Assembly: GCA_030639305.1 (NCBI GenBank) | Contig: DAOWCY010000010.1 | Location: forward strand, 2,773-66,772 | From: Candidatus Aminicenantes bacterium | GTDB taxonomy: Bacteria > Acidobacteriota > Aminicenantia > UBA2199 | DNA length: 64,000 nucleotides | Direction: 5' to 3' | In this document: one piece after another, positions 1 through 64,000 of the stretch | How the letters are laid out: each line of letters starts with the position of its first letter | Position numbering within the stretch: the first letter of the stretch is position 1 | Program-made: the position numbers and the translations under genes | The notes under the pieces: generated by a model | What the model saw: only the letters and a program-made list of their open reading frames with translations | Databases searched by the model: none | Told to the model about the DNA's origin: nothing

Positions 1-1412
1 TTTAAAGTATGTTCACGGCGGTTCCCGGGTTTTGGGAAGTTATACTTTTGAAGCCCGGCTTGTTTTACAATTTTGAAAAAAAGCAGGGAGTCACTCAAAT
101 AAAAAATTAGTATTGTAATAAGTATGACAGCCACATACCCGATCAGCAGCTCGAAAAAATTTAGATACATTTTAGATACAGCAAATAATCCCACTGCCAG
201 GATTGACCATGGTGAAAATAGTCTCACATATATCCACCACAAGGAGTTTCCCAAAACATGCAGTGACTTTGGAATATTATCCCGATTTCTATATATAAAA
301 TAATATAATGCAAAAGCAGCAAACATGAATGCCGAAAACATTAGAGATCTCTCAAAACAATCGATCACCGATGATGTCCACCCGAATAGAGTACCATAAA
401 GAGCCGAACCAGCCATGATAATTGCTGCAATACAAGCCAAAATGAAATACAATTTCACGGCTCCGAGAAACATATCCGCCGATAGAGTCTGTTTTTCCTC
501 TTGCTCAACTGCTATTTTTATTGCCTTTTTTAGTTTTTTTACATGATATTTAGCTGCGCGAATTCCATGTTTATCTTTCTTTTTTTTATACAAATCCAGC
601 GCCCTTTTAAAATATTTTCGGGCCTCTTCATATTTCTTCTCTTTGATTAGTAACCAACCAATGTTGAAATAAGGGCTGGGGAAATTCTCATCCAATTGGA
701 GGGCTTTCAAATAACAGCGTTCAGCATCTGCGTCCTTTCCCTGTTCATAATATAGAAATCCCAGGTAATCCCATTGGGAAGAACGTTCACCATCGGCTTC
801 TATTGCTTTCTTGAGATACTCTTCCGCTTCTTTGAATTTTTTTTTATTAGCGTAAAGAATACCGATATTAGTATAAGGGTGAGGTGATGTGGGATCGATT
901 TCCATTGCTTTTTCATAATTCCTCATAGCTCCGCTGAAATCCTTCTTATCGGCACAGATTACCCCAAGATTATTCCATGGATTGGCATTATTACTATCCA
1001 GTTCTAAGGATTTTTTTAAAAAGAACTCTGCTTTTTCATATTTCTTTCTTATCGAGTAAATAACCCCCAATTTATTCCAGGCCGAGGCGAAATGATTGTC
1101 GATTTCCAGGGCTTTTTTATAGTATGCTTCAGCTCCGCGGTATTTCTTCTGCTCAAACGCGATTGAAGCCAATTCATAATATGCAGCGACAAAATCACCA
1201 TCGTTTCCTATCGCACGGATGAAAAAATCGTTTGCCTTTTCATAATCACCTTCCAACAAACTCAAAGAACCATTGGCACATTGAATATATGCTTCCGACT
1301 TTTCAATTTTTGCTTTATCCAGGATACTTCGTACAAAAAGAATAGCATCGCCTTTTTTTCTATATTTACCGAAATATTCTAAATATAGATTATGAAGTAT
1401 ATCTTTTTTCAT
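1..1412 (-). CDS. TPR-repeat protein with C-terminal transmembrane segments (3' end runs off the window)
   Basis: Not in the ORF track because it has no stop in the window. Translated by hand from ATG at 1412: MKKDILHNLY...; tandem TPR motifs (AYYELASIAFEQKKYRGAEAYYKKALEID, AWNKLGVIYSIRKKYEKAEFFFKKSLELD, PWNNLGVICADKKDFSGAMRNYEKAMEIDP), then hydrophobic helices (LGAVKLYFILACIAAI, LLIGYVAVILITILIFYL). Confidence 0.85.
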   Translation of the reverse strand, partial: MKKDILHNLYLEYFGKYRKKGDAILFVRSILDKAKIEKSEAYIQCANGSLSLLEGDYEKANDFFIRAIGNDGDFVAAYYELASIAFEQKKYRGAEAYYKKALEIDNHFASAWNKLGVIYSIRKKYEKAEFFLKKSLELDSNNANPWNNLGVICADKKDFSGAMRNYEKAMEIDPTSPHPYTNIGILYANKKKFKEAEEYLKKAIEADGERSSQWDYLGFLYYEQGKDADAERCYLKALQLDENFPSPYFNIGWLLIKEKKYEEARKYFKRALDLYKKKKDKHGIRAAKYHVKKLKKAIKIAVEQEEKQTLSADMFLGAVKLYFILACIAAIIMAGSALYGTLFGWTSSVIDCFERSLMFSAFMFAAFALYYFIYRNRDNIPKSLHVLGNSLWWIYVRLFSPWSILAVGLFAVSKMYLNFFELLIGYVAVILITILIFYLSDSLLFFKIVKQAGLQKYNFPKPGNRREHTL

Positions 1413-1433
1413 AGTTGTGTGGTATTTGGCATT

Positions 1434-2213
1434 TTATAGTATATTATCTATAACCTTTTCATCATAAGCTATGCTGCCATGTTCCCAAACCAGGTTGAAC
1501 CAATTCATAAAATCAGCAAGGATTTTGCCTTCGTAACCGCCATCCTTTGATAACCGAAGCGTTGCACTCCTAGTGGCGGAATAATCGATGGTTTTTGCAT
1601 CTCCGCGTTTCGTAAAAATCGAGAAAAATCCCTTCTTACCATCGATTACCATTCCCCGTAATACAGGCTCATTATTATAAAACCTGATTTCCAATTTGTG
1701 AACTCTTTCCATACCCAGGCGTCTCCTCATAATATCCCCCAACAGATGTGCGCTCATCTGGCTTAAGCGGTTGTTTATTTGTACTTTATCATTGGGAATG
1801 GCTCCCTCTTTACCTTCACCGGATACTAAAGCCACAGGACTTCTTAACAGTATCCTCAATTTCTCCACAAAGCAGTTCCTTTCATCGAATAACTCTAACA
1901 TGCGATGCGCACTATTGGACGTGTAAGCAGCGATAACGATCTCTTTAAACCTCCCATTTTGGGGAACCAGGGATACAAGCTTTCGATGAGCCTCCCTGGC
2001 GCTGCCGAAATCCCAACCATGTTTGATCCTGTCCCAAAAAGTCGACAACCATACACTGAGAAAGGCTGAGAGACTGGATGCAAAAAATGAAATACCGATT
2101 AAATACCATACATTATCCGAAGCAGTCTTAACCACCTGGGTGAAAACGAAAACCAGGACTAATCCCAATAACGCGGCAATCAATGCACCAAATGCTTGTT
2201 TATTCATCATCAT
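1434..2213 (-). CDS. 2-TM membrane protein with DUF5919-like cytoplasmic domain
   Basis: Two N-terminal hydrophobic helices. C-terminal pattern LEIRFYNNEPVLRGMVIDG...FFSIF...FMNWFNLVWEHG resembles DUF5919-type domains. AGGAGG RBS upstream. Confidence 0.6.
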   Translation of the reverse strand: MMMNKQAFGALIAALLGLVLVFVFTQVVKTASDNVWYLIGISFFASSLSAFLSVWLSTFWDRIKHGWDFGSAREAHRKLVSLVPQNGRFKEIVIAAYTSNSAHRMLELFDERNCFVEKLRILLRSPVALVSGEGKEGAIPNDKVQINNRLSQMSAHLLGDIMRRRLGMERVHKLEIRFYNNEPVLRGMVIDGKKGFFSIFTKRGDAKTIDYSATRSATLRLSKDGGYEGKILADFMNWFNLVWEHGSIAYDEKVIDNIL

Positions 2214-2227
2214 ACACCTCCTTTCTG

Positions 2228-3271
2228 TTACAATTTGGTCAATTTAAAAATTTCCCAGGCTCTTATTTTGGGCCGGTTAGCAAATAATTCATGCTCCGCC
2301 CCGCTTTCAGCAGAAACGAAATGGCCTTTATTAGACGTCCGAAGTGCAATCTTATCATGTTCTAAAACAATCATCTCGAACCCTTCTAATTCTTGAAATG
2401 GAGGAGTCCCGGCAATTAATGCCCCTTCCCCACCGTTTTCAGCAGAAACATATTGCCCGTTTTCTAACTGCAATCTTACTTTACTGTCCGGTAATTCAAA
2501 AATAGTAAAAATCTCCGCTTCCTTTATACTGCTGCTGACAGCAGCAAACTTCCCACTGCGTCCCGCTACCGAAACATATTTACCGTTGTGTGCCTGGAGA
2601 GCAGCCCGGAAAATATCTTGCGTCGTGGAAATAGAGCCTGGAAAATCTTCTCCACTTCCCGGATCTTCAGACTTTTCTTTTTTTTTCAAAATAGGGATTA
2701 GATGTTCGGGAAGTTTGGGAAACTCTGTCCGGACAGCATTTCGGCCAAATTCAAAAGCGTCTCCGATAGACCTGCCTGCGCCTAAGGCATCGTAAAATCC
2801 CACGGCAAATTCAATGGCAGCTTTATCATTGATTTCTCTCTGCATGCCGATCACATAATCGATATGCTCGCTGATAGCCGCTGCTTGTTCCGCTGAATAA
2901 CAGGCGCTGAGAATCACACATTCTACATGCTTCGAACAAAGTTTAAATAATTCAGTGAGCGCATTTGCAGAAAAAAGCACACCAAAACCCATTTCATCTT
3001 CTAAGAATAACCCCTCTTTTTCCCCATGTCCGGTAAAATGAACGATCTGCGGTACTTCATCCAGGAGCGCCCTGCGGAAATCCCGTAAGCGCACTGCCCA
3101 TTTCGAGCGGATTTCAAATCGGCTGCGGTGTTTTGCACGCTGCAAGCCTTCTTCGATTTCGCGAACTTCTTCATCCAATCGCAGACGGGAAGTGGTTTTG
3201 GGATTGGCTGATAGGATAAGGATGGTTTTTCGTAAGCCGCTGCCTTGTTTAATTACATTTTCTTCATCCAT
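2228..3271 (-). CDS. CHAT (caspase-like) protease fused to a fascin-like beta-trefoil
   Basis: ILILSANP...LRLDEEVREI, HFTGHG (His), ILSACYS (Cys). C-terminus has three trefoil repeats: ALQAHNGKYVSV, LQLENGQYVSAENGG, ALRTSNKGHFVSAESG...ANRPKIRAWEIF. Confidence 0.85.
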   Translation of the reverse strand: MDEENVIKQGSGLRKTILILSANPKTTSRLRLDEEVREIEEGLQRAKHRSRFEIRSKWAVRLRDFRRALLDEVPQIVHFTGHGEKEGLFLEDEMGFGVLFSANALTELFKLCSKHVECVILSACYSAEQAAAISEHIDYVIGMQREINDKAAIEFAVGFYDALGAGRSIGDAFEFGRNAVRTEFPKLPEHLIPILKKKEKSEDPGSGEDFPGSISTTQDIFRAALQAHNGKYVSVAGRSGKFAAVSSSIKEAEIFTIFELPDSKVRLQLENGQYVSAENGGEGALIAGTPPFQELEGFEMIVLEHDKIALRTSNKGHFVSAESGAEHELFANRPKIRAWEIFKLTKL

Positions 3272-3273
3272 GG

Positions 3274-4968
3274 TTAGGAATTCCCCCTATTTTCATCGGA
3301 CGACCGGTCAGTTTGATCGATAAAATTCTTCATGGTCATCTCAAAATTCTTTTTTAATTTGTATATCTCCTTGATTTTCGTTTTTTTACTACTGTAATCC
3401 CATGCTAAGTATACTCCTCCGAAAATAGTCATTGTCAAAAGAAAGTTAATTACATTAGACTCTATAGAAAGAAAATCGGGAATAATAATCAAACCGCTGA
3501 AAATAATGAGAGTTAACCGCCCTAACTTCGAATACTTCTGCTTGCATTTGGTGAGCGATTTTTCTATGTCATTGTCCTTCACGCGATACATTTCGAAAAT
3601 GCGCCTGTCATACTCTTCAAGGAATTCACAATATAAATTCTCAGGGTCTTTTATGTGAATATCCGGTTCAATATCGGTGCCTAATGCCTCATATCTCGAT
3701 AATAATTTAAAATACCTCTCGACTGCATGTTTGGGGTTTGAATATGTTTCCATAATGTAGATGCCCAGGATAAATAAGCCAAGAGGGATTCCATATTTTA
3801 CAAACTGGCCGAACCTCGCGAATAGATCGGGTAGATTTCCGGTATATACATATACGATGAGCAACACCCCTAAAGCCGAGTACAAAAAAAATTTCCTCTT
3901 TATTTCTCTGATTACTTGTTCTTTGGTTAAAACTCCAGGGAGTATATATTTTTTAATATATTCCTGCTGCTTAGAGGAAAAGGTTGTTAATATAAGTTTT
4001 ATCTTTTCCGATTCTGAAAACACCGGGGCTTTGATACCCATGAGCCTGAGAAGTTCTTTTAGCCCACTGATATAACCTTTCCTCAAATCCACGGAAATAA
4101 AAGATTTTAAAAAATCCGGGATCGAACACTCTTCCATAATGACCGGGATAATTTGCGTGCCTTCTCGATTACACTGGTCGATTGCCATACCTAACTCCAT
4201 TTCTACCCACCGGGATTTTACCGAATGTTGAGTAAGGAGAATGATAAAATAATCACATTCTCGAATACCTCCGGATATTTTTTGAAGGAGTAAATCGCCC
4301 GGTAAAATAGACCAATCGTCATACCATACCTTCATTCCATATTTTTTCAGGTCTTTAGCAAGGGGTTCGGCGTGCAAGACTTTATCCTTATGAGAATGGC
4401 AAAGAAACACCATGTTTTTTTCCACCGGAACATTTTGCATGTGAATGGCATTTACAGCGAATTTGTAGGCGACGTCAAAAGTCTTTCCCGCTCCTAACGC
4501 ATCATAAAATGCGACTGCAAATTCGATTGCCGTTTTACGCTTGATTGCTCTATCCAGTCCATAAACAGAATCGATATGCTGTCTTATGGCTTTTGCTTGC
4601 AATTCCGAATAACAGGCATTAAGTAAAATACATTCTACTTTGTCTGCAAAGAGCTTGAAAAAGCCTGCGAGCATATCCGTATTGATCAAAATGGCGTTTC
4701 CACTTTCATCTTCTATCATCAACCCACCCTTTTTCCCATGCCCGCAGAAGTGTACAATATCCGGTTCATGGTCTAACATTGCTCGTCTAATGTCTCTAAA
4801 AGTGACTGCCCATTTTGATTTGATTTCAAATTGGTCTCGATATTTTGAACGCCTTAGCCCTTCTTCTATTTCACGAACCTCTTCATCCAGCCGTAACCTG
4901 GCGGTGTTTTTGGGATTCGCGGACAGGATAAGAATCTTCTTCTTTTTTTTACCTTTTACTTTGCTCAT
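3274..4968 (-). CDS. CHAT-TIR-4TM protein
   Basis: CHAT HFCGHG/LLNACYS; TIR VFLCHSHKDK...VWYDDWSILPGD...SRWVEMEL; two pairs of hydrophobic helices at the C-terminus. Confidence 0.88.
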   Translation of the reverse strand: MSKVKGKKKKKILILSANPKNTARLRLDEEVREIEEGLRRSKYRDQFEIKSKWAVTFRDIRRAMLDHEPDIVHFCGHGKKGGLMIEDESGNAILINTDMLAGFFKLFADKVECILLNACYSELQAKAIRQHIDSVYGLDRAIKRKTAIEFAVAFYDALGAGKTFDVAYKFAVNAIHMQNVPVEKNMVFLCHSHKDKVLHAEPLAKDLKKYGMKVWYDDWSILPGDLLLQKISGGIRECDYFIILLTQHSVKSRWVEMELGMAIDQCNREGTQIIPVIMEECSIPDFLKSFISVDLRKGYISGLKELLRLMGIKAPVFSESEKIKLILTTFSSKQQEYIKKYILPGVLTKEQVIREIKRKFFLYSALGVLLIVYVYTGNLPDLFARFGQFVKYGIPLGLFILGIYIMETYSNPKHAVERYFKLLSRYEALGTDIEPDIHIKDPENLYCEFLEEYDRRIFEMYRVKDNDIEKSLTKCKQKYSKLGRLTLIIFSGLIIIPDFLSIESNVINFLLTMTIFGGVYLAWDYSSKKTKIKEIYKLKKNFEMTMKNFIDQTDRSSDENRGNS

Positions 4969-6670
4969 CGTTATTGTTTAAGATTGAAACATTCTTATTC
5001 TCATCTTGAGGATTTTGGCAAGTAAATATCTTTATTGTTCTCTCAAAATCTTCCTTTGATTTATACATTTCGTTGATTTTCTTGATTTTATTATTATATT
5101 CCGTAAATAATATTCCACCCAATAGCAATACCACTAATTTGAAAAAAATCATTATATCAGTCTCTTTCTCGAGTGATTCCGAATAAATAAGCAAACCGAT
5201 TAAAGCAAGCAAGTCCACCCCTCCTAATATCGCATACCACCGTTTGCATATGTTGAGCGAATTGTCTATGTCTTTGTCCTTTATCCGGTACTTTCTATAG
5301 AAGCGTTTATCTTTGTCATTCAGGAATTCGTAAAATAAATCCACGGAATTATTGCGATGAAGATCCGCTCCGTAATCTGTGCTTAAGTCTTCATATATTG
5401 AAAGCAATTTATAATATCGTTTAACATAAAATTTCGGCCCTAAATATTTCGTCGATAATTGGAGACCGAAGAATACCATACCTAAAGGAACTCCAAACCT
5501 AACCAAATCACCGAACTTCGCCAATAGCTGAAATAAATTCCCGAATAGGCCCAATCCGATTCCCAATAGACCTAAGATCAAATAATGTAATTTTTTCTTC
5601 GTTATCTTTTTGAACGCCTGCTTATTAGTATATCCTCGGGAAAGGGCAAATTCGGTAATATCTGCTTGCTGCTCAGGCGTGAACATTTTTAATATTAGTT
5701 TAGTTTTTTCCGATTCCGACAATACCTGAGATTCAATACCGAAAACCAGGAGAAGTTCTTTTAAGCCACTGGAATAGCCTTTTCTAAAATCCAGGTAATT
5801 AAAAGACTTTAAAAAATCCGGTACATTACACTCTCCCCAAATGATAGGGATAATTCGGATGCCTTCCTGCTTCCGACGGTCGAATGCCTGTCCTAACTCA
5901 AAGTTTACCCAATTAGAATCTATAGAATTGGGAGTTAGTAGAACGATAAAACAATCACTTTCTCGAATTCCGCTGGATATTTTCTGAATTAGTGAGTCAC
6001 CCGGTAAAATGGACCAGCTATCATACCACACCTCGATTCCATGTTTTTTCAGGTCTTTCGCAAGGGGCTCAGCATGAAAGAGTTTATCTTTATGAGAATG
6101 ACATATAAATACCGTATTCTTTCTAAAAGAATTTCCAAACTGAATTGCGTTTTGACCGAATTTATATGCTTCTTCATAATTCTTTCCCGCACCCAAAGCG
6201 TCATAAAATCCGACTGCAAATTCGACAGCGATATCATGCTTGATAGCTTTATCATTTCCGTAAACAAAATTGATATGCTGCCTTATGATCTTTGCATGTG
6301 GTTCGGAATAGCATGCATTGAGCAAGACACATTCTACTTTCTTTTCAAAAAGCTTGAACAATCCCACAAACGCATCCGGGGTAAGCCAGATAGCTTTTCC
6401 GCTTTTATCTTCTACAATAAGACCATCTTTTTCCCCATGCCCGCAAAAGTGTACAATATCCGGTTCATAATCTAACATTGCTCTTCGAATGTCTCCAAAC
6501 GTGACGGCCCATTTTGCTTTAATTTGAAATCGATCCCGATACTTTGAACGGCGTAATCCTTCCTCTATTTCGCGGACCTCTTCATCCAAACGGAGCCTGG
6601 AAGTGGTTTTGGGATTGGCTGCCAGGATGAGAATCTTTTTCGCCGGTTGTGATTCTTTTAATCTTGCCAT
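4949..6670 (-). CDS. CHAT-TIR-4TM protein (tandem paralog)
   Basis: CHAT HFCGHG/LLNACYS; TIR VFICHSHKDK...VWYDSWSILPGD...SNWVNFEL; four TM helices; colinear with 3274..4968. Confidence 0.88.
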   Translation of the reverse strand: MARLKESQPAKKILILAANPKTTSRLRLDEEVREIEEGLRRSKYRDRFQIKAKWAVTFGDIRRAMLDYEPDIVHFCGHGEKDGLIVEDKSGKAIWLTPDAFVGLFKLFEKKVECVLLNACYSEPHAKIIRQHINFVYGNDKAIKHDIAVEFAVGFYDALGAGKNYEEAYKFGQNAIQFGNSFRKNTVFICHSHKDKLFHAEPLAKDLKKHGIEVWYDSWSILPGDSLIQKISSGIRESDCFIVLLTPNSIDSNWVNFELGQAFDRRKQEGIRIIPIIWGECNVPDFLKSFNYLDFRKGYSSGLKELLLVFGIESQVLSESEKTKLILKMFTPEQQADITEFALSRGYTNKQAFKKITKKKLHYLILGLLGIGLGLFGNLFQLLAKFGDLVRFGVPLGMVFFGLQLSTKYLGPKFYVKRYYKLLSIYEDLSTDYGADLHRNNSVDLFYEFLNDKDKRFYRKYRIKDKDIDNSLNICKRWYAILGGVDLLALIGLLIYSESLEKETDIMIFFKLVVLLLGGILFTEYNNKIKKINEMYKSKEDFERTIKIFTCQNPQDENKNVSILNNNDEQSKR

Positions 6671-6702
6671 TTCATTCTCGCTTTGTTTTGTTTTTACATC
6701 AA

Positions 6703-6732
6703 ATTATAGCACTTGCCCGTATCCCGGGTCAA
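6703..6732 (-). promoter_or_regulatory. Sigma70-type promoter for the CHAT-TIR block
   Basis: Minus strand reads TTGACC-18 nt-TATAAT with a TG extended -10 (gtgcTATAAT), about 30 nt upstream of the ATG at 6670. Confidence 0.65.
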
Positions 6733-6760
6733 CTGCAATTTTAAACGAACCTCCGTTTTT

Positions 6761-9700
6761 TTACACAATCAACTGGAATACTCCCCAATAAAAAGGATGA
6801 CGCCATTTTTCCTGCCTTATAATATGCTGTCTGGCATCATGAAATGCCTCTCCTATAGACAGTCGATCACACAAATTTTCATAAAACTTTCTCCAGAATA
6901 CTACTCCCACTTCATCAGCTACCTGCCACCGGGTAGCGATTATCGCTTTCGCCCCCGCCGCCTTAAAGGCCCATGCTAATCCCATTACCCCTTCTCCCAA
7001 TATACTCTTACCCTCATGCGTAGAACAGGCACTCAGTACCACCAATTCACACCCGCGCAAATCCATCAGGATTATATCATGATACCCTACTGCTCCCAAT
7101 ATATGCTCTCCTTGAGAATTCTCTCCCGATAGTGCGATAAAACTCGAGGATGGATTGTCCTCATAAGTTATCCCATGAGTCGCTATGTGCAATACCTGGG
7201 GCGCTTTCTCTCCCGATAACTGCAAAAAATTCTCCCGGTTGGATTCATGCTCAAGGAAAAGTTCTATAGATGCATCCGTTACCGCAAAAAAGTTAGGTCC
7301 TTCTTTCATCCAATTACGCAATCTCGAATATCCCCATCGATTGAAAGTAGCTTTCGGCTGTGCGTCGGAAGATAATTCCCCGGTAACCGGGGGATCCGCC
7401 GGCAATTCCTTTTTCCCGGCAGACCCGGGGAAAATTTTGTTCATTTCAAACAAAGAAGCGCATCTATTACCGGCTTCTCGAAATACACCCACGATAGCTT
7501 CTGCTTCTTTTACTGTCCCGGGCAAACCCGGGAATTTATCTCCAAAAAAGGAATTAGCGAATACAGCAATACTCTTTATTGTAAACGGCTCCTCTAAGAT
7601 TTCCATATCTTTGTTCTGCCCGGTCAACAATACAGATGTCAATTCCTCTCCTACCCAACGGGTTATCTTTTTCCTTTCCTTATCTATGGCTAACGGCAGG
7701 GCTTCCAGCGGGATCCGGTGGTAAACACCGGTAGACCGTACTCCCATTAAATAAGGTAGTTCGTCATCCCCGGCTATCATTAACAAAGCCTCTTTCAGTT
7801 TTAGCCCTATCTCCACAACATAATCCAAATATACGGGACGTTTTAAAAATTCCAGGTAATCCCTTGCATCAGTGCGGCTTATTTCATCACCGGGATAATG
7901 AATTTGAGACCCATTATTTGCCAATACAACACTAACTATCGGCGCTTCGTAGGCCGCGGTCAGGAGATAACTCGCTGTCTCGATATGTACAATTTCCGGG
8001 TAATGGATATCGTAGGTTTGTACGTCTCGGTTTGACCGGGTCCTACTAAAAAGAGGATACAACAGTGTCATCAATTCCAGTTCTTTTTCCTTTACATCAG
8101 GGGACCGTTTTTCCGCAATTTCTAAACTGTGCCGTGCCAGGGATTCAGTTTCCTCTTTCACTTGCCGGGTCGCAGCCTCAGGCAATTCAGAAGTATACCG
8201 GTAAAGTTCCGCTTCTTTTTGCTTTCTCTGCCCCCGGTAACTGCATAGGCACTTTAGCCGGGAGACATTCCCTAACCAATCGGTATCACTGTTTTCAATT
8301 CCAGTCATTTTCACCAACAGCATGAGAAATAGGTCAATTGTCCCCATACCAATGGCAGATTCTTGTACCACAGCAGTGGGGGTAACCACTTCTTCGCTGT
8401 CGAAAATAATTTCATTTACTAAGGCGGCAACTGCCGTGGCTGCTTTTTCCAGTTCCTGATCATCTAAATCCAAAATAATTGCGGTTAATTCAAGAAGGTG
8501 ATTCAATATTTCGATCCGGGGTAAACCGAAGATTCGAGAGACTATTGATGAAATAGATTCCCATGTAACCGATTCACCTTTGTTGATTCGATATCTTACC
8601 AGGAGAAGAGCTGCATCTAATTGATCCGGGGTATCACCGGTAGCCAACTTTTCTATCCCCGGTATGAAACTCTCTGCTGTAGTGAAATCTTCATCACTCA
8701 AGGCTGCGCGCGCAAATAGCGGGGCCAGTTGCCCCCGAAATTTTGCCAATTCTGCTGGGTATTTTTCCATTGCGGTATCACGTCTTAGTTTCTCCAAAGA
8801 ATCTTTACTCAGTGCTTTTTCAATTATTTTAGTAGCTAAGGAAATGTCTTTCGCTTGAATGTCTCCGATTACAGCAGACTGATAAACTCCTTTGATAGTT
8901 TCCCTATCCTCTTTACTTAACAAGCCGGTAAATGCTACATCGATAGCCATAGCAAAATCACCGATTATCTCAGCATTAATAGTCTCGATCTCTCTTTTCT
9001 TATCTTTTACTTCCCGGGGTGTCAAACCAGGTACCTGCAAGGCCTTTTCAAAACAACCCGATGCCTCCTCGATACGGCTCAGTTCTAGTAAGATTTCACC
9101 TTTATTAACAAAGCAGTCGCTTTTCATACGTGCTTTATCTTTACCTAACGAAGAAACGAAGGATTCAGCACGAATGCTCCAGTCCAGGGCATCAGGAAAT
9201 CTCTTGATTTTTTTCCCGGCTCTCGCGGCGCTTTGAAAAATCCAATACAAGCAGTTATGCGTCTCTTCTCTAATTTCTTCCGGGAAAAATAAAAAAACAT
9301 CATGATTCATTTTCTCAAATACTCGTTCAAATATATTTTTGGCAAGTGCGATACACTCATAATAACATCCGGCGGAATAGGCAAAACCGACTACTTTGAC
9401 ACCGATACCAATACTATAAACTCTAAATTTATCTGCCTCCTCTTTTTTAGTGCGTTCAATTACAATGTGTGAAAAATAGTAATAATAAAGCTGTGCAACC
9501 CGGAAGGCTTCAAGTTTATATCTCCCATATAACTCCGAACCATATTCGTATACACTATTTATGGCGGAAAGAGGGTCGGATTCCACGAGACCTACATCCA
9601 AATTCAGTTCTCGTATTCTACTTGTAAGCTGCTGTTTAGCAAGCTTCCACCCCGTGCTTACCCACTGTTCGATACCTTCGGTAATAGGATCCTGGCGGTA

Positions 9701-11350
9701 GGCGCCATCCAGGGCCTGTCCCCACAAATCAAGGCGTTCATTGGTCGAGCCAATCGATACCAGGGCCGCTTCAGCCAATGACAGTACATCGGTCATATTG
9801 CGATTTTCGATATCCGGCGATACCTGGCTGAGGACAAATTTAATATTTTCATTTATCCGGTTTTTTTCAGCATTAGAAATCCCAACCCCATTTTGTTTTT
9901 CCAGCTTCTGGCAAGTATCGCAGTTTTTTCCAACATCACCATCTGTGGAATATTGATATACTTTACCATCCTTAAGTAAAGTAACCGCAGTGGGACTGGC
10001 GGCAGCCAGTTCAAAATCAAAAACGATGGATTTTCCCGATTGAACAAAATCCTCTACAATTCTTCCGGCTGCTGTATATATTGTCTGTTTATACCTATGG
10101 TCCAGCCCTGCAATTTTTTGAGGAGTGTATTCCAGGTAGTACAATATAGCAATCTCCGGGCCTTTTAATAAGGAATCGTACTGTTGAACTAATTCTGGAT
10201 TTATTTTGCTTTCTACCAGGTAAATCACATCCTGTCCGCTAAATCGTTCGTCATACTGGTTGGCGGTTCCCGGGTTACAACCGGCTTTCACCAAACAAAC
10301 AACTTGCTCTCCATTAAACCTTTCACTGCTATATTGATTCACTTCTTCAAAAGAGCAGTTAAGCCGGATTAACTCTATGATTTCTTCAAACTTGAATCGT
10401 TCTCGAAATTCGTTTGCTGTTCCCGGGACACAGCCCATTTTATACAATGAGATAATTTCTTCGCAATTGAATTGCTCATACTCATTTGCAATGTCCGGGC
10501 CACAACCGGCTTTCACCAAATCGACGACCTGTTTCCCGTTAAATTTTTCACTGCTATATTGATTCACTTCTCCAAAAGAGCAGTTAAGCCGGATCAACTC
10601 TATGATTTCTTCAAACTTGAATCGTTCTCGAAACTCGTTTGCTATTCTCGGGACGCAGCCTAACTTATATAACGAGGCAATTTCTTCACCACTGAAACGC
10701 ACGTAATCATTTGCAATTTCAGGACCACAACCGGCCCCCATCAGCTTCACAATATCACGACCACTAAATTTGAACTGGTTCTTATTGTAAAGTGTAGCAG
10801 TGTCTGGACTGATTTCATTTTCAAAAAAGCCTGCAATATAAAAGCCGTTAAATTTACTGTCATATGTATCCGCATCTGCAGGATAACACTTTACTTTGTG
10901 CAATTGACAGATATCCCATGCCGAAAGTCGATAATGGTATTGTTCGGCGATCTCTAAAGGACATTTTTCCTTGAATAGTTTGATGACATCGTCCATGCGG
11001 AACCGTTCCGAATGCATAGAGTTTGCTACCTCCGGCAGTATTCCAGCTTTGTATAGATTCATAATTTCAGTCTTGTCGAACCTGGAATTGTAATGATTGG
11101 CAGTTTCAGGTGATACACCTGCCACAAATAGTTTAAATACACTCTTCCCGGTAAACCTCCCGTCGTACTTGACCGCTACCTCATTGGGACAATTTGCTTT
11201 CAATAACCAAACCACTGTGTCACCATTGAACCTGTTATCGTAGCTATTGGCTTGCTCCGGTGTTTTTTCCAACATTTTCAACTCTTCTATTTGATATCGA
11301 TTAAACCGCTCATCAAACACATCCTTCATATTTTTTCTTTGATTACTCAT
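6761..11350 (-). CDS. Large protein: N-terminal ~25-aa tandem repeats, helical/TPR region, C-terminal CHAT protease
   Basis: Repeat F.G.EI..L.KAGC.P..AN.Y..R; TPR-like CFVNKGEILLELSRIEEASGCFEKAL; CHAT LHIATHG/VVLSACST/ATRWQVAD/HPFYWGVF. Confidence 0.88.
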   Translation of the reverse strand: MSNQRKNMKDVFDERFNRYQIEELKMLEKTPEQANSYDNRFNGDTVVWLLKANCPNEVAVKYDGRFTGKSVFKLFVAGVSPETANHYNSRFDKTEIMNLYKAGILPEVANSMHSERFRMDDVIKLFKEKCPLEIAEQYHYRLSAWDICQLHKVKCYPADADTYDSKFNGFYIAGFFENEISPDTATLYNKNQFKFSGRDIVKLMGAGCGPEIANDYVRFSGEEIASLYKLGCVPRIANEFRERFKFEEIIELIRLNCSFGEVNQYSSEKFNGKQVVDLVKAGCGPDIANEYEQFNCEEIISLYKMGCVPGTANEFRERFKFEEIIELIRLNCSFEEVNQYSSERFNGEQVVCLVKAGCNPGTANQYDERFSGQDVIYLVESKINPELVQQYDSLLKGPEIAILYYLEYTPQKIAGLDHRYKQTIYTAAGRIVEDFVQSGKSIVFDFELAAASPTAVTLLKDGKVYQYSTDGDVGKNCDTCQKLEKQNGVGISNAEKNRINENIKFVLSQVSPDIENRNMTDVLSLAEAALVSIGSTNERLDLWGQALDGAYRQDPITEGIEQWVSTGWKLAKQQLTSRIRELNLDVGLVESDPLSAINSVYEYGSELYGRYKLEAFRVAQLYYYYFSHIVIERTKKEEADKFRVYSIGIGVKVVGFAYSAGCYYECIALAKNIFERVFEKMNHDVFLFFPEEIREETHNCLYWIFQSAARAGKKIKRFPDALDWSIRAESFVSSLGKDKARMKSDCFVNKGEILLELSRIEEASGCFEKALQVPGLTPREVKDKKREIETINAEIIGDFAMAIDVAFTGLLSKEDRETIKGVYQSAVIGDIQAKDISLATKIIEKALSKDSLEKLRRDTAMEKYPAELAKFRGQLAPLFARAALSDEDFTTAESFIPGIEKLATGDTPDQLDAALLLVRYRINKGESVTWESISSIVSRIFGLPRIEILNHLLELTAIILDLDDQELEKAATAVAALVNEIIFDSEEVVTPTAVVQESAIGMGTIDLFLMLLVKMTGIENSDTDWLGNVSRLKCLCSYRGQRKQKEAELYRYTSELPEAATRQVKEETESLARHSLEIAEKRSPDVKEKELELMTLLYPLFSRTRSNRDVQTYDIHYPEIVHIETASYLLTAAYEAPIVSVVLANNGSQIHYPGDEISRTDARDYLEFLKRPVYLDYVVEIGLKLKEALLMIAGDDELPYLMGVRSTGVYHRIPLEALPLAIDKERKKITRWVGEELTSVLLTGQNKDMEILEEPFTIKSIAVFANSFFGDKFPGLPGTVKEAEAIVGVFREAGNRCASLFEMNKIFPGSAGKKELPADPPVTGELSSDAQPKATFNRWGYSRLRNWMKEGPNFFAVTDASIELFLEHESNRENFLQLSGEKAPQVLHIATHGITYEDNPSSSFIALSGENSQGEHILGAVGYHDIILMDLRGCELVVLSACSTHEGKSILGEGVMGLAWAFKAAGAKAIIATRWQVADEVGVVFWRKFYENLCDRLSIGEAFHDARQHIIRQEKWRHPFYWGVFQLIV
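10120..11314 (-). repeat. Intragenic tandem repeat of ~25 aa (about 16 units), including a recent 225-bp (3-unit) duplication
   Basis: tttcactgctatattgattcacttc...aaaagagcagttaagccggat...aactctatgatttcttcaaacttgaatcgttctcgaaa starts at 10321 and again at 10546. Confidence 0.85.
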
Positions 11351-11453
11351 TATTAAATCCTCCTCGCGATTTTTTCGCTTTCAAACCCCGGGTACCGCGA
11401 CGTATCGTTATTATTATACTTAGTTTACCCATTATCTGGTCTCCTGTTATTTC

Positions 11454-14408
11454 TTACACGATTAACTGGAATACTCCCCAATAAAAAGGATGATTCCACT
11501 TTTCCTGTCTGATGATTTGCTGCCTGGATTCATGAAATGCTTTTCCTATAGATAATCCATTACATAAATTTTCATAAAACTTTCTCCAGAATACAACCGC
11601 CATTTCATCATCTACCTGCCACCGTGTCGCGATTACCGCTTTCGCCCCCGCCGCCTTAAAAGCCCACGCCAATCCCATTATCCCTTCTCCCAATATACTC
11701 CTACCCTCATGCGTAGAACAGGCACTCAATACCACCAAATCACACCGACGCAAATCCATCAAGATTATATCATGATACCCCACTGCTCCCAATATAGGCT
11801 CTCCTTGAGATTTCTTTCCCGAAAGCGCTATAAAACTCGCCGACGGATTATCCTCATAAGTAATCCCATGGGTCGCTATATGTAGTATTTGAGGCGCTCC
11901 CTCTCCCGATAATCGCAAAAAATTCTCCCGGTTGGATTCGGTTTCACGGTAAATATCTACCTTTCTGTCCGTTCCTTCGTCCTCCCTGGATACATCCACG
12001 ATAGCTTCTGTTTCTTTTACTGTCCCGGACAAACCCGGGTACCTGTCCCCAAATGAAGAATTGGCAAATACAGCTATACTCTTTATCGGTAATGGCTTCT
12101 CTAAGATTTCCATATCTTTGTTTGGCCCGGTTAACAAAACAGATGTCATTTCCTCCCCTACCCAATGCTTTATCTCATCCGTATTTTCATCCACAACTAA
12201 CGGCAGGGTTTCCAGCGGGATTCGATGATAAACCCCGGTAGATCGTACTCCCATTAAATATGGCAGCGTCGATATATCAGCCATGGGCAGCAATACACTC
12301 CTGAGACGCCGGCCTATATCAACGATATATTCCAGGAATTCCGGTTGTTTCAAAAATTCCCGGTAATCCAGGGCATCGCCCCTTTCAACTTCAGTCTGCG
12401 GCGCATACGTTCCCCAACTCCTACCGGTACATTCCACACTTATTACTGGCGCATCTCCCTCTTCCTGCTCATAAAAATTCGCTGTCTCGATGTGGGTGAT
12501 TTCCGGGTATAAAATTTCGTAGGTTCGCTCGTTTCGATACCACCGGTCCCGGCTGAATAGCGGATACAACAATGTCATCAATTCCTGCTCTTTCTCTTGC
12601 ACTGCTGCATACCCTTTATTACTGTTTTCTAAACTGTACCGGGCCAGGGTTTCAGCTGCTTCTTTCACCTGCCGGGTCGTTTCACCGAGTAGTTCCGAAG
12701 CATACCTGTAAAGCGCCGCTTCCTTTTGCTTTCCCTGCCCCCGGTAACTGCATAAGTACTTGAGCCGGGATATGCTCTCCAACCACCAACTTGAATTTTC
12801 CGGCACAACCCGGGCTGTATAAAACAACAGCGTTAGAAAAGACTCAATTATACCCATCCTGAATGCAGTCTGCTGCACCACTGCTGTAAGCGTTCGCTCT
12901 TCTTTATCATAGAAGGTAACTTTTTTCACTAACCCGGCAACCGTTTCCGAGGCTTTCAATAACTCTTTCTGCTCCATGACTAAAAGAATATAGGAAACGT
13001 CCAATAAATAATTTAGTATCTCGATCCCGGGTAGCTCGAGCAGCTTCGATACCAATGGTGATACAGTCTGCCAATCCACCTGCTTTCCTATATGCTGCCT
13101 GTAACGCACCAGGAAAAAAGCTGCATCCAATCGAAACCGGTCAGCTATTTCACTTTTAGCCAGTTCCTCTATCCCCGGGATGAGAGTTTCCAGCTTCTCG
13201 ATATCACCATCCTGTATAGCAATACGGGCAGATTGAACGATTAACCGGTGTTTTACCCCGTTCAACTCCTCTACTATACCGTTTAAAGATGTGTTTTGGG
13301 CAATTTCAGCCAGGGATTCGGGACTTAGGTATGTTTCCAGCATCTCTGCAGCTTTCGATAGTTTATCATGGTCTATATTGCCGGTTACTATAGATTCGAT
13401 TATCTTATCCAGTGTTTCCACATCTTCTTCTCCCGGTACACCGGGTAGAAGGGCCCTGTAAATAGTTCTAAAATCCCCTGTTATTTCACCAGTCGCAAAA
13501 TCTACCCGTTTTTTTGCATCATTAAGTTCCCTGTCTGTCAATCCCTGTACAGCCAATGATTTTTGCAGCCAGGTCTGCGCTTCTGCGGCCTGTCCCAATG
13601 CGATCAATACTTCCCCTCTCCTGGCGAAATAATCGCTTTTCATCCAGGCATCATCTATTAAAGAGACATAAGGTTCTGTACGTTTCGACCAATACAGGGC
13701 TTCCGAAAATCGCCCGATTTTTGCAGCCGCTTTAACGGCATTGAATCCTACCACAAATATCTTGTTCGTAATATCCTGTTTCATTTCATCCGGCAAGGAT
13801 GTAAACCAGTCACTGATTTTGAATTCTTCATACATTTCACCTAAGATTTTGCAGGTTGCCAAGCATTCGTAATGATATTCGGCGATATTCGCGAATCCCA
13901 CCATATGTACACCGATACAAAAAGTGTACGCTTTTTCCTCTTCAACCAATTCGATAGGCGTTTTTTTTGTATCAAATAAAAAATCATAAAAATATACCTG
14001 GGATACCCGGAACGCTTCGAGGTTATATTTTTTATACAGCGGAGAGCCGATTTGATAAACCTTGACAATAGCTGTTAGAGTATCCCTTGTGAGGTCCTGG
14101 TCCAGGTTTAACTGGAGCAATCGTTTTACCAGCTGGTCCCGTGCCAGGTAAACTCCATGAGTAATCCACTGTTCAATTTCTTCGGGAATGGGGTTTTGAC
14201 GGTAAGCGCTGAAAATAGCCTGTCCCCAAAGATCGAGTTTTTCGACCGGCGGCCCCTGCGACACCAGCGCCGCTTCAACCAGTGTCAACACATCCATCAT
14301 ATCGCGCTTTTCCATATCAGGTGACACCTGGCTGAGAATAAATTCAATGTTATCCTGCCTTTCTTCTTCGTTGTTACCAGTCACTATGTTATGTTTTTTT
14401 TCATCCAT
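11454..14408 (-). CDS. TPR-CHAT protease (paralog of the C-terminal ~1030 aa of 6761..11350)
   Basis: Starts NIEFILSQVSPD (paralog: NIKFVLSQVSPD); CHAT LHIATHG/LVVLSACST/HPFYWGVFQLIV; GGAGG RBS. Confidence 0.9.
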   Translation of the reverse strand: MDEKKHNIVTGNNEEERQDNIEFILSQVSPDMEKRDMMDVLTLVEAALVSQGPPVEKLDLWGQAIFSAYRQNPIPEEIEQWITHGVYLARDQLVKRLLQLNLDQDLTRDTLTAIVKVYQIGSPLYKKYNLEAFRVSQVYFYDFLFDTKKTPIELVEEEKAYTFCIGVHMVGFANIAEYHYECLATCKILGEMYEEFKISDWFTSLPDEMKQDITNKIFVVGFNAVKAAAKIGRFSEALYWSKRTEPYVSLIDDAWMKSDYFARRGEVLIALGQAAEAQTWLQKSLAVQGLTDRELNDAKKRVDFATGEITGDFRTIYRALLPGVPGEEDVETLDKIIESIVTGNIDHDKLSKAAEMLETYLSPESLAEIAQNTSLNGIVEELNGVKHRLIVQSARIAIQDGDIEKLETLIPGIEELAKSEIADRFRLDAAFFLVRYRQHIGKQVDWQTVSPLVSKLLELPGIEILNYLLDVSYILLVMEQKELLKASETVAGLVKKVTFYDKEERTLTAVVQQTAFRMGIIESFLTLLFYTARVVPENSSWWLESISRLKYLCSYRGQGKQKEAALYRYASELLGETTRQVKEAAETLARYSLENSNKGYAAVQEKEQELMTLLYPLFSRDRWYRNERTYEILYPEITHIETANFYEQEEGDAPVISVECTGRSWGTYAPQTEVERGDALDYREFLKQPEFLEYIVDIGRRLRSVLLPMADISTLPYLMGVRSTGVYHRIPLETLPLVVDENTDEIKHWVGEEMTSVLLTGPNKDMEILEKPLPIKSIAVFANSSFGDRYPGLSGTVKETEAIVDVSREDEGTDRKVDIYRETESNRENFLRLSGEGAPQILHIATHGITYEDNPSASFIALSGKKSQGEPILGAVGYHDIILMDLRRCDLVVLSACSTHEGRSILGEGIMGLAWAFKAAGAKAVIATRWQVDDEMAVVFWRKFYENLCNGLSIGKAFHESRQQIIRQEKWNHPFYWGVFQLIV

Positions 14409-14429
14409 ATTATTACCTCCGGTTTCCTT

Positions 14430-14491
14430 ATTATAATTGGAAACCTATCTTATCTGCAATCAAAATAGTCCCGAAAGTGTTAAAAATAGTC
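14430..14491 (-). promoter_or_regulatory. Shared regulon promoter, copy A (direct repeats + TATAAT) upstream of the TPR-CHAT gene
   Basis: Minus strand: GACTATTTT-taacactttcgg-GACTATTTT-ga-TTGCAG-18 nt-TATAAT; half-sites 21 bp apart. Confidence 0.8.
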
Positions 14492-14645
14492 TTTTTCCGC
14501 CCCGGTTCCTCTATTTGCTGTAATCCCCGCATCTCGTAGCGCACGCACCTAGATTAGTCATAACGTGAAACCTTCCCCGACTGTCTACCCGGGCGGCCGT
14601 TCCCGGCATTCATTATTCATAATGCGGTTCTCTTAATCCTAAAGA

Positions 14646-14707
14646 GACTATTTTGTACAATTTTCGGACTATTTTTATCGCTTCACGGCACACATAGGGA
14701 TTATAAT
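14646..14707 (+). promoter_or_regulatory. Shared regulon promoter, copy B upstream of the Hsp70/tubulin gene run
   Basis: GACTATTTT (14646) and GACTATTTT (14667), TCGCTT, 18 nt, TATAAT (14702). Confidence 0.8.
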
Positions 14708-14809
14708 CGCACATGATGACTAAGATAAAAAAAATAAAAATTGCCGGGCAGTTCCAGGGGCAAAACATACGTTCGGTTTTAAGTTACAAAAAAAAGGAGA
14801 TAGATCAGG

Positions 14810-17659
14810 ATGATTAGATGCAGTAAATGCAATCAATGGGCAATCAAAGATACTGATGATTATTGCAGTTTCTGTGGATTTCTTCAACTGGATATTTCTG
14901 TTGAGCCACAGGATATAGTTCTTATATCCGGGATCGTGGCAGAGACAAAAATTACGTTTAGCAACAGCGGCGACAAAAACCACCACATAGAAATTTTGCA
15001 GGCAAAAGGTAATTTCAAGGGATTGGAATTTTCAGCATCAAATGCCTTCGCCCTGGACGCGGGAAGTCGCGAGGAGATTGGAATTCACTTAGTAGAAGAC
15101 CTACTTCCGGAGAATTTTACCACTGAAGAATTGGACTTTGTGTGCTTGATAGACAGCGACGAGCGTAAAACCATAAATTTTAAAGTTATTGTGAAAACAG
15201 GTCCAAAACCCGCAGTCCTGATCGATGAAATCAAATTCGGAGACGTGGAGGAAGAGAAGGAAATAGAAAGTTGGACGGAAATTGCCAATAAAGGAGGAAT
15301 TCCTCTAAAGATAAAAGATGTCCGGGTTATAGGCAGCAGCCAATTTAAAATAGAATCAGGGGATATCTTTAATCCTATTTTCCCAAACCGGAAGCTCAGG
15401 ATACCGGTAACCTGGAAATCACCTAAAGCCGAGTCTAACCACAAACGGGAACTCATAAAGATGAAAGTCGATTTTGAAAATTTCCCTGAAAGCTTATTTA
15501 TTCCAATCAAAGGGAGGTTGTTTAAGTATAATTTCCGGGCGGAACCGAACAAAATCCAGATCGATGAAGCCCTCTCAAAGCAGGTTTACTCGAAAAAAAT
15601 AACATTAATCAACGAAGGAACGAAAGATGTGGAAATCACCGCCATCGAACCGGACCGGGAGTGGATAAAAGCCGTAAGCAGGACAAAATCTTTTACGCTT
15701 TTATGTGAAGATTCGGTTTCAAAAAAAACCGCGGCGGATGCCACCGTTTTTGGTGGTAAATATACCTTCGAATTGGTCTTTTTTCCACAAAAATTAGAAG
15801 CTGGCTTGAATAAAGGAAAGGTTACGGTTTATACCACAAAAAAAGATTTCCAGGTTGGAATCGATATCCAGTTGTTTGTTATTTATCCGACCAATTGTAA
15901 CGATTACATCGGGATCGATTTCGGCACCACAAATTCCGTGGTTGCTATCTGGGATGATGAAGAGGCTGACCTTCGCCTGGTGGAGGATGAAAATCCCGTG
16001 ACCGGATCTCGAACCCCCTTGATTCCAAGCGTACTGGTTTTCCAGGGCCGGCCCGATAATTATAAAATCGGTACGGAAGCCGAATCGGAGGCCGATGTTT
16101 ACCCGGAAATGACCGTACGTTCTATAAAGCGGGTAATGGGATATGGAAACGACAGGGTTTTCTTCGAGCAAAATTTCTCGCCGGAAGACCTGGCTGCTCT
16201 TATTATAAAAAAGTTGATCGAGTTTGCTGAAGAACGCTTATACAGGCTTAATAAGGGGCGGACGAGCCCATATCTCGATATCAGGAAAGCGATTGTTACC
16301 GTACCCGCGAATTTTTATGATCTCCAGATAAGGGGTATTCTCACTGCCTGTGAAAAAGCCGGTATCGATATTGAAGAGAAACAGGCAAAAGAAGCCGCGG
16401 ACAAACTAAAAAAAGCGATCGGTCATGACATAAATGCCGGTATCATCCTCGACGAACCCTCAGCAGCCGCATTATTCTATCTCAGCAAGTTCCAGGAAGA
16501 AAACAAATTAGAAAATGAGTTTAACGAAAAGTTTTCAAAAAACAAAAATATCCACTTTCTTATTTTCGACTACGGCGGGGGTACGCTGGATGTTTCGGTG
16601 GTCCAGATCAACAAATTGGAAAATAAGAACATCGGTATTAAAGTCCTTGCCAATAAAGGAGACAACCTGATCGGTGGCGATAGTATCGATTTATCTATTA
16701 TGAAAGAGCTTTTAAAGATTTGCAAGAAATCCGTAAAAGGTTTCGATATCTCGCTGGTTTCCCAGAATTTCAATGAATTGGAGAAGAGACGTCAAACGGA
16801 AAATTGGAACCGGTTTATCTGGGCTGAAGTTCTACGTGTCCGTTCACAATGGAAAAATGCGGCGGAGAAAATAAAAATAGCTATAGATAAAAAAGAAAAA
16901 TTCGAATTCAAAATAAATAGTCGAAACGAGGAAATATTCAATATAAATGACGGAAAATTGCATTTCATAAAAGGGGAATTCAAAGTAATGATCACACGAG
17001 AACAGGTAATCGGTTGGATAAAAGGGCTTTTGGATAAATGTAAAAATGTAGTCGGTGAAGCGCTTTCACTTGCGGATATCGAAGCTGCCGATATCGATTA
17101 CATTATACACACCGGGCGTTCCAGCTTAATGCCTAATATCCAGCAGGACATTTCCACTCTTTTCCGGCATTTGAACGATGAACATGTGATCCTGGACAAA
17201 AAAAATTTAAAAATCTGTGTTGCCAAGGGAGCCGCCCTTTATGGTTTGCTGCGCTCCGGTATCCAGACGGAACATAATGTACGGCTGGTAAGTGGAGGGC
17301 GTCGGCTGCCCCACAGTTACGGAGTACAGGTAATGAGAATAACGAAACCGATGTTCGAGCCGATCATCGAAACCGGCACCAAGTATCCCACAGAAAAAAC
17401 CAAACATTATGATGATCCGGGCAGCCGATTCCTGACTTTACGATTTCTCCAAAATTCGAGTGTCAACAACAATATCAAAGGAAATCCCGATATTCGTGTC
17501 ATTGGAGCGATTACCGTGGATACCCTGGCCGATAATGTGCCGGGCTGTGATGTTAAATTCATGATCGACGCAAACCGGAAAATGGAAGTAAGCGCAGACG
17601 GCGTCCCCGTGCAAATTAAACCCGCCCGGTTGGAAGATGAAGACCGTTGGATAGGATAA
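14810..17659 (+). CDS. Hsp70/DnaK-family ATPase with N-terminal zinc ribbon and Ig-like (ASH/BACON-type) domains
   Basis: CSKC...CSFCG; Ig-like segments (ITFSNSG, EIANKGGIPLKI, ITLINEGTKDVEI); Hsp70 motifs GIDFGTTNS, IVTVPANF, LDEPSAAA, FDYGGGTLDVS, GGDSID, TGRSSLMP, VAKGAA. Confidence 0.9.
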   Translation: MIRCSKCNQWAIKDTDDYCSFCGFLQLDISVEPQDIVLISGIVAETKITFSNSGDKNHHIEILQAKGNFKGLEFSASNAFALDAGSREEIGIHLVEDLLPENFTTEELDFVCLIDSDERKTINFKVIVKTGPKPAVLIDEIKFGDVEEEKEIESWTEIANKGGIPLKIKDVRVIGSSQFKIESGDIFNPIFPNRKLRIPVTWKSPKAESNHKRELIKMKVDFENFPESLFIPIKGRLFKYNFRAEPNKIQIDEALSKQVYSKKITLINEGTKDVEITAIEPDREWIKAVSRTKSFTLLCEDSVSKKTAADATVFGGKYTFELVFFPQKLEAGLNKGKVTVYTTKKDFQVGIDIQLFVIYPTNCNDYIGIDFGTTNSVVAIWDDEEADLRLVEDENPVTGSRTPLIPSVLVFQGRPDNYKIGTEAESEADVYPEMTVRSIKRVMGYGNDRVFFEQNFSPEDLAALIIKKLIEFAEERLYRLNKGRTSPYLDIRKAIVTVPANFYDLQIRGILTACEKAGIDIEEKQAKEAADKLKKAIGHDINAGIILDEPSAAALFYLSKFQEENKLENEFNEKFSKNKNIHFLIFDYGGGTLDVSVVQINKLENKNIGIKVLANKGDNLIGGDSIDLSIMKELLKICKKSVKGFDISLVSQNFNELEKRRQTENWNRFIWAEVLRVRSQWKNAAEKIKIAIDKKEKFEFKINSRNEEIFNINDGKLHFIKGEFKVMITREQVIGWIKGLLDKCKNVVGEALSLADIEAADIDYIIHTGRSSLMPNIQQDISTLFRHLNDEHVILDKKNLKICVAKGAALYGLLRSGIQTEHNVRLVSGGRRLPHSYGVQVMRITKPMFEPIIETGTKYPTEKTKHYDDPGSRFLTLRFLQNSSVNNNIKGNPDIRVIGAITVDTLADNVPGCDVKFMIDANRKMEVSADGVPVQIKPARLEDEDRWIG

Positions 17660-17663
17660 AAAG

Positions 17664-19235
17664 ATGAGACCGCGCTTGATAATCGATTTTAGAGACCGCT
17701 GCTTATTTAGTCTTTTAATAGATGGGTCGGGTAATATTCGCACCTGCACCCACAATATCGGGGAGTATACGCTGAAATACTTCTTTGGAGAAATTTTCTT
17801 AGACCCGGATATTTATCTTAACATGAACGAAGAGAGGGCCCGTGATTTGTTTTCCAGGTTTAAAAACGGCACCCGTGACATCGTGCGCATAGGCCGGGAA
17901 AACGGCTGGCTGCGGCCGTACCGGGTGGCGCCGGGACAGGCTGCCCTACCTTTAAAGAACCCTTTGCATCTACTTTCTTCTCCCTATCTTTCCGATAGTG
18001 AATCGATAAACGGCTTAATTATCGGGGCATCGAGGATCATCCTGGAATTTTTATTGGAACCGGTCATAGGTTTTCTAAAAGAGAACGAATTTAGCCTAAA
18101 AGGAATCGATGTGACGGCCGCTGTCCCCAGTTATTTCAGTCGCCGTGCCCGGCTGATGCTGCACCTTGTGTTTCGGAAAGTAGGATTTAACAGGACCACG
18201 ATCGTATCGAGAGAGATAGCCGCGGCTATGACCTGTATCGAGAGTATCTCCACAGGCATTGTAAACATATTGGATATGGAGAATGAGGACACCCATTTAC
18301 ACCGGATAAAAATCGACAAATCGGGCAGTGCGGTGCAAATCGAGTGCCGCCGGAGTGAGACCATTCGCGGTGTAGGATGGCGGCCTATAACTACAAAACT
18401 GGGACACCTGCTTTTAAAGAAGAAAAAGATTAAAGAGCAGCCCGGGATTTACAGGGCACATATCGATAATGCTTTTATGGGATTAATTTTCGATGGAATT
18501 TCAACCGGCATTCCATCGAATCCGCCGCTGAAAGTAACAAGAAAACTGGTGGATGAATTATTGTTAAGAAACCCGGGAAAGAGGCTCCTGCAGCAGGACC
18601 CCTTTAAACGGCTGAAGGACTCGTTAGACCGGATTCAAAAAGAGAATGAAACGGTTATCCCGCTTGGAATGCCCTTTATGATAGGGGATATTGAAACGGT
18701 CATGCTGCCTGATTCTATTCCCGGTGGATTAGCTGGACTGCTGGCGCGCCGCCCCCTGGAAAGGACGGCTTATGGTCTTGCCTCAGGCTTCAGGTGGCTC
18801 AACCAAAATCCTGACCGGGAAATAAAAATAGGTGATAACTCGACCTTGCGACTGGTTACACAGCCGGGCAAGAGCGCAGCGCTTGCAGGTCCGCCATCCT
18901 TTCCCACAGCGCCCGGGGGCAGGCGAATCATCAAAAAAACATTCGACATTCACTTCGCTGAAGATGCAGCGGAAGACACTTTATATTTTAACCTGCAGTG
19001 GGGCGGCAGCGCGGATCCCGGGGCTAACATGAACCTATGCCTGCTCTCTTTGAACATAGACAGGGAAGAGGTAGAGAAAAACAAGAGGGTTTCGATTGTG
19101 CTGGAACTGCAAAAGGCCGGAACCGGGAAAAGTATACCGGGGCGTCTGACTGTAGAATTGGGCGCCAAACGTGAAACAGGAAAATTTGTGGTTATGCCCG
19201 GGATAACGGGAATCGGTTTTAAAGATATAAATTGA
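17664..19235 (+). CDS. Degenerate Hsp70/actin-fold protein (probable pseudo-ATPase)
   Basis: LIIDF, AAVPSYF...R....F.KVGF....IVSREIAAA and ILDM lie in Hsp70 order, but GT and GGGT phosphate-loop residues are absent. Confidence 0.6.
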   Translation: MRPRLIIDFRDRCLFSLLIDGSGNIRTCTHNIGEYTLKYFFGEIFLDPDIYLNMNEERARDLFSRFKNGTRDIVRIGRENGWLRPYRVAPGQAALPLKNPLHLLSSPYLSDSESINGLIIGASRIILEFLLEPVIGFLKENEFSLKGIDVTAAVPSYFSRRARLMLHLVFRKVGFNRTTIVSREIAAAMTCIESISTGIVNILDMENEDTHLHRIKIDKSGSAVQIECRRSETIRGVGWRPITTKLGHLLLKKKKIKEQPGIYRAHIDNAFMGLIFDGISTGIPSNPPLKVTRKLVDELLLRNPGKRLLQQDPFKRLKDSLDRIQKENETVIPLGMPFMIGDIETVMLPDSIPGGLAGLLARRPLERTAYGLASGFRWLNQNPDREIKIGDNSTLRLVTQPGKSAALAGPPSFPTAPGGRRIIKKTFDIHFAEDAAEDTLYFNLQWGGSADPGANMNLCLLSLNIDREEVEKNKRVSIVLELQKAGTGKSIPGRLTVELGAKRETGKFVVMPGITGIGFKDIN

Positions 19236-19254
19236 AATTAAAGGAGGATTTATC

Positions 19255-21204
19255 ATGATAAAGATAGGTCGTTTTCGTTACACAGCAAAGGAGGTAGAAA
19301 TGTTTATAAAGAAAAGTATAGTCCTGTTTGTTGGAGTACTGGTTTTCTTTGGCGCATCGCCGGGAGTGACAAACCAGGAGGAGAAAATACCCGGTGATTT
19401 TTTCCAAAAGCTTAAAACACTGGCGGACACAAAAAAGGAAGACAAAGATTACGGAGAGCTTTTTACCGAACTGCTCACAGACGAGGCACAATTAGGAAAA
19501 AACATCAAAGCGGGCGGAACTATAGAAGCTGAATGGATAAAGAGCGCCGGGGAAACCGGTGGTTATATTGGGGAAATTTTGCTGAAGCATCTGGGTGAAC
19601 CGGAAGATCTCGGCACCATCGCACAATTTTTAACGAAACTCAGGGAAGCACTAACAAAAGCGAACTATGTTACTGTGGGGTGCGATATATACAATGCAGT
19701 TATAGAGGTTATAGACAATGCATCTCCACAAGAGGAAGCGTCCCGGGATTTTTTCGAGAACGCCGGGTTAATGAAGAAACTCGAAGAAACCGAAAAAAAA
19801 CTGGTCTTCGACAGGTTAGCGGAATTCACCGGAATAGTATCCGCTTACCGGGATCACCTGGTCCGGGAACAGCTTATGGAGAAAAAGATAAAGAGTGAAC
19901 TGGAGAAAAGACAGGAAGAATGGCACGGAAAAATGAAAACAGCAGTGAACAATACCGGCATGCAGCTAAAAGAGAGTTTATATAAGAAATTTTTGTATAT
20001 CGGGTTATTATTCCTGTTCCTGGTGGCGCTAAACCTATTCTACATACTCTTCTTTATAAAACGAAGGATGGTAAAGAAAAAGTTAGACCAATTCGGGTCT
20101 GAAATCGAGGGTATCAGGAATACTTTAAAGAGAGAGAGTAATGGTTTCCAAAAGAAAGAAATCTACAGCGATCAAATTTTCTTATCAAGTTATTTGAAGG
20201 AGGATGGTTCAATGGTGAATCCAAACGAATTGCCGGGTACTCTTGACGGACATCTGAAACAGTTCAGGGCCATGGTGAATGAAAGACTCATAGGAATCGA
20301 AAGTGATTTGAAAAAGATTAAGCAAGAATACCCGGGTAGAAAAATCGGTGAGAAAAATGGGATCGAACGAAGAATTCAAGGCATCGAAGAACAATTGCGG
20401 CGCATAAATCACTTCCTGGATGCCGGGCGGGTGTCTCCGTCTCCCGGGGAAATGTCGCTGGCCGGTTTGATCGAATCCATCCCGGGAAAAGTTACCGAAG
20501 AAATCGCGGATGCTGAACGGGAAGTTTTAAAAGAGACCTGGAACTGGGAAACCTTTAAAACGATCAGGGTAAAATCAGCGATGTTCTCCGAAAGCGGAAA
20601 GAATAACGAGTTTTTCGACCTTTGTTATGAAATGGAAAAGAGACTCACTTTCAATGAGGATTTTTTATTATCTTATAAGAACACGGTTAGCTCCCTGCGA
20701 AACTATGATGAGATACTGACAAATATCGTTAATATCCCTAAAATAACCGGCGCCGCCCCGGGGCCTCGCTTAAAAGGCCCTACTCCCGGGAAAGACCTGC
20801 AAATAATCAGGCGGCACATCTATTTCCTTATATCTCTTCAAAGCACGGACATCCTCTCCAACCTGCCGGATTTCACCATTGAAAAATGGGTCAAAGAAGA
20901 GTTTCTGGAATTTACCGATCAATTTATGAGATATTATCAACGCAGTGTTTTCGAAGGGAAAGAAACCGGGCAATTGGAAGAAGTTAAAAGGTTAATCGAT
21001 AAAATTTTAGTCTTTGTCAATATCGAAGTCATCCCCCTGGAATTAGGCAAAACACTATTTGACAGTACGCTTCATATCGGGCGTTCCCATACCCGCGAAG
21101 CCTCGATGTATGACGGAACGGTGGCCGATGTGGTACGAAGCGGTTATAGAGAGATTAACGGGGTTGTTATCCAGCAGCCGGAAGTAATTGTCAACCGGTT
21201 GTAG
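19255..21204 (+). CDS. Signal peptide + TM + coiled coil + C-terminal GrpE-like domain
   Basis: C-terminus IPLELGKTLFDSTLH...DGTVADVVRSGY...GVVIQQPEVIV matches the GrpE head pattern. TM FLYIGLLFLFLVALNLFYILFFI. An alternative start at 19300 has its own AGGAGG RBS. Confidence 0.75.
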   Translation: MIKIGRFRYTAKEVEMFIKKSIVLFVGVLVFFGASPGVTNQEEKIPGDFFQKLKTLADTKKEDKDYGELFTELLTDEAQLGKNIKAGGTIEAEWIKSAGETGGYIGEILLKHLGEPEDLGTIAQFLTKLREALTKANYVTVGCDIYNAVIEVIDNASPQEEASRDFFENAGLMKKLEETEKKLVFDRLAEFTGIVSAYRDHLVREQLMEKKIKSELEKRQEEWHGKMKTAVNNTGMQLKESLYKKFLYIGLLFLFLVALNLFYILFFIKRRMVKKKLDQFGSEIEGIRNTLKRESNGFQKKEIYSDQIFLSSYLKEDGSMVNPNELPGTLDGHLKQFRAMVNERLIGIESDLKKIKQEYPGRKIGEKNGIERRIQGIEEQLRRINHFLDAGRVSPSPGEMSLAGLIESIPGKVTEEIADAEREVLKETWNWETFKTIRVKSAMFSESGKNNEFFDLCYEMEKRLTFNEDFLLSYKNTVSSLRNYDEILTNIVNIPKITGAAPGPRLKGPTPGKDLQIIRRHIYFLISLQSTDILSNLPDFTIEKWVKEEFLEFTDQFMRYYQRSVFEGKETGQLEEVKRLIDKILVFVNIEVIPLELGKTLFDSTLHIGRSHTREASMYDGTVADVVRSGYREINGVVIQQPEVIVNRL

Positions 21205-21223
21205 GAATACCGGGAAGGGCATC

Positions 21224-21970
21224 ATGCAAGACTTATCCAGCGAAGATATCTTAAAGCTGAAGGAAATATTCTTCGGCGAACCGCGCCAGCCGCAGACCGC
21301 CTGGTTACTGCCGGTGCAGGAACCCATTATCGATATTTGCGGTAAGGGTATACGAAGAGAAGACGATTCATTTTTCCTGGATATAGGTTCGATCCCGGTC
21401 ATGGAAACCGCAAACGAATCGGTATATGTAGCGAATCTTACCCAGCAGTCCCTGTTGGTATGGGTGGATGAAGTTGACGAACACATTTCCGCCCAATGGG
21501 AAAACAATACCACGGAGGCATTTATAGCGCAAGGCGGAGTGCAAAACAGGCTTGATTTAAGTTTTTACGACGATGCTTCCGGGGAGCGGGATTTCTCGAA
21601 AAAAATTAATATAAGCGCCGAAATGGAAACCGGTATAAGAAAGGAATTCTACCTGTTTTTTACAGGAAAAAGCGTCGTGACTCCCCCCCCGGAAGAAAAC
21701 GGAAAAGATGACACCGACGATATCGAACTCCCGGAAAAGCCCGGCGAAAGCGAAGATCTGCCGGCCGGAAAAGCATGTTTCCGCTGCCATATGGTTTCAT
21801 GCCTGGAAATACCCTACTGTTCGCTTTGCGGGTATGACATCCGGGAAGCGCCGCCGGTTCCGGGGGCGGAAGTGATGACCTGTCAAGCCTGCGGGCGTGA
21901 GTATACATCCTCTATAGGATATTGCCCCGATGATGGGAAACCCTTAGTAAAAAAAATTTTAGGAGGTTGA
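21224..21970 (+). CDS. Double zinc-ribbon protein with N-terminal beta-rich domain
   Basis: CFRC...CSLCG and CQACG...CPDDGKPL. Start placed at ATG 21224, after the upstream stop. Confidence 0.75.
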   Translation: MQDLSSEDILKLKEIFFGEPRQPQTAWLLPVQEPIIDICGKGIRREDDSFFLDIGSIPVMETANESVYVANLTQQSLLVWVDEVDEHISAQWENNTTEAFIAQGGVQNRLDLSFYDDASGERDFSKKINISAEMETGIRKEFYLFFTGKSVVTPPPEENGKDDTDDIELPEKPGESEDLPAGKACFRCHMVSCLEIPYCSLCGYDIREAPPVPGAEVMTCQACGREYTSSIGYCPDDGKPLVKKILGG

Positions 21971-23298
21971 AATTGAGCCGAACAGATTGTCCATATGTAG
22001 ATTGCCGGGAAGCAAAAGTGACCGCCAATGCAGCGGTCTGCCCCGGGTGTAAAAGGTGGCTGAATAGATGTGGCAAATGTCGCACCCCAAACCGGTCATT
22101 CGCGAATTATTGTCGATCTTGTGGAAAAGGATTACCTGTATTAAATGAATTCTGGCCGGCATCGAGAGGTGGTGCGCAGCGCCTAAGCTTCAGCCGTCAG
22201 GCTGCCCCGGTAACGCTGCCGGATATGAAGGTAGAAGAAATCAAAGTTTTACGTTTTAGCGGACGTTGCAGAAGTTTACTGGCGGAAGACGGTTACCTGT
22301 TTGTGGTGTCCGACAGCGGTATTATCCAGGTGGTTGATTTAAACCGTATCGAAACGGAACCTTATACTTTTAATGTAGGAGGAAAAATTTTCGCTGAGCC
22401 TGCTGTACATGCAGGCACCCTGTATGTGGGCTTCCTGGAAGACGATACCCGGGACCGCGGAGTAGTGGCAGCCTATACGCTGGGCGACATTACCGGCAGT
22501 CAACCGGGAGTGAAACTGCGTTGGAGCTTAGACCTGGAAGGCAGGCCGGTCCAGGGGCTGCTGCCTTTTGGCGACAGGCTTTACCTTAATATCGGTTTTA
22601 AAAACGCCCGCAGGGAGATACAATACATCGAAAATATCGGTAAAGAGAATCCGTCAAAACCCTTGACCGTGGATGATGGAGAGAGAATAAGCACCTTAGC
22701 GGCTAATCCACCTACCGGGAAGGTTTTTTTCTTATCGCAAAAAGACAGCCGCCTATTTGTGAATATATTCGATCATTCCCAGGGGCCTCACCCGGAAATG
22801 GAAAGCAGTCAAATTAACGGCGCCCCAGCCGACTTCCTGGAGCATATCCCGGCAGCAGTAATGGGCGCCAAGTTATTTGCCGTTTTTGGAGAGCAGAAGC
22901 ATTTATGCCGGATAGACACACACAGCAGCAGCTTCGACATCAAAATTTGTGCGGGAGTGCGTAATTTTGCACTTTCAGGCATGAGCAGGCAGGTCATCGT
23001 TAATACCACCGGTATTTTTTCAACCATCGGCAATCTCCAGGAAGATTTGATTCGCGGGGAAGGAATCGTCAGCGGCCCCGTTATTACCCGGGAAAACATG
23101 GTGGTTGTAGGTATGAGGGACGGCAAAATCCGTTTTTACCGGGCGGATAATTTAGCCGTGCAGTTGGATTACCAGGCCTTTGACGCCGACCGCAAAGTAC
23201 TGGCGCTTGCGACCTTTAAAGATATGATCGCGGCAGGCAGCCAGGTTGGAGAAGCCAGGTTGCTTCGTATCGGACCCGCGGGCGCCCGGGCTGGATAA
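21967..23298 (+). CDS. Double zinc ribbon + PQQ/BamB-like beta-propeller protein
   Basis: CPYVDC, CPGC, CGKC, CRSCG; WPASRGGAQR; FAEPAVHAGTLYVG; SGPVITRENMVVVGMRDGKIRFY. Start overlaps the upstream stop. Confidence 0.75.
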   Translation: MKLSRTDCPYVDCREAKVTANAAVCPGCKRWLNRCGKCRTPNRSFANYCRSCGKGLPVLNEFWPASRGGAQRLSFSRQAAPVTLPDMKVEEIKVLRFSGRCRSLLAEDGYLFVVSDSGIIQVVDLNRIETEPYTFNVGGKIFAEPAVHAGTLYVGFLEDDTRDRGVVAAYTLGDITGSQPGVKLRWSLDLEGRPVQGLLPFGDRLYLNIGFKNARREIQYIENIGKENPSKPLTVDDGERISTLAANPPTGKVFFLSQKDSRLFVNIFDHSQGPHPEMESSQINGAPADFLEHIPAAVMGAKLFAVFGEQKHLCRIDTHSSSFDIKICAGVRNFALSGMSRQVIVNTTGIFSTIGNLQEDLIRGEGIVSGPVITRENMVVVGMRDGKIRFYRADNLAVQLDYQAFDADRKVLALATFKDMIAAGSQVGEARLLRIGPAGARAG

Positions 23299-23311
23299 AA
23301 AATAATGAAAC

Positions 23312-25147
23312 ATGAAATATGAAAGTAAGGAAGAAAAAATGAGATTAAAAAAAAGAATTCTATGTATTGTTTTTGTAATCACCACCGTCGTTTTTTCCCC
23401 GGCAGTTTTTCCCGCACAGGTAGAAATAGGCACGGAAACAGCGGTGAAAGTTTTGTATGATTTCTCGGGCAGTATGTACCCGGGCTATCCCCACACTCCG
23501 CGGCATATATCGGGAGTAGACTATTTTCACCGCTATGAGCGTTTTCGCACCTGGTTCCGCGGTTTTATATCCGCGCAGACCCGGTTTAACGCGGGGAAAG
23601 TATCGTTGTCCATCTTCCGGTCCCTGCGCAGTTTTCAACCGGGAGATATCAAGGAAACGCACCCGCCCGTACCGGTGCGTGAATTTAATGTTAGCAAGGC
23701 TTTTTCCCAATCGAAACCCCCGGGCGTAGACTACACCTACCTGGCGGAAAGTCTCGATCACTTTACCGGGAATAATTTTGCGGGAATCGTATGGTTAATA
23801 ACGGACAACCGGGTGGAAACAGGGGGCGCGCATACCACCAGGGATTTTTTTATCGGTTTACGGGATAAACCGAAGTACCGCTCTGTTCACATTTACAAAT
23901 TACCCTTCGAGGACCAGGCCAGGAACCAGCGTTCCGACCTGGCGGTTTACGGCATTCTCGTGTCACCGGAACCTATCGCCGACCAAACCGCGCAATGGTA
24001 TGATGAACGTTTTTTTGAATTTGAAAATATATTCGGAGAAAGGCTGCATCTCAAATTAAAAGACTTAAGCGTCAATCCCATCAACATCGACATTGAACCG
24101 GTTGAAATAAATATTGCCGCTTACCAAAAAAAATTTTCCGAAGGCAAGATCGTTAATATTCCCATGAAAGGAAAAATTAGAAGCAACCTGACCCAGCATA
24201 CCATAACGAAAGGCACACTGAAGATAGAAATGACCGGGGATTTTATCCCGGATGCGAAAGCGCGGAAAGATTATGGCGTGGAAAATGTATCCTGTAAATT
24301 GTTCAGGGAAGTTGAAATTAACCTGCCGGAAGATATCCCGCCAAAGGGTACGAAAGAATTAAACCAATTCTATATAAAATCAAAAAAGAAAGTGCCTCTC
24401 TCTTTTTCCGGGATCGGCAATTCGATTAAGGCGGCAGCCGGTGGGCTGCGGGTAAAATACACGGGAAAGGGGCGCGTCTCTTCCGACCGTATCCAGGTGG
24501 CATTAAAACAAGAAGGCTGGGATCGCATCAACGGCATCTACTCCAGTGGAGAAATCGGACCTGTTTTCGGCGCCCAATCAGAAGTAGAAGAAATCCAGGC
24601 CAAACCCGCCGATTTTGAAATATCCTTTCTCTTAAAGAACAGGAACATCTGGGGCCTGATACTTTTGCTGGCGGTACTTTTGCTGCTGGTGCCGTTAGTA
24701 CTATTAGGGATTTTTTTGACTCGCAGGGAAAAATATCGTATCCACCATGAACAAAATGAGGAAACCATCGAATTGATGCGCCTAAGCAGCCGCGGCATAA
24801 GGTGCGGCAATTTCCACCTGGGAGTATTAAAACGGGGCCTGGGAAACCGCGACACTTTTACCCCCAATAGGGCCCGGGCCGGTTTAAGCGTTTCTCCCGG
24901 CAAACAAAAGGGGGAATTCGCTGTTTCAATCGATACCAAGGATGAAAAAAAATCCTTTAAACTGACCATCGAACCGTTAAATAAATCAAGGGCCATCGAA
25001 CATATAACCGGCCCCTCTACACACACCCGCTCCACTCCCGGCGCCGGGGTGGGGAGACACACCGGAACCGGGCCTACATCCCCCGGTAACCGGGGTGCAA
25101 AACCGGGCAAAAGCGGACCCGGCATAAAAATTCGACGTCCAACGTAA
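23312..25147 (+). CDS. Secreted vWA-domain protein with C-terminal TM and cytoplasmic tail
   Basis: Signal peptide; MIDAS VLYDFSGSM (DxSxS), YTYL, VWLITDN; TM IWGLILLLAVLLLLVPLVLLGIFL. True start may be 23339. Confidence 0.75.
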   Translation: MKYESKEEKMRLKKRILCIVFVITTVVFSPAVFPAQVEIGTETAVKVLYDFSGSMYPGYPHTPRHISGVDYFHRYERFRTWFRGFISAQTRFNAGKVSLSIFRSLRSFQPGDIKETHPPVPVREFNVSKAFSQSKPPGVDYTYLAESLDHFTGNNFAGIVWLITDNRVETGGAHTTRDFFIGLRDKPKYRSVHIYKLPFEDQARNQRSDLAVYGILVSPEPIADQTAQWYDERFFEFENIFGERLHLKLKDLSVNPINIDIEPVEINIAAYQKKFSEGKIVNIPMKGKIRSNLTQHTITKGTLKIEMTGDFIPDAKARKDYGVENVSCKLFREVEINLPEDIPPKGTKELNQFYIKSKKKVPLSFSGIGNSIKAAAGGLRVKYTGKGRVSSDRIQVALKQEGWDRINGIYSSGEIGPVFGAQSEVEEIQAKPADFEISFLLKNRNIWGLILLLAVLLLLVPLVLLGIFLTRREKYRIHHEQNEETIELMRLSSRGIRCGNFHLGVLKRGLGNRDTFTPNRARAGLSVSPGKQKGEFAVSIDTKDEKKSFKLTIEPLNKSRAIEHITGPSTHTRSTPGAGVGRHTGTGPTSPGNRGAKPGKSGPGIKIRRPT

Positions 25148-25178
25148 AAAATATAAAAATCCAAGGAGGAAAAATAAA

Positions 25179-25640
25179 ATGAAACAATTACTTAAAGTTT
25201 TCCTGGTGTTACATTTGTTGATTGGGATAACCTGGCTATTCTCGCCTGTTGACTGCAGCCTGTCCTGGGAAATTTCGCTGTCGGCGGCCCCTCAGCAGGA
25301 TAGTCCCGGCATACCGGACATATTTGCCGATGAGGAAGATTCGAAAAGCTTTTTCATGAACGGCGTGATATTCATCGCCAGTCTGGCGCTGTTATGGTTC
25401 CTGTTTTACAAACTGCTGTATCCCTTCCTGTTGAAGTATTACCAGCCATCTTATTGCAAAAAATTGTTCTGGTCGCTGCTGATGCTTTATGGACTGGGTT
25501 GGATCACCATCGGCTCTTACATTCTTTTCGAGTTCGGATTCCGCATCGATCTTTTGAAATGGGTGTTCGTATTCATCGGCATCATCTGGATCATCTGGTT
25601 CCTGCTCATCATGTTAAAAAAGGATGAAGCCTATTATTAA
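25179..25640 (+). CDS. Small integral membrane protein (signal/TM + 3 TM)
   Basis: Four hydrophobic segments; AAGGAGG RBS. Confidence 0.75.
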   Translation: MKQLLKVFLVLHLLIGITWLFSPVDCSLSWEISLSAAPQQDSPGIPDIFADEEDSKSFFMNGVIFIASLALLWFLFYKLLYPFLLKYYQPSYCKKLFWSLLMLYGLGWITIGSYILFEFGFRIDLLKWVFVFIGIIWIIWFLLIMLKKDEAYY

Positions 25641-25669
25641 ATCCTGTAGAGGATTAAGGAGAAAGTATT

Positions 25670-28600
25670 ATGGCATTTGAACAATTATTCAAAGGGGATA
25701 TAACCCCGGCTGCAATAAAGCATGAAACGCCGATTAGCCCCACACTGGTCTTAGGCTTAGGCGGAACAGGTAAAGACGTACTGCTGCGGCTGCGCCGCTT
25801 AATCGTGGAACGCTTCGGCTCTCTCGATCATTTACCCTGCCTGGAATTCCTGCATATCGATACGGATCAGAAGCAAACAGCCAAAGAGCAGTATGATCTA
25901 AAGTCCGATGACGACCCCTTATACAAAAAAATCAGGTTCCAGCCCTCGGAAACCATACCTCTTACCATCGACGGCGGCACCAACAGGTATATATCTCATA
26001 TTCACAAATACCCCCACATCAAACGCTGGTTCCAGAATAAAGGAAAGATCGCAGGTCTGGGCGACCTGGGCGAAGGAGCCGGGCAAATCCGCATGGCCAG
26101 CCGTCTTTCATTTTTCCACGAACCTAATTTTACCCGCATCAGCGACTCCCTCAACCGCATCAAATCCAGGCTGCAGGACCCCAAAATCACGGAAAAGATC
26201 GCTAAATATAATTTTGCATTTAATCCCCAGAGTACGGAAATCTTTGTCATTACGTCTATCGGCGGTGGAACCGGCAGCGGGATTTTTATCGATATAGGAT
26301 TTCTTTTACGAAAAATATTCAGCAGCGCGGAACGGGTAGGAATGCTCTTTATGCCCACACTGTTTGGAAAATATGCCGGGCATCCGCGGATTTATGCCAA
26401 CGGTTACGCCGCATTGATGGAACTGAACAATTACTCTTTCGGGAATAAGTTTTTGGCGGATTGGACCGGGCGCAGCATGGAAGAATCGCTGCCCCCGCCT
26501 TTTTCCTACACCTACTTCATCGATGCCACCAATGAGTCGAACTTCACCGAAAACAATGAAAAATCCCTTTACCAGATGATTGCCGAAACCATCTTCCAGG
26601 ATTATTCCGTTGGCGGCTTTGCCGGGATGAAGCGCTCCACCCGCGTCAACCTCGTGCAGTATACCATGAATGTTTACCTGCATGATTATTGGGGAATCGG
26701 GGGAGCAAACACAGGCGCCGCCAGGCATGTTAAAGGGGATACCTACCCCACCCGTTTCAGTTCCCTGGGTCTCGGGGTGATATCCTTCCCCGTGCACCGG
26801 GTGCGCAGCGCCTGCGCCAGCCGGCTGGCCCGGGAAATATTGGAATTCTGGCAGAGCAAAATTATCGACGACCCCCTGGAAAAACTAATTACCTCGTTTT
26901 TGACCCTTTCCGGCATATCCTTTTTCCAGGGAGAATACGACAGGCGCGACGGCGGTGGTCGCATCGAAAAAATGGATATCGAAGACGAAATGTTATATTA
27001 CAACAAAGATGCCGGGGAAACCTTCCAGGACTACCTGTGGGGGAAAAATCTCAACGCCAAAAAAAACGTCCAATCCGCTGCCAAAGGAAATCTTGCCGCC
27101 ATGCTGCAGGAACACCGGGACCGTTTCGACCAATTGATGACGAAAGAAGACAGCGAGGATTCTAAGGAATGGGGCGAAGATGTCCGGCTCATCGAAAGCA
27201 ACATGCGCAGCTATTTAGAACGGCTCAAAAAAGGCATCAAAAAAGAAGCGGACCGGCTGGCTAATTCATCCGATTACGGCATCGCCTATACGCTCTCCCT
27301 GCTCAGGGCGCTGAAAGAGATGCTGCCCAAAGGGAGTGCCGAAGACAGCTTCAAATACCTCATCTATTTCGAAGAAAGCACCCCCGCCTGGCAGGAAGCC
27401 ATAACTGATTTTCGCGGCCGGCTGGAACAACTGCACATGGACCTGGAACGGCACGACAGCAGGCTCATGTTTCGTACAGAGGATGTGAAACGTGACATCG
27501 AACATCTTTTCGGAACCAAAGAGGAACCGGGAGTGCTCTATAATTACATGTTTGCCCGGGTAATGAAGCAAGTGGTCAAGCGAAGCAAACTTATAATCGA
27601 AGAAATCGATGAATTCCTGGGAAAAGATTCTGCTGTAGGCAAAGGCTTGTTAAGTGAATATCATCGACTGCTTGGCGGATTCGCCAAATTAAATTCCCTG
27701 TTTAAAAACAAAGAAGCCTATTTTTCCCGGGACATTTATACTGAGAAAGGATATACCTTCTGGATCAGTTTGTACCGGGAAGGAGACGTATCGCAGTGGT
27801 ATGAAACCTGGATGGGTAAAGAGGACGCCGCTCGCGCCAATGTGGAGGAGATCGGCAATCGCTTACTCAAAAATGTGTTCAACGTAGACACTGTCACCGA
27901 AGCCCTGGCCCACATCGAGCGCACACCCGAAGAAGAAATCGAGGAAAAAGTCCTGTTTTACTGTAAAAAATACTTTGACGACCGTCCTGAACAGCCCGCT
28001 GCCCTGGAAATCTTTATGAACTCCGACCGTTTTTCAAGGGACCGGCAGCAGCAGGTTATCAAGCAGGCTTTCGACATGTCGCGTGTGTGGGTGAAAGGTG
28101 GTGGCATCGATCATGTCAATGTTCATTCTCCCGGTTCCGGTCAGAAGCCATTCTACATCGGTGTGGATGGAAACGATAAAGTAAGACGGAAAGATTTTCT
28201 CGACATTGTCGATAGGATTAAACTACCTGGAGAGGACACCCAGGTATTGGATATAGGCGGTGATAACAAAAGCTCCATCGTTTTTTATAATGAACTGGCC
28301 GGTATTACGGCATTTTACCCTTACCCGGTAGCCGCGCAGGGAGGCCTGAAACAGCGTTACAATGAATTCTATTCCAATTCCGGTAAATTCGACCCCGACA
28401 ACCAGGAAGAGCTGCACACCGATAAAAACCGGTTCCAGTTTAATGACCTGATCCCCAAAACAGATGAAGAATCCATCCGCTACAAAGAGGCTGTCCAGGC
28501 CTTTGTACTGGCGCGTCTTTTGGGCATGCTGCGGGTGGAGATAACCTCCGAAGAACCCGGGAATGTCGAGCAGGTCTACTGTTATCAATACCGGGACGAG

Positions 28601-29875
28601 CATGACGGCACCATCCATGAATCCACCCTGGGGGATGAAGCCAATGCCATGGATTTACTTTTCCGGGACACATCGTCCAGTGACAACTGGCGGGTAAAAA
28701 TCCTGGAAGAAGTAGACAAATTAGTAAACCTGTTGATACAGGGGAAAATGTTGGCAAACTATTTGCTGCTCATCGAATTTTACCAGCGCCAGGTTTACCC
28801 GCTGAAAACGGAAACGGACAAAGAACGCGGCAATATGCAGATCACCCGCTACTCCCCTCAGTATGCCATACTGGAAACGGAAAGAAAAAGGATCTACGAA
28901 AAAAAATTGGCGGAACCTCAGTTGAAACAACAAGCGGTCCATGCCCTGAACGCCCTGCGCGGCCGGGTGGAAGCCCGCGGCATGAAGTATAACGATTATA
29001 CGGCGGCTTTAGAAAGCTTTTCAAAAGTATCGGGGAAATTCGGAGCGCTTGAAGAGACATCGCTGGGAAATCCAAAAACATCATATCATGAAGCATTCGC
29101 ATTGGATACCACCAAAACGGGAATGTTACAACCCGCGACCCTGTCCAAAAAAGTGACCCAACGCAAAACAAAGCAGCCGGTAAAAGAGAAAACCGCTCAG
29201 CCGGGGCCGGAGACAGCAGTTCGTCCCTGCCCATGCTGCGGCCAGAAAATAAATATCCGGGCAATCTTTTGTTTTCACTGTAAAAAGGAATTGGGGCGTC
29301 ATCTCGAATGCCCCCACTGCGGTGAAACCAAAGTCCCGGAAGATTTGCAAAACTGCTGGAAATGCGGCCGTTCCCTGCGCCTGGAGAAAAAAATCCTCTG
29401 CCCGAAATGCTTTTCCTACGAGGGCTACCAGGACGAATTCCCCTGTAAAGTGTGCGGATATATCCCGGGAAACGAAGAGAATGTCCATGCGCCGCATGAT
29501 TCCGAAGGATCGCCACCCCCTACCCGGCAGCAAGTCGAGAACCCCATGGAAGCAGGAAATCCCGGCGCCACCCCCGGTAGCGGAGAAAATGAAAAAGCAA
29601 ATACAACTCCGGCTGCCGAAGAAAATGCGGACGAAACAGGAACCCAAAGGGCAGGCGAGCCGGGACAGGAACAGGAGCACCGCCATGACCGGGAGAACCG
29701 GCAGGAACCGGGAATAGCCCCTGGACCCGCCGGGCCGGGAGCAGCGGAACCACCGGAACAAGCGCCTGATCCGGAGCCGCGGGCTGATGAGGGAAAGATC
29801 GAATGTCCCAATTGTTTTGAAATGGTAGAAAAAGGTCCCCGCTGTCTCGTTTGCCAGGCCCCCCTGGATGTATAG
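25670..29875 (+). CDS. Tubulin/FtsZ-like GTPase (Tubulin_2/FtsZl type) with long helical region and C-terminal zinc ribbons
   Basis: LVLGLGGTGKD, HIDTD, GAGQIRMASRL and the tubulin signature SIGGGTGSG; YANGYAALMEL. C-terminal CPCC/CFHC/CPHC/CWKC/CPKC/CKVC/CPNC/CLVC with an acidic Pro-rich linker. Confidence 0.92.
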   Translation: MAFEQLFKGDITPAAIKHETPISPTLVLGLGGTGKDVLLRLRRLIVERFGSLDHLPCLEFLHIDTDQKQTAKEQYDLKSDDDPLYKKIRFQPSETIPLTIDGGTNRYISHIHKYPHIKRWFQNKGKIAGLGDLGEGAGQIRMASRLSFFHEPNFTRISDSLNRIKSRLQDPKITEKIAKYNFAFNPQSTEIFVITSIGGGTGSGIFIDIGFLLRKIFSSAERVGMLFMPTLFGKYAGHPRIYANGYAALMELNNYSFGNKFLADWTGRSMEESLPPPFSYTYFIDATNESNFTENNEKSLYQMIAETIFQDYSVGGFAGMKRSTRVNLVQYTMNVYLHDYWGIGGANTGAARHVKGDTYPTRFSSLGLGVISFPVHRVRSACASRLAREILEFWQSKIIDDPLEKLITSFLTLSGISFFQGEYDRRDGGGRIEKMDIEDEMLYYNKDAGETFQDYLWGKNLNAKKNVQSAAKGNLAAMLQEHRDRFDQLMTKEDSEDSKEWGEDVRLIESNMRSYLERLKKGIKKEADRLANSSDYGIAYTLSLLRALKEMLPKGSAEDSFKYLIYFEESTPAWQEAITDFRGRLEQLHMDLERHDSRLMFRTEDVKRDIEHLFGTKEEPGVLYNYMFARVMKQVVKRSKLIIEEIDEFLGKDSAVGKGLLSEYHRLLGGFAKLNSLFKNKEAYFSRDIYTEKGYTFWISLYREGDVSQWYETWMGKEDAARANVEEIGNRLLKNVFNVDTVTEALAHIERTPEEEIEEKVLFYCKKYFDDRPEQPAALEIFMNSDRFSRDRQQQVIKQAFDMSRVWVKGGGIDHVNVHSPGSGQKPFYIGVDGNDKVRRKDFLDIVDRIKLPGEDTQVLDIGGDNKSSIVFYNELAGITAFYPYPVAAQGGLKQRYNEFYSNSGKFDPDNQEELHTDKNRFQFNDLIPKTDEESIRYKEAVQAFVLARLLGMLRVEITSEEPGNVEQVYCYQYRDEHDGTIHESTLGDEANAMDLLFRDTSSSDNWRVKILEEVDKLVNLLIQGKMLANYLLLIEFYQRQVYPLKTETDKERGNMQITRYSPQYAILETERKRIYEKKLAEPQLKQQAVHALNALRGRVEARGMKYNDYTAALESFSKVSGKFGALEETSLGNPKTSYHEAFALDTTKTGMLQPATLSKKVTQRKTKQPVKEKTAQPGPETAVRPCPCCGQKINIRAIFCFHCKKELGRHLECPHCGETKVPEDLQNCWKCGRSLRLEKKILCPKCFSYEGYQDEFPCKVCGYIPGNEENVHAPHDSEGSPPPTRQQVENPMEAGNPGATPGSGENEKANTTPAAEENADETGTQRAGEPGQEQEHRHDRENRQEPGIAPGPAGPGAAEPPEQAPDPEPRADEGKIECPNCFEMVEKGPRCLVCQAPLDV

Positions 29876-29908
29876 GCCAGCGATCATTTATTTAATTAGG
29901 AGGTAAAT

Positions 29909-30748
29909 ATGCAAACCAAAAGAGCGACGTTCGGCGTCAAGTTTTTACTGTTTATATTGTTTTTCCTGGGGATTTTACTGAATGCATGGGTGATTATGGA
30001 TGCGGGATGGTTTCACATCCTTATACCCCTCCCCAAAATCCCTGGGATCCTGGAAACCGGTGACAGGGCGCCTGATTCTACTCCCGCGCAGCAGCCGTCT
30101 TCCAGGATCGATCGATTAAGACAAAGCGTAGTGCTGGTAATCAGGCAAAATTGCAATAAGCTCGATGATTTGAGTAATGGAACCGGCTTCGTCGTTAAAG
30201 CGGACGGCAGCGCAAGATATGTGGCCACCAATGCCCATGTGGTACGCGATGCCGTGAAGTGCAGCGGGATACACATAATCGATCATAAAGGAAGGAAGCA
30301 TAAAGCAGCTATGGTCGGCATTTCACTGGTAGGTGGTTTCCATAATGATATGACGATTTTGAAATTGGATAACATCCCGGAAAACGACCTCCCTCCCTTG
30401 GCGCTTCTCGATTCTTCTAAATATGAAGCGGGGCATGACGGTGAAAAAATCGTCACCATCGGCTACCCGGTTATCGGGACAGCTTCAACCCAGGATAAGG
30501 CTTCCGTATCCAGTGAAGGGCAGATATCCCAGTACGATACCACCAAAAATTGTTTTATAGCCTCCGGGTTGAGTTTAAACCCCGGCAACAGCGGCGGTCC
30601 TGTTTTCCTGGTAGAGAATCACAAAGTGCTGGGAATAGCAGTGGCAAAAGCAAATATCCAGGTGGCGGAGAATGTGGGAATATTTATCCCCATAAACCGT
30701 TTTAAGAATTTTTTTAAAGACAAAACAGGTAAGGAGCTATCACCATGA
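29909..30748 (+). CDS. Membrane-anchored trypsin-like (S1) serine protease
   Basis: N-terminal TM; GTGF, ATNAHVV (His), DMTILK (Asp), PGNSGGP (Ser). Confidence 0.92.
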   Translation: MQTKRATFGVKFLLFILFFLGILLNAWVIMDAGWFHILIPLPKIPGILETGDRAPDSTPAQQPSSRIDRLRQSVVLVIRQNCNKLDDLSNGTGFVVKADGSARYVATNAHVVRDAVKCSGIHIIDHKGRKHKAAMVGISLVGGFHNDMTILKLDNIPENDLPPLALLDSSKYEAGHDGEKIVTIGYPVIGTASTQDKASVSSEGQISQYDTTKNCFIASGLSLNPGNSGGPVFLVENHKVLGIAVAKANIQVAENVGIFIPINRFKNFFKDKTGKELSP

Positions 30749-31836
30749 CATCACAAAATAATCGTTCCATAAAATGGCTGCTGTCTCTTTTCGCCTTATT
30801 GGGTTTGGCAATGCTGGCCATTCCTTTTTTGTTGACAGCGCCGGCATTCCTGTATATCCAGGTGGAAGACGCGGTGTTTCAATCCGGCTTTGCAGGCAAA
30901 AACGTTGAAATCACGAATACCGAGAGTGAATTATCAACCTCAGCTTTGATCCACGAAGTCGGAGGAACATACCTAACCAGGGTAGGGCGGATAAAAAGCG
31001 GGCAATCGAAATGGCAGGTAAAAGTAAAGGATTATGAACCCGCTGAAATAAGCATCGATATCCCGCCATTGGAAAGACAAACTGCCGCGGTCAAACTAAA
31101 ACCCAAATTTGGCCGCATAAAAGTATTGGCTTTAAATGTTATAAAAAAGGATGAAGTGATCGCTGCCCCGTTGAAAGTAAACATAGGCGGTCAACAAATC
31201 TCCGGTCAATCGGGGCTAATCCTATCCCCATTGGCGCCCGGGGAGAGAACCGTCAAAGCAGCGGCGGAAGGGTATTACCCGGCAGCAGGAAAAGCCGTAG
31301 TCACGGCAGCCCGGACTACCGAAGTGCGCCTGGGATTTTCTCCGAAACTAAAAAACCATGAAGCAGCCCGGATTGTGCTTCAATGGGATAAATATCCCCG
31401 GGATCTGGATTCTCATTTATTTCTCCCCCGTTATCCCGGGCTCGACAGGAGGCACATTTACTTCCCCAGGAAAAAGGCCAGTGTGAGCGGCCGTCCGGCA
31501 GCCATCCTGGACGTGGACGACACCAGTTCTTACGGGCCGGAAACAGTGACCATTACCAACGTCGTGAACGGTCTTTTCCGGTATGCCGTGTTTCATTATG
31601 CCGGTTCCGGGTCTATCGGGGGTACGTCCAAAGCCAAGATAACATTGTATACCCATGATAAGATTCAAGAAAATGAGATCCGCGAATTCACCGTACCCAC
31701 CGGCTGCTCAAAAAAATGGTGGTATGTGTTGGATTTAAAAATAAACGGACTTGACGTAAAGATTCTGCCCAAAAACGAATGCCGAATACAAATGGGTTGG
31801 AAAATCGGGAGAAAAGAGAGTGAACGTAACAATTGA
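30745..31836 (+). CDS. PEGA/carboxypeptidase-regulatory-like repeats + YfaP/DUF2135-like domain
   Basis: RIVLQWD...DLDSHL...LDVDDTSSYGPETVTI...YAVFHY; N-terminal TM. Confidence 0.75.
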   Translation: MTSQNNRSIKWLLSLFALLGLAMLAIPFLLTAPAFLYIQVEDAVFQSGFAGKNVEITNTESELSTSALIHEVGGTYLTRVGRIKSGQSKWQVKVKDYEPAEISIDIPPLERQTAAVKLKPKFGRIKVLALNVIKKDEVIAAPLKVNIGGQQISGQSGLILSPLAPGERTVKAAAEGYYPAAGKAVVTAARTTEVRLGFSPKLKNHEAARIVLQWDKYPRDLDSHLFLPRYPGLDRRHIYFPRKKASVSGRPAAILDVDDTSSYGPETVTITNVVNGLFRYAVFHYAGSGSIGGTSKAKITLYTHDKIQENEIREFTVPTGCSKKWWYVLDLKINGLDVKILPKNECRIQMGWKIGRKESERNN

Positions 31837-31875
31837 ACCCGGGCCCGGGCGAATGAATAAAAAAAAGGGAAACAA

Positions 31876-33180
31876 ATGAAAAAACAAATAGGAGAACAAC
31901 CCTGTCCATTTCCCGAATGCCCGGTTGACTTCCATCCCCAGGGGATGAAATTCTGCCCGCATACCGGGAAACCGCTGGCACTACCCACGAAGCTGCAGGG
32001 AAAACATATTGCCTATATCTCTATAGGGGTATTCGTATCGATCGTAGTGCTGGTTATGGTATTGAATACCGGCAAAAGCGATCATAAGCCGATTCCTACG
32101 CCTACCCCGGCTCCTACCTCGAAAAGCACCCCCAAACCTACCCCGGCTCCCTCACTTGTTCCTACCTCCTCATTCACCCCGATTCCTACTCCGACACCCA
32201 CCTCCATTCCTACCCCAACGTTCACTCCCGTTTCAACCACAACACCCACACCCATTCCTACCACAACGCTCACCCCCGTTCCAACCACAACACCCACACC
32301 CATTCCTACCACAACGCTCACCTCCATTCCTACCCCAACGTTCACTCCCGTTCCAACTCCGGTAAAACCGGTAAAGACCAAAAAACACAAAAATATAGAA
32401 GGATTTTGGGAAAAGAAGTTTGCCGATTCCATCGTGATGGTATATATTCCGGCAGGTCGTTTCATAATGGGATCAAATCGAGGAGATGAAGATGAAAGAC
32501 CCATAAAAACAAAATATTTAGATGGATATTGGATAGGGAAATCGGAAGTCACCATCGGTCAGTATAAAAAGTTTATATATGAAATCGGGCACCGTTCGCT
32601 CCCCGAATGGGTTTCAAAGTACTGTTTAAACGATCAATACCCGGTGGTGGGTGTATCCTGGCAGGATGCAGCTGCCTTTTGCGCCTGGCTTTCTCAAAAA
32701 ACCGGGAAAGCTTTTAAACTTCCTACCGAAGCCCAATGGGAAAAAGCAGCCAGGGGAATCGATGGACGATATTATCCCTGGGGTAAAGACGCCCCAAATT
32801 GCAGCAGGGCGAATTTCAAGAAATGTAAAGAGAAATTGAAACCCGTCGGTTCTCTGCCTTTTGGAAAATCGCCTTACGGCATCTTCGATTTATCCGGCAA
32901 TGTATGGGAATGGTGTAACGACCGGTATCGCTCCGATTATTACGAAAAGTCTCCTATGGAAAATCCCGCAGGACCGGCAAAGGGTACATACCGGGTACTT
33001 CGCGGAGGTAGTTTCACCACAAAGTCGAGAGATATCCGCTCCACGAATCGAAATGGTACTCCCAACAGCGGTGGTAAGAATATCGGCTTCCGCCTGTGTA
33101 TGGTCGAGGAAACCGGGAAAATAAAAAATGAAAAAAGACAAAATTTAATTGACAAGTCAAATCAAGGAGAAATAAAATGA
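31876..33180 (+). CDS. Zinc ribbon-TM-PT linker-FGE-sulfatase (SUMF1) domain protein
   Basis: CPFPEC...FCPHTGKPL; TM; PT-rich linker; YPVVGVSWQDAAAFC, KLPTEAQWEKAARG, DLSGNVWEWC, RVLRGGS, IGFR. Confidence 0.9.
   Translation: MKKQIGEQPCPFPECPVDFHPQGMKFCPHTGKPLALPTKLQGKHIAYISIGVFVSIVVLVMVLNTGKSDHKPIPTPTPAPTSKSTPKPTPAPSLVPTSSFTPIPTPTPTSIPTPTFTPVSTTTPTPIPTTTLTPVPTTTPTPIPTTTLTSIPTPTFTPVPTPVKPVKTKKHKNIEGFWEKKFADSIVMVYIPAGRFIMGSNRGDEDERPIKTKYLDGYWIGKSEVTIGQYKKFIYEIGHRSLPEWVSKYCLNDQYPVVGVSWQDAAAFCAWLSQKTGKAFKLPTEAQWEKAARGIDGRYYPWGKDAPNCSRANFKKCKEKLKPVGSLPFGKSPYGIFDLSGNVWEWCNDRYRSDYYEKSPMENPAGPAKGTYRVLRGGSFTTKSRDIRSTNRNGTPNSGGKNIGFRLCMVEETGKIKNEKRQNLIDKSNQGEIK
32086..32360 (+). repeat. Pro/Thr-rich coding tandem repeat (~24-bp units)
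   Basis: Repeated cccattcctacc/acaacgctcacc/acaacacccaca units encoding PTPTPTSIPTPTFTPV. Confidence 0.85.
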
Positions 33181-35423
33181 CAAAAAAAAGAAAGAAATTG
33201 TATCTTTTGTGCACTTTTCTTGTGTTCATCGGGTTCACCAACTTTGCATTCCCCGGTAAAAAGGATGAAGCAGTAAAAGACCTGTCCTTAGAATCCCAGA
33301 TGAATGTTGAGGTGACATCGGCTTCACTTTACAAACAGAAGATGATTGAAGCAACCTCCAACATTATCGTAATCACAAAGGAGGTAATCGAGAAAAGAGG
33401 CTACCGGAACCTGGTGGAAATATGCCAGGATATACCGGGATTCGATTTTGCCACCTATGAAGATGGGGGCGGAGAATTCCCGGCTCACAATTACAACCGC
33501 GGCATCGGCGGAATTAACGGCAGTCCCCGCACCCTGGTTATGATCGATGGAATCGAGCAAAATTTCATCAATTTCGGCTGGTCTACGCTGTGGACCAACG
33601 AGAATTTATTAATCGATGTGAAACAAATCGAAATAATCCAGGGACCCGGTTCGGTAACCTATGGTTCCAATGCCTATGCCGGGGTGATCAATATCATAAC
33701 CGAAAAGGACCACGAAGGCTTCCAGGGAAAAGTGTGGTATGGACAACACAATTCGAGAGCACTGGATTTTTTTTACGGGCTGAAACTAAAAAACAATATG
33801 AATTTTTCGGCAGCATTCCACAAATATATCAGTGACGGAGACGGGGGCAAAAATAGGTACGACCCCGGCAATTTCTTCCATAATAATGTTGCTCCCGGTT
33901 TCCTAACCCAACACTACTTTGACAACGACACATACGTCACCGACATCCCTAACCCCCTTGCAGGTCAACCCATACCCGACGGATTTAATACATCCAAAGA
34001 CGACACCTCATTTCGCTTGAGGTTTTCCCTGGGAAAAGGAGAAATCGGTTTTTTCTATTGGGACAGGAATGATGGCCTGGGCAGTTACAATACCGGCTTC
34101 CAATATTACGCCAACCACACGGATAAAATATATCAAGCCCACACCCGCGGTTATCATATATATGGAAAGCACACCTGGGATATTTCGGACAAGCTGGAGT
34201 TGGAGTCAACCGTTATCTACCGCACAACCATGCAAATGCCCGATACCGGTTTTCAATATACCTATAAGTTTCTCGACATGGCAAAGACCTACAATACCTT
34301 TAATTTCCAGGGATTCATAAAGGAAACGCTCCATTTAAAATTAAATGAAAGCAATCATATTGTCGGTAGTTTCAGGTTCATGACAAGCCTGAAAACAGCC
34401 CAGATCGTATCCCTGGACCAGGTACAGGATGAGTACTCATCTTCTACGAAATCTTCCTATGATATAGCCGCGGCGGGAGGAGGCCTGGGGCAGTCCAAAT
34501 CGGCCGATACCTTAAATTCTCTCGAATATGCCGGGGTGATTTTGTGGGAAAAACATTTTGCCCAAAAAAAGTTTCGCTCATCTATCGGCATCCGCTTCGA
34601 TCATAGTACGGAATACGGTACTATGGTAAGTCCAAGGTTCGGTTTAATCTTTAATCCCCAGGAAGAATGGACATTAAAACTCCTATATGGAACAGCCTTC
34701 AGGCAGCCCAGCCTGTTTGAATTGAGGGATGAGTTTCGCGGCAATCCCGAACTGACGCCGGAAAAAATCGACACTTATGAAATTGAAAACCATATAAAAC
34801 TGATGAACGATCGTATCCATCTAAAGGCAAATCTTTTTTACTCACTGCTTAAAGATGCTATAATGCTGGGTGAAGTTCCCGGGATCCCGGGTGAGGAAAA
34901 GCATTTTAATACTGATGAGTATCATGTGAGAGGCTTCTCGATAATGGGCAATATTCAAACCTTACACAACCTATATGTATATACCGATTATATATATACG
35001 GAAGGGAAAAACCAAAATGCCGATTGGGGACATATCCCGCATACGGCAGCACACAAATTCAACCTGGGGGTAAATTGGGCCATTTTCGATGATCTCGTTA
35101 ACATCAACTGCCGCTTAAACCTGGTGGGAAAAAGAAGAGCGCCCGGCAGCAACAAATGGTTGGTCGATAATGAGAACGGGTATGCCCCCGGTTACCAAAA
35201 GGTGAACCTGACCATTACCTTGAATCGCTTATCCGCGAAAATCAAGTTGAAACCCCAAATCATAATCAAAAATCTTTTTAATGAAAAATATTATGGAGTC
35301 GGCAGACAAAACGGAGCCGCGGACAGGAATTCATGGTATTCTGAATCCAAAAGCGGTTTTATTCCCCCCTATCACCCCCAGCCCGGCACTACGTTTATGT
35401 TCAACCTGAATTTCGAGTTGTAG
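33177..35423 (+). CDS. TonB-dependent outer-membrane receptor
   Basis: Signal peptide; LSLESQMNVEVTSAS; plug motifs TLVMIDG and IEIIQGPGSVTYGSNAYAGVINIIT; SPRFGL...LLYGTAFRQPS; C-terminal FMFNLNFEL. Confidence 0.93.
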   Translation: MTKKRKKLYLLCTFLVFIGFTNFAFPGKKDEAVKDLSLESQMNVEVTSASLYKQKMIEATSNIIVITKEVIEKRGYRNLVEICQDIPGFDFATYEDGGGEFPAHNYNRGIGGINGSPRTLVMIDGIEQNFINFGWSTLWTNENLLIDVKQIEIIQGPGSVTYGSNAYAGVINIITEKDHEGFQGKVWYGQHNSRALDFFYGLKLKNNMNFSAAFHKYISDGDGGKNRYDPGNFFHNNVAPGFLTQHYFDNDTYVTDIPNPLAGQPIPDGFNTSKDDTSFRLRFSLGKGEIGFFYWDRNDGLGSYNTGFQYYANHTDKIYQAHTRGYHIYGKHTWDISDKLELESTVIYRTTMQMPDTGFQYTYKFLDMAKTYNTFNFQGFIKETLHLKLNESNHIVGSFRFMTSLKTAQIVSLDQVQDEYSSSTKSSYDIAAAGGGLGQSKSADTLNSLEYAGVILWEKHFAQKKFRSSIGIRFDHSTEYGTMVSPRFGLIFNPQEEWTLKLLYGTAFRQPSLFELRDEFRGNPELTPEKIDTYEIENHIKLMNDRIHLKANLFYSLLKDAIMLGEVPGIPGEEKHFNTDEYHVRGFSIMGNIQTLHNLYVYTDYIYTEGKNQNADWGHIPHTAAHKFNLGVNWAIFDDLVNINCRLNLVGKRRAPGSNKWLVDNENGYAPGYQKVNLTITLNRLSAKIKLKPQIIIKNLFNEKYYGVGRQNGAADRNSWYSESKSGFIPPYHPQPGTTFMFNLNFEL

Positions 35424-35429
35424 AAAAGA

Positions 35430-35484
35430 TCCCCCCCCCGGGAAATATGAAAAATTACACTTTCGAAGATAAACCCGGGGGGGA
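35430..35484. other. GC-rich inverted repeat in the intergenic spacer
   Basis: tccccccccc-ggg (35430-35442) pairs with cccggggggga (35474-35484); no U-tract follows. Confidence 0.5.
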
Positions 35485-35517
35485 CGAGGGTGCTGTTAAT
35501 AAGTAAAAAAATAAGTA

Positions 35518-37209
35518 ATGAAGGAGGTAAAAAAAATGACAAGAGAAAACCTCGATACCGGTAATATTAAATGTCCCTACCCCGAATGCAAAGACAGACA
35601 ACATCCAAAGGGCACAAAGTTCTGCCCGCATTCGGGAAAACCGCTGCAAGAAGAAGAACCGGCGCGGAACGAAGAAGAACCGGTCTGGCGACAAACATCA
35701 AATAAAAAAACAAAACAGGTTTTCTTTTTCGCTATTCTTCCCGCGGCTTTGGTCGCAGTGGTAATCTTGATTATCGTCCTCGCCGGGAAATCCGACGTAA
35801 AAGCAATCGACTGGAATAATCTAAAGCCCGAAATCACAAATAATTACAAAAACCGGCTGGAAAGTAACCTGGAAAAAGCAGTTCCCGGTAACGAAGTTAA
35901 GCTGAGTGGAGAATTAGAATTATATCTGGGAATCGATGAAAAGGGGGAAATCAGGATTCAAAAATACAACAGCAGTAAGCTGACCGCGGCTCCCGGCAAT
36001 AGTAAAGAAGAAATAGTCGGCGGGTTATTAGAAAAGATAAGAAATTTCACTTTGCCCCCCCACCAAATAGATGGAGATCCTTTTGCCATCAATAACTGTA
36101 AATTCAATCTAACATTCGGTAGAACCTATAAAACAATCGATTATTCGCAGCCCGGGATCGAGAAGAAATACCGGAAACAATTGGCCGGATATAAGAAGCA
36201 ATTAAAAAGATTCCTGGAAGAAGTAACAATCGCGAAGATGAAAGCCGTCCAAGTAAGCGGGCATGTAGAATTGAACCTGACCATCAATAAAAAAGGGAAA
36301 ATCATTCTCCACCCCAAAAGCGGTAATTACAAAACAGTAGAGGTAACCCCCCGGGAAAAAAAATCCGAAGTCATAACCACACTGGAAAATAGGATTAAAG
36401 AACTTGTTCGTAACCGTACTATCAAACTTCAGCAGGGCAAGAATAAAGTATTCCTGGAAGTGAAAAACTTATCCTTTTCCGCGGTGGTAAAACAAAAAAC
36501 CGGGAAAATCGAATTCGACGATTTACCGGATGACCTCAGGGAAAAATATAGATACCGGGCGGGTTTCCTTAAAGAACTTCCTTACGAAGAGAACATCACG
36601 CTGGCTGGGGAAATAAAATTACGCCTAACTATCGATGAAAAAGGGAAAATCACGATTCAAAAAAATTCCGACTATCGTCACTTAAAGGTCACCCCCGGCA
36701 GCGAAAAGAAAAAAATAATCGAAAAATTGGAAAAGGAAATCGCAAACGCTGTCCGCACGTTTACTCTTGAACCTTATCAAAACAGTAAAGGCGTCATTTT
36801 TGAAGTGGTAAATTTCGAAATACCGGTGACGCCTGTAAAAATAGCCACAGTCGATTTCATAGATTTATCACCTGAGATCATAGCTGCTTACAAAAACCAG
36901 GTGAAACACCTAATAGAAATTACCGCTGCAGGAAGTATTAAGTTAAGCGGGCAAATAAAATTACGTTTAACCATCGATGAAAAAGGCGCAGTCGACATTC
37001 AAAAAGATTCCCGTTTCACCCTTTTGAAAGTGACACCGGCAAATGAAAGAGAAAGAATGATCCACATGCTCAAAAGCAAAATCCGGGGATTATCCATCAC
37101 CCCCCAAAAGAATGCCCGGGGAGCAAACTTGAGAGTGAGAAATTTCCCGGTAACCGTCAAAATAATACAAAAGGGCGGCACGGTAAAACTGGAAAACATT
37201 AGAAAATGA
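35518..37209 (+). CDS. Zinc ribbon-TM protein with four tandem TonB-C-like domains
   Basis: CPYPEC...FCPHSGKPL; TM; four ~115-aa repeats: SGELELYLGIDEKG, SGHVELNLTINKKG, AGEIKLRLTIDEKG, SGQIKLRLTIDEKG. Confidence 0.65.
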   Translation: MKEVKKMTRENLDTGNIKCPYPECKDRQHPKGTKFCPHSGKPLQEEEPARNEEEPVWRQTSNKKTKQVFFFAILPAALVAVVILIIVLAGKSDVKAIDWNNLKPEITNNYKNRLESNLEKAVPGNEVKLSGELELYLGIDEKGEIRIQKYNSSKLTAAPGNSKEEIVGGLLEKIRNFTLPPHQIDGDPFAINNCKFNLTFGRTYKTIDYSQPGIEKKYRKQLAGYKKQLKRFLEEVTIAKMKAVQVSGHVELNLTINKKGKIILHPKSGNYKTVEVTPREKKSEVITTLENRIKELVRNRTIKLQQGKNKVFLEVKNLSFSAVVKQKTGKIEFDDLPDDLREKYRYRAGFLKELPYEENITLAGEIKLRLTIDEKGKITIQKNSDYRHLKVTPGSEKKKIIEKLEKEIANAVRTFTLEPYQNSKGVIFEVVNFEIPVTPVKIATVDFIDLSPEIIAAYKNQVKHLIEITAAGSIKLSGQIKLRLTIDEKGAVDIQKDSRFTLLKVTPANERERMIHMLKSKIRGLSITPQKNARGANLRVRNFPVTVKIIQKGGTVKLENIRK

Positions 37210-37328
37210 AGCGCTTTTTTTTATAAAATTAACAGGATTTTTTCGAGGCGAAGCCTGGGAAAAAGCCTGACGGTGAGAGGTAAAATATACCGCCGCCGTA
37301 TAATGGCATAAAGCCGGGAGGTTTTAAA

Positions 37329-38471
37329 ATGTGTAAAAACAAAAAGTTTAGATTGAAGAAATTCCTATCCATGAATTTGCCGGTAATCGGGTTTTGCTTC
37401 TTAATTGGAAGTATCATGGCGGCCCAACCGGGAGACAGCCTGCAAAAAGCAAAGGATCTTATGTCCCGGTATGATTATCGAGGCGCCATCCAGGTATTGA
37501 ACAACATCAAAGAGCACAGTAAAGATAATGATCCCCAGGCCGCCGCGGTTCATTTTTTGTTAGCCAGGGCTTATTATGAAGTCGGCAGCCAGGAACCGGC
37601 GGAAGAGAATTTGCAGCGAGTTTTTGAAATAGATATAGATTTCGAAGTAGAGGAAGCGGATGAATATTTTAAAGATCAAATGGAACGGATCAGGAGAAAA
37701 ACCTATAAAGAGTACCGCAGCGAGGAAGGTTTTGTAGAAAGAAGATTTTTCGGAGGCATTGTAATGGTCAAAATCCCCGTGGGATCATTTAGGATGGGAA
37801 CAAAATCCGGGAAAGCCGGAAAGGATGAAAAACCGGAGCATGAAGTTTTCTTAGACCACTATTGGATCGGGAAATATGAAATGACGCTGGGGCAGTATAA
37901 CCGGTTTATCTCCGAGACAAAGCATCGGGAATTGCCTCCCTGGGTTACGTCTTTGTATTCCACCGGGTATTGGTCCCCGATAGTCGGGGTATCCTGGTAT
38001 GATGCGGCGGCTTACTGCGAATGGCTTTCCCGGGAAACAGGCAGGGTATTCAGGCTGCCCACGGAAGCGCAGTGGGAAAAAGCCGCCAGGGGTATCGACA
38101 GCCGCAAGCATCCGTATCCCTGGGGAAAGTCATCGCCCAATTGTGAAAGAGCGCATTATGTTAAATGTTCCCGTCGATCAGAAAAGCCTATAGCCGTTGT
38201 GTTACTACCTGCCGGTAAATCCTCCTACGGTATTCATAACATGGCGGGGAATGTATGGGAATGGTGCCAGGATTGGTATGCGGCCGGTTATTATAAAAAA
38301 TCTCCTAAAATAAACCCGCAAGGCACGTCCCGGGGAGATAAGAAGGTGCTGCGCGGCGGCAGTTTTAATGATAAGGAGAGTGCGCTACGGGCTGCTAATC
38401 GTATCGCCTTGAAGCCGGATACAAAGCGAACGAATTTAGGATTCCGGCTTTGTATGGTGGAAAAGAAATGA
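37329..38471 (+). CDS. Secreted TPR + FGE-sulfatase (SUMF1) domain protein
   Basis: Signal peptide; VHFLLARAYYEVG; PIVGVSWYDAAAYC, RLPTEAQWEKAARG, NMAGNVWEWC, LGFR. Confidence 0.9.
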   Translation: MCKNKKFRLKKFLSMNLPVIGFCFLIGSIMAAQPGDSLQKAKDLMSRYDYRGAIQVLNNIKEHSKDNDPQAAAVHFLLARAYYEVGSQEPAEENLQRVFEIDIDFEVEEADEYFKDQMERIRRKTYKEYRSEEGFVERRFFGGIVMVKIPVGSFRMGTKSGKAGKDEKPEHEVFLDHYWIGKYEMTLGQYNRFISETKHRELPPWVTSLYSTGYWSPIVGVSWYDAAAYCEWLSRETGRVFRLPTEAQWEKAARGIDSRKHPYPWGKSSPNCERAHYVKCSRRSEKPIAVVLLPAGKSSYGIHNMAGNVWEWCQDWYAAGYYKKSPKINPQGTSRGDKKVLRGGSFNDKESALRAANRIALKPDTKRTNLGFRLCMVEKK

Positions 38472-38520
38472 TAATCTTTCCCTCCAGGAGGTACGAACCC
38501 GGTTACCCAAGGATTTAAAT

Positions 38521-41500
38521 ATGACAGAACATTACGATAATATTAAGCCAAAACCGGTTATTTTCCTGGCTTTTGCCAATGACCCACGCAGCTATTTAAG
38601 AAAACTTCCTGATGAGCTGCGGAGCATCAGGGATACATTGAAAAAATCCGCGGGCAAAATCTCCTTTGATGTGGTAGAAAGGGCTAATGCCACTATCGAC
38701 GATATACTGGATGTGTTCCAGGAAAAAAAATACCGCGACCGGGTTGCCGTATTTTACTATGGGGGACACGCTGAAAAGAGGTCGCTTTTACTGGAAAATC
38801 TCGAAGGTTTTACATCTCCGGCATATAGAGAAGGATTCGTGCCGTTCCTGGCTCGGCAAAAAAGCCTACAATTGGTGTTCTTAAACGGCTGCAAAACAAA
38901 AGATTACGCTGCCGAACTTGTGCAGGTCGGGATACCGGCGGCTGTCGGCAGCACACATGAGATCGACGACCAGGCTGCATCTAAACTGGCTATTCGTTTC
39001 TTTAACGGGCTGGCTAACGATTTGCCATTGGAACAGTCATGGCAGGAAGCCGGGGATCATATCAAAAGCCTGGATATTACGCTGTCCCTGGATGATCACG
39101 GGCAAGAAAACAAAGAATGCTTCCCTTGGGTGATCTTCTATAAAGATGACTCGAATGCAATAAAAAAATGGAAACTAAGCGATGCGGCGAACGATCCTTT
39201 CTTTAGTTTGCCACCCCTACCCCCGGACTATCATTTACCGGATAAACCTTTTCTCTTCCTGGAACGCTTCCGCAAACAACATGCCGGAATCTTTTTCGGA
39301 CGCTCCAATTATATCCGGGAATTATATTCGTTAATAAAGGGCAAAGGTTCCCCTCCCATTATTCTACTTCATGGTCAATCAGGCGTAGGAAAATCCTCAC
39401 TGCTGGAAGCCGGGCTGCTGCCCCGGCTGGAACAGTCCCACACGACTCTATACTTACAGCGGAACCGGGAAAAAGGGTTAACGGCAGCCTTAGAAAATGC
39501 CCTGGACGAACACATTTCCTCATCTAAGGAAAACATATATCCCGAAGGTTCGCTGCTTAAAGAGAAATGGCAAGCAATCGAAACTTACCACAGTAAACCG
39601 CTGCTGGTCGTTTTAGACCAGGTAGAACAAGTTTATACCGATGTCAACGAAGAATTACCCGGTGAACTTGAAGATTTTTTGTCTGCGTTGGAAACTCTTT
39701 TTAAAAACCCGGAGACTCTTCCTGGTGGTAAACTCATACTGGGATACAGGAAAGAATATCACCCGGAAATAGATGATCTATGCAAACTTCACGAATTGAA
39801 ATGTGCGTCCCTGTTCTTGAAACCTTTACAAAAGTCGGAAATCGAAGAGGTAATTGCCGGTCTAACCCTGACGCAGCGTCTGGTGGATAAATACCGTCTC
39901 AGCGTAGAAGCCCGCTTACCTGCCAGGATCGCAGATTACCTGTCGACGCAGCAAGGCAACCCCATAGCTCCGACCCTGCAAATCACCATGACCAAAATGT
40001 GGCAAGAGGCTAAAAAAAACGGTCGTTCCGCCTGCGAATTTACTGTAGAGCATTTCGAAAACCTGCGCAGAAATGGTCTATTGATGGAAGATTTCTTTAA
40101 ACAGCAGATGGCCCGGCTCAAAGAGCGCAAAGAAGAAGCCGTCGCCTCAGGGCTGGCATTGAGTATATTATTTTTTTTTACTACATCTTTGGGCACGGCA
40201 GCCCCCCGGGACATTTCTACGATACAACAAGCCTATGGACATCTCAACCGGGAAATAATAGAAAACCTGGTAAAACACTTAAAAGACTTATACTTACTCG
40301 CAGCTTACCGGGATAGTAAACACCAATTTATCCTGGCACACGACACCCTGGCGCCGATTGTCATTAAAGAGTATAACGAATCGGACAAACCGGGGCAACG
40401 GGCGGCCCGTGTATTGGCTGCTAAAATGGAAGACTTTAGACGGGAGGGTGACAGGATATGGTTAGATGAACCGGATTTAAAGATCGTTGAACAAGGCAAA
40501 AACGGGATGAGATTTGTAGATAGTGATGGAGAAAAACTCCTGGAAATAAGTCGTAAACAAAAGGCCCGGCAAGAGAAGTTAAAGAAGAGAATTAAAAGAA
40601 CCGGGATTTTTTTGATTTTCACGATTATCATTATCGCCATATTTGCATTATATAAAGCGATCGAAGCAAATCATGAGGCCAAAATAGCCGAAGCCAATTA
40701 CTTTACCGCCCTGGCCCGCTTAAAACTCGACAAAAACGACCCGGTCACTGCCATACGCTGCGCTGAAAAAGCCTATTACTTACACAAAACCAAAGAAAAC
40801 ATGCAAGTGCTCAGCGCTGCCGCTGCCACCACCTCGGAACGCCCCTTTTACAGCGCCGAAATGCGGCACAAACATGCCGTAAACCACGTGGAGTTTTCAC
40901 CGGATGGTAGGACAATTCTCACCGCCTCATCGGATAAAACCGCCGTACTCAGGGATATAAACGGCAAACCCATAGTCACCTTGCCGCACGACAGCGTGGT
41001 ATACTCCGCCCGCTTCTCTTCCCGGGGCAGCGAAATTCTTACCCATTCCAGGGAAAATACCGCCCGGCTGTGGGACTTGCAGGGCAATTGCCTAACATCT
41101 TTCCAACACGAAGATATCGTTTCCTCCGCCCGGTTCTCACCGGACGGACGGTGGGTTCTCACTGCTTCCGAAGATTTCACAGCCAAACTGTGGAGCTTGC
41201 GAGGAAACCCGGAAGCAGCCTTTACCGGGCATACCGACATGCTCAACAGCGCGGTGTTTTCCCCCGGCGGTAGTGAAATCCTTACCGCTTCCAGGGATAA
41301 AACAGCCAAACTCTACGACCTGGACGGTAATATGCTTACCGCTTATAGACACCGGGATAGTGTGACCACCGCACTTTTCACACCGGACGGACAGGCCGTT
41401 CTCACCGCTTCGCGGATAGATAACCTTAATCTATGGAATCTAAAAGGTGAAATAGTCACCGGTTTCCACCAACATAAAGACATGGTCAACTGTACCCGCT

Positions 41501-42885
41501 TCTCTGCCGATGGTAGACAATTGTTCACCGCTTATCACGGCGGCGCCGTTGTACTCTGGAATACTGGCGGCGCTCTTATTACGACATTCGACAAACATAA
41601 GGCCCCGGTCTATGCCGCGGTTTTCTCCCCCGGCGGTAAAAAAATCCTCACAGCTTCCGAAGACAACAGTGCCAAACTGTGGGACATGAAAGGCAATGTT
41701 TTAGCGGATCTAAACAAACATAAAAAAGCCGTTACCCATGCCGCCTTTTCTCCCGGCGGCAGTAAAATACTTACCGCGTCCCGGGACAACACCGCCAAAT
41801 TATGGGATTTGCACGACCAGCCTGCAAAAGAGCTCAACTTTCGCAGAATAGGCGTATCCACCGCGCTCTTCTCTCCCAAAGGCAGCCGCGTTCTTATCGT
41901 TTCCGATGATAAAGTCCTTCATTTATCCGATTTGCACGGCAATATTACCGCCACTATTAGCGGTCATAAAAAGATCATTAATACCGCCGCATTTTCGCCG
42001 GACGGCGCCAAAATACTCACCGCCTCAGCCGATAAAACCGCCAAACTGTGGAACATTAACGGGGATCACTTAAAGGACTTTAGCAAACATACGGCCAATG
42101 TAAATTCAGCGGCCTTCTCGCCTGACGGAACCAAAATACTCACCGCCTCTTTCGACGGCACGGCTAAGTTGTGGGATTTGCAGGGCAGCCTTTTAGTCAA
42201 TCTCGATCAACATACTGCTGCCGTGACATCGGCACTGTTCTCTCCCGGTGGCGATAAGATACTTACCGCCTCCTACGATAAAACCGCCAAACTGTGGGAC
42301 CTAAACGGTAAACTTTTATTAAATCTCAGGCCGCATAGTTTTCCCGTGACTTACGCGGAATTCTCATCCGGCGGTGCAAAAGTGCTTACTGTTTCCGTTA
42401 TTGTCAGGTTGTGGGATATAGAGAGCCACCGCATGATAGAGTTAGAACGGCCTACCGGCCCGGAGCATAAAACAGGCGTGCAAGACCGCAGTATTAACGC
42501 GGCGCATTTTTCGCCGGACGGCCAAAAAATAGTTACTGCTTCCAATGATAATACAGTACAGTTATGGAGCCTGGAAGGCGATCTTTTGGTCCAATTCGAC
42601 GCTCATAAAACGATTATCTATTCCGCTGTTTTTTCGCCCGGCGGCAGACGGCTGCTCACCGCTTCCGCCGATAAAACCGTTAAATTGTGGGATTTGCAAG
42701 GCAATATGCTGGCGGATTTCGACCAACATGAAGGAGTTATACGTTCGGCGGTATTTTCCCCGGACGGCCGCCGGGTGCTCAGCGCCGCCGCGGACAGCAC
42801 TGTAAAACTCTGGCTCACGCCGGAAGCTATTATCGAGTGGTTAAAAACAGCAAAAATCCCCCCGCTGCCCCGGGGGAAAATATAA
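38521..42885 (+). CDS. CHAT-nSTAND1 NTPase-TM-WD40 repeat protein
   Basis: CHAT YYGGHA/FLNGCKT; FFGR; Walker A GQSGVGKSS; Walker B VVLDQVEQ; TM GIFLIFTIIIIAIFALY; about 14 WD40 repeats (AVFSPGG.KILTAS.D.TAKLWDL). Confidence 0.92.
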   Translation: MTEHYDNIKPKPVIFLAFANDPRSYLRKLPDELRSIRDTLKKSAGKISFDVVERANATIDDILDVFQEKKYRDRVAVFYYGGHAEKRSLLLENLEGFTSPAYREGFVPFLARQKSLQLVFLNGCKTKDYAAELVQVGIPAAVGSTHEIDDQAASKLAIRFFNGLANDLPLEQSWQEAGDHIKSLDITLSLDDHGQENKECFPWVIFYKDDSNAIKKWKLSDAANDPFFSLPPLPPDYHLPDKPFLFLERFRKQHAGIFFGRSNYIRELYSLIKGKGSPPIILLHGQSGVGKSSLLEAGLLPRLEQSHTTLYLQRNREKGLTAALENALDEHISSSKENIYPEGSLLKEKWQAIETYHSKPLLVVLDQVEQVYTDVNEELPGELEDFLSALETLFKNPETLPGGKLILGYRKEYHPEIDDLCKLHELKCASLFLKPLQKSEIEEVIAGLTLTQRLVDKYRLSVEARLPARIADYLSTQQGNPIAPTLQITMTKMWQEAKKNGRSACEFTVEHFENLRRNGLLMEDFFKQQMARLKERKEEAVASGLALSILFFFTTSLGTAAPRDISTIQQAYGHLNREIIENLVKHLKDLYLLAAYRDSKHQFILAHDTLAPIVIKEYNESDKPGQRAARVLAAKMEDFRREGDRIWLDEPDLKIVEQGKNGMRFVDSDGEKLLEISRKQKARQEKLKKRIKRTGIFLIFTIIIIAIFALYKAIEANHEAKIAEANYFTALARLKLDKNDPVTAIRCAEKAYYLHKTKENMQVLSAAAATTSERPFYSAEMRHKHAVNHVEFSPDGRTILTASSDKTAVLRDINGKPIVTLPHDSVVYSARFSSRGSEILTHSRENTARLWDLQGNCLTSFQHEDIVSSARFSPDGRWVLTASEDFTAKLWSLRGNPEAAFTGHTDMLNSAVFSPGGSEILTASRDKTAKLYDLDGNMLTAYRHRDSVTTALFTPDGQAVLTASRIDNLNLWNLKGEIVTGFHQHKDMVNCTRFSADGRQLFTAYHGGAVVLWNTGGALITTFDKHKAPVYAAVFSPGGKKILTASEDNSAKLWDMKGNVLADLNKHKKAVTHAAFSPGGSKILTASRDNTAKLWDLHDQPAKELNFRRIGVSTALFSPKGSRVLIVSDDKVLHLSDLHGNITATISGHKKIINTAAFSPDGAKILTASADKTAKLWNINGDHLKDFSKHTANVNSAAFSPDGTKILTASFDGTAKLWDLQGSLLVNLDQHTAAVTSALFSPGGDKILTASYDKTAKLWDLNGKLLLNLRPHSFPVTYAEFSSGGAKVLTVSVIVRLWDIESHRMIELERPTGPEHKTGVQDRSINAAHFSPDGQKIVTASNDNTVQLWSLEGDLLVQFDAHKTIIYSAVFSPGGRRLLTASADKTVKLWDLQGNMLADFDQHEGVIRSAVFSPDGRRVLSAAADSTVKLWLTPEAIIEWLKTAKIPPLPRGKI

Positions 42886-42895
42886 GGAGACAAAC

Positions 42896-44404
42896 ATGAA
42901 ACAAAGAAAACAAACAAAATCCTATTTCGCCGGATTATGTATCGCCGGGATAATCATCCTGCTTTTGTCCGCTGCGGGTTATGGAAAACCCGTTAAAAAA
43001 AAGCATATCGAAGTGGCCGGACAACTATTGGAACACCTCAACCGGCAGTTGCCCGGCGCCAATATTAAAACAAACTTAAAAAAATGCACCGTGGAACCTG
43101 TAGGCAAAAACCGGTACCGGGTTATTTTTCGAGACTCTTTTTTCAGCACCGACCTGGCCTGGATCGCGAAAGCAATTAATAAAAGTTCCACTTTTAAAAT
43201 GGATGCCACTTCTAATTTAGATACCGCCCGGATCGACGAGATGGAAATCATCTACGGGCCCGGCCAGCAATATGTACGCCCATTATGCCTGAAAGGGATG
43301 AAGATCAATCGCGATATACCCGCTCACCTGCAAAGAATAGAAAAAGGCGATTCCGCGGCATTTAACGGTTTTAAGGTGACAGGTTATTTTGCCTCAGTAG
43401 AAAAATTAACCTTCAATGATAAGGAGAATATAGAGAAATCCGGTATTTGGAATTATCCCCATGTTATTTCCAATCTTTTAAATCCTATGTTCGATCCTTC
43501 CGGGTCGAATATGAAGGATTTGAAATTAGGACTGACCGGGATTACCAGGGACAAAGACGCCATATCTTTTACCCTGGAGATCGCGGGATTCAGCAGTGTC
43601 AAGGCGGGACTGGAAGACCCGGCTGTCGGGCATTATATGTTTAGTCCGGGCGCTCCCCCTCCCGATCTATCCAAAACGCTGGCAAAGGGAATGGCTGTTA
43701 CCGATATAAAAATCAATATAGGGAAAATAAAAGCTTCCTTAGAGAAAAACGGCTGCCCATGGGGCAGCGGCGTTATAGAAAATGCATTTTACTCACTTTT
43801 TATAAAACCCGATGAAACCGGGAAATCATTCAAAATAGGTTATAGTTTCGGCCTGAATAATGTACAAATATCGTTCCCCGGCAATAAAAATATCGAAGTA
43901 TTAGGAGATTTGAAAGAGTCCCTGTTTTTATTTTCTATCGAGCGAATACCCCCCAGGGCTATTATGGCTTTTATCGATATGGTTAAGATAGCGATCAAGG
44001 CCAGGGATGCCACCGATAATTCAGTTTCCCGGCAGATCGGTTTCCAGGCCATGAGATTTGTTTTGGAAGCAGCCAACTCAAAACCCGTGGCGAAATTTTC
44101 GCTTTCGCCGGTCAAGCACTATTTCGGGGAATTATCGGCACGAGCAGACATCCGGTTAAACGGTTTATTGGGACAGCCTGATGTAAAAATACTGCTTAAC
44201 CTATGCAGCGCGGCTGAGGTTTTAAAAAAGATGACGGAATCGCGGGTGTTTTCTCCTGCGACATTGACGGGAATTGCCGCTGCTATTAATATGTATATGG
44301 TCAAAAAAGAGAACGGTGACGCGGCGATGACCATCGAGATGAAATCCGGCCAACCGGGAAAAATGTTTTTGAACGGTATTCTTATGCCCATCCCGGGCAG
44401 GTAG
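42896..44404 (+). CDS. Exported protein of unknown function
   Basis: N-terminal signal/TM, long beta-rich body, AGGAG RBS. No motif recognised with confidence. Confidence 0.7.
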   Translation: MKQRKQTKSYFAGLCIAGIIILLLSAAGYGKPVKKKHIEVAGQLLEHLNRQLPGANIKTNLKKCTVEPVGKNRYRVIFRDSFFSTDLAWIAKAINKSSTFKMDATSNLDTARIDEMEIIYGPGQQYVRPLCLKGMKINRDIPAHLQRIEKGDSAAFNGFKVTGYFASVEKLTFNDKENIEKSGIWNYPHVISNLLNPMFDPSGSNMKDLKLGLTGITRDKDAISFTLEIAGFSSVKAGLEDPAVGHYMFSPGAPPPDLSKTLAKGMAVTDIKINIGKIKASLEKNGCPWGSGVIENAFYSLFIKPDETGKSFKIGYSFGLNNVQISFPGNKNIEVLGDLKESLFLFSIERIPPRAIMAFIDMVKIAIKARDATDNSVSRQIGFQAMRFVLEAANSKPVAKFSLSPVKHYFGELSARADIRLNGLLGQPDVKILLNLCSAAEVLKKMTESRVFSPATLTGIAAAINMYMVKKENGDAAMTIEMKSGQPGKMFLNGILMPIPGR

Positions 44405-44810
44405 ACTGTCCGGCGTACTGTCAAAGAAGCTCCCGGGTTTGGCTGCAGTGCTGTCCGATTCAAGTTTCCCGGTATTTCGGAGCGATTAATTCCAGTTTTA
44501 AATAAGGGATCATAAGAATGTTGCACTGCCGATGACAAAAATTTCAGGTAAAGTTTTAGGGGACAGGCAAGCCCCCCCCCCACTGCTTTTTTAGTGTGTG
44601 CAAACATCGATTTAGAGAAAATGAATTCTTTAATTGGGTGTAAAAAATTCTTAATCAGGATAATCGAATTCCTCAAATAGAGCGATAAGTTTCTTTAAGA
44701 GTGGATTAAATTTTTTCTAATAGAAAAGATAACCGCTTTTTATAATAATTCGGTCTCTTTAAATAGAGTAATTTTTTGCGTTTTCGGTATGTTTGTTCGC
44801 TCTTTATTGG

Positions 44811-44848
44811 TTGACAACACCGGGCAGGACGTGGTAAAATAACCTTAA
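44811..44848 (+). promoter_or_regulatory. Sigma70 promoter giving a probable leaderless XRE transcript
   Basis: TTGACA (44811)-18 nt-TAAAAT (44835) with TG extension; ATG 7 nt downstream and no RBS. Confidence 0.65.
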
Positions 44849-45315
44849 TGAGATATAAACGAAGATATAGACAAAGACGAAAACCTTTAGATACAAAGCC
44901 GGTTGCCGCCCGGCTGCGCCAGGTGCGCAGGCATTTCGGTTACAGCCAGGATGAAATGGCCGCTGTATTGGGAATCACCAAAGACACCTACGGCAAAAAC
45001 GAAAGAGGCTACCACCTGCCCTCAACCGAGAGTCTCGCCGCCATATACGACAAATTAGGCATCAATATAGAATGGCTGCTTTTTAACCGGGACGCCATGT
45101 CCTGGAAAGAACCCGGGAACCGGCAGGGTGTACATGAAGATATTCCGGGGGAACTTCCTTTTTTTGCGGAAGCGACAGAGATGGTGGATTTGATGAAACG
45201 TATTCCTTTTTTGCGTCATGCGGTTTTGGGTTTTTTCCAGAGATTCAAAATCGAAAACGAGCGCCTGATCCGCCGCTTTTTAGAAAAGGAAGCAGAAACC
45301 GGCGCTACCGGCTGA
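44848..45315 (+). CDS. XRE-family HTH transcriptional regulator
   Basis: RLRQVRRHFGYSQDEMAAVLGITKDTYGKNERGYHLPS...LGINIEWLL. Confidence 0.92.
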   Translation: MRYKRRYRQRRKPLDTKPVAARLRQVRRHFGYSQDEMAAVLGITKDTYGKNERGYHLPSTESLAAIYDKLGINIEWLLFNRDAMSWKEPGNRQGVHEDIPGELPFFAEATEMVDLMKRIPFLRHAVLGFFQRFKIENERLIRRFLEKEAETGATG

Positions 45316-45326
45316 GGGGATAAGGA
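45216..45326 (+). repeat. Direct repeat, left copy (3' end of the XRE gene plus downstream RBS)
   Basis: Ungapped 111-bp match to 51538..51648, about 11 mismatches by eye. Confidence 0.9.
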
Positions 45327-45334
45327 GGAAAAAC

Positions 45335-48300
45335 ATGAGCGACATTAATCAACCGGCGATTAACATCGGCAGCGGCAGCACAGGAAATATTATTGTTGGC
45401 CGTGATTTGAACTTGAATCAAACCGGTAAACAGGAAGAAAGCAGCGCCCATATGGACAGCGGAAAGGATTCGGCAAAAAAAATCCTTATCCTGTCCGCCA
45501 ATCCCCAAAGTACAGCCCGGCTGCGCCTGGATGAAGAAGTGCGAGAAATAGAAGAAGGATTGCAGCGTTCCAAACACCGCGACCGTTTCGAAATCCGGTC
45601 GAAATGGGCGGTGCGTCTTCGAGATGTGCGCCGGACACTGCTGGATTATGAACCGCATATCGTGCATTTTACCGGGCACGGCGAAGAAGACGGCCTGATA
45701 GTAGAAGACGAAATGGGCTTTCCTGTAACTATGTCAAAAAAAGCGATTACCGGGTTGTTTAAGCTCTTTGCGAGACATGTGCAGTGTGTTTTATTGAGCG
45801 CCTGCTATTCGGAATCGCAAGCCGCCGGCATCGGTAAACATATCGATTATGTCATCGGCATGAAAAAAGAGATCAAAGATAAAGCCGCCATTGAGTTTGC
45901 CGTCGGTTTTTACGATGCCTTAGGAGCCGGAAGAACCGTGGAAGATGCTTTCGGATTTGGGTGTAACGCTATCCTGACTGTTTATCCCGACCTACCTGAA
46001 TATTCAATACCTGTACTGAAAATACGAAATGGAGTGCAAAAAGGGTCAGGCAAACAGTTATCTGATAATGTACTTGAAAAAAGTAAGCTGCCGATAAATG
46101 CAGAAATTGAAAATCAAAAGAAAAAAATATACTTTAAAAAGCTAAAAAAAACGGCATACAGCAAGGTAACCGATGGATTAAGTAATGAAGACGGGTATTT
46201 CTTTAAAAAGTATATGACCAGTGTCTATCAAACCCGCCGCGAGGCCGAAACCGAGTTTTCAAATTTTTTGAAACAAATCGATAAACGTTGTTTTATTATC
46301 ACCGGAAGAGCCGGTAAAGGTAAAACCAGTTTGCTCTGTCATTTGTCCGAACAAATCATCCTTAACGAAACGAAGAGCACGTCGATATTGCTCAACAGCC
46401 CGGAATTAAACTTACAGGGAACAAACCTTAAAGAATACATTGCTACATTTTTTAATACGGAAGATATAAATCCCACTTTTGAAGAAATCGGGCAATGTCT
46501 ATCGGCTGAGGATGCGAAATTGATTGTCATCATAGACGCTATTAATGAATTGGAAGGAGAAATGGTTTTCTCTCTATTTAACGAACAAATAACGGAACTC
46601 TTCAATATTATTGATGAAAAAAAATACCCGGTCTTATTTTGCATTAGCTGCCGCTCTGAATTTTGGACTCAATTTAGCGGTGAGCAATGGGTAAAAGACA
46701 ATATTTTCGAACCTATGCCCGGTATCGAGACCCCCACCCATGAATTACAAGACTTCGAAGAAAATAAAATCGATGACATCATAAACGCTTATTTCCATTG
46801 GTATGCGATAGAAGGAAAAGTTATCGGTGAAGCGCGGGTGAAGTGCTGCGATCCCATCATGCTGCGCTACTTGTGCGAAGCATATACCAATCGAAAAAGT
46901 AATGATAAAGAAACATCCCCGGAAGAGACAAAAACCGTTAACATCGGTGTAAAAAAAATACTCCAACGAAAAGAGGTATTCAGGTTATTTGCAAAGAATA
47001 TCAGGGAGCGGATGTTCGATAGGGTCAAGAAAGAATTAGGGTTGAAAAATAAAGATACTTTGTTCAAACTTACCACCTATTACCTGATAAATATAGCAAA
47101 GTTTATGATGGAAAACGGACGTTCACATTTAACCGGTGATGAGGTATACGAAATTGCTCAAAAGATCGAACATCGGGATGGCGACCTGGGAAGAGATGAA
47201 TTCAAAGAAAAAGATAAACGCTCCGTTTTTTTCATGTTTATCGACGAAGGTATAATTCTTGACAAGCGCGGTACTCTTGACAAGCGTGGTATTCCCGGCA
47301 AGTGCGGTAACGTGACCTACGATTTTGTTTTTGAATCCTATTTTGAATATTCCCTGGGCAGGTATTTTGCACTTAATAAATGGCCGGGTCTGCAAGGAGA
47401 CAACGGCGGCTCCAAGCAAGGTGTCGATCCGGTAGAAATAAAAAAAGATTTTAGAAAACAATTGAACCTCCACAACAAATTGATAAAAGAGAAGAATTTC
47501 ACCAATCTCTTGGGCGCTTTGGAATACGCAATCCTGGTTATAGAAACCAATGAAGACTACAAAGGCTATAAACATTATCCCGAACTGTTTATTGAGCTTT
47601 TCGAGATAATGATGGAGACTGAACAGTTTATATTCAGGCAAAAAGCCTTTGCAACACTTCGTGAAACACAATTATTAATGGGATACGATGTTGATGATAA
47701 AGATAATAAACTCCAACGGGTTTTCAATATTTTTTATAAGTTAACGAAAAAAGTCGATTTCGTTATTTCCTGGGACCTGGAACACACCATTGCCCAATTA
47801 TCGAAATATGAAGCTGATTTTGCCATCCGTCGAATGGTAGTCTGGGCTGAGGAAGGTGAAAAAGTACAACCGATGTTTGCTGCCCAGATCCTGGCGCGTA
47901 TCAGCGTTGCCAATCCACAAAAAGTCATCGAGGTTTTATTGAAGCTTGCCACTTTAGAAAAATACCGGGAAAATTTCTGGTTGGCCCGCTCATTGATCTT
48001 TGCGGCTAAAGAACTGGGAATGAATGCAAAGAAAACCGGGCTTGAAAGTAAATATATTAAAAAGTTGAGAGATATGCTGCGAAGTTTATATGAAGATACG
48101 AAGGTCCCGGTTTTTACAAAAGGGTTGGCGTTATCCGTACTTCCTTTTTTGAGCGACAAAGACCTCCTTTTACTGGAAAAAATCGGGGATTATGTGAAGC
48201 AAGAGACGAATACCTGGGCTGTCTGGAATTTGGCATATGAGCTGCGGGAATGGGTTAAACCGTTTGACGGTCCATATCATAATTCCGCATGGATTTGGGA

Positions 48301-49660
48301 AATACTCGGCCAAATCGTTGATTTAAATAATCCACATGTAAATTATGCCGTTTATAATACGGCAAAGGCGTTGGAACAGGAAAATTTTGATAAAGCCGAC
48401 GAAATACTGGAAAGAGTGGACGCCAACGATTGGCTTCCCGGAAAATTTAACGGCGAGTACGATAAAACAAAAAATGAATTAACCGGGATTGTCTATTCGC
48501 CGGTATATTTGGAGCCTTCCTATAATAACCATATCGAGTGCCGGGAGCGGTTGGAGGGCATTTTGGAAAAACTTATCGCTGTGGGAGAGAATCATTTCAA
48601 CTGGGTCGCCCCTGTTAAAGCCGAAGATAGGCGTCTGCACCCCGTGCATAATGATAAAAACGACAGGCACAGCGATGGCAGTCAATGGCGCGGTTACCTG
48701 GATGAAGTTGAAAAAGCCAGCCAAATTTTTGCCGGTAGATCGAATACCGTCAATATTCCTGTGGGGCCCAGCGAATTGCGGTACGAATCTTATGACGTGG
48801 CATTGGTATCATGCGGGGGAGTTATAAGTGCCGTCGATTATGTGATGAAAAATCCCGCCAGGTCTGCATGGTCCATGGGACGGCCCCCCGGGCACCTGGC
48901 AAATAATAATATCTGTATCTTCAACAATATTGCCGTAGGCGCTTACCATGCAAAGAAAAAATACGGAAAGAAACGAATCCTTATTGTCGATTGCGATGCC
49001 CATCACGGTAAACATACCTATCGGGTATTTCGCGGCGATCCTGGAGTGATATATTTTTCAATTCATATCGATGGAGACTATGCGAAGGAGGAAGGTAAGG
49101 TGACCGATATGGGAACAGGCGAAGGCGAAGGTTATAACTTCAACATTCCTTACCCTCCCAATATGGGGGATGACGGCTATAAAGAAATCGTCGATAAACT
49201 GCTAATCCCCGCGGCGGAAGAATTCAGACCTGAACTGGTGATGATCTCAGCCGGTTTTGACGGGCATTTCGAGGACGATTTAACGCCGGGATTAATATTA
49301 TCTGAACATGCCTATATCCATTTAGCCAAAAGACTTAGGGACCTGGCCAAGAAGCTTGACATCAAAATCGTCGGCGCTCTCGAAGGCGGCTATGGGCTGC
49401 AGTCGTTGGCCAATAGTTTTGTGCACATGATCAGTTTGATCGGGGAGTGGGACGCACCACCCGGAGAAATAGGATTTGTCCCGGGGAAAGAAAAATATAA
49501 AGACAACGCGAATGCGTTAAAGATTGTTCGCACGCAAATAAAAAAGAGAGTGGTGCTTATGAAGGAAACCAGGGAAAAAAATCCCGGTTACACTTTATTT
49601 TCCAATACAGGCCATTGGAATGAAATCCTTAGTGCGCCTGGCGAAAAAGACGGTGAATAA
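45335..49660 (+). CDS. CHAT protease - STAND (NACHT-like) NTPase - helical repeats - histone deacetylase-fold fusion
   Basis: CHAT HFTGHG/LLSACYS; Walker A GRAGKGKT, Walker B VIIDAINE, ISCR; HDAC motifs RPPGHLA, CIFNNIA, VDCDAHHG, GEGEGYNFNIP, SAGFDGH, LEGGY. Confidence 0.9.
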   Translation: MSDINQPAINIGSGSTGNIIVGRDLNLNQTGKQEESSAHMDSGKDSAKKILILSANPQSTARLRLDEEVREIEEGLQRSKHRDRFEIRSKWAVRLRDVRRTLLDYEPHIVHFTGHGEEDGLIVEDEMGFPVTMSKKAITGLFKLFARHVQCVLLSACYSESQAAGIGKHIDYVIGMKKEIKDKAAIEFAVGFYDALGAGRTVEDAFGFGCNAILTVYPDLPEYSIPVLKIRNGVQKGSGKQLSDNVLEKSKLPINAEIENQKKKIYFKKLKKTAYSKVTDGLSNEDGYFFKKYMTSVYQTRREAETEFSNFLKQIDKRCFIITGRAGKGKTSLLCHLSEQIILNETKSTSILLNSPELNLQGTNLKEYIATFFNTEDINPTFEEIGQCLSAEDAKLIVIIDAINELEGEMVFSLFNEQITELFNIIDEKKYPVLFCISCRSEFWTQFSGEQWVKDNIFEPMPGIETPTHELQDFEENKIDDIINAYFHWYAIEGKVIGEARVKCCDPIMLRYLCEAYTNRKSNDKETSPEETKTVNIGVKKILQRKEVFRLFAKNIRERMFDRVKKELGLKNKDTLFKLTTYYLINIAKFMMENGRSHLTGDEVYEIAQKIEHRDGDLGRDEFKEKDKRSVFFMFIDEGIILDKRGTLDKRGIPGKCGNVTYDFVFESYFEYSLGRYFALNKWPGLQGDNGGSKQGVDPVEIKKDFRKQLNLHNKLIKEKNFTNLLGALEYAILVIETNEDYKGYKHYPELFIELFEIMMETEQFIFRQKAFATLRETQLLMGYDVDDKDNKLQRVFNIFYKLTKKVDFVISWDLEHTIAQLSKYEADFAIRRMVVWAEEGEKVQPMFAAQILARISVANPQKVIEVLLKLATLEKYRENFWLARSLIFAAKELGMNAKKTGLESKYIKKLRDMLRSLYEDTKVPVFTKGLALSVLPFLSDKDLLLLEKIGDYVKQETNTWAVWNLAYELREWVKPFDGPYHNSAWIWEILGQIVDLNNPHVNYAVYNTAKALEQENFDKADEILERVDANDWLPGKFNGEYDKTKNELTGIVYSPVYLEPSYNNHIECRERLEGILEKLIAVGENHFNWVAPVKAEDRRLHPVHNDKNDRHSDGSQWRGYLDEVEKASQIFAGRSNTVNIPVGPSELRYESYDVALVSCGGVISAVDYVMKNPARSAWSMGRPPGHLANNNICIFNNIAVGAYHAKKKYGKKRILIVDCDAHHGKHTYRVFRGDPGVIYFSIHIDGDYAKEEGKVTDMGTGEGEGYNFNIPYPPNMGDDGYKEIVDKLLIPAAEEFRPELVMISAGFDGHFEDDLTPGLILSEHAYIHLAKRLRDLAKKLDIKIVGALEGGYGLQSLANSFVHMISLIGEWDAPPGEIGFVPGKEKYKDNANALKIVRTQIKKRVVLMKETREKNPGYTLFSNTGHWNEILSAPGEKDGE

Positions 49661-49688
49661 ATTATGATAAGAATACGGAGGGCATACC

Positions 49689-50516
49689 ATGAAAAATTTT
49701 AGTTTTGGTTTTGAGAAACTGAAGCCTGTTATATATAGCTGGTTATTTATTTTCATTATAGCAGTATCGGCAAACTCGGGACAGGATTTAGATAACGGTA
49801 AAGCAGGGCGGCGCAGCGATATTATTTTCCAGAATTCCACCATTAATGCATTGCTTGAAGGTCTTTACGATGATGATGTCACCTTCGAGCAATTGCGCAA
49901 GCATGGCAACCTTGGAATAGGGACGTTCAACAGGTTGGACGGGGAAATGGTGGCCATCGACGGTGAGTTTTATAAAATCAAAGCCGCCGACGGACTGGCG
50001 TACCCGGTGCCGGGAAATGAGAAAACACCGTTTTCCGTTGTTGCCGATTTCAGCGCCGATTCATCGGCAATATTGGAAAAATCGTTGAACCTGGAAGAAC
50101 TCCTTAAGCATATAGACACTCTGCTCCCATCCGGGAATATCTTTTATGCTTTCCGGGTAGAAGGTAAGTTCAGCTATGTCAAGACAAGAAGCGTGCTCCC
50201 CCAGGAGAAGCCTTATCCGCGTTTGGTGGAAGTTGTAAAGACCCAATCGGTTTTTGAATTTAAGGATGTAGAGGGGTATTTAGTAGGATTCTGGTTTCCA
50301 TTCTATATGAAGGATATCAATGTCCCCGGCTATCACTTCCATTTCCTATCGAAAGACAAAAAGAAGGGAGGGCATTTGTTGGGATGCCGGACTTCAAAAA
50401 TAAGAATCGAAATTGATTATATATCGGGATTCCGGCTGCTTTTACCCGAAAGCAAGGATTTTAGGATGATGCATTTAGAAAGTAAGAAATCCGAATTAGA
50501 CGCAGTCGAGAAATAG
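49689..50516 (+). CDS. budA: Alpha-acetolactate decarboxylase with N-terminal signal-like extension
   Basis: FQNSTINALLEGLYD, GNLGIGTFNRLDGEM, VKTRSV, PGYHFHFLS...GGH, C-terminal AVEK. Confidence 0.92.
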   Translation: MKNFSFGFEKLKPVIYSWLFIFIIAVSANSGQDLDNGKAGRRSDIIFQNSTINALLEGLYDDDVTFEQLRKHGNLGIGTFNRLDGEMVAIDGEFYKIKAADGLAYPVPGNEKTPFSVVADFSADSSAILEKSLNLEELLKHIDTLLPSGNIFYAFRVEGKFSYVKTRSVLPQEKPYPRLVEVVKTQSVFEFKDVEGYLVGFWFPFYMKDINVPGYHFHFLSKDKKKGGHLLGCRTSKIRIEIDYISGFRLLLPESKDFRMMHLESKKSELDAVEK

Positions 50517-50548
50517 CCCGGGATGTCAATGCATGGATTTTAGGAGAT

Positions 50549-51292
50549 ATGATGAGAACTAAAGACAACATGATATTTCAATATTCCACCATCAATGCCC
50601 TGGTGGCGGGAATTTACGATGGCAATTTGACCATCGGGGAGTTGAGTAAATATGGGAATCTGGGATTGGGTACGTTTAATCACCTGGATGGGGAGATGGT
50701 TGTACTTGATGGAGAGTTCTATAAAGTTAAAGCTGCGAATGATCCTACCGTCGTGCGCGTATCTCCCGATGAAAAAATATCTTTCGCCAGCGTGACAAAT
50801 TTCAAACCCGGTGGAGCTTCTATTCTCCTTAATGAACCATTCACATTAGAGGGACTTCAAAAACGTCTTGATAAAGAATTAGCTTCAGTAAATATTTTTT
50901 ACGCTTTCAGGATGAAAGGGATTTTTAAATCCGTAAAAACCAGGTGCGTCCCAATACAGGAGAGACCATACTCAAGACTTACAACGGTTGTCGAGCATCA
51001 ATCCCGGTATGAATTTAAAGATATTGAGGGATACCTTGTGGGCTTTTGGTTCCCGGATTACATGAAAGACATAAATGTCCCCGGATATCACTTTCATTTT
51101 CTGTCGGCAGACAAAACCAGGGGGGGACATCTTTTCGAATGCCGGACCGCGAGGTTGGAAATTGATGCTGCCCGTATTTTGGGATTCCGGATGATTTTAC
51201 CAGGCAGCAAAGAATTCAAAAAAACAAATTTGACCGTTAACGAAGAGGAACTGGAAATCATCGAAAAAGGAAAAAAAAATACTTATAGCTAA
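50549..51292 (+). CDS. budA: Alpha-acetolactate decarboxylase (second copy, no signal peptide)
   Basis: FQYSTINALVAGIYDG, GLGTFNHLDGEM, VKTRCV, PGYHFHFLS...GGH, IIEK. Confidence 0.92.
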   Translation: MMRTKDNMIFQYSTINALVAGIYDGNLTIGELSKYGNLGLGTFNHLDGEMVVLDGEFYKVKAANDPTVVRVSPDEKISFASVTNFKPGGASILLNEPFTLEGLQKRLDKELASVNIFYAFRMKGIFKSVKTRCVPIQERPYSRLTTVVEHQSRYEFKDIEGYLVGFWFPDYMKDINVPGYHFHFLSADKTRGGHLFECRTARLEIDAARILGFRMILPGSKEFKKTNLTVNEEELEIIEKGKKNTYS

Positions 51293-51537
51293 CAGATACA
51301 ATTGGAGCAATAAAGTTAAATAATACAAATAAAAATTATGGAATTTTCAAAAGTGTTATAAAAGAAACTCAGGTTGGAATTTATCTCCTGATGTTGTGGA
51401 GGAAATCGAACAATTATCGAGGGATCGCTTTGGAATTCTCCCCCTTTATTATACATTTGCCTTGGATACTATAATATTTGCTCCCACCATCAAGACGATT
51501 ATCCTGAACCCGGAAGTGTGAAAAATATTCTATTTAC

Positions 51538-51648
51538 TCACGTGGTTTTGGGTTATTACCAGGGATTCAAAATCGAAAATGAGCACCTGATTCACCGCTT
51601 TTTAGAAAAGGAAGCAGAAACCGACGCTACCGGCTGAGGGGGTAAGGA
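51538..51648 (+). repeat. Direct repeat, right copy (orphan XRE 3'-end fragment)
   Basis: Encodes HVVLGYYQGFKIENEHLIHRFLEKEAETDATG*, versus HAVLGFFQRFKIENERLIRRFLEKEAETGATG* in the intact XRE gene. Confidence 0.9.
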
Positions 51649-51722
51649 AACAATGATTGCCCGGTTGCAGGGAAAGAATCGGATTTAGAAAATATATCCT
51701 TAACGCTTAATCCTCCAAAATA

Positions 51723-51783
51723 GACTATTTTGTACAAAATCAGGATTATATTTATCGCGCCCCTGCTTAAGGCCGATTATAAT
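51723..51783 (+). promoter_or_regulatory. Shared regulon promoter, copy C
   Basis: GACTATTTT (51723), GATTATATT (51744), TCGCGC, 17 nt, TATAAT (51778). Confidence 0.75.
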
Positions 51784-51910
51784 GGCAGCAGATCGTTTGA
51801 CATGTAACAAGCTGGAAAATGCGGTTTACAGGTTGTAGACCGCAGCCGGTACGCTGACTGCTGCCGGTTCCAGGTTAAATGACCGTAAAAAAATGAACAG
51901 GAGGTTTAAT

Positions 51911-52156
51911 ATGTCTTACCAGTACAAAATGCTCCAGGTGCCTCAGATAATTAAAATTAAAGCAAAAGATTATCAAGGCGGAGAAGCCGCCGCTTACCTG
52001 GAACAAATCGTCACCCAGGAAGCCCGTGAGGGCTGGGAATTCTACCGGGTAGATACCATCGGTGTTTATAGCCAGGCAGGCTGCATTGCTTCTTTATTCG
52101 GCAGCAAGGACGAACTATCCGAGTATTATGTGGTTACGTTCCGAAAAGAAAAATAA
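51911..52156 (+). CDS. DUF4177-like small protein
   Basis: YQYKM...YLEQIV....REGWEFYRVD...YVVTFRK; AGGAGG RBS before ATG 51911. Confidence 0.7.
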   Translation: MSYQYKMLQVPQIIKIKAKDYQGGEAAAYLEQIVTQEAREGWEFYRVDTIGVYSQAGCIASLFGSKDELSEYYVVTFRKEK

Positions 52157-52370
52157 TCCCGGCTTTCTCAGCGGGTTAAGTTTTCGTTTTATCAGGGGCT
52201 ATCAAAAGATAGCCCCGCGGCGCATCAGGAAGGCCTGCCGGTTCACGCCAACCTGCTCTGAGTATGCAATCGCGGCAATAACAAAGTACGGATTTCTAAC
52301 AGGGTGGCAAAAAACTTTTCAGCGTTTAAATCGATGCCGCCCGCCTCACAGCGGCATCGATTTTCCCTAA
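52128..52370 (+). CDS. yidD: YidD-like (membrane protein insertion efficiency factor / haemolytic domain) protein
   Basis: IRGYQ...CRFTPTCSEYAIAAITKYG...G......RLNRCRP...GIDFP. Overlaps the upstream ORF; probably a paralog, since rpmH/rnpA/yidC are absent here. Confidence 0.8.
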   Translation: MWLRSEKKNNPGFLSGLSFRFIRGYQKIAPRRIRKACRFTPTCSEYAIAAITKYGFLTGWQKTFQRLNRCRPPHSGIDFP

Positions 52371-52528
52371 TTTCCATTAGCGTCCCAATCCGTGACAGGA
52401 CATTTCGAAAACCATTGAATATTTTCATCAAACCGGCAGCATACCGGAAGAAATCTTTGGAGCAAAGCAAAAAGCAGTATCATGCACCGCTCATAAGATT
52501 CACTACCCCGTTCGTTTATTTCTAAAGA

Positions 52529-52589
52529 GACGATTTTTAACAATTTTTAGACTATTTTTATTGCATGCAATTCATTAATGCAATATAAT
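52529..52589 (+). promoter_or_regulatory. Shared regulon promoter, copy D
   Basis: GACGATTTT (52529), GACTATTTT (52550), TTGCAT, 17 nt, TATAAT (52584). Confidence 0.8.
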
Positions 52590-52708
52590 CCCGGTAGACC
52601 TTTCGATAAAAGGTAAAAAATGGCACATAGAACAAGTATTAATATGTTGGCCGGCTTCTGGCCGGGAGAGCCAAAAAAAAGAAATCCCTTTCAGCAGGAG
52701 GTTTTCCC

Positions 52709-54439
52709 ATGAAAGAAAAAAAAGGCAGTCTCAATGCCGTTATCGTGGGCGTAGACGGCTATAAAGACGCACCGCCACTCCAATGCGCCGTCAACGATGC
52801 CGTCTATCTAACCGAAACGCTGCAAAAAGTATGGCAAAACCGGGGTACTCATATCAAAACCCTGGTCTGGCCTTCCTTGAACCAGGAAAAAACCAGGGCA
52901 CAGCGGGTGACATGGGGCATCGATTTACCCCCAAACGCCTGCCCGGTTACCCGGGAAGGCCTGCTGTCGGCAGTGCGCGAAAGCGCGGGTAAAACCGGGG
53001 AAACGGACACTTTTATTTTCTTTTTTGCCGGTCATGGTGAACTGGTGGATGCGGAACCGGCCCTAATCACGGTGGCCGAAGGCGAAACAGCGGAAGGAAT
53101 CGAAAAAATCAAAATAAAAGAGATACAACAGGCTGCCGCCGGCTGCCCGGCCCGGAACAAAATAATGATATTGGATTGCTGCCAAACGTCGCCCGGTAGA
53201 AAAAAAAGCAAACAAGAAGAAAAATACAAAAACCTGGGAGAATTAACAAAAGGCTGGTCGATATTTCTCTCCTCCAGTCCCGGAGAAAGCTCATTAGAAG
53301 ACCGGTATTTTGGGAACAGCAGTGACGATTACCTACAGCAGGGTATATTCACTGCCAGTTTGGCGGTGGGGCTGCGCGGTGAAGCAGCGGGCGGCAGCAG
53401 GTACATCAGCCTGGCTGATCTGGCATATTATGTGGGAAAACGGGTTCCCATAGAATACCAGGAACGGCTGGAGGCAATAATGCTTAGAGAGGCCGGAACA
53501 GGTAAAGCCCCCCCGGGGCAACCTGAAACCAGGGGAACAGGTTCATTATCGCAAAGCCCGGTACTATTGAGCGAAGCCGTGGCCATGAACGGCCCATACA
53601 AAATAACGATGGCCCCGGAAATCATACCCGCTTGCCAGGACTCACGAACAAAAACACCCGGCAAAAATTTTATAAAAAACTGGTTCAAATTCCTGTGGGG
53701 ACAGTGGCCTATCGTATTTCCTTTTAAAACGGTATTTCGTTTGGCATCCCTGCTGTACGCCGCGGCCATGACGCTAACCGTAATCTGGCATTCCCCGGCG
53801 GAAACAAACGATACCTTAGTGATATTTTATGGTGCGGTGGGCCTGGGCAGCGTACTGATCTGGTGGCTTACGCTCCCCTTCGCAGCCGCGGCAAATGAAG
53901 AGCGCTGGCATTCCGGGGGGTATGTAACTCTTCTTTTCTATTTACTCTGGCATTGTCTTGTGGCCCTGGTTTTTGCCTGGCTGTGCGGCGTTGTACCCAT
54001 CACTAACCGGGAATCCAACCGGTTTATTTTCTTAGTAACGGATCTTTTTTTCATATTGGCAGGAATAGTTATTTTCGCCATCAACACCAGTCAAACTATT
54101 ATTTCCCTGGCGGAAACCGTCAGGCCGGATGAGAGAAGAGAAATTCGGCAGGCTATCCGGGTTTTCGAACAGTTTAAAAGCAAAATGGTAGGAGTGGATT
54201 TGTATAACTATGTGGCGGCGGTTTCAGTTAGGCCGAACCTATATATATATGGTTGGATTGTTTCGGCAGCCGTCATCGGGTTCAATATTTATCAAGTGCT
54301 TGCCACGGTGGATATCGTAACAGTATACTTGTGGACATTTTTAGTGCGCAATATTTTCCTTTTGGTGCTGGTAACCTGGTTGGTTTTCTGGTATCATGCC
54401 GCATTTAAGACTATCCAAAAGGAGGTCTATAAACGATAG
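52709..54439 (+). CDS. Caspase-family (peptidase C14) protein with C-terminal multi-pass membrane domain
   Basis: AVIVGVDGY...LQCAVNDA, FFFAGHG (His), ILDCCQ (Cys), GIFTASL; about 6 hydrophobic helices at the C-terminus. Confidence 0.9.
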   Translation: MKEKKGSLNAVIVGVDGYKDAPPLQCAVNDAVYLTETLQKVWQNRGTHIKTLVWPSLNQEKTRAQRVTWGIDLPPNACPVTREGLLSAVRESAGKTGETDTFIFFFAGHGELVDAEPALITVAEGETAEGIEKIKIKEIQQAAAGCPARNKIMILDCCQTSPGRKKSKQEEKYKNLGELTKGWSIFLSSSPGESSLEDRYFGNSSDDYLQQGIFTASLAVGLRGEAAGGSRYISLADLAYYVGKRVPIEYQERLEAIMLREAGTGKAPPGQPETRGTGSLSQSPVLLSEAVAMNGPYKITMAPEIIPACQDSRTKTPGKNFIKNWFKFLWGQWPIVFPFKTVFRLASLLYAAAMTLTVIWHSPAETNDTLVIFYGAVGLGSVLIWWLTLPFAAAANEERWHSGGYVTLLFYLLWHCLVALVFAWLCGVVPITNRESNRFIFLVTDLFFILAGIVIFAINTSQTIISLAETVRPDERREIRQAIRVFEQFKSKMVGVDLYNYVAAVSVRPNLYIYGWIVSAAVIGFNIYQVLATVDIVTVYLWTFLVRNIFLLVLVTWLVFWYHAAFKTIQKEVYKR

Positions 54440-54467
54440 AGGGAAAGCAAAAAAATAAGGAGAAAAT

Positions 54468-55559
54468 ATGACACAGCGAAGAATTTCACCACACGAATTA
54501 GAAGTCGAAGAATTGGATAAAGAACTAATCAGGCGAGGGGCGCAAGTTGCCGGAGAAAAGCGTTTTATGTTCAGCGACAAGGAAGGCACCCCGCAGCGGG
54601 ACGCGGTAGTGAGCGGTGCCGGAAAAATATACGAACACACTCCCCCACCCAATGAAGCGTTGGCCTATATCAGCACCTGGGATCTGGCCAGGATTATTAA
54701 AATTAAGACCTCTACCCATTCCCTAACCTGCGTCCGCGGTTCCGGGTATGCGGACCTGATGGATTGGTACGAGATCGGCCCCGGTCCGGGTGACGGTTGG
54801 GAAAAGATAAAGCAAAACGCCGGCTGCACGGCTGCCGTCTGCTTCCGGGACCAATTGATAGATACCGGGCAGGGGGCTTTTATCCTGAATGTCAAAAATT
54901 ACGGCAAAACCTTTAACCTGTGCCAGATCGAACCTTTCCGCCATCAACCTATCGCAGCGGGGAAAATGTGCAGCGGTTTCCTGGTCGAAGACGATGTGAT
55001 CGCCACCGCAGGTCACGTTATTAACGAAAACAATGTGACAGACTTGCGTTTTATTTTCGGTTTTGCCATGATGGATTCGGTCACGCCGGTGACGAAGTTC
55101 CCCCGGGCCGATATGTACCGGGGCGTCAAAATTATCCACCGCCTACCCGGCCCGGGCAAAGCCGGTGAAGAAGACATGGTGCTGGTGCGGTTAGACTGCA
55201 AAGTGGCAGGCAGAGCGGCGGCTGAACTTTCTAAGCAAGAGATTTCTAAAGATCAAGCGGTTTATGTGACCGGTTATCCATTAGGGCTGCCGCTGAAATA
55301 TGACGGCGGAGGAACAGTGCAAACCGTGCATGGTAACCATTTTACCGCCGGCCTGAATGTGTATGGCAGCAGCCCCGGATCGCCGGTTTTCGACTGGGAC
55401 AGCCACGAAGTCACCGGCATAGTAGGAAAATCCGGGCAGATGAATTTCAGGTGGACGGGGAAAGGTTGGATGTCGGTAATTTACCCCGGCAGCCGGGGAA
55501 GCGAAAGCGGAGGAGTCTTTTGCCACGGGGTTTCCAAATTGGTCGAAATGATAGATTAA
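54468..55559 (+). CDS. Trypsin-like peptidase homolog with apparent Ser-to-Pro change at the nucleophile
   Basis: CSGFLV...ATAGHV (His), EDMVLVRLD (Asp), TGYPLGLPLK; YGSSPGSPV replaces the usual YGGNSGSPV. Confidence 0.8.
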   Translation: MTQRRISPHELEVEELDKELIRRGAQVAGEKRFMFSDKEGTPQRDAVVSGAGKIYEHTPPPNEALAYISTWDLARIIKIKTSTHSLTCVRGSGYADLMDWYEIGPGPGDGWEKIKQNAGCTAAVCFRDQLIDTGQGAFILNVKNYGKTFNLCQIEPFRHQPIAAGKMCSGFLVEDDVIATAGHVINENNVTDLRFIFGFAMMDSVTPVTKFPRADMYRGVKIIHRLPGPGKAGEEDMVLVRLDCKVAGRAAAELSKQEISKDQAVYVTGYPLGLPLKYDGGGTVQTVHGNHFTAGLNVYGSSPGSPVFDWDSHEVTGIVGKSGQMNFRWTGKGWMSVIYPGSRGSESGGVFCHGVSKLVEMID

Positions 55560-55619
55560 CAGCAGCCCCATACGCACGGGGAGGCGATAAGTTGCTTCGC
55601 GTCAGGCAAAAATGAGAGC

Positions 55620-55658
55620 TCCGGGTGGGGATCACCGGCAGAGTTCCCCTCACCCGGA
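55620..55658. terminator. Hairpin between convergent genes (possible terminator)
   Basis: tccgggtgggga ... tcccctcacccgga stem with a small bulge. Confidence 0.4.
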
Positions 55659-55711
55659 AACGAGTGAAATTACCCCCGGCAAGGGCAGCGGGTGAGCGCT
55701 TTTGATTCTAA

Positions 55712-55774
55712 CTTATCAAAAGTTTTGATCAAACTTTTTCAAAAGTTTGGCTCCCGGCAGGGCCGCCGGAGGCA
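55712..55774. repeat. REP-like palindromic intergenic element
   Basis: Nested palindromes aaaagttt-ttgatc-aaactttt and aaactttttcaaaagttt, followed by a GC-rich end ggccgccggaggca. Single copy in this window. Confidence 0.4.
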
Positions 55775-55800
55775 AAGTAATTTCATAGTAGTATGAAAGG

Positions 55801-58800
55801 CTATTTCGTTAAGGCTTCGCGGGCCGCTTTTAGATTCCGGGTTACATCAGCCACAACCGGATGCTCCTCTCCATAAATCTTCTTGCATAGGGTTAGGGCC
55901 TGCTCATAATACTCTACAGCTTTTCGATACTCTTTTCTACCGAAACACAAGGCCCCCAGGTTCTGCAAAACCACGGCTTCACCGGGATCCGCGCCCTTTT
56001 GGGACGCCCCGTAAATCGACAGCGCTTGCTCAAAATGAGACCGGGCTTTTTCGGTTTCTCCCAGGTCATCCCATGCCGCCGCCAGGCTGCTCAATATATG
56101 GGCTATTCTTGTGTGCTTCTCGCCATAGATTTTCTTCCAGGACTCCAGTACCTTTTCATAATATTCGATGCCTTTCTCCGGCTCGCCTAATGCGCTCCAG
56201 GCAGCGCCCAGGTTATGCAGCACCGTTCCCACTATATTCAAGGGAGGGCCGTCTTCCCCTGCCCCGCCATCGCGACTTCCAACCCCGCGAATCTCAACAT
56301 CGCGACTCTTACCGGGAGACGCCCCGATATTGTCCAACGCTTGTTCGTATAACTCGATGGCGTTTCGATGATCGCCCTCTATGCTGCGAATTAGGCCCAG
56401 GTTATGCAGGTCCCTGCCCACATCCGCATGTTTGTCCCCATGCAGCGAACGGTCCACGGCAAGCGCCTTATCGAGATATTCGGAGGCGGCGGCGTAATCG
56501 CCCGTTTCTTTCATGGTTAAGGCGGTTTCATTCAAAAGAAAAGTATCCGGAGCCGTAGATAACTCCCGCTTCTTTTTATCCAATTCTTCCAGCACCCACA
56601 AACCCACTCGCTTCGATTCATCGAGCGCAAGATGTTCCCGGTGATGCTTCACCAACATGCCGCCCGACTTAAGGGCGTCATCATATTTTTCGCTTTCCAG
56701 GTAATGGTAGGTCATTTCCTCGGCATCGACAACATAAACAGATGCTTTAGATGCGGATTTATGCTTGTAATACAGCAGGGCGGCTTCGTGACAGGCGTGG
56801 GTTTCTTCTTTAAGACCGGCCAGCAATCTCTCCTGCAGCAGTGGGGTGCCACGGTATGCCCGGCGCGCCTGGTCATACTCGATCAGACTCAACCGCAAAC
56901 CTTGTTCTAATAATTCCCGCCAACTTTTCACCCCGGCTTGTTCCGCTATAAGCTCCACACCTTCCCGGGACACGAAAAGACGGAAAACACTCATCCAACT
57001 CAACAACCGCTTTAAAGCGGCGCCGCCGCTTGCCAACAATTCTTCCAATACTTGCTCAGCGATGAATTTCTCTTGTTCGCCGACGATGGCAGCCGATAAA
57101 TCCATTTTTTCCACGGTTCCCACTTTTCCCAACATTTCGTCGAGCCTTTCCATTAAAAGAGGATTGCCCCGGCCTTCCGCGGCTAACCGTAAGTTGGGGA
57201 AACGGTATGAATACTGCAATATATTCTCCAATTCCCGCTCTTTTTTACGCTGTTCAGGCTCCCGGAAACCGGTGAGATAAACGGGTTGAAGTTTTTCCTG
57301 TATTAGGTCGCGGCCCCGCTGGGTGAGGGAAAAAGAGTAACGGCTGGTAATAATTATCTGCGTCATTTTACCGCCCAGGGGCAGGAAATGAAGCAGCGCC
57401 TCTAATAAACCGGCGGCCTGGGGCGTCAATAGGCCGGGCTGCCCCGCCTGCGCCCCTTCAAGGTTAAACTCGAAATCATCCAAAAGCAGCAGGTAGTTAT
57501 TTTCTTTAAAGCTGGTGGCGCACAGGTCGGCCAACCGGTCTTCCATCTCCCCTTTCCGATCAAGTATTTCCCTGCCTTTTTCATCCTGGGCGGCCACAAA
57601 AGCATCGGTTAATGCGGATTTCAGCGAGACGTTGTCCAATTTGCCCTGTACCACGACCAATTTATGGTCCGTGAACCGCTCGCAGATCTTACCGGCCAGG
57701 CAGCTTTTACCCGAGCCGCCGCTGCCCAAGAGCAGCACCCCGGTTTTATCGAAATTCCGCCTCAGAGCCTGTAAACTCATCTGCAGCTGCCGCCTCCTGC
57801 CGACAAATCCTTGTTCCAGCACTTTTACCGGCCCCAAATAGGTGTGTGTCATGCGCCTAAGCTGGGGCCGGCGGGGCTGGCCTTTCTTTACCATGCCGCC
57901 TATAGACATGCCGCCGGCGAATAACCGCAGTAAGGGCCAGGCGTGACCGGGACTGTCCGCGAACTTCTGCGCCAATTCATACCGCGCCCGCTGGACAGCT
58001 TCGAGTATGCTTTTGCCCCGGCTCAGTTCATGATAGATCATTTTCTCAGCTTGCGTGGCCTGTTGGTCGCTGACCGGACGTCCCCAGCCCAACACCGCGG
58101 GCACATGGTGTTTTTCCACCATGTGCCGGGCAAAAGAAATAGCCGCTTTGGGGTCCGGGGTCTGCCCGGTGCGGCAGCCCGATAAAAACAACAACCGGGG
58201 GGGATTTTCGATCAGGGCTTTATCCCACAAACGGTTGGGGAATACATCGTCACGGTGGCCGGTTTCATTCTCCATGATGAAAAAAGGGGTTTCCTTTTCT
58301 CTGCCGTGGTGTAAATGTTTGCGGTAAGGATAAGTCGCTTCCCCTGGCCCAGCGCTTTTGGAAATTCCTTCCTTAGAGTGTGAGGCCCCCGCTCTCTTAA
58401 TACCGGCGTGCCCCGATAGGTGCACCACATCATACTGCTGCTGCTCCAGTTTTCCCTTCAGCCCCGTTAAAGAACCGGAGTCCTCCACTTCCATTTCCAC
58501 GGCCAATTTTTCCGTCACCTGGAATATGGACTCCTCCTCCTTTTCGAAATTCAGCTCCGGTTCCACATCGATGGCTGAACTGGCCATGAACAATAAACGC
58601 ATCGGCCGGTCTTCGGGGGAAACCGGGTTGTCTATGCCCCAATCAGATACGTATCGAATGAGATGAATCCGCCGCTGCAGCAAAAACTCGCCCTTTCGAG
58701 CCAAAAGTTCAAAGGGCCAGTCGGCTGCCGCCGGGCATGTGAGCAGGTGGAGCCGCAGCGCTCCACCGCGCCTCCCGGCTTTATCCAAAGCCCGCTTCAA

Positions 58801-59016
58801 GTGGCGGGCGTCGCCGTCTAAAAAACGAAACAACAACTCGCCCACACCTGTTTGATGAGCAGGATGTTCCCAGGAGGATTCCACTTCCCGGGCTGTAATT
58901 TCCCCTGCCGGCTGTTCGAAACTATCTTCGCTTTCGGCCTCCACGTCGTACCAGGTGACCTGGAAACGATCCTCTTGCCCCGTGGGGCTAACGGTTACTT
59001 TCGCAGTATAAGACAT
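55801..59016 (-). CDS. CHAT protease - P-loop NTPase (STAND-like) - TPR protein
   Basis: CHAT VHLSGHA/LFLSGCRT; FVGRRR; Walker A GSGGSGKS; Walker B LLLLDDFE; GNPL; kinesin-light-chain-type TPRs (LHNLG...YGEKHT). Confidence 0.92.
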   Translation of the reverse strand: MSYTAKVTVSPTGQEDRFQVTWYDVEAESEDSFEQPAGEITAREVESSWEHPAHQTGVGELLFRFLDGDARHLKRALDKAGRRGGALRLHLLTCPAAADWPFELLARKGEFLLQRRIHLIRYVSDWGIDNPVSPEDRPMRLLFMASSAIDVEPELNFEKEEESIFQVTEKLAVEMEVEDSGSLTGLKGKLEQQQYDVVHLSGHAGIKRAGASHSKEGISKSAGPGEATYPYRKHLHHGREKETPFFIMENETGHRDDVFPNRLWDKALIENPPRLLFLSGCRTGQTPDPKAAISFARHMVEKHHVPAVLGWGRPVSDQQATQAEKMIYHELSRGKSILEAVQRARYELAQKFADSPGHAWPLLRLFAGGMSIGGMVKKGQPRRPQLRRMTHTYLGPVKVLEQGFVGRRRQLQMSLQALRRNFDKTGVLLLGSGGSGKSCLAGKICERFTDHKLVVVQGKLDNVSLKSALTDAFVAAQDEKGREILDRKGEMEDRLADLCATSFKENNYLLLLDDFEFNLEGAQAGQPGLLTPQAAGLLEALLHFLPLGGKMTQIIITSRYSFSLTQRGRDLIQEKLQPVYLTGFREPEQRKKERELENILQYSYRFPNLRLAAEGRGNPLLMERLDEMLGKVGTVEKMDLSAAIVGEQEKFIAEQVLEELLASGGAALKRLLSWMSVFRLFVSREGVELIAEQAGVKSWRELLEQGLRLSLIEYDQARRAYRGTPLLQERLLAGLKEETHACHEAALLYYKHKSASKASVYVVDAEEMTYHYLESEKYDDALKSGGMLVKHHREHLALDESKRVGLWVLEELDKKKRELSTAPDTFLLNETALTMKETGDYAAASEYLDKALAVDRSLHGDKHADVGRDLHNLGLIRSIEGDHRNAIELYEQALDNIGASPGKSRDVEIRGVGSRDGGAGEDGPPLNIVGTVLHNLGAAWSALGEPEKGIEYYEKVLESWKKIYGEKHTRIAHILSSLAAAWDDLGETEKARSHFEQALSIYGASQKGADPGEAVVLQNLGALCFGRKEYRKAVEYYEQALTLCKKIYGEEHPVVADVTRNLKAAREALTK

Positions 59017-59260
59017 TTTTTTTCTCCTAAATTAGTCTACCATAATCAGGGCCCGCGGAGCGGTTTATACCATTTCCACGTGGTGGCCCCGCACCCCACC
59101 GCCGCCGCATCCGGCAGCGGTGGAGATTGCCCCCCCACCTTTCTCTCCTATTATATCCCCGGTGTGCCTTAAAAATCGAGGCCGCCTACACATCATAACT
59201 GCCCAAAATTCTTACCTTACAGGTATCTTGCCGTAATGATTCCCGGCATGTTTCGCCCTC

Positions 59261-59321
59261 ATTATAACCGGCAAGCTGCCGGGATGCGATAAAAATAGTC
59301 TCAAAATCGGTAAAAATCGTC
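59261..59321 (-). promoter_or_regulatory. Shared regulon promoter, copy E
   Basis: Minus strand: GACGATTTT-taccgattttga-GACTATTTT-ta-TCGCAT-17 nt-TATAAT. Confidence 0.8.
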
Positions 59322-59400
59322 CATTCAAACAAAAATGAACGAAAATAGGCAAAAAAAAGATACCTGCCCTATGGGAATTCAACGGGGTGTAACTATGCCG

Positions 59401-62400
59401 TCAAGGTTTTTCAACAGATTCCTGTGGAGATTTGCCCTCCGCCGCCTGGAAAGCGGAAGGAGTCAGGTGGTACTTCTCCCGGAAACATTTGGCAAAATAT
59501 TGAGACGTTGAGAAACCCACCTTCATAGCCACTTCCGTGACATTCCCGAATTTGTCTCTCAGTAATTGCGTTCCCCGCTCCAATCGATAGGACTGGATAA
59601 ATTGCTTGGGCGATTCCCCGGTTATGGCTTTTATCTTTTTGAAAAGGGTAGACCGTCCCATGTACAATTTGTCGCTCAATTCATCTACACCGAAATCGGC
59701 ATCATCTAAATTTTTTTCTATGATGGCCTGGAAATCTTTCAAAAATTCATCGTCCATGGAAGAAACCGGGATTTCAGAAGGCAGCAGCATCTTCTCACGC
59801 TGGATTTTTAATTGCAGTTGGCGGCGCAATTCGATGAGGTTCTCGATGCGGGCCAACAGGATGTCGGCATTAAAGGGCTTGGTGACATAATCGTCCGCCC
59901 CGGTTTTTAATCCCTTGATGGTATCCTCCTCCAATGCTTTGGCTGTTAACAGTATTATCGGTATGTGACTGGTTTCCCTATCTTTCTTTAATTCCCGGCA
60001 CAGCTCATAACCATCCATTTCGGGCATCATAATGTCGCTGACGATCAGGTCCGGGATAATCTCTTTGGCTTTCGCTATTCCTTGTTTTCCATCGGTGGCT
60101 TCTTCGACGGTATAATAAGGTTCCAGGGTGTCACGAATGTGCAGCCGCATGTCGGAATGATCTTCCACGATCAACACTACATTTTTTTCCTCTCCTTCGG
60201 GTTTACCCGTTGGCTCCGGGACTGCTTCGATTATTTCGCTTTTTTCATCTTCTACGTCCATCCCTGCTTCGTCGTTGTCTCCCGGAACTGTTAAGCCTTC
60301 AAAATCGCCGCGTCTTTCAAGACCGGTGACTTCAGCAGCAGATGCGGCGATTTCATCTTCCCGAAGGTGCTGCATGCCTAAAGGAAGTTGAATAACGAAC
60401 TCGGTTCCTTTCCCTTCCTGGCTGTGCACATCTATTTTGCCATGATGCAGCAGGACCACCTCTTTGGTTAATGCCAGGCCGATGCCGGTGCCTTTTAGGG
60501 AATTCTTCTTGAAACTTTTGGCCTGGTAAAAACGGTCGAAGATATTGGGCAAATACTCTTTGGGAATCCCGATGCCTGTGTCGCGCACCGATATGATAAT
60601 AAAATCGTCCTCTTTTTGCGAGCTGCCCTGCCGGGTTTGCCGGGAAACAGAGAGTGTTATTTTACCGCCTTCGGGGGTAAATTTGACGGCGTTGATCAGG
60701 AGATTGTTGATTACTTGCGTCATCTTCTGGGCATCGAAATACAGCGATATCTCTTCTTCTTCATAAGAAAAATCCAGTGCTAATTTGTTTTTTTCGGCCA
60801 GTTCCTGGAAAGCTGCCGCCGCTTCTTTCAAAAAAGAGACGATATTTTGCCGGGAGGCCTGTAATTTCATGCTGCCGCTGTCGAAGCGCGACAGGTCCAA
60901 CAATTGGTTGATCAGGGTAAGCAGGTGCCGCGAATTGCGCAGCATGAGAGCGAATTTCTTTTCCTGTCCCTTGTCACGGTTCCGGGAACGCATTTGCTCC
61001 AGCGGACTCATAATCAATGTTAAGGGAGTGCGGAATTCATGGGATATGTTGGTGAAAAACCTGGACTTGACTTTGTCCATCTCTTTGAGTTTCTCCGATT
61101 GGCCTTGTAATTTTTGGGTTTGTTCTTGCAATTGTCGATTTTTCTCTTTGATTTCCCCGGTGCGTTCTTTGATGATTTGCTCCAATCTGTATGCTTCCTT
61201 TTCCAATCTAACAGATCGCCTCCACTTGCCAACAAGGTACATCAGCATAAAAGGAACAAGAAAATAAGACAAAAACGCCCACCATGTTCTATACCATGGC
61301 AACAAAATTTTAAACTGAAAAACCTCTTCAGGGCTTAAAATCCCGTATATATTCTTCGATTGTACCCGGAATCTATACACGCCTGCGTCCAGATTAGTAT
61401 AATACTTTTGGGTACCTTTTTTCCAGTTAGACCAGTTTGCCTCATAACCTTCAAGGAAAAAACGATACAATGTTTCGTCTTCGGCTTCGAAGAACGGGGT
61501 GGCAAATTCAAAATGAAGGTTTCTCTCCGCATATTCAAAAATCGGCATGGAGGGGGTTGTTTTATCTGCCCCTGGGCCGCCGGGTTCACCGGTTTTATGA
61601 CCATCGAAAATCAATCGCTCATTTACATATATCTTTCTTAACAGGGTGTTGAAATCCTGCCGGTAATTCTTTTTCACCGTGGCATCGTAACGAATTAATC
61701 CCTCCATACCGGCAAACCAGGCATTTTCTCCATCCGGGTCAGGATAGATGGCGTTCACCTGGGCAGTGGTGGGAATCCTGCAGAAAGGCGCGGCATCGAT
61801 TCTAAAGGTCCCGTCCGGCCCGGGCACGGCCCGGTAGTTCTTCGATTCGGAATGAAACCAGATATTTTTATCACGGTCTTCTATAATACGAAAAACAGGT
61901 TTGCCGTTTTTACCTCCTGTAAATCGTTCCCCTAATAAGGGATCCGGGATCAGGGTATTTTTCTTTTTATCGAAACGAAATAAACCTTTATCCGCCGCAA
62001 ATACCACATGACCCGCGGCCCGGGCCACATAGGCTTCACCTGCCGCGCTGTCGGGCGCGGTATAGGTAGATATAACGGGATCTCCTCCGGCAGCTTTAAA
62101 ATCCACCTGCAAAAAATTGCCTCCGGCAGCGCCCAACCACAGACTGCCCGACGGTTCTTCGACGATGGAATGTATCTCCTGCGTTATGGTTTTAAAGCGG
62201 TGGTTTAGTTCCCAACCGCCGTTTTTTCGAGTTAACAAAGCCAATCCGTTAGTCGTCCCACACCAAACCGCACCGGGAGCGCGGCGGGACTGCACCAATA
62301 CATAGGACCTGTCTCCGAGCACTTTCCGGCTTATATTTTTTTTTATATCCACCTGGAAAACACCGGCGGTAGCAGCGATTAGGAGCGAATGATCTACCGA

Positions 62401-63651
62401 CAGCAAACTCGAACAGTTGCCGGGAATTCCGTCTTTAGAAAGAAGTATGGGACGAAAGATTTTTTCATCAGGGCGCAGCACATACAAACCCTGGGAGGTG
62501 CCGGCGTATAAATCACCCCGGTGACGCACCACAGATATAACGATACCGGGCAAACCGGCGCGGTCATCATAGAGAAAAAAAGGCGAGCTGTATTCGATCC
62601 TGGATATGCCGCGATCTAAAGCTAACCACAGGCTGCCCTGTTTGTCTTCGAAAACATACCTTACGTTTTGATCCTGCAGCCCGGAGCGTTTATCCACGAT
62701 GCGTTTTAAACCTCCCCGGGCGTCCATAATTAACAGGCCGCCGTTGTTCGTAGCCAGGGCAAAATCGCCGCCCGATGTGCGTATACCGTGCGACGCCCTG
62801 TTATTTTTGATGTATTCCCCCACTTTTGTGGGAAAAGGTTCCATATTTGTACCGTCATAGAGGAAAAGCCCTTTCGAACGAGCGCCGATCAGCAGCGGTC
62901 CTCCGGCATCGGTGTTATATGGGGCCATGAAGTAAATAACATCACTGGCGAATATTTCTCCACCAGGGAGCGCCTCCGGCGAATCGTTTACAATCCGCAT
63001 GAGACCGGTGCTTGCCCGGTTGATAAAAAGGCTGCCCCTGCATAAAAAAGAACCGTTAAACTTACGATCCGTCGTCCATACTTTCATTTTTTCAGAATCC
63101 CAGCGGAATAGAAACTTCGAAGTCCTGAAATAGACGCCCTCTTTGGCGGCATGGGTTTTCCACACGTCGGCAAAATTCCGTTGACTCTCATCCAGTTTGT
63201 TTACCAGGGAGACGTAGTGCAAAGTGCCTTTTTCGTTCGCGGCTAAATACCCGATTTCATTTTTCCCGCCGATGTAAACAGTGCCGGTTTCAGCGATAGC
63301 CAATGAATTGACTGTATAGTTCGGTATATCCTCGTAAACGACCCGCCAGGAAACCCCGTCATATATCAACACTCCGGCCCCGTTCGCCACGTAGATAATG
63401 CCGTTTTTTGCCTGGGCAATGCCCCAATTTTGGTGGAAATGATCGTAATCTTTACTACTGAAGTTTTTGAAATATTTGCAGCCCGAGTCTCCGGCGTACA
63501 GGCGCAAGCCCTGGCCAGTGAAGAGAAGCAGCGTAAAGATTAAGATTTTTAAAATAAATATGATTTTTCCATGCGCTTGTTTTTTGAAGTCGTTTAGGAT
63601 CGCATTGCTCCTCATTTTCTTTTTAAAACTTACCTGTTGATATTTAACCAT
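59401..63651 (-). CDS. Hybrid two-component system: beta-propeller/Y_Y_Y sensor, HisKA, HATPase, REC, AraC HTH
   Basis: Propeller repeats (FEDKQGSLWLA); YRFFLEGYE..WS...YTNLDAGVYRFRV; PWYRTWWA TM; NISHEFRTPL; NLLINAVKFT; DTGIGI; GTGIGL; VSDIMMPEMDG; KPF; NVTEVAMKVGFSTSQYFAKCFREKYHLTPS. Confidence 0.95.
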   Translation of the reverse strand: MVKYQQVSFKKKMRSNAILNDFKKQAHGKIIFILKILIFTLLLFTGQGLRLYAGDSGCKYFKNFSSKDYDHFHQNWGIAQAKNGIIYVANGAGVLIYDGVSWRVVYEDIPNYTVNSLAIAETGTVYIGGKNEIGYLAANEKGTLHYVSLVNKLDESQRNFADVWKTHAAKEGVYFRTSKFLFRWDSEKMKVWTTDRKFNGSFLCRGSLFINRASTGLMRIVNDSPEALPGGEIFASDVIYFMAPYNTDAGGPLLIGARSKGLFLYDGTNMEPFPTKVGEYIKNNRASHGIRTSGGDFALATNNGGLLIMDARGGLKRIVDKRSGLQDQNVRYVFEDKQGSLWLALDRGISRIEYSSPFFLYDDRAGLPGIVISVVRHRGDLYAGTSQGLYVLRPDEKIFRPILLSKDGIPGNCSSLLSVDHSLLIAATAGVFQVDIKKNISRKVLGDRSYVLVQSRRAPGAVWCGTTNGLALLTRKNGGWELNHRFKTITQEIHSIVEEPSGSLWLGAAGGNFLQVDFKAAGGDPVISTYTAPDSAAGEAYVARAAGHVVFAADKGLFRFDKKKNTLIPDPLLGERFTGGKNGKPVFRIIEDRDKNIWFHSESKNYRAVPGPDGTFRIDAAPFCRIPTTAQVNAIYPDPDGENAWFAGMEGLIRYDATVKKNYRQDFNTLLRKIYVNERLIFDGHKTGEPGGPGADKTTPSMPIFEYAERNLHFEFATPFFEAEDETLYRFFLEGYEANWSNWKKGTQKYYTNLDAGVYRFRVQSKNIYGILSPEEVFQFKILLPWYRTWWAFLSYFLVPFMLMYLVGKWRRSVRLEKEAYRLEQIIKERTGEIKEKNRQLQEQTQKLQGQSEKLKEMDKVKSRFFTNISHEFRTPLTLIMSPLEQMRSRNRDKGQEKKFALMLRNSRHLLTLINQLLDLSRFDSGSMKLQASRQNIVSFLKEAAAAFQELAEKNKLALDFSYEEEEISLYFDAQKMTQVINNLLINAVKFTPEGGKITLSVSRQTRQGSSQKEDDFIIISVRDTGIGIPKEYLPNIFDRFYQAKSFKKNSLKGTGIGLALTKEVVLLHHGKIDVHSQEGKGTEFVIQLPLGMQHLREDEIAASAAEVTGLERRGDFEGLTVPGDNDEAGMDVEDEKSEIIEAVPEPTGKPEGEEKNVVLIVEDHSDMRLHIRDTLEPYYTVEEATDGKQGIAKAKEIIPDLIVSDIMMPEMDGYELCRELKKDRETSHIPIILLTAKALEEDTIKGLKTGADDYVTKPFNADILLARIENLIELRRQLQLKIQREKMLLPSEIPVSSMDDEFLKDFQAIIEKNLDDADFGVDELSDKLYMGRSTLFKKIKAITGESPKQFIQSYRLERGTQLLRDKFGNVTEVAMKVGFSTSQYFAKCFREKYHLTPSAFQAAEGKSPQESVEKP

Positions 63652-63853
63652 TTCAACCTCACGGAATTCCTAAAGATCACTCACAATAACAAAAAAAATA
63701 TGAAAAGTATAAAAAGTCATTTCACTATCTCTTTTTTTTAGTTTATAGTATACATCAGGATGCATATATTTTTCAAGCCAGTTGGACAGTAGTTCCACAT
63801 TTTTTAAAGGTCAAAGAATTTTCTTAATAAATATTTTCATACGGGGCCGTAAT

Positions 63854-63937
63854 CTGTGCAGTGATCCTGAAACGCTATGCAATGGCGATGAAATGCTGTG
63901 CAATGACCATGATCCAGTGTGCGGAAACCATTTAATC
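63854..63937 (+). repeat. Four degenerate 21-bp tandem repeats upstream of the HTCS gene
   Basis: ctgtgc/ctatgc/ctgtgc/gtgtgc at 63854, 63875, 63896 and 63917, with conserved downstream A.TG..C.TGA positions. Confidence 0.6.
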
Positions 63938-63943
63938 GGAAAG

Positions 63944-64000
63944 TATAATGGACCCTTAAAATTGGACAGTTAGTTAAGCTTTTTCTAAACCAATTTTAAG
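63944..64000 (-). mobile_element. Possible IS3-family terminal inverted repeat and transposase C-terminus at the window edge
   Basis: tataatggacccttaaaattggacagttagttaag resembles IS3-type ends as I recall them; the minus strand reads ...LKIGLEKA* into it. No transposase body is visible. Confidence 0.3.

Follow-up and report, generated by a model that had tools for sequence, protein, structure and literature searches.

To our knowledge, only comparative genomics has so far described the large conflict systems of complex bacteria that are built on CHAT/caspase/STAND or Hsp70-GTPase-tubulin proteins, and neither the timing of their expression nor their trigger is known to us. The window analysed here, 64,000 nucleotides of contig DAOWCY010000010.1 from a Candidatus Aminicenantes bacterium, carries several groups of such genes and raises the question whether they are switched on together, and by which regulator. 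An earlier note had proposed that five copies of one promoter architecture place them under the hybrid two-component system (HTCS) regulator encoded at 59401-63651. Taken with three further sites elsewhere in the genome, these are probably (at a probability of about 0.6) activator-dependent sigma-70-type promoters which form the regulon of this HTCS.

Promoter sites and predicted targets in the window

Features of the window, with site scores from the weight matrix described below:
3-14408, minus strand: putative target run of promoter 1, its extent set by gene spacing only; CHAT (984 aa), CHAT (1529 aa), two CHAT-TIR, CHAT-fascin-like, an unknown protein of 259 aa and a TPR protein, continuing past the window edge
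14430-14491, minus strand: promoter/operator 1, half-site pair at 21-bp spacing, then TTGC and TATAAT; 51.8 bits; predicted target the gene for CHAT (984 aa) together with the CHAT/TIR run on the minus strand
14646-14707, plus strand: promoter/operator 2, divergent from 1; 54.4 bits; predicted target the run of Hsp70-like, GrpE-like, tubulin-like, trypsin and FGE genes
14810-44404, plus strand: putative target run of promoter 2; Hsp70-like (949 aa), GrpE-like (649 aa), Tubulin_2 (1401 aa), trypsin (279 aa), two FGE-sulfatase-domain proteins, a TonB-dependent receptor, STAND-WD40 (1454 aa) and eight ORFs without Pfam match
44811-44840, plus strand: separate sigma-70-like site, TTGACA-18-TAAAAT with TG, a consensus match only, before the XRE gene (44848-45315)
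51723-51783, plus strand: promoter/operator 3; 47.9 bits; predicted target an 81-aa ORF and a YidD-like ORF; leader common to two promoters on contig C82
52529-52589, plus strand: promoter/operator 4; 53.2 bits; predicted target the caspase and trypsin-like genes of the next line
52709-55559, plus strand: predicted target of promoter 4, a caspase-domain protein of 576 aa and a trypsin-like one of 363 aa
55801-59016, minus strand: predicted target of promoter 5, CHAT-AAA_16/nSTAND-TPR protein
59261-59321, minus strand: promoter/operator 5, 80 nt past the HTCS stop codon; 52.6 bits; predicted target the CHAT-AAA-TPR protein (1071 aa), with a 244-nt leader
59401-63651, minus strand: HTCS regulator (1416 aa) and proposed cognate activator; N-terminal hydrophobic segment, then Reg_prop propellers, Y_Y_Y, second hydrophobic segment, HisKA, HATPase_c, receiver and AraC-type HTH

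The five sites, with the coordinates and strands given above, were confirmed on the sequence. The pattern GAYKATWTT-N12-GAYKATWTT had five matches in the window and none in any of 100 dinucleotide-preserving shuffles, and the common design is a pair of GACKATTTT half-sites with an exact 21-bp spacing, followed by a weak -35 and by TAnAAT. The spacing was exactly 21 bp in 5/5 sites (and in 8/8 genome-wide), T[TC]GC followed the end of the proximal half-site after 2-3 nt in 5/5, and a perfect TATAAT lay 17-18 nt further on in 5/5. For the five window sites, the 21-bp spacing, T[TC]GC and the perfect TATAAT are as the earlier note had described. Its remark that every site faces a downstream gene was also borne out for all five, each of these genes having a start with a GGAGG-type ribosome-binding site; the gaps from -10 to ATG were 22 nt (14408), 102 nt (14810), 127 nt (51911), 119 nt (52709) and 244 nt (59016). 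The leaders matched no Rfam family at the gathering score, in the window or in positions 1-20000 of C82.

AraC at araBAD I1-I2 and XylS at Pm carry out class II activation from two direct-repeat half-sites spaced by 21 bp, of which the proximal one is in contact with a weak -35. The window sites have the same layout, with the weak -35 abutted and the -10 intact, and the candidate regulator shares the double-HTH DNA-binding domain of these proteins. Unlike AraC and XylS, which are soluble ligand-binding dimers, it is predicted to be a membrane-anchored kinase-receiver fusion acting through phosphorylation, and no distal looping site was seen.

The assignment of genes to these promoters held in part. 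Site 2 precedes the 30-kb Hsp70/tubulin run claimed for the regulon, but the stretch from 44848 on (XRE, CHAT-NACHT-deacetylase and two acetolactate decarboxylases) follows a 444-nt gap and its own promoter-like site, which suggests that these genes have a separate promoter; they need not belong to the regulon. Between 14810 and 44404, Pfam profiles identified Hsp70, a GrpE-like domain (below cut-off) and Tubulin_2, with no match to GAP1 or DO-GTPase and with five of the ORFs in that scan outside any Pfam family. Of the "TPR-CHAT" genes assigned to site 1, CHAT was found in two large proteins, but no TPR profile matched there; of the "DUF4177-YidD" pair after site 3, YidD was recovered by Pfam, but the 81-aa ORF had no Pfam match.

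The eight promoters of the genome and their conservation

A regular-expression scan of the genome of the window (G000, a 7.59-Mb assembly) gave eight matches, seven with TATAAT at the fixed distance and one, on contig C39, without it. The weight matrix built from those seven scored 41 positions above 12 bits; the best eight lay between 35.2 and 54.4 bits and stood clear of the ninth (19.3 bits). Seven of these eight match by construction, and C82:11009 (35.2 bits) is an independent find. Five of the eight promoters are in the window and three in a paralogous island on C82, and all eight stand upstream of conflict-type genes, either CHAT/caspase/trypsin/STAND or Hsp70-GrpE-GTPase/tubulin. A weight-matrix scan of the kind which the earlier note had called for upheld the shared promoter design, but the single system of five promoters became eight promoters at two loci. 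The gene run on C82 matched Pfam profiles for GrpE, Hsp70, Hsp70-vWA, FN3/zinc ribbon, DO-GTPase and GAP1-N2, the last at 2.7e-39 and DO-GTPase1/2 weakly, below the Pfam cut-off.

The promoters at window 51723, C82:11009 and C82:14933 have spacer and leader sequences in common, and therefore arose by duplication. A regular expression for the shared leader was too loose to use (177 matches, mostly coding). A scan for other 21-bp-repeat promoters with exact 9-of-9 identity returned 16 loci, among which the look-alikes on C353, C62 and C66 had uninformative contexts.

At a tolerance of one mismatch, three genomes in a set of 41 relatives carried the pattern, with 8, 5 and 2 sites, whereas its reverse had no match in any of the 41; G041/G046 is a fourth genome, with five sites. 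Twelve further sites of the same design are present in three related genomes, and the motif is retained across four genera. The distance to TAnAAT was constant in all seven sites of G004 and G010, in which the spacers differ. From approximately 185,000 species genomes, 41 matching stretches were obtained, with the -10 in register in only six, all from these relatives.

This distribution bears on whether a shared regulator is needed at all. The common spacer and leader of three promoters, and T-rich half-sites lying two helical turns apart, would suit either promoter DNA spread by duplication (or as a small mobile module) or phased T-tracts acting only as intrinsically curved upstream DNA that boosts a constitutive promoter. 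Elsewhere, however, the sites keep GAC and the T-run but show no relation in spacer or leader, and the motif is kept in four genera with just eight copies in the genome, all before one functional gene class. Curvature alone would predict neither the position-fixed GAC nor the half-sites particular to each HTCS paralog, and promoters of this kind without a common regulator appear very unlikely. For the motif itself, a MITE- or REP-like mobile repeat was rejected, since conservation among copies is confined to the half-sites and the -10.

The HTCS regulator, its paralogs and other candidate binders

Pfam matches to Reg_prop, Y_Y_Y, HisKA, HATPase_c, Response_reg and HTH_18/HTH_AraC in the protein at 59401-63651 are in the order of the HTCS class, those to HisKA, HATPase_c, receiver and HTH_18 being complete. 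The H-box histidine and the receiver aspartate motif were recognized by eye. From the domain order and the two hydrophobic segments alone (near residues 30-46 and 795-815), a membrane protein sensing an extracellular signal is predicted. Eleven HTCS-type AraC domains were found in the G000 assembly, and the window HTCS is the sole G000 member of its AraC-domain clade.

In relatives, the best whole-protein match to the window HTCS (G010:C30, 57 % identity) ends approximately 100 nt before a site, and so does the HTCS on G041/G046:C123 (67 % identity in the AraC domain). Variant or degenerate forms of the repeat lie 3' of HTCS genes in G023:C49, G045:C568, G001:C229 and G050:C618. Counted together, six other genomes of three genera have the same or a degenerate repeat within about 100 nt 3' of the HTCS nearest to that of the window in its AraC domain. 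A site adjoins the regulator gene, within about 100 nt of its stop codon, in G000, G010 and G041/G046; in G004 none of the five sites adjoins an HTCS, and the clade members C75 and C7 have no repeat 3'. No repeat follows G050:C927 (67 % identity). The presumed counterparts share only 62-68 % identity in the AraC domain, and the family is so expanded that they are not one-to-one orthologues. A phyletic test with the whole HTCS protein was uninformative, giving many paralogs of 44-57 % identity.

Other HTCS paralogs are followed by private 21-bp repeats with different half-sites. At a threshold of at least 10 of 12 identical bases, such a repeat was found in 10 of 42 HTCS 3' flanks, compared with 237 of 2585 after other long ORFs (binomial tail 0.004, the relatives not being independent), and 32 of the 42 flanks had none. 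When an in-register -10-like hexamer was added, the counts were 9/42 and 77/2585 (binomial tail 3e-6, again with relatives that are not independent). Two 23-bp matches, 3' of the paralogs C7 and C33, are hairpin repeats and were left out of the count. In a tree of 108 AraC-domain columns, in which some inner forks are weak, all five HTCSs followed by GACTAT-type repeats fell in one clade (support 93/93), which also includes G010:C16, with a half-site differing at one or two bases. A second clade (96/94) contains both TTTGCAAC-type paralogs, and a third (99/94) the GATTCGATTTT pair. The recognition-helix residues by clade are LF[KR]K, [LV]NRK and [IL]YRK; half-site type tracks both the AraC-domain tree and these residues. 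Sister HTCS paralogs were also seen next to small-peptide/radical-SAM cassettes, which are their predicted targets and adjoin further propeller sensors.

The sites could form a true regulon of some other binder, the HTCS being nearby merely as a member of the island. This role might be filled by a soluble AraC protein, by the XRE protein encoded at 44848-45315 or by some protein not recognised as a regulator. In G004 a stand-alone gene for a 134-aa AraC protein, only 29 % identical to the HTCS domain, directly follows one of the five sites that lack an adjacent HTCS, and homologues of it (31-39 % identity) are encoded in G000 on contigs C62, C149, C34, C202 and C385. Moreover, G016:C76 has the recognition residues of the HTCS clade, but a search allowing one mismatch gave no site in G016. 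A regulator anchored in the membrane would also need access to eight promoters spread over two or more loci. On the other hand, neither the small AraC nor the XRE protein was found beside sites in the other genomes examined, and a different binder leaves two things unexplained: that the motif follows each of seven HTCSs belonging to one clade or to its nearest matches, and that the private repeats of the paralogs track the AraC-domain tree. Such a binder is possible, although rather unlikely. Small proteins of 111-120 aa encoded after sites were considered as hidden AraC proteins and rejected, since they have no similarity to the 134-aa AraC and form a family of their own.

Direct repeats of 9 bp with a 12-bp spacer are also the classic layout bound by LytTR regulators such as AgrA and ComE, and the 9 + 12 + 9 geometry of the sites fits it. 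In G000, an assembly of 90.5 % completeness, none of the 11 candidates scored proved to be a LytTR domain; G016 gave none either, and the LytTR genes found in G004 and G010 are on contigs without sites; binding by a response regulator of this type was rejected as scarcely credible. The HTCS at 59401-63651 is preferred as the cognate regulator on comparative grounds, namely synteny, covariation and its position as sole clade member in G000. The earlier proposal of an AraC-type regulon gains in the same way from the HTCS-then-promoter order in six other genomes, the paralog covariation and the operator form predicted for Bacteroides.

Proposed activation, comparison with known systems and implications

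The sites, their confinement to conflict-type genes, their conservation, the synteny with the HTCS and the covariation of repeat type with AraC domain are observations; that the protein binds there, that it activates and does not repress, where transcription starts, what kind of signal acts and how the protein lies in the membrane are inferences. A ligand would be bound by the periplasmic propeller/Y_Y_Y domain, whereupon the kinase would phosphorylate its own receiver domain. Two AraC-type DNA-binding domains could then sit on both direct-repeat half-sites (GACKATTTT and a few flanking bases), with centres approximately 60 and 39 bp upstream of where transcription is presumed to start. The proximal copy would abut the weak -35 (TTGC/TCGC) and so recruit RNA polymerase as in class II activation, and CHAT, caspase, trypsin-like protease, STAND NTPase, TIR and Hsp70-GrpE-GTPase/tubulin systems of two islands would be switched on jointly.

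According to Ravcheev et al. (2013; PMC3878776), the predicted HTCS operators of Bacteroides thetaiotaomicron are direct repeats with an average spacing of 21 bp. As described there, the Bacteroides HTCSs resemble the present case in the periplasmic COG3292-type sensor, kinase, receiver and AraC HTH, in two direct-repeat sites about 21 bp apart (centre to centre) with a non-conserved spacer, in a regulator gene adjoining its targets, and in related paralogs with related motifs. They differ in lineage, that paper terming the family unique to Bacteroidetes, and in cargo, which here is CHAT, caspase, trypsin, STAND, TIR, Hsp70-GrpE-GTPase and tubulin instead of susC/susD polysaccharide loci. A TATAAT-type core with Shine-Dalgarno sites and a regulon over two islands further set the Aminicenantes case apart. 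Among the predicted target genes, Pfam gave no match to a glycoside hydrolase or SusD, and one TonB-dependent receptor only, so that the polysaccharide-utilisation targets of HTCS regulons were not found.

The cargo instead resembles the GTPase-centric systems (GAP1-N2, DO-GTPase) with Hsp70-GrpE or tubulin and the peptidase-cascade conflict systems described by Kaur et al. (2020; PMC7159879). The C82 operon combines GAP1-N2, double GTPases (weak), Hsp70 and GrpE in one run, as there, and the window has Hsp70-like, GrpE-like, Tubulin_2, trypsin, caspase, CHAT, TIR, STAND-WD40 and FGE-sulfatase proteins. The words "promoter", "two-component" and "AraC" are absent from the main text of that paper, and shared transcriptional control by a sensor kinase does not belong to the systems as described in it. 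A limited literature search returned no paper joining Aminicenantes with hybrid two-component, none joining a hybrid two-component system with the CHAT domain, and nothing relevant on HTCS/Y_Y_Y, defense and AraC. What is new here is the cargo (conflict islands, not glycan loci) and the lineage (Aminicenantes, here an uncultured sediment bacterium), the 21-bp operator form having been predicted for Bacteroides HTCSs.

It may be imagined, as a distinctly speculative and unlikely extension, that the expanded HTCS family of this lineage supplies plug-in sensors with private promoter cassettes linking periplasmic signals (perhaps alarm or quorum peptides) to apoptosis-like immune islands. Since sister HTCS paralogs have small-peptide/radical-SAM cassettes beside propeller sensors, the ligand that switches on the caspase/CHAT/Hsp70-tubulin regulon in neighbouring cells would, on this unlikely view, be a modified peptide whose production is governed by one HTCS, which would amount to a population-level induction of cell-death systems.

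If the regulon is real, its conflict islands would be induced from outside the cell, not constantly kept ready, and an outside signal would control cell-death-like systems. It would also become open to experiment through its eight defined promoters, its 9-bp half-site and the single regulator proposed for it, and could be expressed and studied in a surrogate host. The covariation of half-site and recognition helix across paralogs constitutes a small natural data set on the DNA specificity of AraC domains, and HTCS regulators would be extended past glycan catabolism and past Bacteroidetes.

Promoter family and downstream genes

Re-inspection of the window confirmed the coordinates of the five promoter sites described in the earlier note. 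All five have T[TC]GC 3' of the proximal half-site and a perfect TATAAT 17-18 nt beyond it, and each is directed at a gene whose start has a GGAGG-type ribosome-binding site. A degenerate pattern in which two half-sites of 9 bases stand exactly 21 bp from each other matched the window sequence five times and was absent from 100 dinucleotide-preserving shuffles of it.

The assembly (7.59 Mb in 427 contigs, 45.7% G+C), in which the window corresponds to C341:2773-66772, contains eight regular-expression matches, with the -10 hexamer at the fixed distance in seven but not in the match on contig C39. A weight matrix trained on these seven gave 41 positions above 12 bits in the 7.59-Mb assembly; the best eight scored 35.2-54.4 bits, seven of them being present by construction and one, C82:11009, being an independent new find, and the ninth scored 19.3 bits. 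Because of the drop from 35.2 to 19.3 bits, the promoter element is regarded as a sharply bounded family of eight. The regulon proposed in the earlier note is thus larger than its five promoters, which are real, since three more lie on contig C82. As a regulon signature, the eight-promoter set is real, conserved and tightly delimited.

Promoters and the genes 3' of them, with labels assigned by Pfam
14430-14491, minus strand: promoter 1; CHAT 984 aa, CHAT 1529 aa, two CHAT-TIR proteins, CHAT-fascin-like protein
14646-14707, plus strand: promoter 2; Hsp70-like, GrpE-like, Tubulin_2, trypsin, two FGE-sulfatase-domain proteins, TonB-dependent receptor, STAND-WD40, several ORFs without hits
51723-51783, plus strand: promoter 3; 81-aa ORF without Pfam match, then YidD-like ORF
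52529-52589, plus strand: promoter 4; caspase 576 aa and trypsin-like 363 aa
59261-59321, minus strand: promoter 5; CHAT-AAA/STAND-TPR 1071 aa
Contig C82, divergent pair, arm one: 120-aa protein, trypsin-like 358 aa, 186-aa protein
Contig C82, divergent pair, arm two: CHAT-TPR 1051 aa
Contig C82, third promoter: GrpE, Hsp70, Hsp70-vWA, FN3/zinc-ribbon, DO-GTPase-like, GAP1-N2, DO-GTPase-like

The label DUF4177-YidD, given earlier to the genes of promoter 3, is retained for the YidD-like ORF; DUF4177 was not confirmed for the 81-aa ORF. Contig C82, with its three promoters, carries an island paralogous to that of the window; its CHAT-TPR protein of 1051 aa has 46% identity with the 1071-aa protein of the window, and its third operon is the GTPase-centric Hsp70-GrpE system that Kaur et al. 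(2020; PMC7159879) described.

A 444-nt gap after position 44404 of the window holds a TTGACA-18-TAAAAT site upstream of an XRE gene, which precedes a CHAT-NACHT-deacetylase gene, so a promoter of their own may serve the XRE, CHAT-NACHT-deacetylase and decarboxylase genes. The site (44811-44840) is near consensus, with an extended -10 TG, and lies 8 nt 5' of the XRE gene.

Many of these promoters share a CAGATCGTTTGAC-like stretch 3-6 nt past the -10 hexamer (window 51784-51830; 11070-11110 and 14994-15040 of L001, from C82), which is present even where the upstream half-sites differ. It also follows the -10 hexamer beside the hybrid two-component regulator (HTCS) genes of G000:C87 (the window's own assembly) and, in related genomes, of G001:C229, G010:C16, G004:C115 and G041:C123. 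The stretch had no match in Rfam; it may act as a further operator, placed where transcription starts, or as a 5' RNA element.

Distribution in other genomes

With at most one mismatch, the pattern was found in three of 41 related genomes, namely G000 (eight sites), G004 (five) and G010 (two), which represent three genera of one family, and the reversed pattern had no match in any of the 41. A wide scan of about 185,000 species, with one genome per species, returned 41 stretches, only six of which have the -10 hexamer in register: three in G004, one in G010 and two in a further Candidatus Aminicenantes genome of the same family. The further genome of this family, G041 (= G046), has five sites, and the full promoter design amounts to 20 sites across four genomes.

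The remaining stretches comprise an Omnitrophota element (10), four stretches in Saccharibacteria-type genomes, three 21-bp arrays of a Prevotellaceae MAG and scattered single matches in AT-rich DNA. The Omnitrophota element, conserved in ten genomes (L037, L043, L045, L047, L051, L059, L065, L066, L068, L072), has a pair of GGATTATTTTTATTT-type repeats at 21-bp spacing, TATAAT only 5 nt beyond and conserved downstream sequence, an architecture different from that of the Aminicenantes promoters. The Prevotellaceae MAG has long tandem arrays of 21-bp units with a GATTATTTTTATCTC-type core on three contigs (L038, L062, L067).

The genes 3' of the sites in the related genomes resemble those of G000 in kind. 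They code for CHAT and CHAT-STAND proteins, a recurrent cassette (111-aa protein, trypsin-like protease, 131-aa protein), a PPC-domain protein and a pair of very large proteins that lack Pfam hits. Under these promoters the cassette (small proteins of 111-120 aa and 131-138 aa, neither with a Pfam family) occurs in five genomes: L001 8420-10587 (G000:C82), L024 10106-11992, L020 10672-11918, L064 2420-4043 and L145 192-2081.

The candidate regulator and its paralogs

The window HTCS (59401-63651, minus strand) has a complete domain architecture in Pfam, and two hydrophobic segments, an H-box histidine and a receiver aspartate motif are visible by eye. Promoter 5 lies 80 nt past its stop codon. 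The whole-protein search revealed a much-expanded family with many paralogs at 44-57%, so plain presence or absence is uninformative. Among the closest relatives, however, the arrangement recurs. A site lies about 100 nt past the end of the G010:C30 HTCS gene (57% over the whole protein and 67% for the AraC domain), and the G041/G046:C123 HTCS (67%) has the same arrangement. Behind the HTCSs of G023:C49 (66%) and G045:C568 (64%) comes a GACTATAT-type variant that keeps the 21-bp spacing and has TACAAT. Behind that of G001:C229 (62%, from the window's genus) comes a pair whose distal half-site is degenerate, and behind that of G050:C618 (65%) a pair whose proximal half-site is degenerate. No repeat was found 3' of the HTCS genes of G016:C76, G050:C927, G004:C75 and G004:C7.

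For 42 HTCS genes (11 from G000, 30 from G001, G004, G010 and G016, and G010:C30), the 3' flanks were compared with 2585 flanks of other long ORFs of G000, a 21-bp direct repeat being called at 10 or more of 12 bases. Such a repeat occurred in 10 of 42 HTCS flanks vs 237 of 2585 background flanks (binomial tail 0.004), and a repeat with an in-register -10-like hexamer in 9 vs 77 (3e-6), tails which overstate the evidence because the HTCS flanks are related to one another. The half-sites vary among the paralogs.

Half-sites 3' of HTCS paralogs
G000:C387 and its G001 counterpart: GATTCGATTTT
G000:C32: TTTTACCAT
G010:C16: GGTACGATTTT
G010:C3 and G004:C115: TTTGCAAC-type
G010:C49 and G001:C143: other half-sites

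In a maximum likelihood tree of 37 AraC domains (108 columns), one clade (support 93/93) holds all five included HTCSs having GACTAT-type repeats, together with G010:C16, whose half-site is off by one or two bases, and the repeat-less G016:C76, G004:C75 and G004:C7. The two TTTGCAAC-type HTCS genes group together (96/94), as does the GATTCGATTTT pair (99/94). All 9 GACTAT-clade members have LF[KR]K in the first recognition helix, where the sister clade has [LV]NRK and the others shown have [IL]YRK; the helix after it carries a glutamate/lysine switch. The window HTCS is the sole member of the GACTAT clade in G000. This covariation between operator and DNA-binding domain, although indirect, is the strongest argument for assigning the sites to the window HTCS.

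Other HTCS paralogs of the lineage likewise avoid sugar loci. The G004:C115 HTCS would drive a cassette of 114-aa, trypsin, 138-aa and CHAT proteins, that of G000:C87 sits amid 131-family genes and a caspase, and those of G000:C387 and C411 precede a small peptide gene and a radical-SAM/SPASM enzyme. Sister-clade paralogs are followed by a gene for a peptide of 67-74 aa with a conserved N-terminal region at G000:C387 (L138 184-5034), C32 (L139 182-385) and C411 (L143 2075-3622). The radical-SAM/SPASM gene is next in C387 and C411, forming a peptide-maturation cassette under predicted HTCS control, and C387 continues with a propeller/Y_Y_Y-SpoIIE phosphatase sensor.

Further 21-bp repeats were observed elsewhere. 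At G048:C86 (L152), about 230-330 nt after the AraC domain of an HTCS, 21-bp units that have a GTAGGAATA-type core are repeated head to tail at least five times, and form an array, not a half-site pair. In G000, direct repeats of CGATTTGTT-type and GAGACAAT-type with 21-bp spacing and an in-register -10 occur at C353:4072, C62:13922 and C66:48973 (all minus strand), the spacer being common to C353 and C62; no regulator was identified near these promoters.

Regulatory model and relation to known systems

The AraC-type regulon under the window HTCS, as first read from the window, holds on comparative grounds, including synteny and the covariation of repeat and AraC domain; its extent and gene labels needed correction. 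We favour, with a probability of about 0.6, a model in which the HTCS would sense a presumed periplasmic ligand, phosphorylate its own receiver and bind the tandem half-sites through two AraC domains, at about -60 and -39 from the predicted start sites. RNA polymerase would thereby be brought to a promoter with a weak -35, presumably for activation rather than repression, and the membrane-protein HTCS would in some manner reach eight promoters.

Binding of the sites by a factor other than the window HTCS is the most serious alternative, which we consider unlikely in view of the covariation. The main loose end for the HTCS assignment is G004, where none of the five sites adjoins an HTCS and a small AraC gene lies under the motif. 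This gene (G004:C7, L019 13682-14086) codes for a stand-alone 134-aa AraC-type HTH protein, is the first after a GACTATTTT promoter and stands ahead of trypsin and CHAT-AAA genes; its product may be a second-tier regulator. That the copies reflect plain duplication or DNA curvature is improbable; in all seven sites of G004 and G010 TAnAAT is at unchanged distance and the spacers are unrelated, with a Shine-Dalgarno sequence and ATG visible within the stretch printed in six. The half-site geometry alone would suit a LytTR-family regulator as well as an AraC-family one, but G000 (assembly 90.5% complete) has no LytTR-domain match, and such a regulator is very hard to credit.

In Ravcheev et al. 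(2013; PMC3878776), operators were predicted for 16 HTCSs of Bacteroides thetaiotaomicron, all of them direct repeats whose spacer is not conserved, with sites 21 bp apart on average, and adjoining the regulator gene; HTCSs are there called unique to Bacteroidetes and tied to polysaccharide loci. The operator design here is the same as in that account, whereas the host lineage is Aminicenantes, the targets are conflict systems rather than polysaccharide loci and the promoter core is of the TATAAT type with Shine-Dalgarno sites. Kaur et al. (2020) nowhere use the words 'promoter', 'two-component' or 'AraC' in their main text, and a search of main texts in a limited set of papers found none joining HTCSs to CHAT proteins or to Aminicenantes. 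An operator and regulator of the HTCS type would here be deployed over cell-death-like conflict islands, and it is this cargo that is new.

What the first reader, a model, noticed from the sequence alone, without database searches (positions are those of the whole stretch)
45335..49660. NLR-like protein with a histone-deacetylase fold in the sensor position and an altered active site
Seen: domain order is CHAT (His-Cys intact), STAND NTPase (GRAGKGKT, DAINE), helical repeats, then HDAC fold. Zn ligands (DAH, GFD) and EGGY Tyr are kept, but the canonical RPPGHHA reads RPPGHLA (CAC CTG at 48893-48898) and the following AMGFC segment is shortened to NNNIC. Known: STAND receptors are effector-NTPase-sensor, and the His-His pair is catalytic in Zn-dependent deacetylases. 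Inference: a pseudo-deacetylase that binds an acetylated ligand or small metabolite and triggers a caspase-like protease. I do not know this architecture from described systems.
Basis: partly seen in the sequence, partly recalled or inferred. Interest (0 to 1): 0.85.

Follow-up and report, generated by a model that had tools for sequence, protein, structure and literature searches.

The report
NLR-like receptor with deacetylase-derived sensor
A bacterial immune-receptor-like protein uses a deacetylase domain lacking its catalytic histidine as its likely sensor, and it always travels with a second zinc-enzyme-like partner, which suggests a new way for such receptors to detect a signal.

Summary
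Window 45335-49660 (+) encodes a 1441-aa CHAT / NACHT / alpha-solenoid / HDAC-fold protein. H1187-L1188 (CAC CTG, 48893-48898) replaces the catalytic His-His pair, and the next loop is 4 residues shorter.

This is a family trait, not a lesion. All 58 proteins in hand with this body read GHL with the short loop. All 108 ordinary HDAC hits with a readable motif read GHH. The Zn/K+ ligands, the first His and the EGGY Tyr are invariant, and the HDAC domain is the most conserved part (53% mean identity against 36% for NACHT). N-terminal effectors swap: CHAT, TIR, SIR2, PNP-like, EAD5 and EAD11.

All 14 loci examined have an ALDC-fold protein adjacent or fused. It is a true alpha-acetolactate decarboxylase in 5 loci (two copies here, 49689-51292) and a divergent module X/Y in the others. 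The control rate is 1 of 80 loci.

Contigs from three other samples bridge every junction, so the gene is not a chimera.

Best reading: a defence or cell-death NLR whose non-hydrolytic Zn pocket traps a ligand linked to the ALDC-fold partner and then activates the protease. The ligand and the phenotype are untested. I found no description of this architecture.

The parts
45335..49660 (+). NLR-like gene, 1441 aa: CHAT / NACHT / alpha-solenoid / HDAC-fold (GHL type)
   Evidence: ORF; Pfam; 57 further family proteins in hand; no 19-residue stretch hydrophobic enough for a membrane span (max Kyte-Doolittle 1.35)
45473..45985 (+). CHAT protease domain (residues 47-217); His115 at 45677-45679, Cys157 at 45803-45805
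   Evidence: PADLOC chat E 1.1e-17 over residues 47-217; Pfam CHAT; aligned to 8tl0 with FTGHG and SACYS opposite FIGHG and NACCT
46289..46798 (+). NACHT/STAND NTPase (residues 319-488); Walker A GRAGKGKT at 46304-46327; Walker B DAINE at 46535-46549
   Evidence: Pfam NACHT; PADLOC Avs2 models hit residues 289-647 only, E 5e-16; G327, G329, K330, D401, N404 and E405 at least 90% conserved
47333..48418 (+). All-helical alpha-solenoid linker or sensor scaffold (residues ~667-1028)
   Evidence: AF2 model secondary structure, about 22 helices of 10-20 residues; weak HEAT-like leads in the protein atlas, scores 0.81-0.90, leads only
48530..49432 (+). HDAC-fold domain (residues 1066-1366) with H1187-L1188 (48893-48898), D1219, D1221, H1223, D1309, Y1353
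   Evidence: Pfam E 3.7e-58; HDAC6 E 7.5e-80; Foldseek target TM 0.76-0.82; invariant columns
49689..50516 (+). ALDC1: alpha-acetolactate decarboxylase homologue, 275 aa, N-terminal hydrophobic signal-like segment without a lipobox Cys
   Evidence: Pfam AAL_decarboxy E 6.5e-81; profile against 4bt2 E 1.8e-83; T79, E86, R167, H216, H218, H229 invariant; N-terminus read by eye
50549..51292 (+). ALDC2: second ALDC homologue, 247 aa, no signal peptide, 56% identical to ALDC1
   Evidence: Pfam E 2.6e-78; BLAST; these are the only two ALDC copies found in the 90.5%-complete genome
44848..45315 (+). XRE-type HTH gene 19 nt upstream; not conserved in the other loci; its 3' end is part of the flanking repeat
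   Evidence: Pfam HTH_3 E 3.2e-10; 0 of 13 loci hit by tblastn; best sigma-70-like match at 44811-44840, 11 of 12 positions, a consensus match only
45216..45326 (+). Left copy of a 111-nt direct repeat bracketing the cassette
   Evidence: the repeat finder family D2, 90% identity; alignment
51538..51648 (+). Right copy of the 111-nt direct repeat, inside a 39-aa relic ORF (51518-51637)
   Evidence: also seen as a 'goes back' joint

Best explanation
This is a cytosolic NLR-like (STAND) receptor of a bacterial conflict system, either defence or programmed cell death. Its sensor is a deacetylase-derived Zn pocket that can still bind a ligand but has lost the general base/acid needed for hydrolysis. 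It works together with an ALDC-fold metalloprotein encoded next to it or fused to it.

Shown:
- The architecture is effector / NACHT / alpha-solenoid / HDAC fold.
- GHL and the shortened loop are invariant across the family, beside invariant Zn/K+ ligands, the first His and the Tyr.
- The HDAC domain is the most conserved domain.
- N-terminal effectors are interchangeable (CHAT, TIR, SIR2, PNP-like, EAD5, EAD11).
- An ALDC-fold partner with an intact His triad is present in 14 of 14 loci.

Inferred:
- The pocket acts as a substrate trap for a small carbonyl or acetyl-type ligand.
- The ALDC-fold partner makes, removes or presents that ligand.
- Ligand occupancy releases NACHT autoinhibition and drives NTP-dependent oligomerisation.
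- In this window, oligomerisation activates the CHAT His115/Cys157 protease to cleave cellular targets, leading to growth arrest or death.

The high conservation of the sensor points to a conserved ligand rather than a fast-evolving phage protein.
For: Domains and motifs.

Family signature: 58 of 176 retrieved proteins read PPGHLA, 108 read GHH and 10 have no readable motif. The 58 are exactly those with the helical+HDAC body, or fragments of it. Invariant in the 55-row alignment: H1187, L1188, D1219, D1221, H1223, D1309, E1350-Y1353 (renumbered).

Catalytic roles: the second His (KDAC8 H143) is the general base/acid, polarised by D183; H142 is the electrostatic catalyst, polarised by D176 (passages of PMC8556138). 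Here the H143 position is Leu and the D183 position is variable (K, L, M, S, Q, I or A). The H142 and D176 positions are invariant. The PDB title of 9gn1 calls the HdaH H144A mutant 'inactive'.

Domain conservation, mean pairwise identity: HDAC 0.527, NACHT 0.365, N-terminus 0.177.

Effector swapping: CHAT in 3, TIR_2 in 3 (plus 1 TIR), EAD5 in 1 and EAD11 in 1 of 34 members; SIR2_2 in L008 and PNP_UDP_1 in L012. P0032 and P0039 share the CHAT N-terminus at 59-61% identity but carry other sensor domains.

Partner:
- Of 8 window neighbours, only ALDC recurs: 4 of 13 loci, the other six neighbours 0 of 13.
- Module X lies directly downstream or fused in L006-L013, and module Y in L002 and L005.
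- Y and X are homologous (hhalign 94.8%, E 5e-8).
- The AF2 model of X (pLDDT 84.9, pTM 0.87) has ALDC structures as 12 of its top 13 listed Foldseek hits, plus the Zn protein PTD012 (prob 1.00, E 4e-7 to 1e-5, target TM 0.43-0.70).
- X/Y have invariant GE...HxH...H.
- The ALDC partners keep the positions that PMC9090609 names as the active centre.

Control: 1 of 80 loci of the metagenome scan has an ALDC-fold gene nearby, against 14 of 14 (Fisher p 8.6e-16).

Phylogeny: partner type follows the HDAC tree.

Context: the gene lies in an island with three more CHAT proteins, nSTAND1-WD40, caspase, trypsin-like, Hsp70-like and FGE-sulfatase genes.

Precedent: a small-molecule sensor (GUN4) C-terminal to bacterial NACHT (passages of 10.1101/2022.07.19.500537).
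Against: - There is no functional data of any kind. Defence or cell death is inferred from architecture and neighbourhood. PADLOC matches only the CHAT and NTPase parts.
- The ALDC partner carries an N-terminal signal- or lipoprotein-like segment in 5 of 6 copies, and so does one of the two Y proteins (read by eye; no predictor was run). The receptor has no membrane segment. In those loci the partner and the sensor may sit in different compartments, which fits a diffusible ligand but not a stable complex.
- X against ALDC is not significant by profile comparison (hhalign prob 2%). The link rests on a model built from 10 sequences and on query TM of only 0.41-0.47.
- Family-specific, nearly invariant histidines H1227 and H1311 sit next to Zn ligands. 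They could supply a replacement base, and I had no coordinates to check this.
- Genomic context was available for only 14 loci. The contigs of the other 44 family proteins could not be fetched.
- With midpoint rooting, monophyly of the GHL group relative to GHH enzymes is unresolved (open polytomy).
Confidence: 0.55

Rival explanations
1. Integrated decoy or guard. The dead HDAC domain, alone or with the ALDC-fold protein, mimics a host deacetylase that phage proteins attack. Binding of the phage protein, not a small molecule, triggers the NLR.
For: Loss of catalysis with retention of the fold is what integrated decoys show (general knowledge of plant NLR-ID proteins, recalled). The bNACHT preprint lists 'guarding' as one mode for C-terminal domains (passage). 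The genome has two ordinary HDAC paralogues that could be the guarded targets.
Against: The most strictly conserved residues are those lining the Zn pocket, including an invariant Leu at the lost His position. A decoy needs only its attacked surface, and a lost catalytic position would be expected to drift. The sensor is the slowest-evolving domain, unlike receptors in an arms race with phage proteins. The model does not explain the obligate ALDC-fold partner or its export signals.
Confidence: 0.15
2. It is still an enzyme. The HDAC-like domain hydrolyses or transforms a substrate by an altered mechanism, with H1187, H1227 or H1311 as base. It forms a two-step pathway with the ALDC-fold enzyme, either as a C-terminal effector or as a signal-generating module controlled by the NTPase.
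For: Zn ligands, Tyr and first His are invariant, and H1227 and H1311 are nearly invariant and family-specific. One control locus (L095) pairs a canonical, apparently exported GHH deacetylase with a lipoprotein-type ALDC, which hints at a pre-existing HDAC+ALDC enzyme pair. Bacterial NACHT proteins sometimes carry C-terminal effectors (passage).
Against: Both members of the general-base dyad are lost (H143 and D183 positions). PDB titles describe the equivalent His-to-Ala mutant of a bacterial HdaH as inactive. The N-terminus already carries a classical swappable effector.
Confidence: 0.15
3. It is a metabolic or developmental STAND regulator rather than immunity. It would be a MalT-like sensor of an acetoin or acetolactate-related metabolite that controls proteolysis for housekeeping or differentiation.
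For: STAND NTPases that sense metabolites exist (MalT, recalled). The partner in this window is a bona fide ALDC homologue with all active-centre positions. The host genome has no other ALDC.
Against: Family members exchange CHAT for TIR, SIR2 and PNP-like domains, the usual cell-killing effectors of defence systems. The family is rare and patchy: 13 loci in a collection of one genome for each of 185,579 species, across at least five phyla. The gene sits in a conflict-gene island and is bracketed by a 111-nt direct repeat. No acetolactate synthase or butanediol genes were identified among the 16 window ORFs scanned.
Confidence: 0.08
4. Artefact: an assembly chimera joining an NLR to a deacetylase, or a decaying pseudogene.
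For: The source is a fragmented metagenome-assembled genome (427 contigs, 4.24% contamination).
Against: Contigs from three other samples tile 44800-51400 at 99% identity or better and bridge HTH/NLR, CHAT/NACHT, solenoid/HDAC (0 differences over 48474-49482), NLR/ALDC1 and ALDC1/ALDC2. The same architecture occurs in 50 proteins of 1100 aa or more from other assemblies. The 4326-nt frame is intact.
Confidence: 0.01

Closest known systems
Bacterial NLR-related proteins (bNACHT) and antiviral STAND (Avs) proteins
   Same: Tripartite order: N-terminal swappable effector, central STAND NTPase, C-terminal sensor. PADLOC Avs2 models match the NTPase region (E 5e-16). The effector repertoire (CHAT, TIR, SIR2, PNP-like, EADs) is the same kind.
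   Different: The sensor is an enzyme-derived HDAC fold behind a solenoid, not repeats, FGS, SNaCT or TM regions. It is the most conserved domain instead of the most variable. An ALDC-fold partner gene or fusion is obligatory (14 of 14). The words deacetylase, HDAC and acetolactate do not occur in the main texts of four surveys.
Zn-dependent class II-type deacetylases (HDAC6, HDAC10, bacterial HDAH/APAH/Kdac1; Pfam PF00850)
   Same: Same fold (target TM 0.76-0.82), 24-27% identity to these structures. The Zn/K+ ligand motifs DxDxH and GFD, the first His and the EGGY Tyr are conserved.
   Different: General base/acid His changed to Leu. Its polarising Asp/Asn position is variable. There is a 4-residue deletion after GHLA. 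NIC replaces GFC and DGDYA stands where HDAC6 has DG(S/A)F(W/F)P. The domain is fused to an NLR body.
NACHT-GUN4 proteins of cyanobacteria
   Same: A ligand-binding, non-repeat domain C-terminal to a bacterial NACHT, proposed to sense a small molecule (passage of 10.1101/2022.07.19.500537).
   Different: Different fold and different ligand class. No partner enzyme is described in the passages read.
Alpha-acetolactate decarboxylase (ALDC; 4bt2, 5yho, 6inc)
   Same: ALDC1 and ALDC2 and the L001-L004 partners are clear homologues (E 1.8e-83). They have the Thr, Glu, Arg and three His positions of the active centre. Module X has the same fold in a model.
   Different: They are encoded with an NLR rather than with acetolactate synthase. 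Most carry export signals. X/Y are too divergent for Pfam and have about 43 (X) or 23 (Y) residues between the second and third His, where ALDC has 11.
SAVED-CHAT protease of type III CRISPR signalling (8tl0)
   Same: The CHAT domain is the closest solved relative (E 2.7e-14), with aligned His and Cys motifs.
   Different: Here it would be activated by a NACHT oligomer rather than by a cyclic-oligoadenylate-binding SAVED domain.

Membership tests
STAND / NACHT NTPase | Match to the NACHT profile above the curated threshold | tested here: met
   PF05729 28.9 bits against cut-off 26.7, residues 319-488; 25 of 34 family members match at E<=0.001
STAND / NACHT NTPase | Walker A GxxxxGK[ST] and Walker B with the NACHT signature D[GAS]hDE (signature as quoted in 10.1101/2022.07.19.500537) | tested here: inconclusive
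   Walker A GRAGKGKT is present. Walker B reads DAINE, with Asn where the signature has Asp. D401, N404 and E405 are at least 90% conserved in the family
Avs2 (PADLOC) | Full-length match including the Avs2 sensor region | tested here: not met
   Only residues 289-647 match model positions 315-628 of 1504. The C-terminal half is an HDAC fold.
Histone deacetylase superfamily (PF00850) | Profile match and fold | tested here: met
   E 3.7e-58; Foldseek prob 1.00, target TM 0.76-0.82
Histone deacetylase superfamily (PF00850), active enzymes | Tandem His-His with the second His as general base/acid, and its Asp/Asn partner (PMC8556138) | tested here: not met
   H1187-L1188 in 58 of 58 family proteins. 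The D183-equivalent position 1226 is variable.
Histone deacetylase superfamily (PF00850), active enzymes | Zn ligands (two Asp, one His) and the transition-state Tyr | tested here: met
   D1221, H1223, D1309 and Y1353 are invariant. Assigned by motif alignment to HDAC6. Metal binding itself was not tested.
CHAT (caspase-like) protease | Profile match and catalytic His-Cys dyad | tested here: met
   PF12770 27.8 bits against 24; PADLOC chat E 1.1e-17; His115 and Cys157 motifs align with 8tl0. Which residues are catalytic in 8tl0 is recalled, not read.
Alpha-acetolactate decarboxylase (partner genes) | Profile match plus His-His-His, Glu, Arg and Thr of the active centre (PMC9090609) | tested here: met
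   E 6.5e-81 and 2.6e-78. T79, E86, R167, H216, H218 and H229 are invariant in 6 of 6 partners, with spacing equal or within one residue of B. brevis T58, E65, R145, H194, H196, H207. Enzyme activity was not tested.
ALDC fold (module X/Y) | Structural match to ALDC and a metal-binding His triad | tested here: inconclusive
   The model gives prob 1.00 but query TM only 0.41-0.47. HxH...H and GE are invariant in 10 of 10. The sequence profile comparison is not significant.

The most novel reading that the evidence does not exclude
This is a metabolite-sensing bacterial NLR built as an enzyme-substrate trap. The GHL pocket binds, through its Zn and Tyr, a small carbonyl compound that it can no longer hydrolyse. 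Candidates are an alpha-hydroxyketone such as acetoin or a longer acyloin, an alpha-acetolactate-type acid, or an acetylated metabolite. The ALDC-fold partner is the enzyme that produces or clears that compound. Because the partner is exported in most ALDC-type loci while the receptor is cytosolic, the ligand would be diffusible. The system could then report envelope breach or infection-induced metabolic change, or respond to a signal released by neighbouring cells, before unleashing CHAT, TIR, SIR2 or PNP-like effectors.
Probability: 0.2. Interest if true: 0.9.

Novelty: new variant of a known kind. Interest (0 to 1): 0.78.

Why it matters
Known bacterial NLR-like receptors with identified triggers mostly recognise phage proteins through repeat-type or rapidly diversifying sensor domains. 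This family has a slowly evolving, enzyme-derived metal pocket as sensor and an obligatory second metalloprotein. That argues for sensing a conserved small molecule or a conserved cellular state.

If true, it would add a new input type to prokaryotic NLR immunity. It would give a natural example of a deacetylase converted into a receptor by removal of its general base. It would also assign an unexpected non-metabolic role to the ALDC fold.

The system is compact: a 6.3-kb cassette. Its motifs make it directly testable by point mutation (K330, C157, L1188, D1221/H1223, Y1353, and the ALDC His triad).

Tried and rejected
1. Complex prediction of the HDAC domain (residues 1040-1441, 34-row alignment) with ALDC2 (6-row alignment): 'no answer', score 0.00 in two runs, controls not run. 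It is no evidence either way.
2. The metagenome-contig scan with the family alignment: the second peptide pattern was too loose. The 80 loci kept match only the HDAC domain (32-41% identity). I judged them ordinary HDACs from that and from a motif scan of their six-frame translations.
3. hhalign of X against ALDC (prob 2%) and Y against ALDC (prob 0.6%): not significant.
4. Pfam on X, Y and the N-terminal 500 residues of seven loci: no domain family for X or Y, and no recognisable N-terminal effector in 7 of 7, only P-loop matches.
5. NCBIfam: only a sub-threshold hit to antiphage_EruA (14.6 bits against cut-off 1000).
6. Conservation of the other neighbours: HTH, WD40-STAND, the 502-aa ORF, FGE-sulfatase, caspase and trypsin are found in 0 of 13 loci.
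7. Host identity: no Photo_RC and no SusD_RagB match in the 90.5%-complete genome. The phylum stays undetermined.
8. Expression: no RNA holder is listed for the stretch.
9. Protein atlas on the solenoid: only weak HEAT-like leads, recognition value below the usual mark.
10. Earlier notes of this scan: nothing by place, sequence or words.
11. Literature: searches returned nothing on this architecture. The search for alpha-hydroxyketone zinc-binding groups in HDAC inhibitors returned two unrelated papers, so that chemical analogy stays recalled.
12. Promoter and terminator scans were no richer than shuffles.

Full report
**Observation.** Window 45335-49660 (+) is one intact 1441-aa ORF. Pfam places CHAT at residues 52-205, NACHT at 319-488 and Hist_deacetyl at 1066-1366 (E 3.7e-58), all above the curated cut-offs. 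PADLOC adds a 'chat' model (E 1.1e-17) and matches of two Avs2 models confined to the NTPase region, residues 289-647. H1187-L1188 is encoded by CAC CTG at 48893-48898. Against zebrafish HDAC6, RPPGHLA aligns to RPPGHHA, four residues are missing after it, and NIC stands where HDAC6 has GFC. The CHAT domain's closest solved relative is 8tl0 (E 2.7e-14), with the His and Cys motifs aligned. No 19-residue stretch is hydrophobic enough for a membrane span.

**Structure.** An AlphaFold2 model of residues 242-1441, built on a 55-row family alignment, is confident throughout (mean pLDDT 89.2, pTM 0.85). The alignment held the window plus 54 of the 57 other GHL proteins; three short fragments were left out. 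After the NTPase and its helical and winged-helix region, about 22 short helices span protein residues ~667-1028, an alpha-solenoid. An alpha/beta domain follows that matches HDAC6 CD1/CD2 and bacterial HDAH/Kdac1 (Foldseek E about 1e-17, prob 1.00, target TM 0.76-0.82 for single-domain chains). So the 'helical repeats' and 'HDAC fold' claims hold.

**A family, not a lesion.** A word-indexed search found 39 proteins. Of these, 33 share the NACHT-solenoid-HDAC body at 25-85% identity. The other six share only the CHAT/NACHT part (P0032, P0039) or are eukaryotic HDAC6-like proteins (P0036-P0038, P0040) and were left out of alignment A1. An exhaustive HMMER search with residues 651-1441 added more members.
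- Of the 176 proteins in hand, 58 read PPGHLA, 108 read GHH and 10 have no readable motif.
- The 58 are exactly the proteins with this body or fragments of it. Fifty of them are 1100 aa or longer.
- All 58 have four residues between GHLA and the following Cys. The spacing is eight residues in 139 of 149 GHH motifs.
- In the 34-row and 55-row alignments, H1187, L1188, D1219, D1221, H1223, D1309 and E1350-G-G-Y1353 are invariant.

According to passages of PMC8556138, the second His of the tandem (KDAC8 H143) is the general base and acid, polarised by D183. The first His (H142) is an electrostatic catalyst, polarised by D176. In this family the H143 position is always Leu and the D183 position (K1226 here) varies (K, L, M, S, Q, I, A). 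The H142 and D176 positions are invariant. One dyad has therefore been removed cleanly while the metal site is kept. PDB titles call the equivalent His-to-Ala mutant of a Klebsiella HdaH 'inactive' (9gn1).

The HDAC domain is also the most conserved part of the protein. Mean pairwise identity is 0.527, against 0.365 for NACHT, 0.27-0.38 for the helical parts and 0.177 for the N-terminus.

**Swappable effectors.** Among the 34 aligned members, Pfam finds CHAT in 3, TIR_2 in 3 (TIR in 1), EAD5 in 1 and EAD11 in 1. Locus L008 has SIR2_2 and L012 has a PNP_UDP_1 phosphorylase-like domain. Seven further loci have N-terminal regions with no Pfam match. P0032 and P0039 share the window's CHAT N-terminus at 59-61% identity but continue into other sensor domains. 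This is the modular pattern of NLR-like conflict proteins.

**The partner.** A scan of one genome for each of 185,579 species returned 13 loci in Bacteroidota, Acidobacteriota, Chloroflexota, Actinomycetota and Planctomycetota, plus one short contig binned as Nanoarchaeia.
- *ALDC.* Of eight window neighbours, only the two alpha-acetolactate decarboxylase genes directly downstream (49689-50516 and 50549-51292) recur. They appear in L001, L003 and L004 directly after the receptor gene, and in L002 on the opposite strand. The other six neighbours are found in 0 of 13 loci.
- *Module X.* The remaining loci carry a module of about 320 aa without any Pfam match. This module X is a separate gene directly downstream in L006, L007, L009, L010 and L011, and is fused to the C-terminus of the HDAC domain in L008, L012 and L013.
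- *Module Y.* L002 and L005 carry a related module Y (hhalign against X: 94.8%, E 5e-8).
- *Fold of X.* Profile comparison of X with ALDC is not significant. However, an AlphaFold2 model of X (10 sequences, pLDDT 84.9, pTM 0.87) has ALDC structures as 12 of its top 13 listed Foldseek hits, plus the Zn protein PTD012 (prob 1.00, E 4e-7 to 1e-5, target TM 0.43-0.70, query TM 0.41-0.47).
- *Metal sites.* X and Y share an invariant GE...HxH...H signature. The true ALDC partners match 4bt2 at E 1.8e-83. They keep, with matching spacing, the Thr, Glu, Arg and three His that PMC9090609 names as the ALDC active centre.

In total, 14 of 14 loci have an ALDC-fold partner. In the 80 loci from the misdirected metagenome scan (608,831 nt), only one (L095) has an ALDC-fold gene nearby (Fisher p 8.6e-16). 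That one pairs a canonical GHH enzyme bearing a twin-arginine-like leader with a lipoprotein-type ALDC.

The two ALDC genes here are the only ones in the 90.5%-complete host genome. A maximum-likelihood tree of the HDAC domains was built from 45 rows: 14 loci, 20 of the other family proteins and 11 short GHH enzymes that I picked as outgroup. It puts the GHH enzymes in one clan (100/99). The ALDC-type loci fall in one supported clade with the window (97/97), and Y-type and X-type loci fall on deeper branches. The root is unresolved.

**Not an artefact.** Four runs of one study hold the stretch, and one of them may be its source. Contigs of the other three tile 44800-51400 at 99% identity or better. 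They bridge HTH/receptor start and CHAT/NACHT (45137-46636), solenoid/HDAC including the GHL codons (48474-49482, no differences), receptor stop/ALDC1 (49384-50031) and ALDC1/ALDC2 (49663-50589).

**Mechanism.** What is shown is the anatomy and its conservation pattern. The rest is inference. A pocket that keeps Zn, Tyr and the electrostatic His but has lost the proton shuttle should bind a carbonyl-bearing ligand without turning it over. An obligatory ALDC-fold metalloprotein suggests that the ligand is that protein's substrate or product, or that the two proteins form the sensing unit, as the three independent fusions suggest for X. Ligand occupancy would relieve NACHT autoinhibition, drive oligomerisation and activate the effector, which here is the CHAT protease.

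One complication remains. Five of the six ALDC copies and one Y protein begin with a signal- or lipoprotein-like segment (read by eye), whereas ALDC2, X and the fusions do not. A diffusible ligand reconciles this better than a stable complex does. I put 0.55 on the general model and about 0.2 on the specific small-molecule trap.

**Rivals.**
- An integrated decoy for phage proteins (0.15). It is disfavoured because the pocket, including the Leu, is what is conserved.
- A still-active enzyme using H1227 or H1311 as base (0.15). This cannot be excluded without coordinates.
- A metabolic STAND regulator (0.08). It is disfavoured by the TIR/SIR2/PNP-like swaps, the patchy distribution and the island context.
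- An artefact (0.01).

**Comparison with the known.** The protein works like a bNACHT/Avs receptor but is not a member of Avs2, because only the NTPase region matches. Its HDAC domain belongs to PF00850 by fold and profile but fails the catalytic-dyad criterion.

The words deacetylase, HDAC and acetolactate do not occur in the main texts of PMC7159879, PMC8195603, PMC13581612 or the bNACHT preprint (term searches of the main texts). Four library searches returned nothing on this architecture. Supplementary tables were closed and may list the clade. The bNACHT preprint does describe GUN4 as a small-molecule sensor C-terminal to NACHT (passage), so the concept has a precedent. I rate the finding a new variant of a known kind.

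**Limits.** There is no functional evidence. Context is known for only 14 loci, and three of them (L004, L011, L013) are cut by contig ends. Signal peptides were judged by eye. X's fold rests on a shallow alignment. The host phylum is unknown: no photosystem or SusD genes were found.

Noticed in passing
window 45216-45326 and 51538-51648: A 111-nt direct repeat (90% identical) brackets the receptor+ALDC1+ALDC2 cassette. It consists of the 3' end of the upstream HTH gene plus the ribosome-binding site. The right copy lies in a 39-aa relic ORF (51518-51637). This suggests cassette insertion or exchange downstream of the HTH gene.
   Followed up: partly
L095:5785-7681: The only control locus with an ALDC nearby. 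A stand-alone 368-aa canonical GHH deacetylase with a twin-arginine-like leader lies convergent to a lipoprotein-type ALDC. This may be an exported HDAC+ALDC enzyme pair, and perhaps the ancestral association.
   Followed up: partly
window 6761-17659, 25670-29875, 37329-42885, 52709-59016: A dense conflict-gene island: CHAT proteins at 6761-11350(-), 11454-14408(-) and 55801-59016(-, CHAT+AAA_16+TPR); an Hsp70-like protein at 14810-17659; a Tubulin_2 protein at 25670-29875; FGE-sulfatase+TPR at 37329-38471; nSTAND1+WD40 at 38521-42885; a caspase with a long hydrophobic C-terminal half at 52709-54439; a trypsin-like protease at 54468-55559.
   Followed up: partly
window 42896-44404: A 502-aa ORF between the WD40-STAND and the HTH gene has no Pfam or PADLOC match.
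   Followed up: no
L010:7605-11544: The receptor gene of this Chloroflexia locus is split into three ORFs (7605-9482, 9494-9769, 10021-11544). It is either a decaying copy or a product of sequencing errors. Its X partner is intact.
   Followed up: no
P0029, P0031, P0033 (857-966 aa): Family proteins with solenoid+HDAC but no NACHT region in the alignment. P0033 carries EAD5 at its N-terminus. These are either truncated gene calls or an NTPase-less variant.
   Followed up: no
L004 (4.7-kb contig): The closest genome-collection relative (64% over the HDAC domain, ALDC 60%) sits on a short contig binned as Nanoarchaeia. Given its likeness to the bacterial loci, this is probably a binning error.
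   Followed up: no
G000:C384:11125-11784 (L015) and G000:C27:24368-24991 (L016): The host genome has two further, shorter HDAC-family genes (38% and 29% identical to the sensor domain). Their catalytic motifs were not inspected.
   Followed up: no
window 59401-63651 (-): A hybrid two-component regulator (Reg_prop, Y_Y_Y, HisKA, HATPase_c, Response_reg, HTH_AraC). From memory, this architecture is typical of Bacteroidota, yet the genome has no SusD_RagB match.
   Followed up: no
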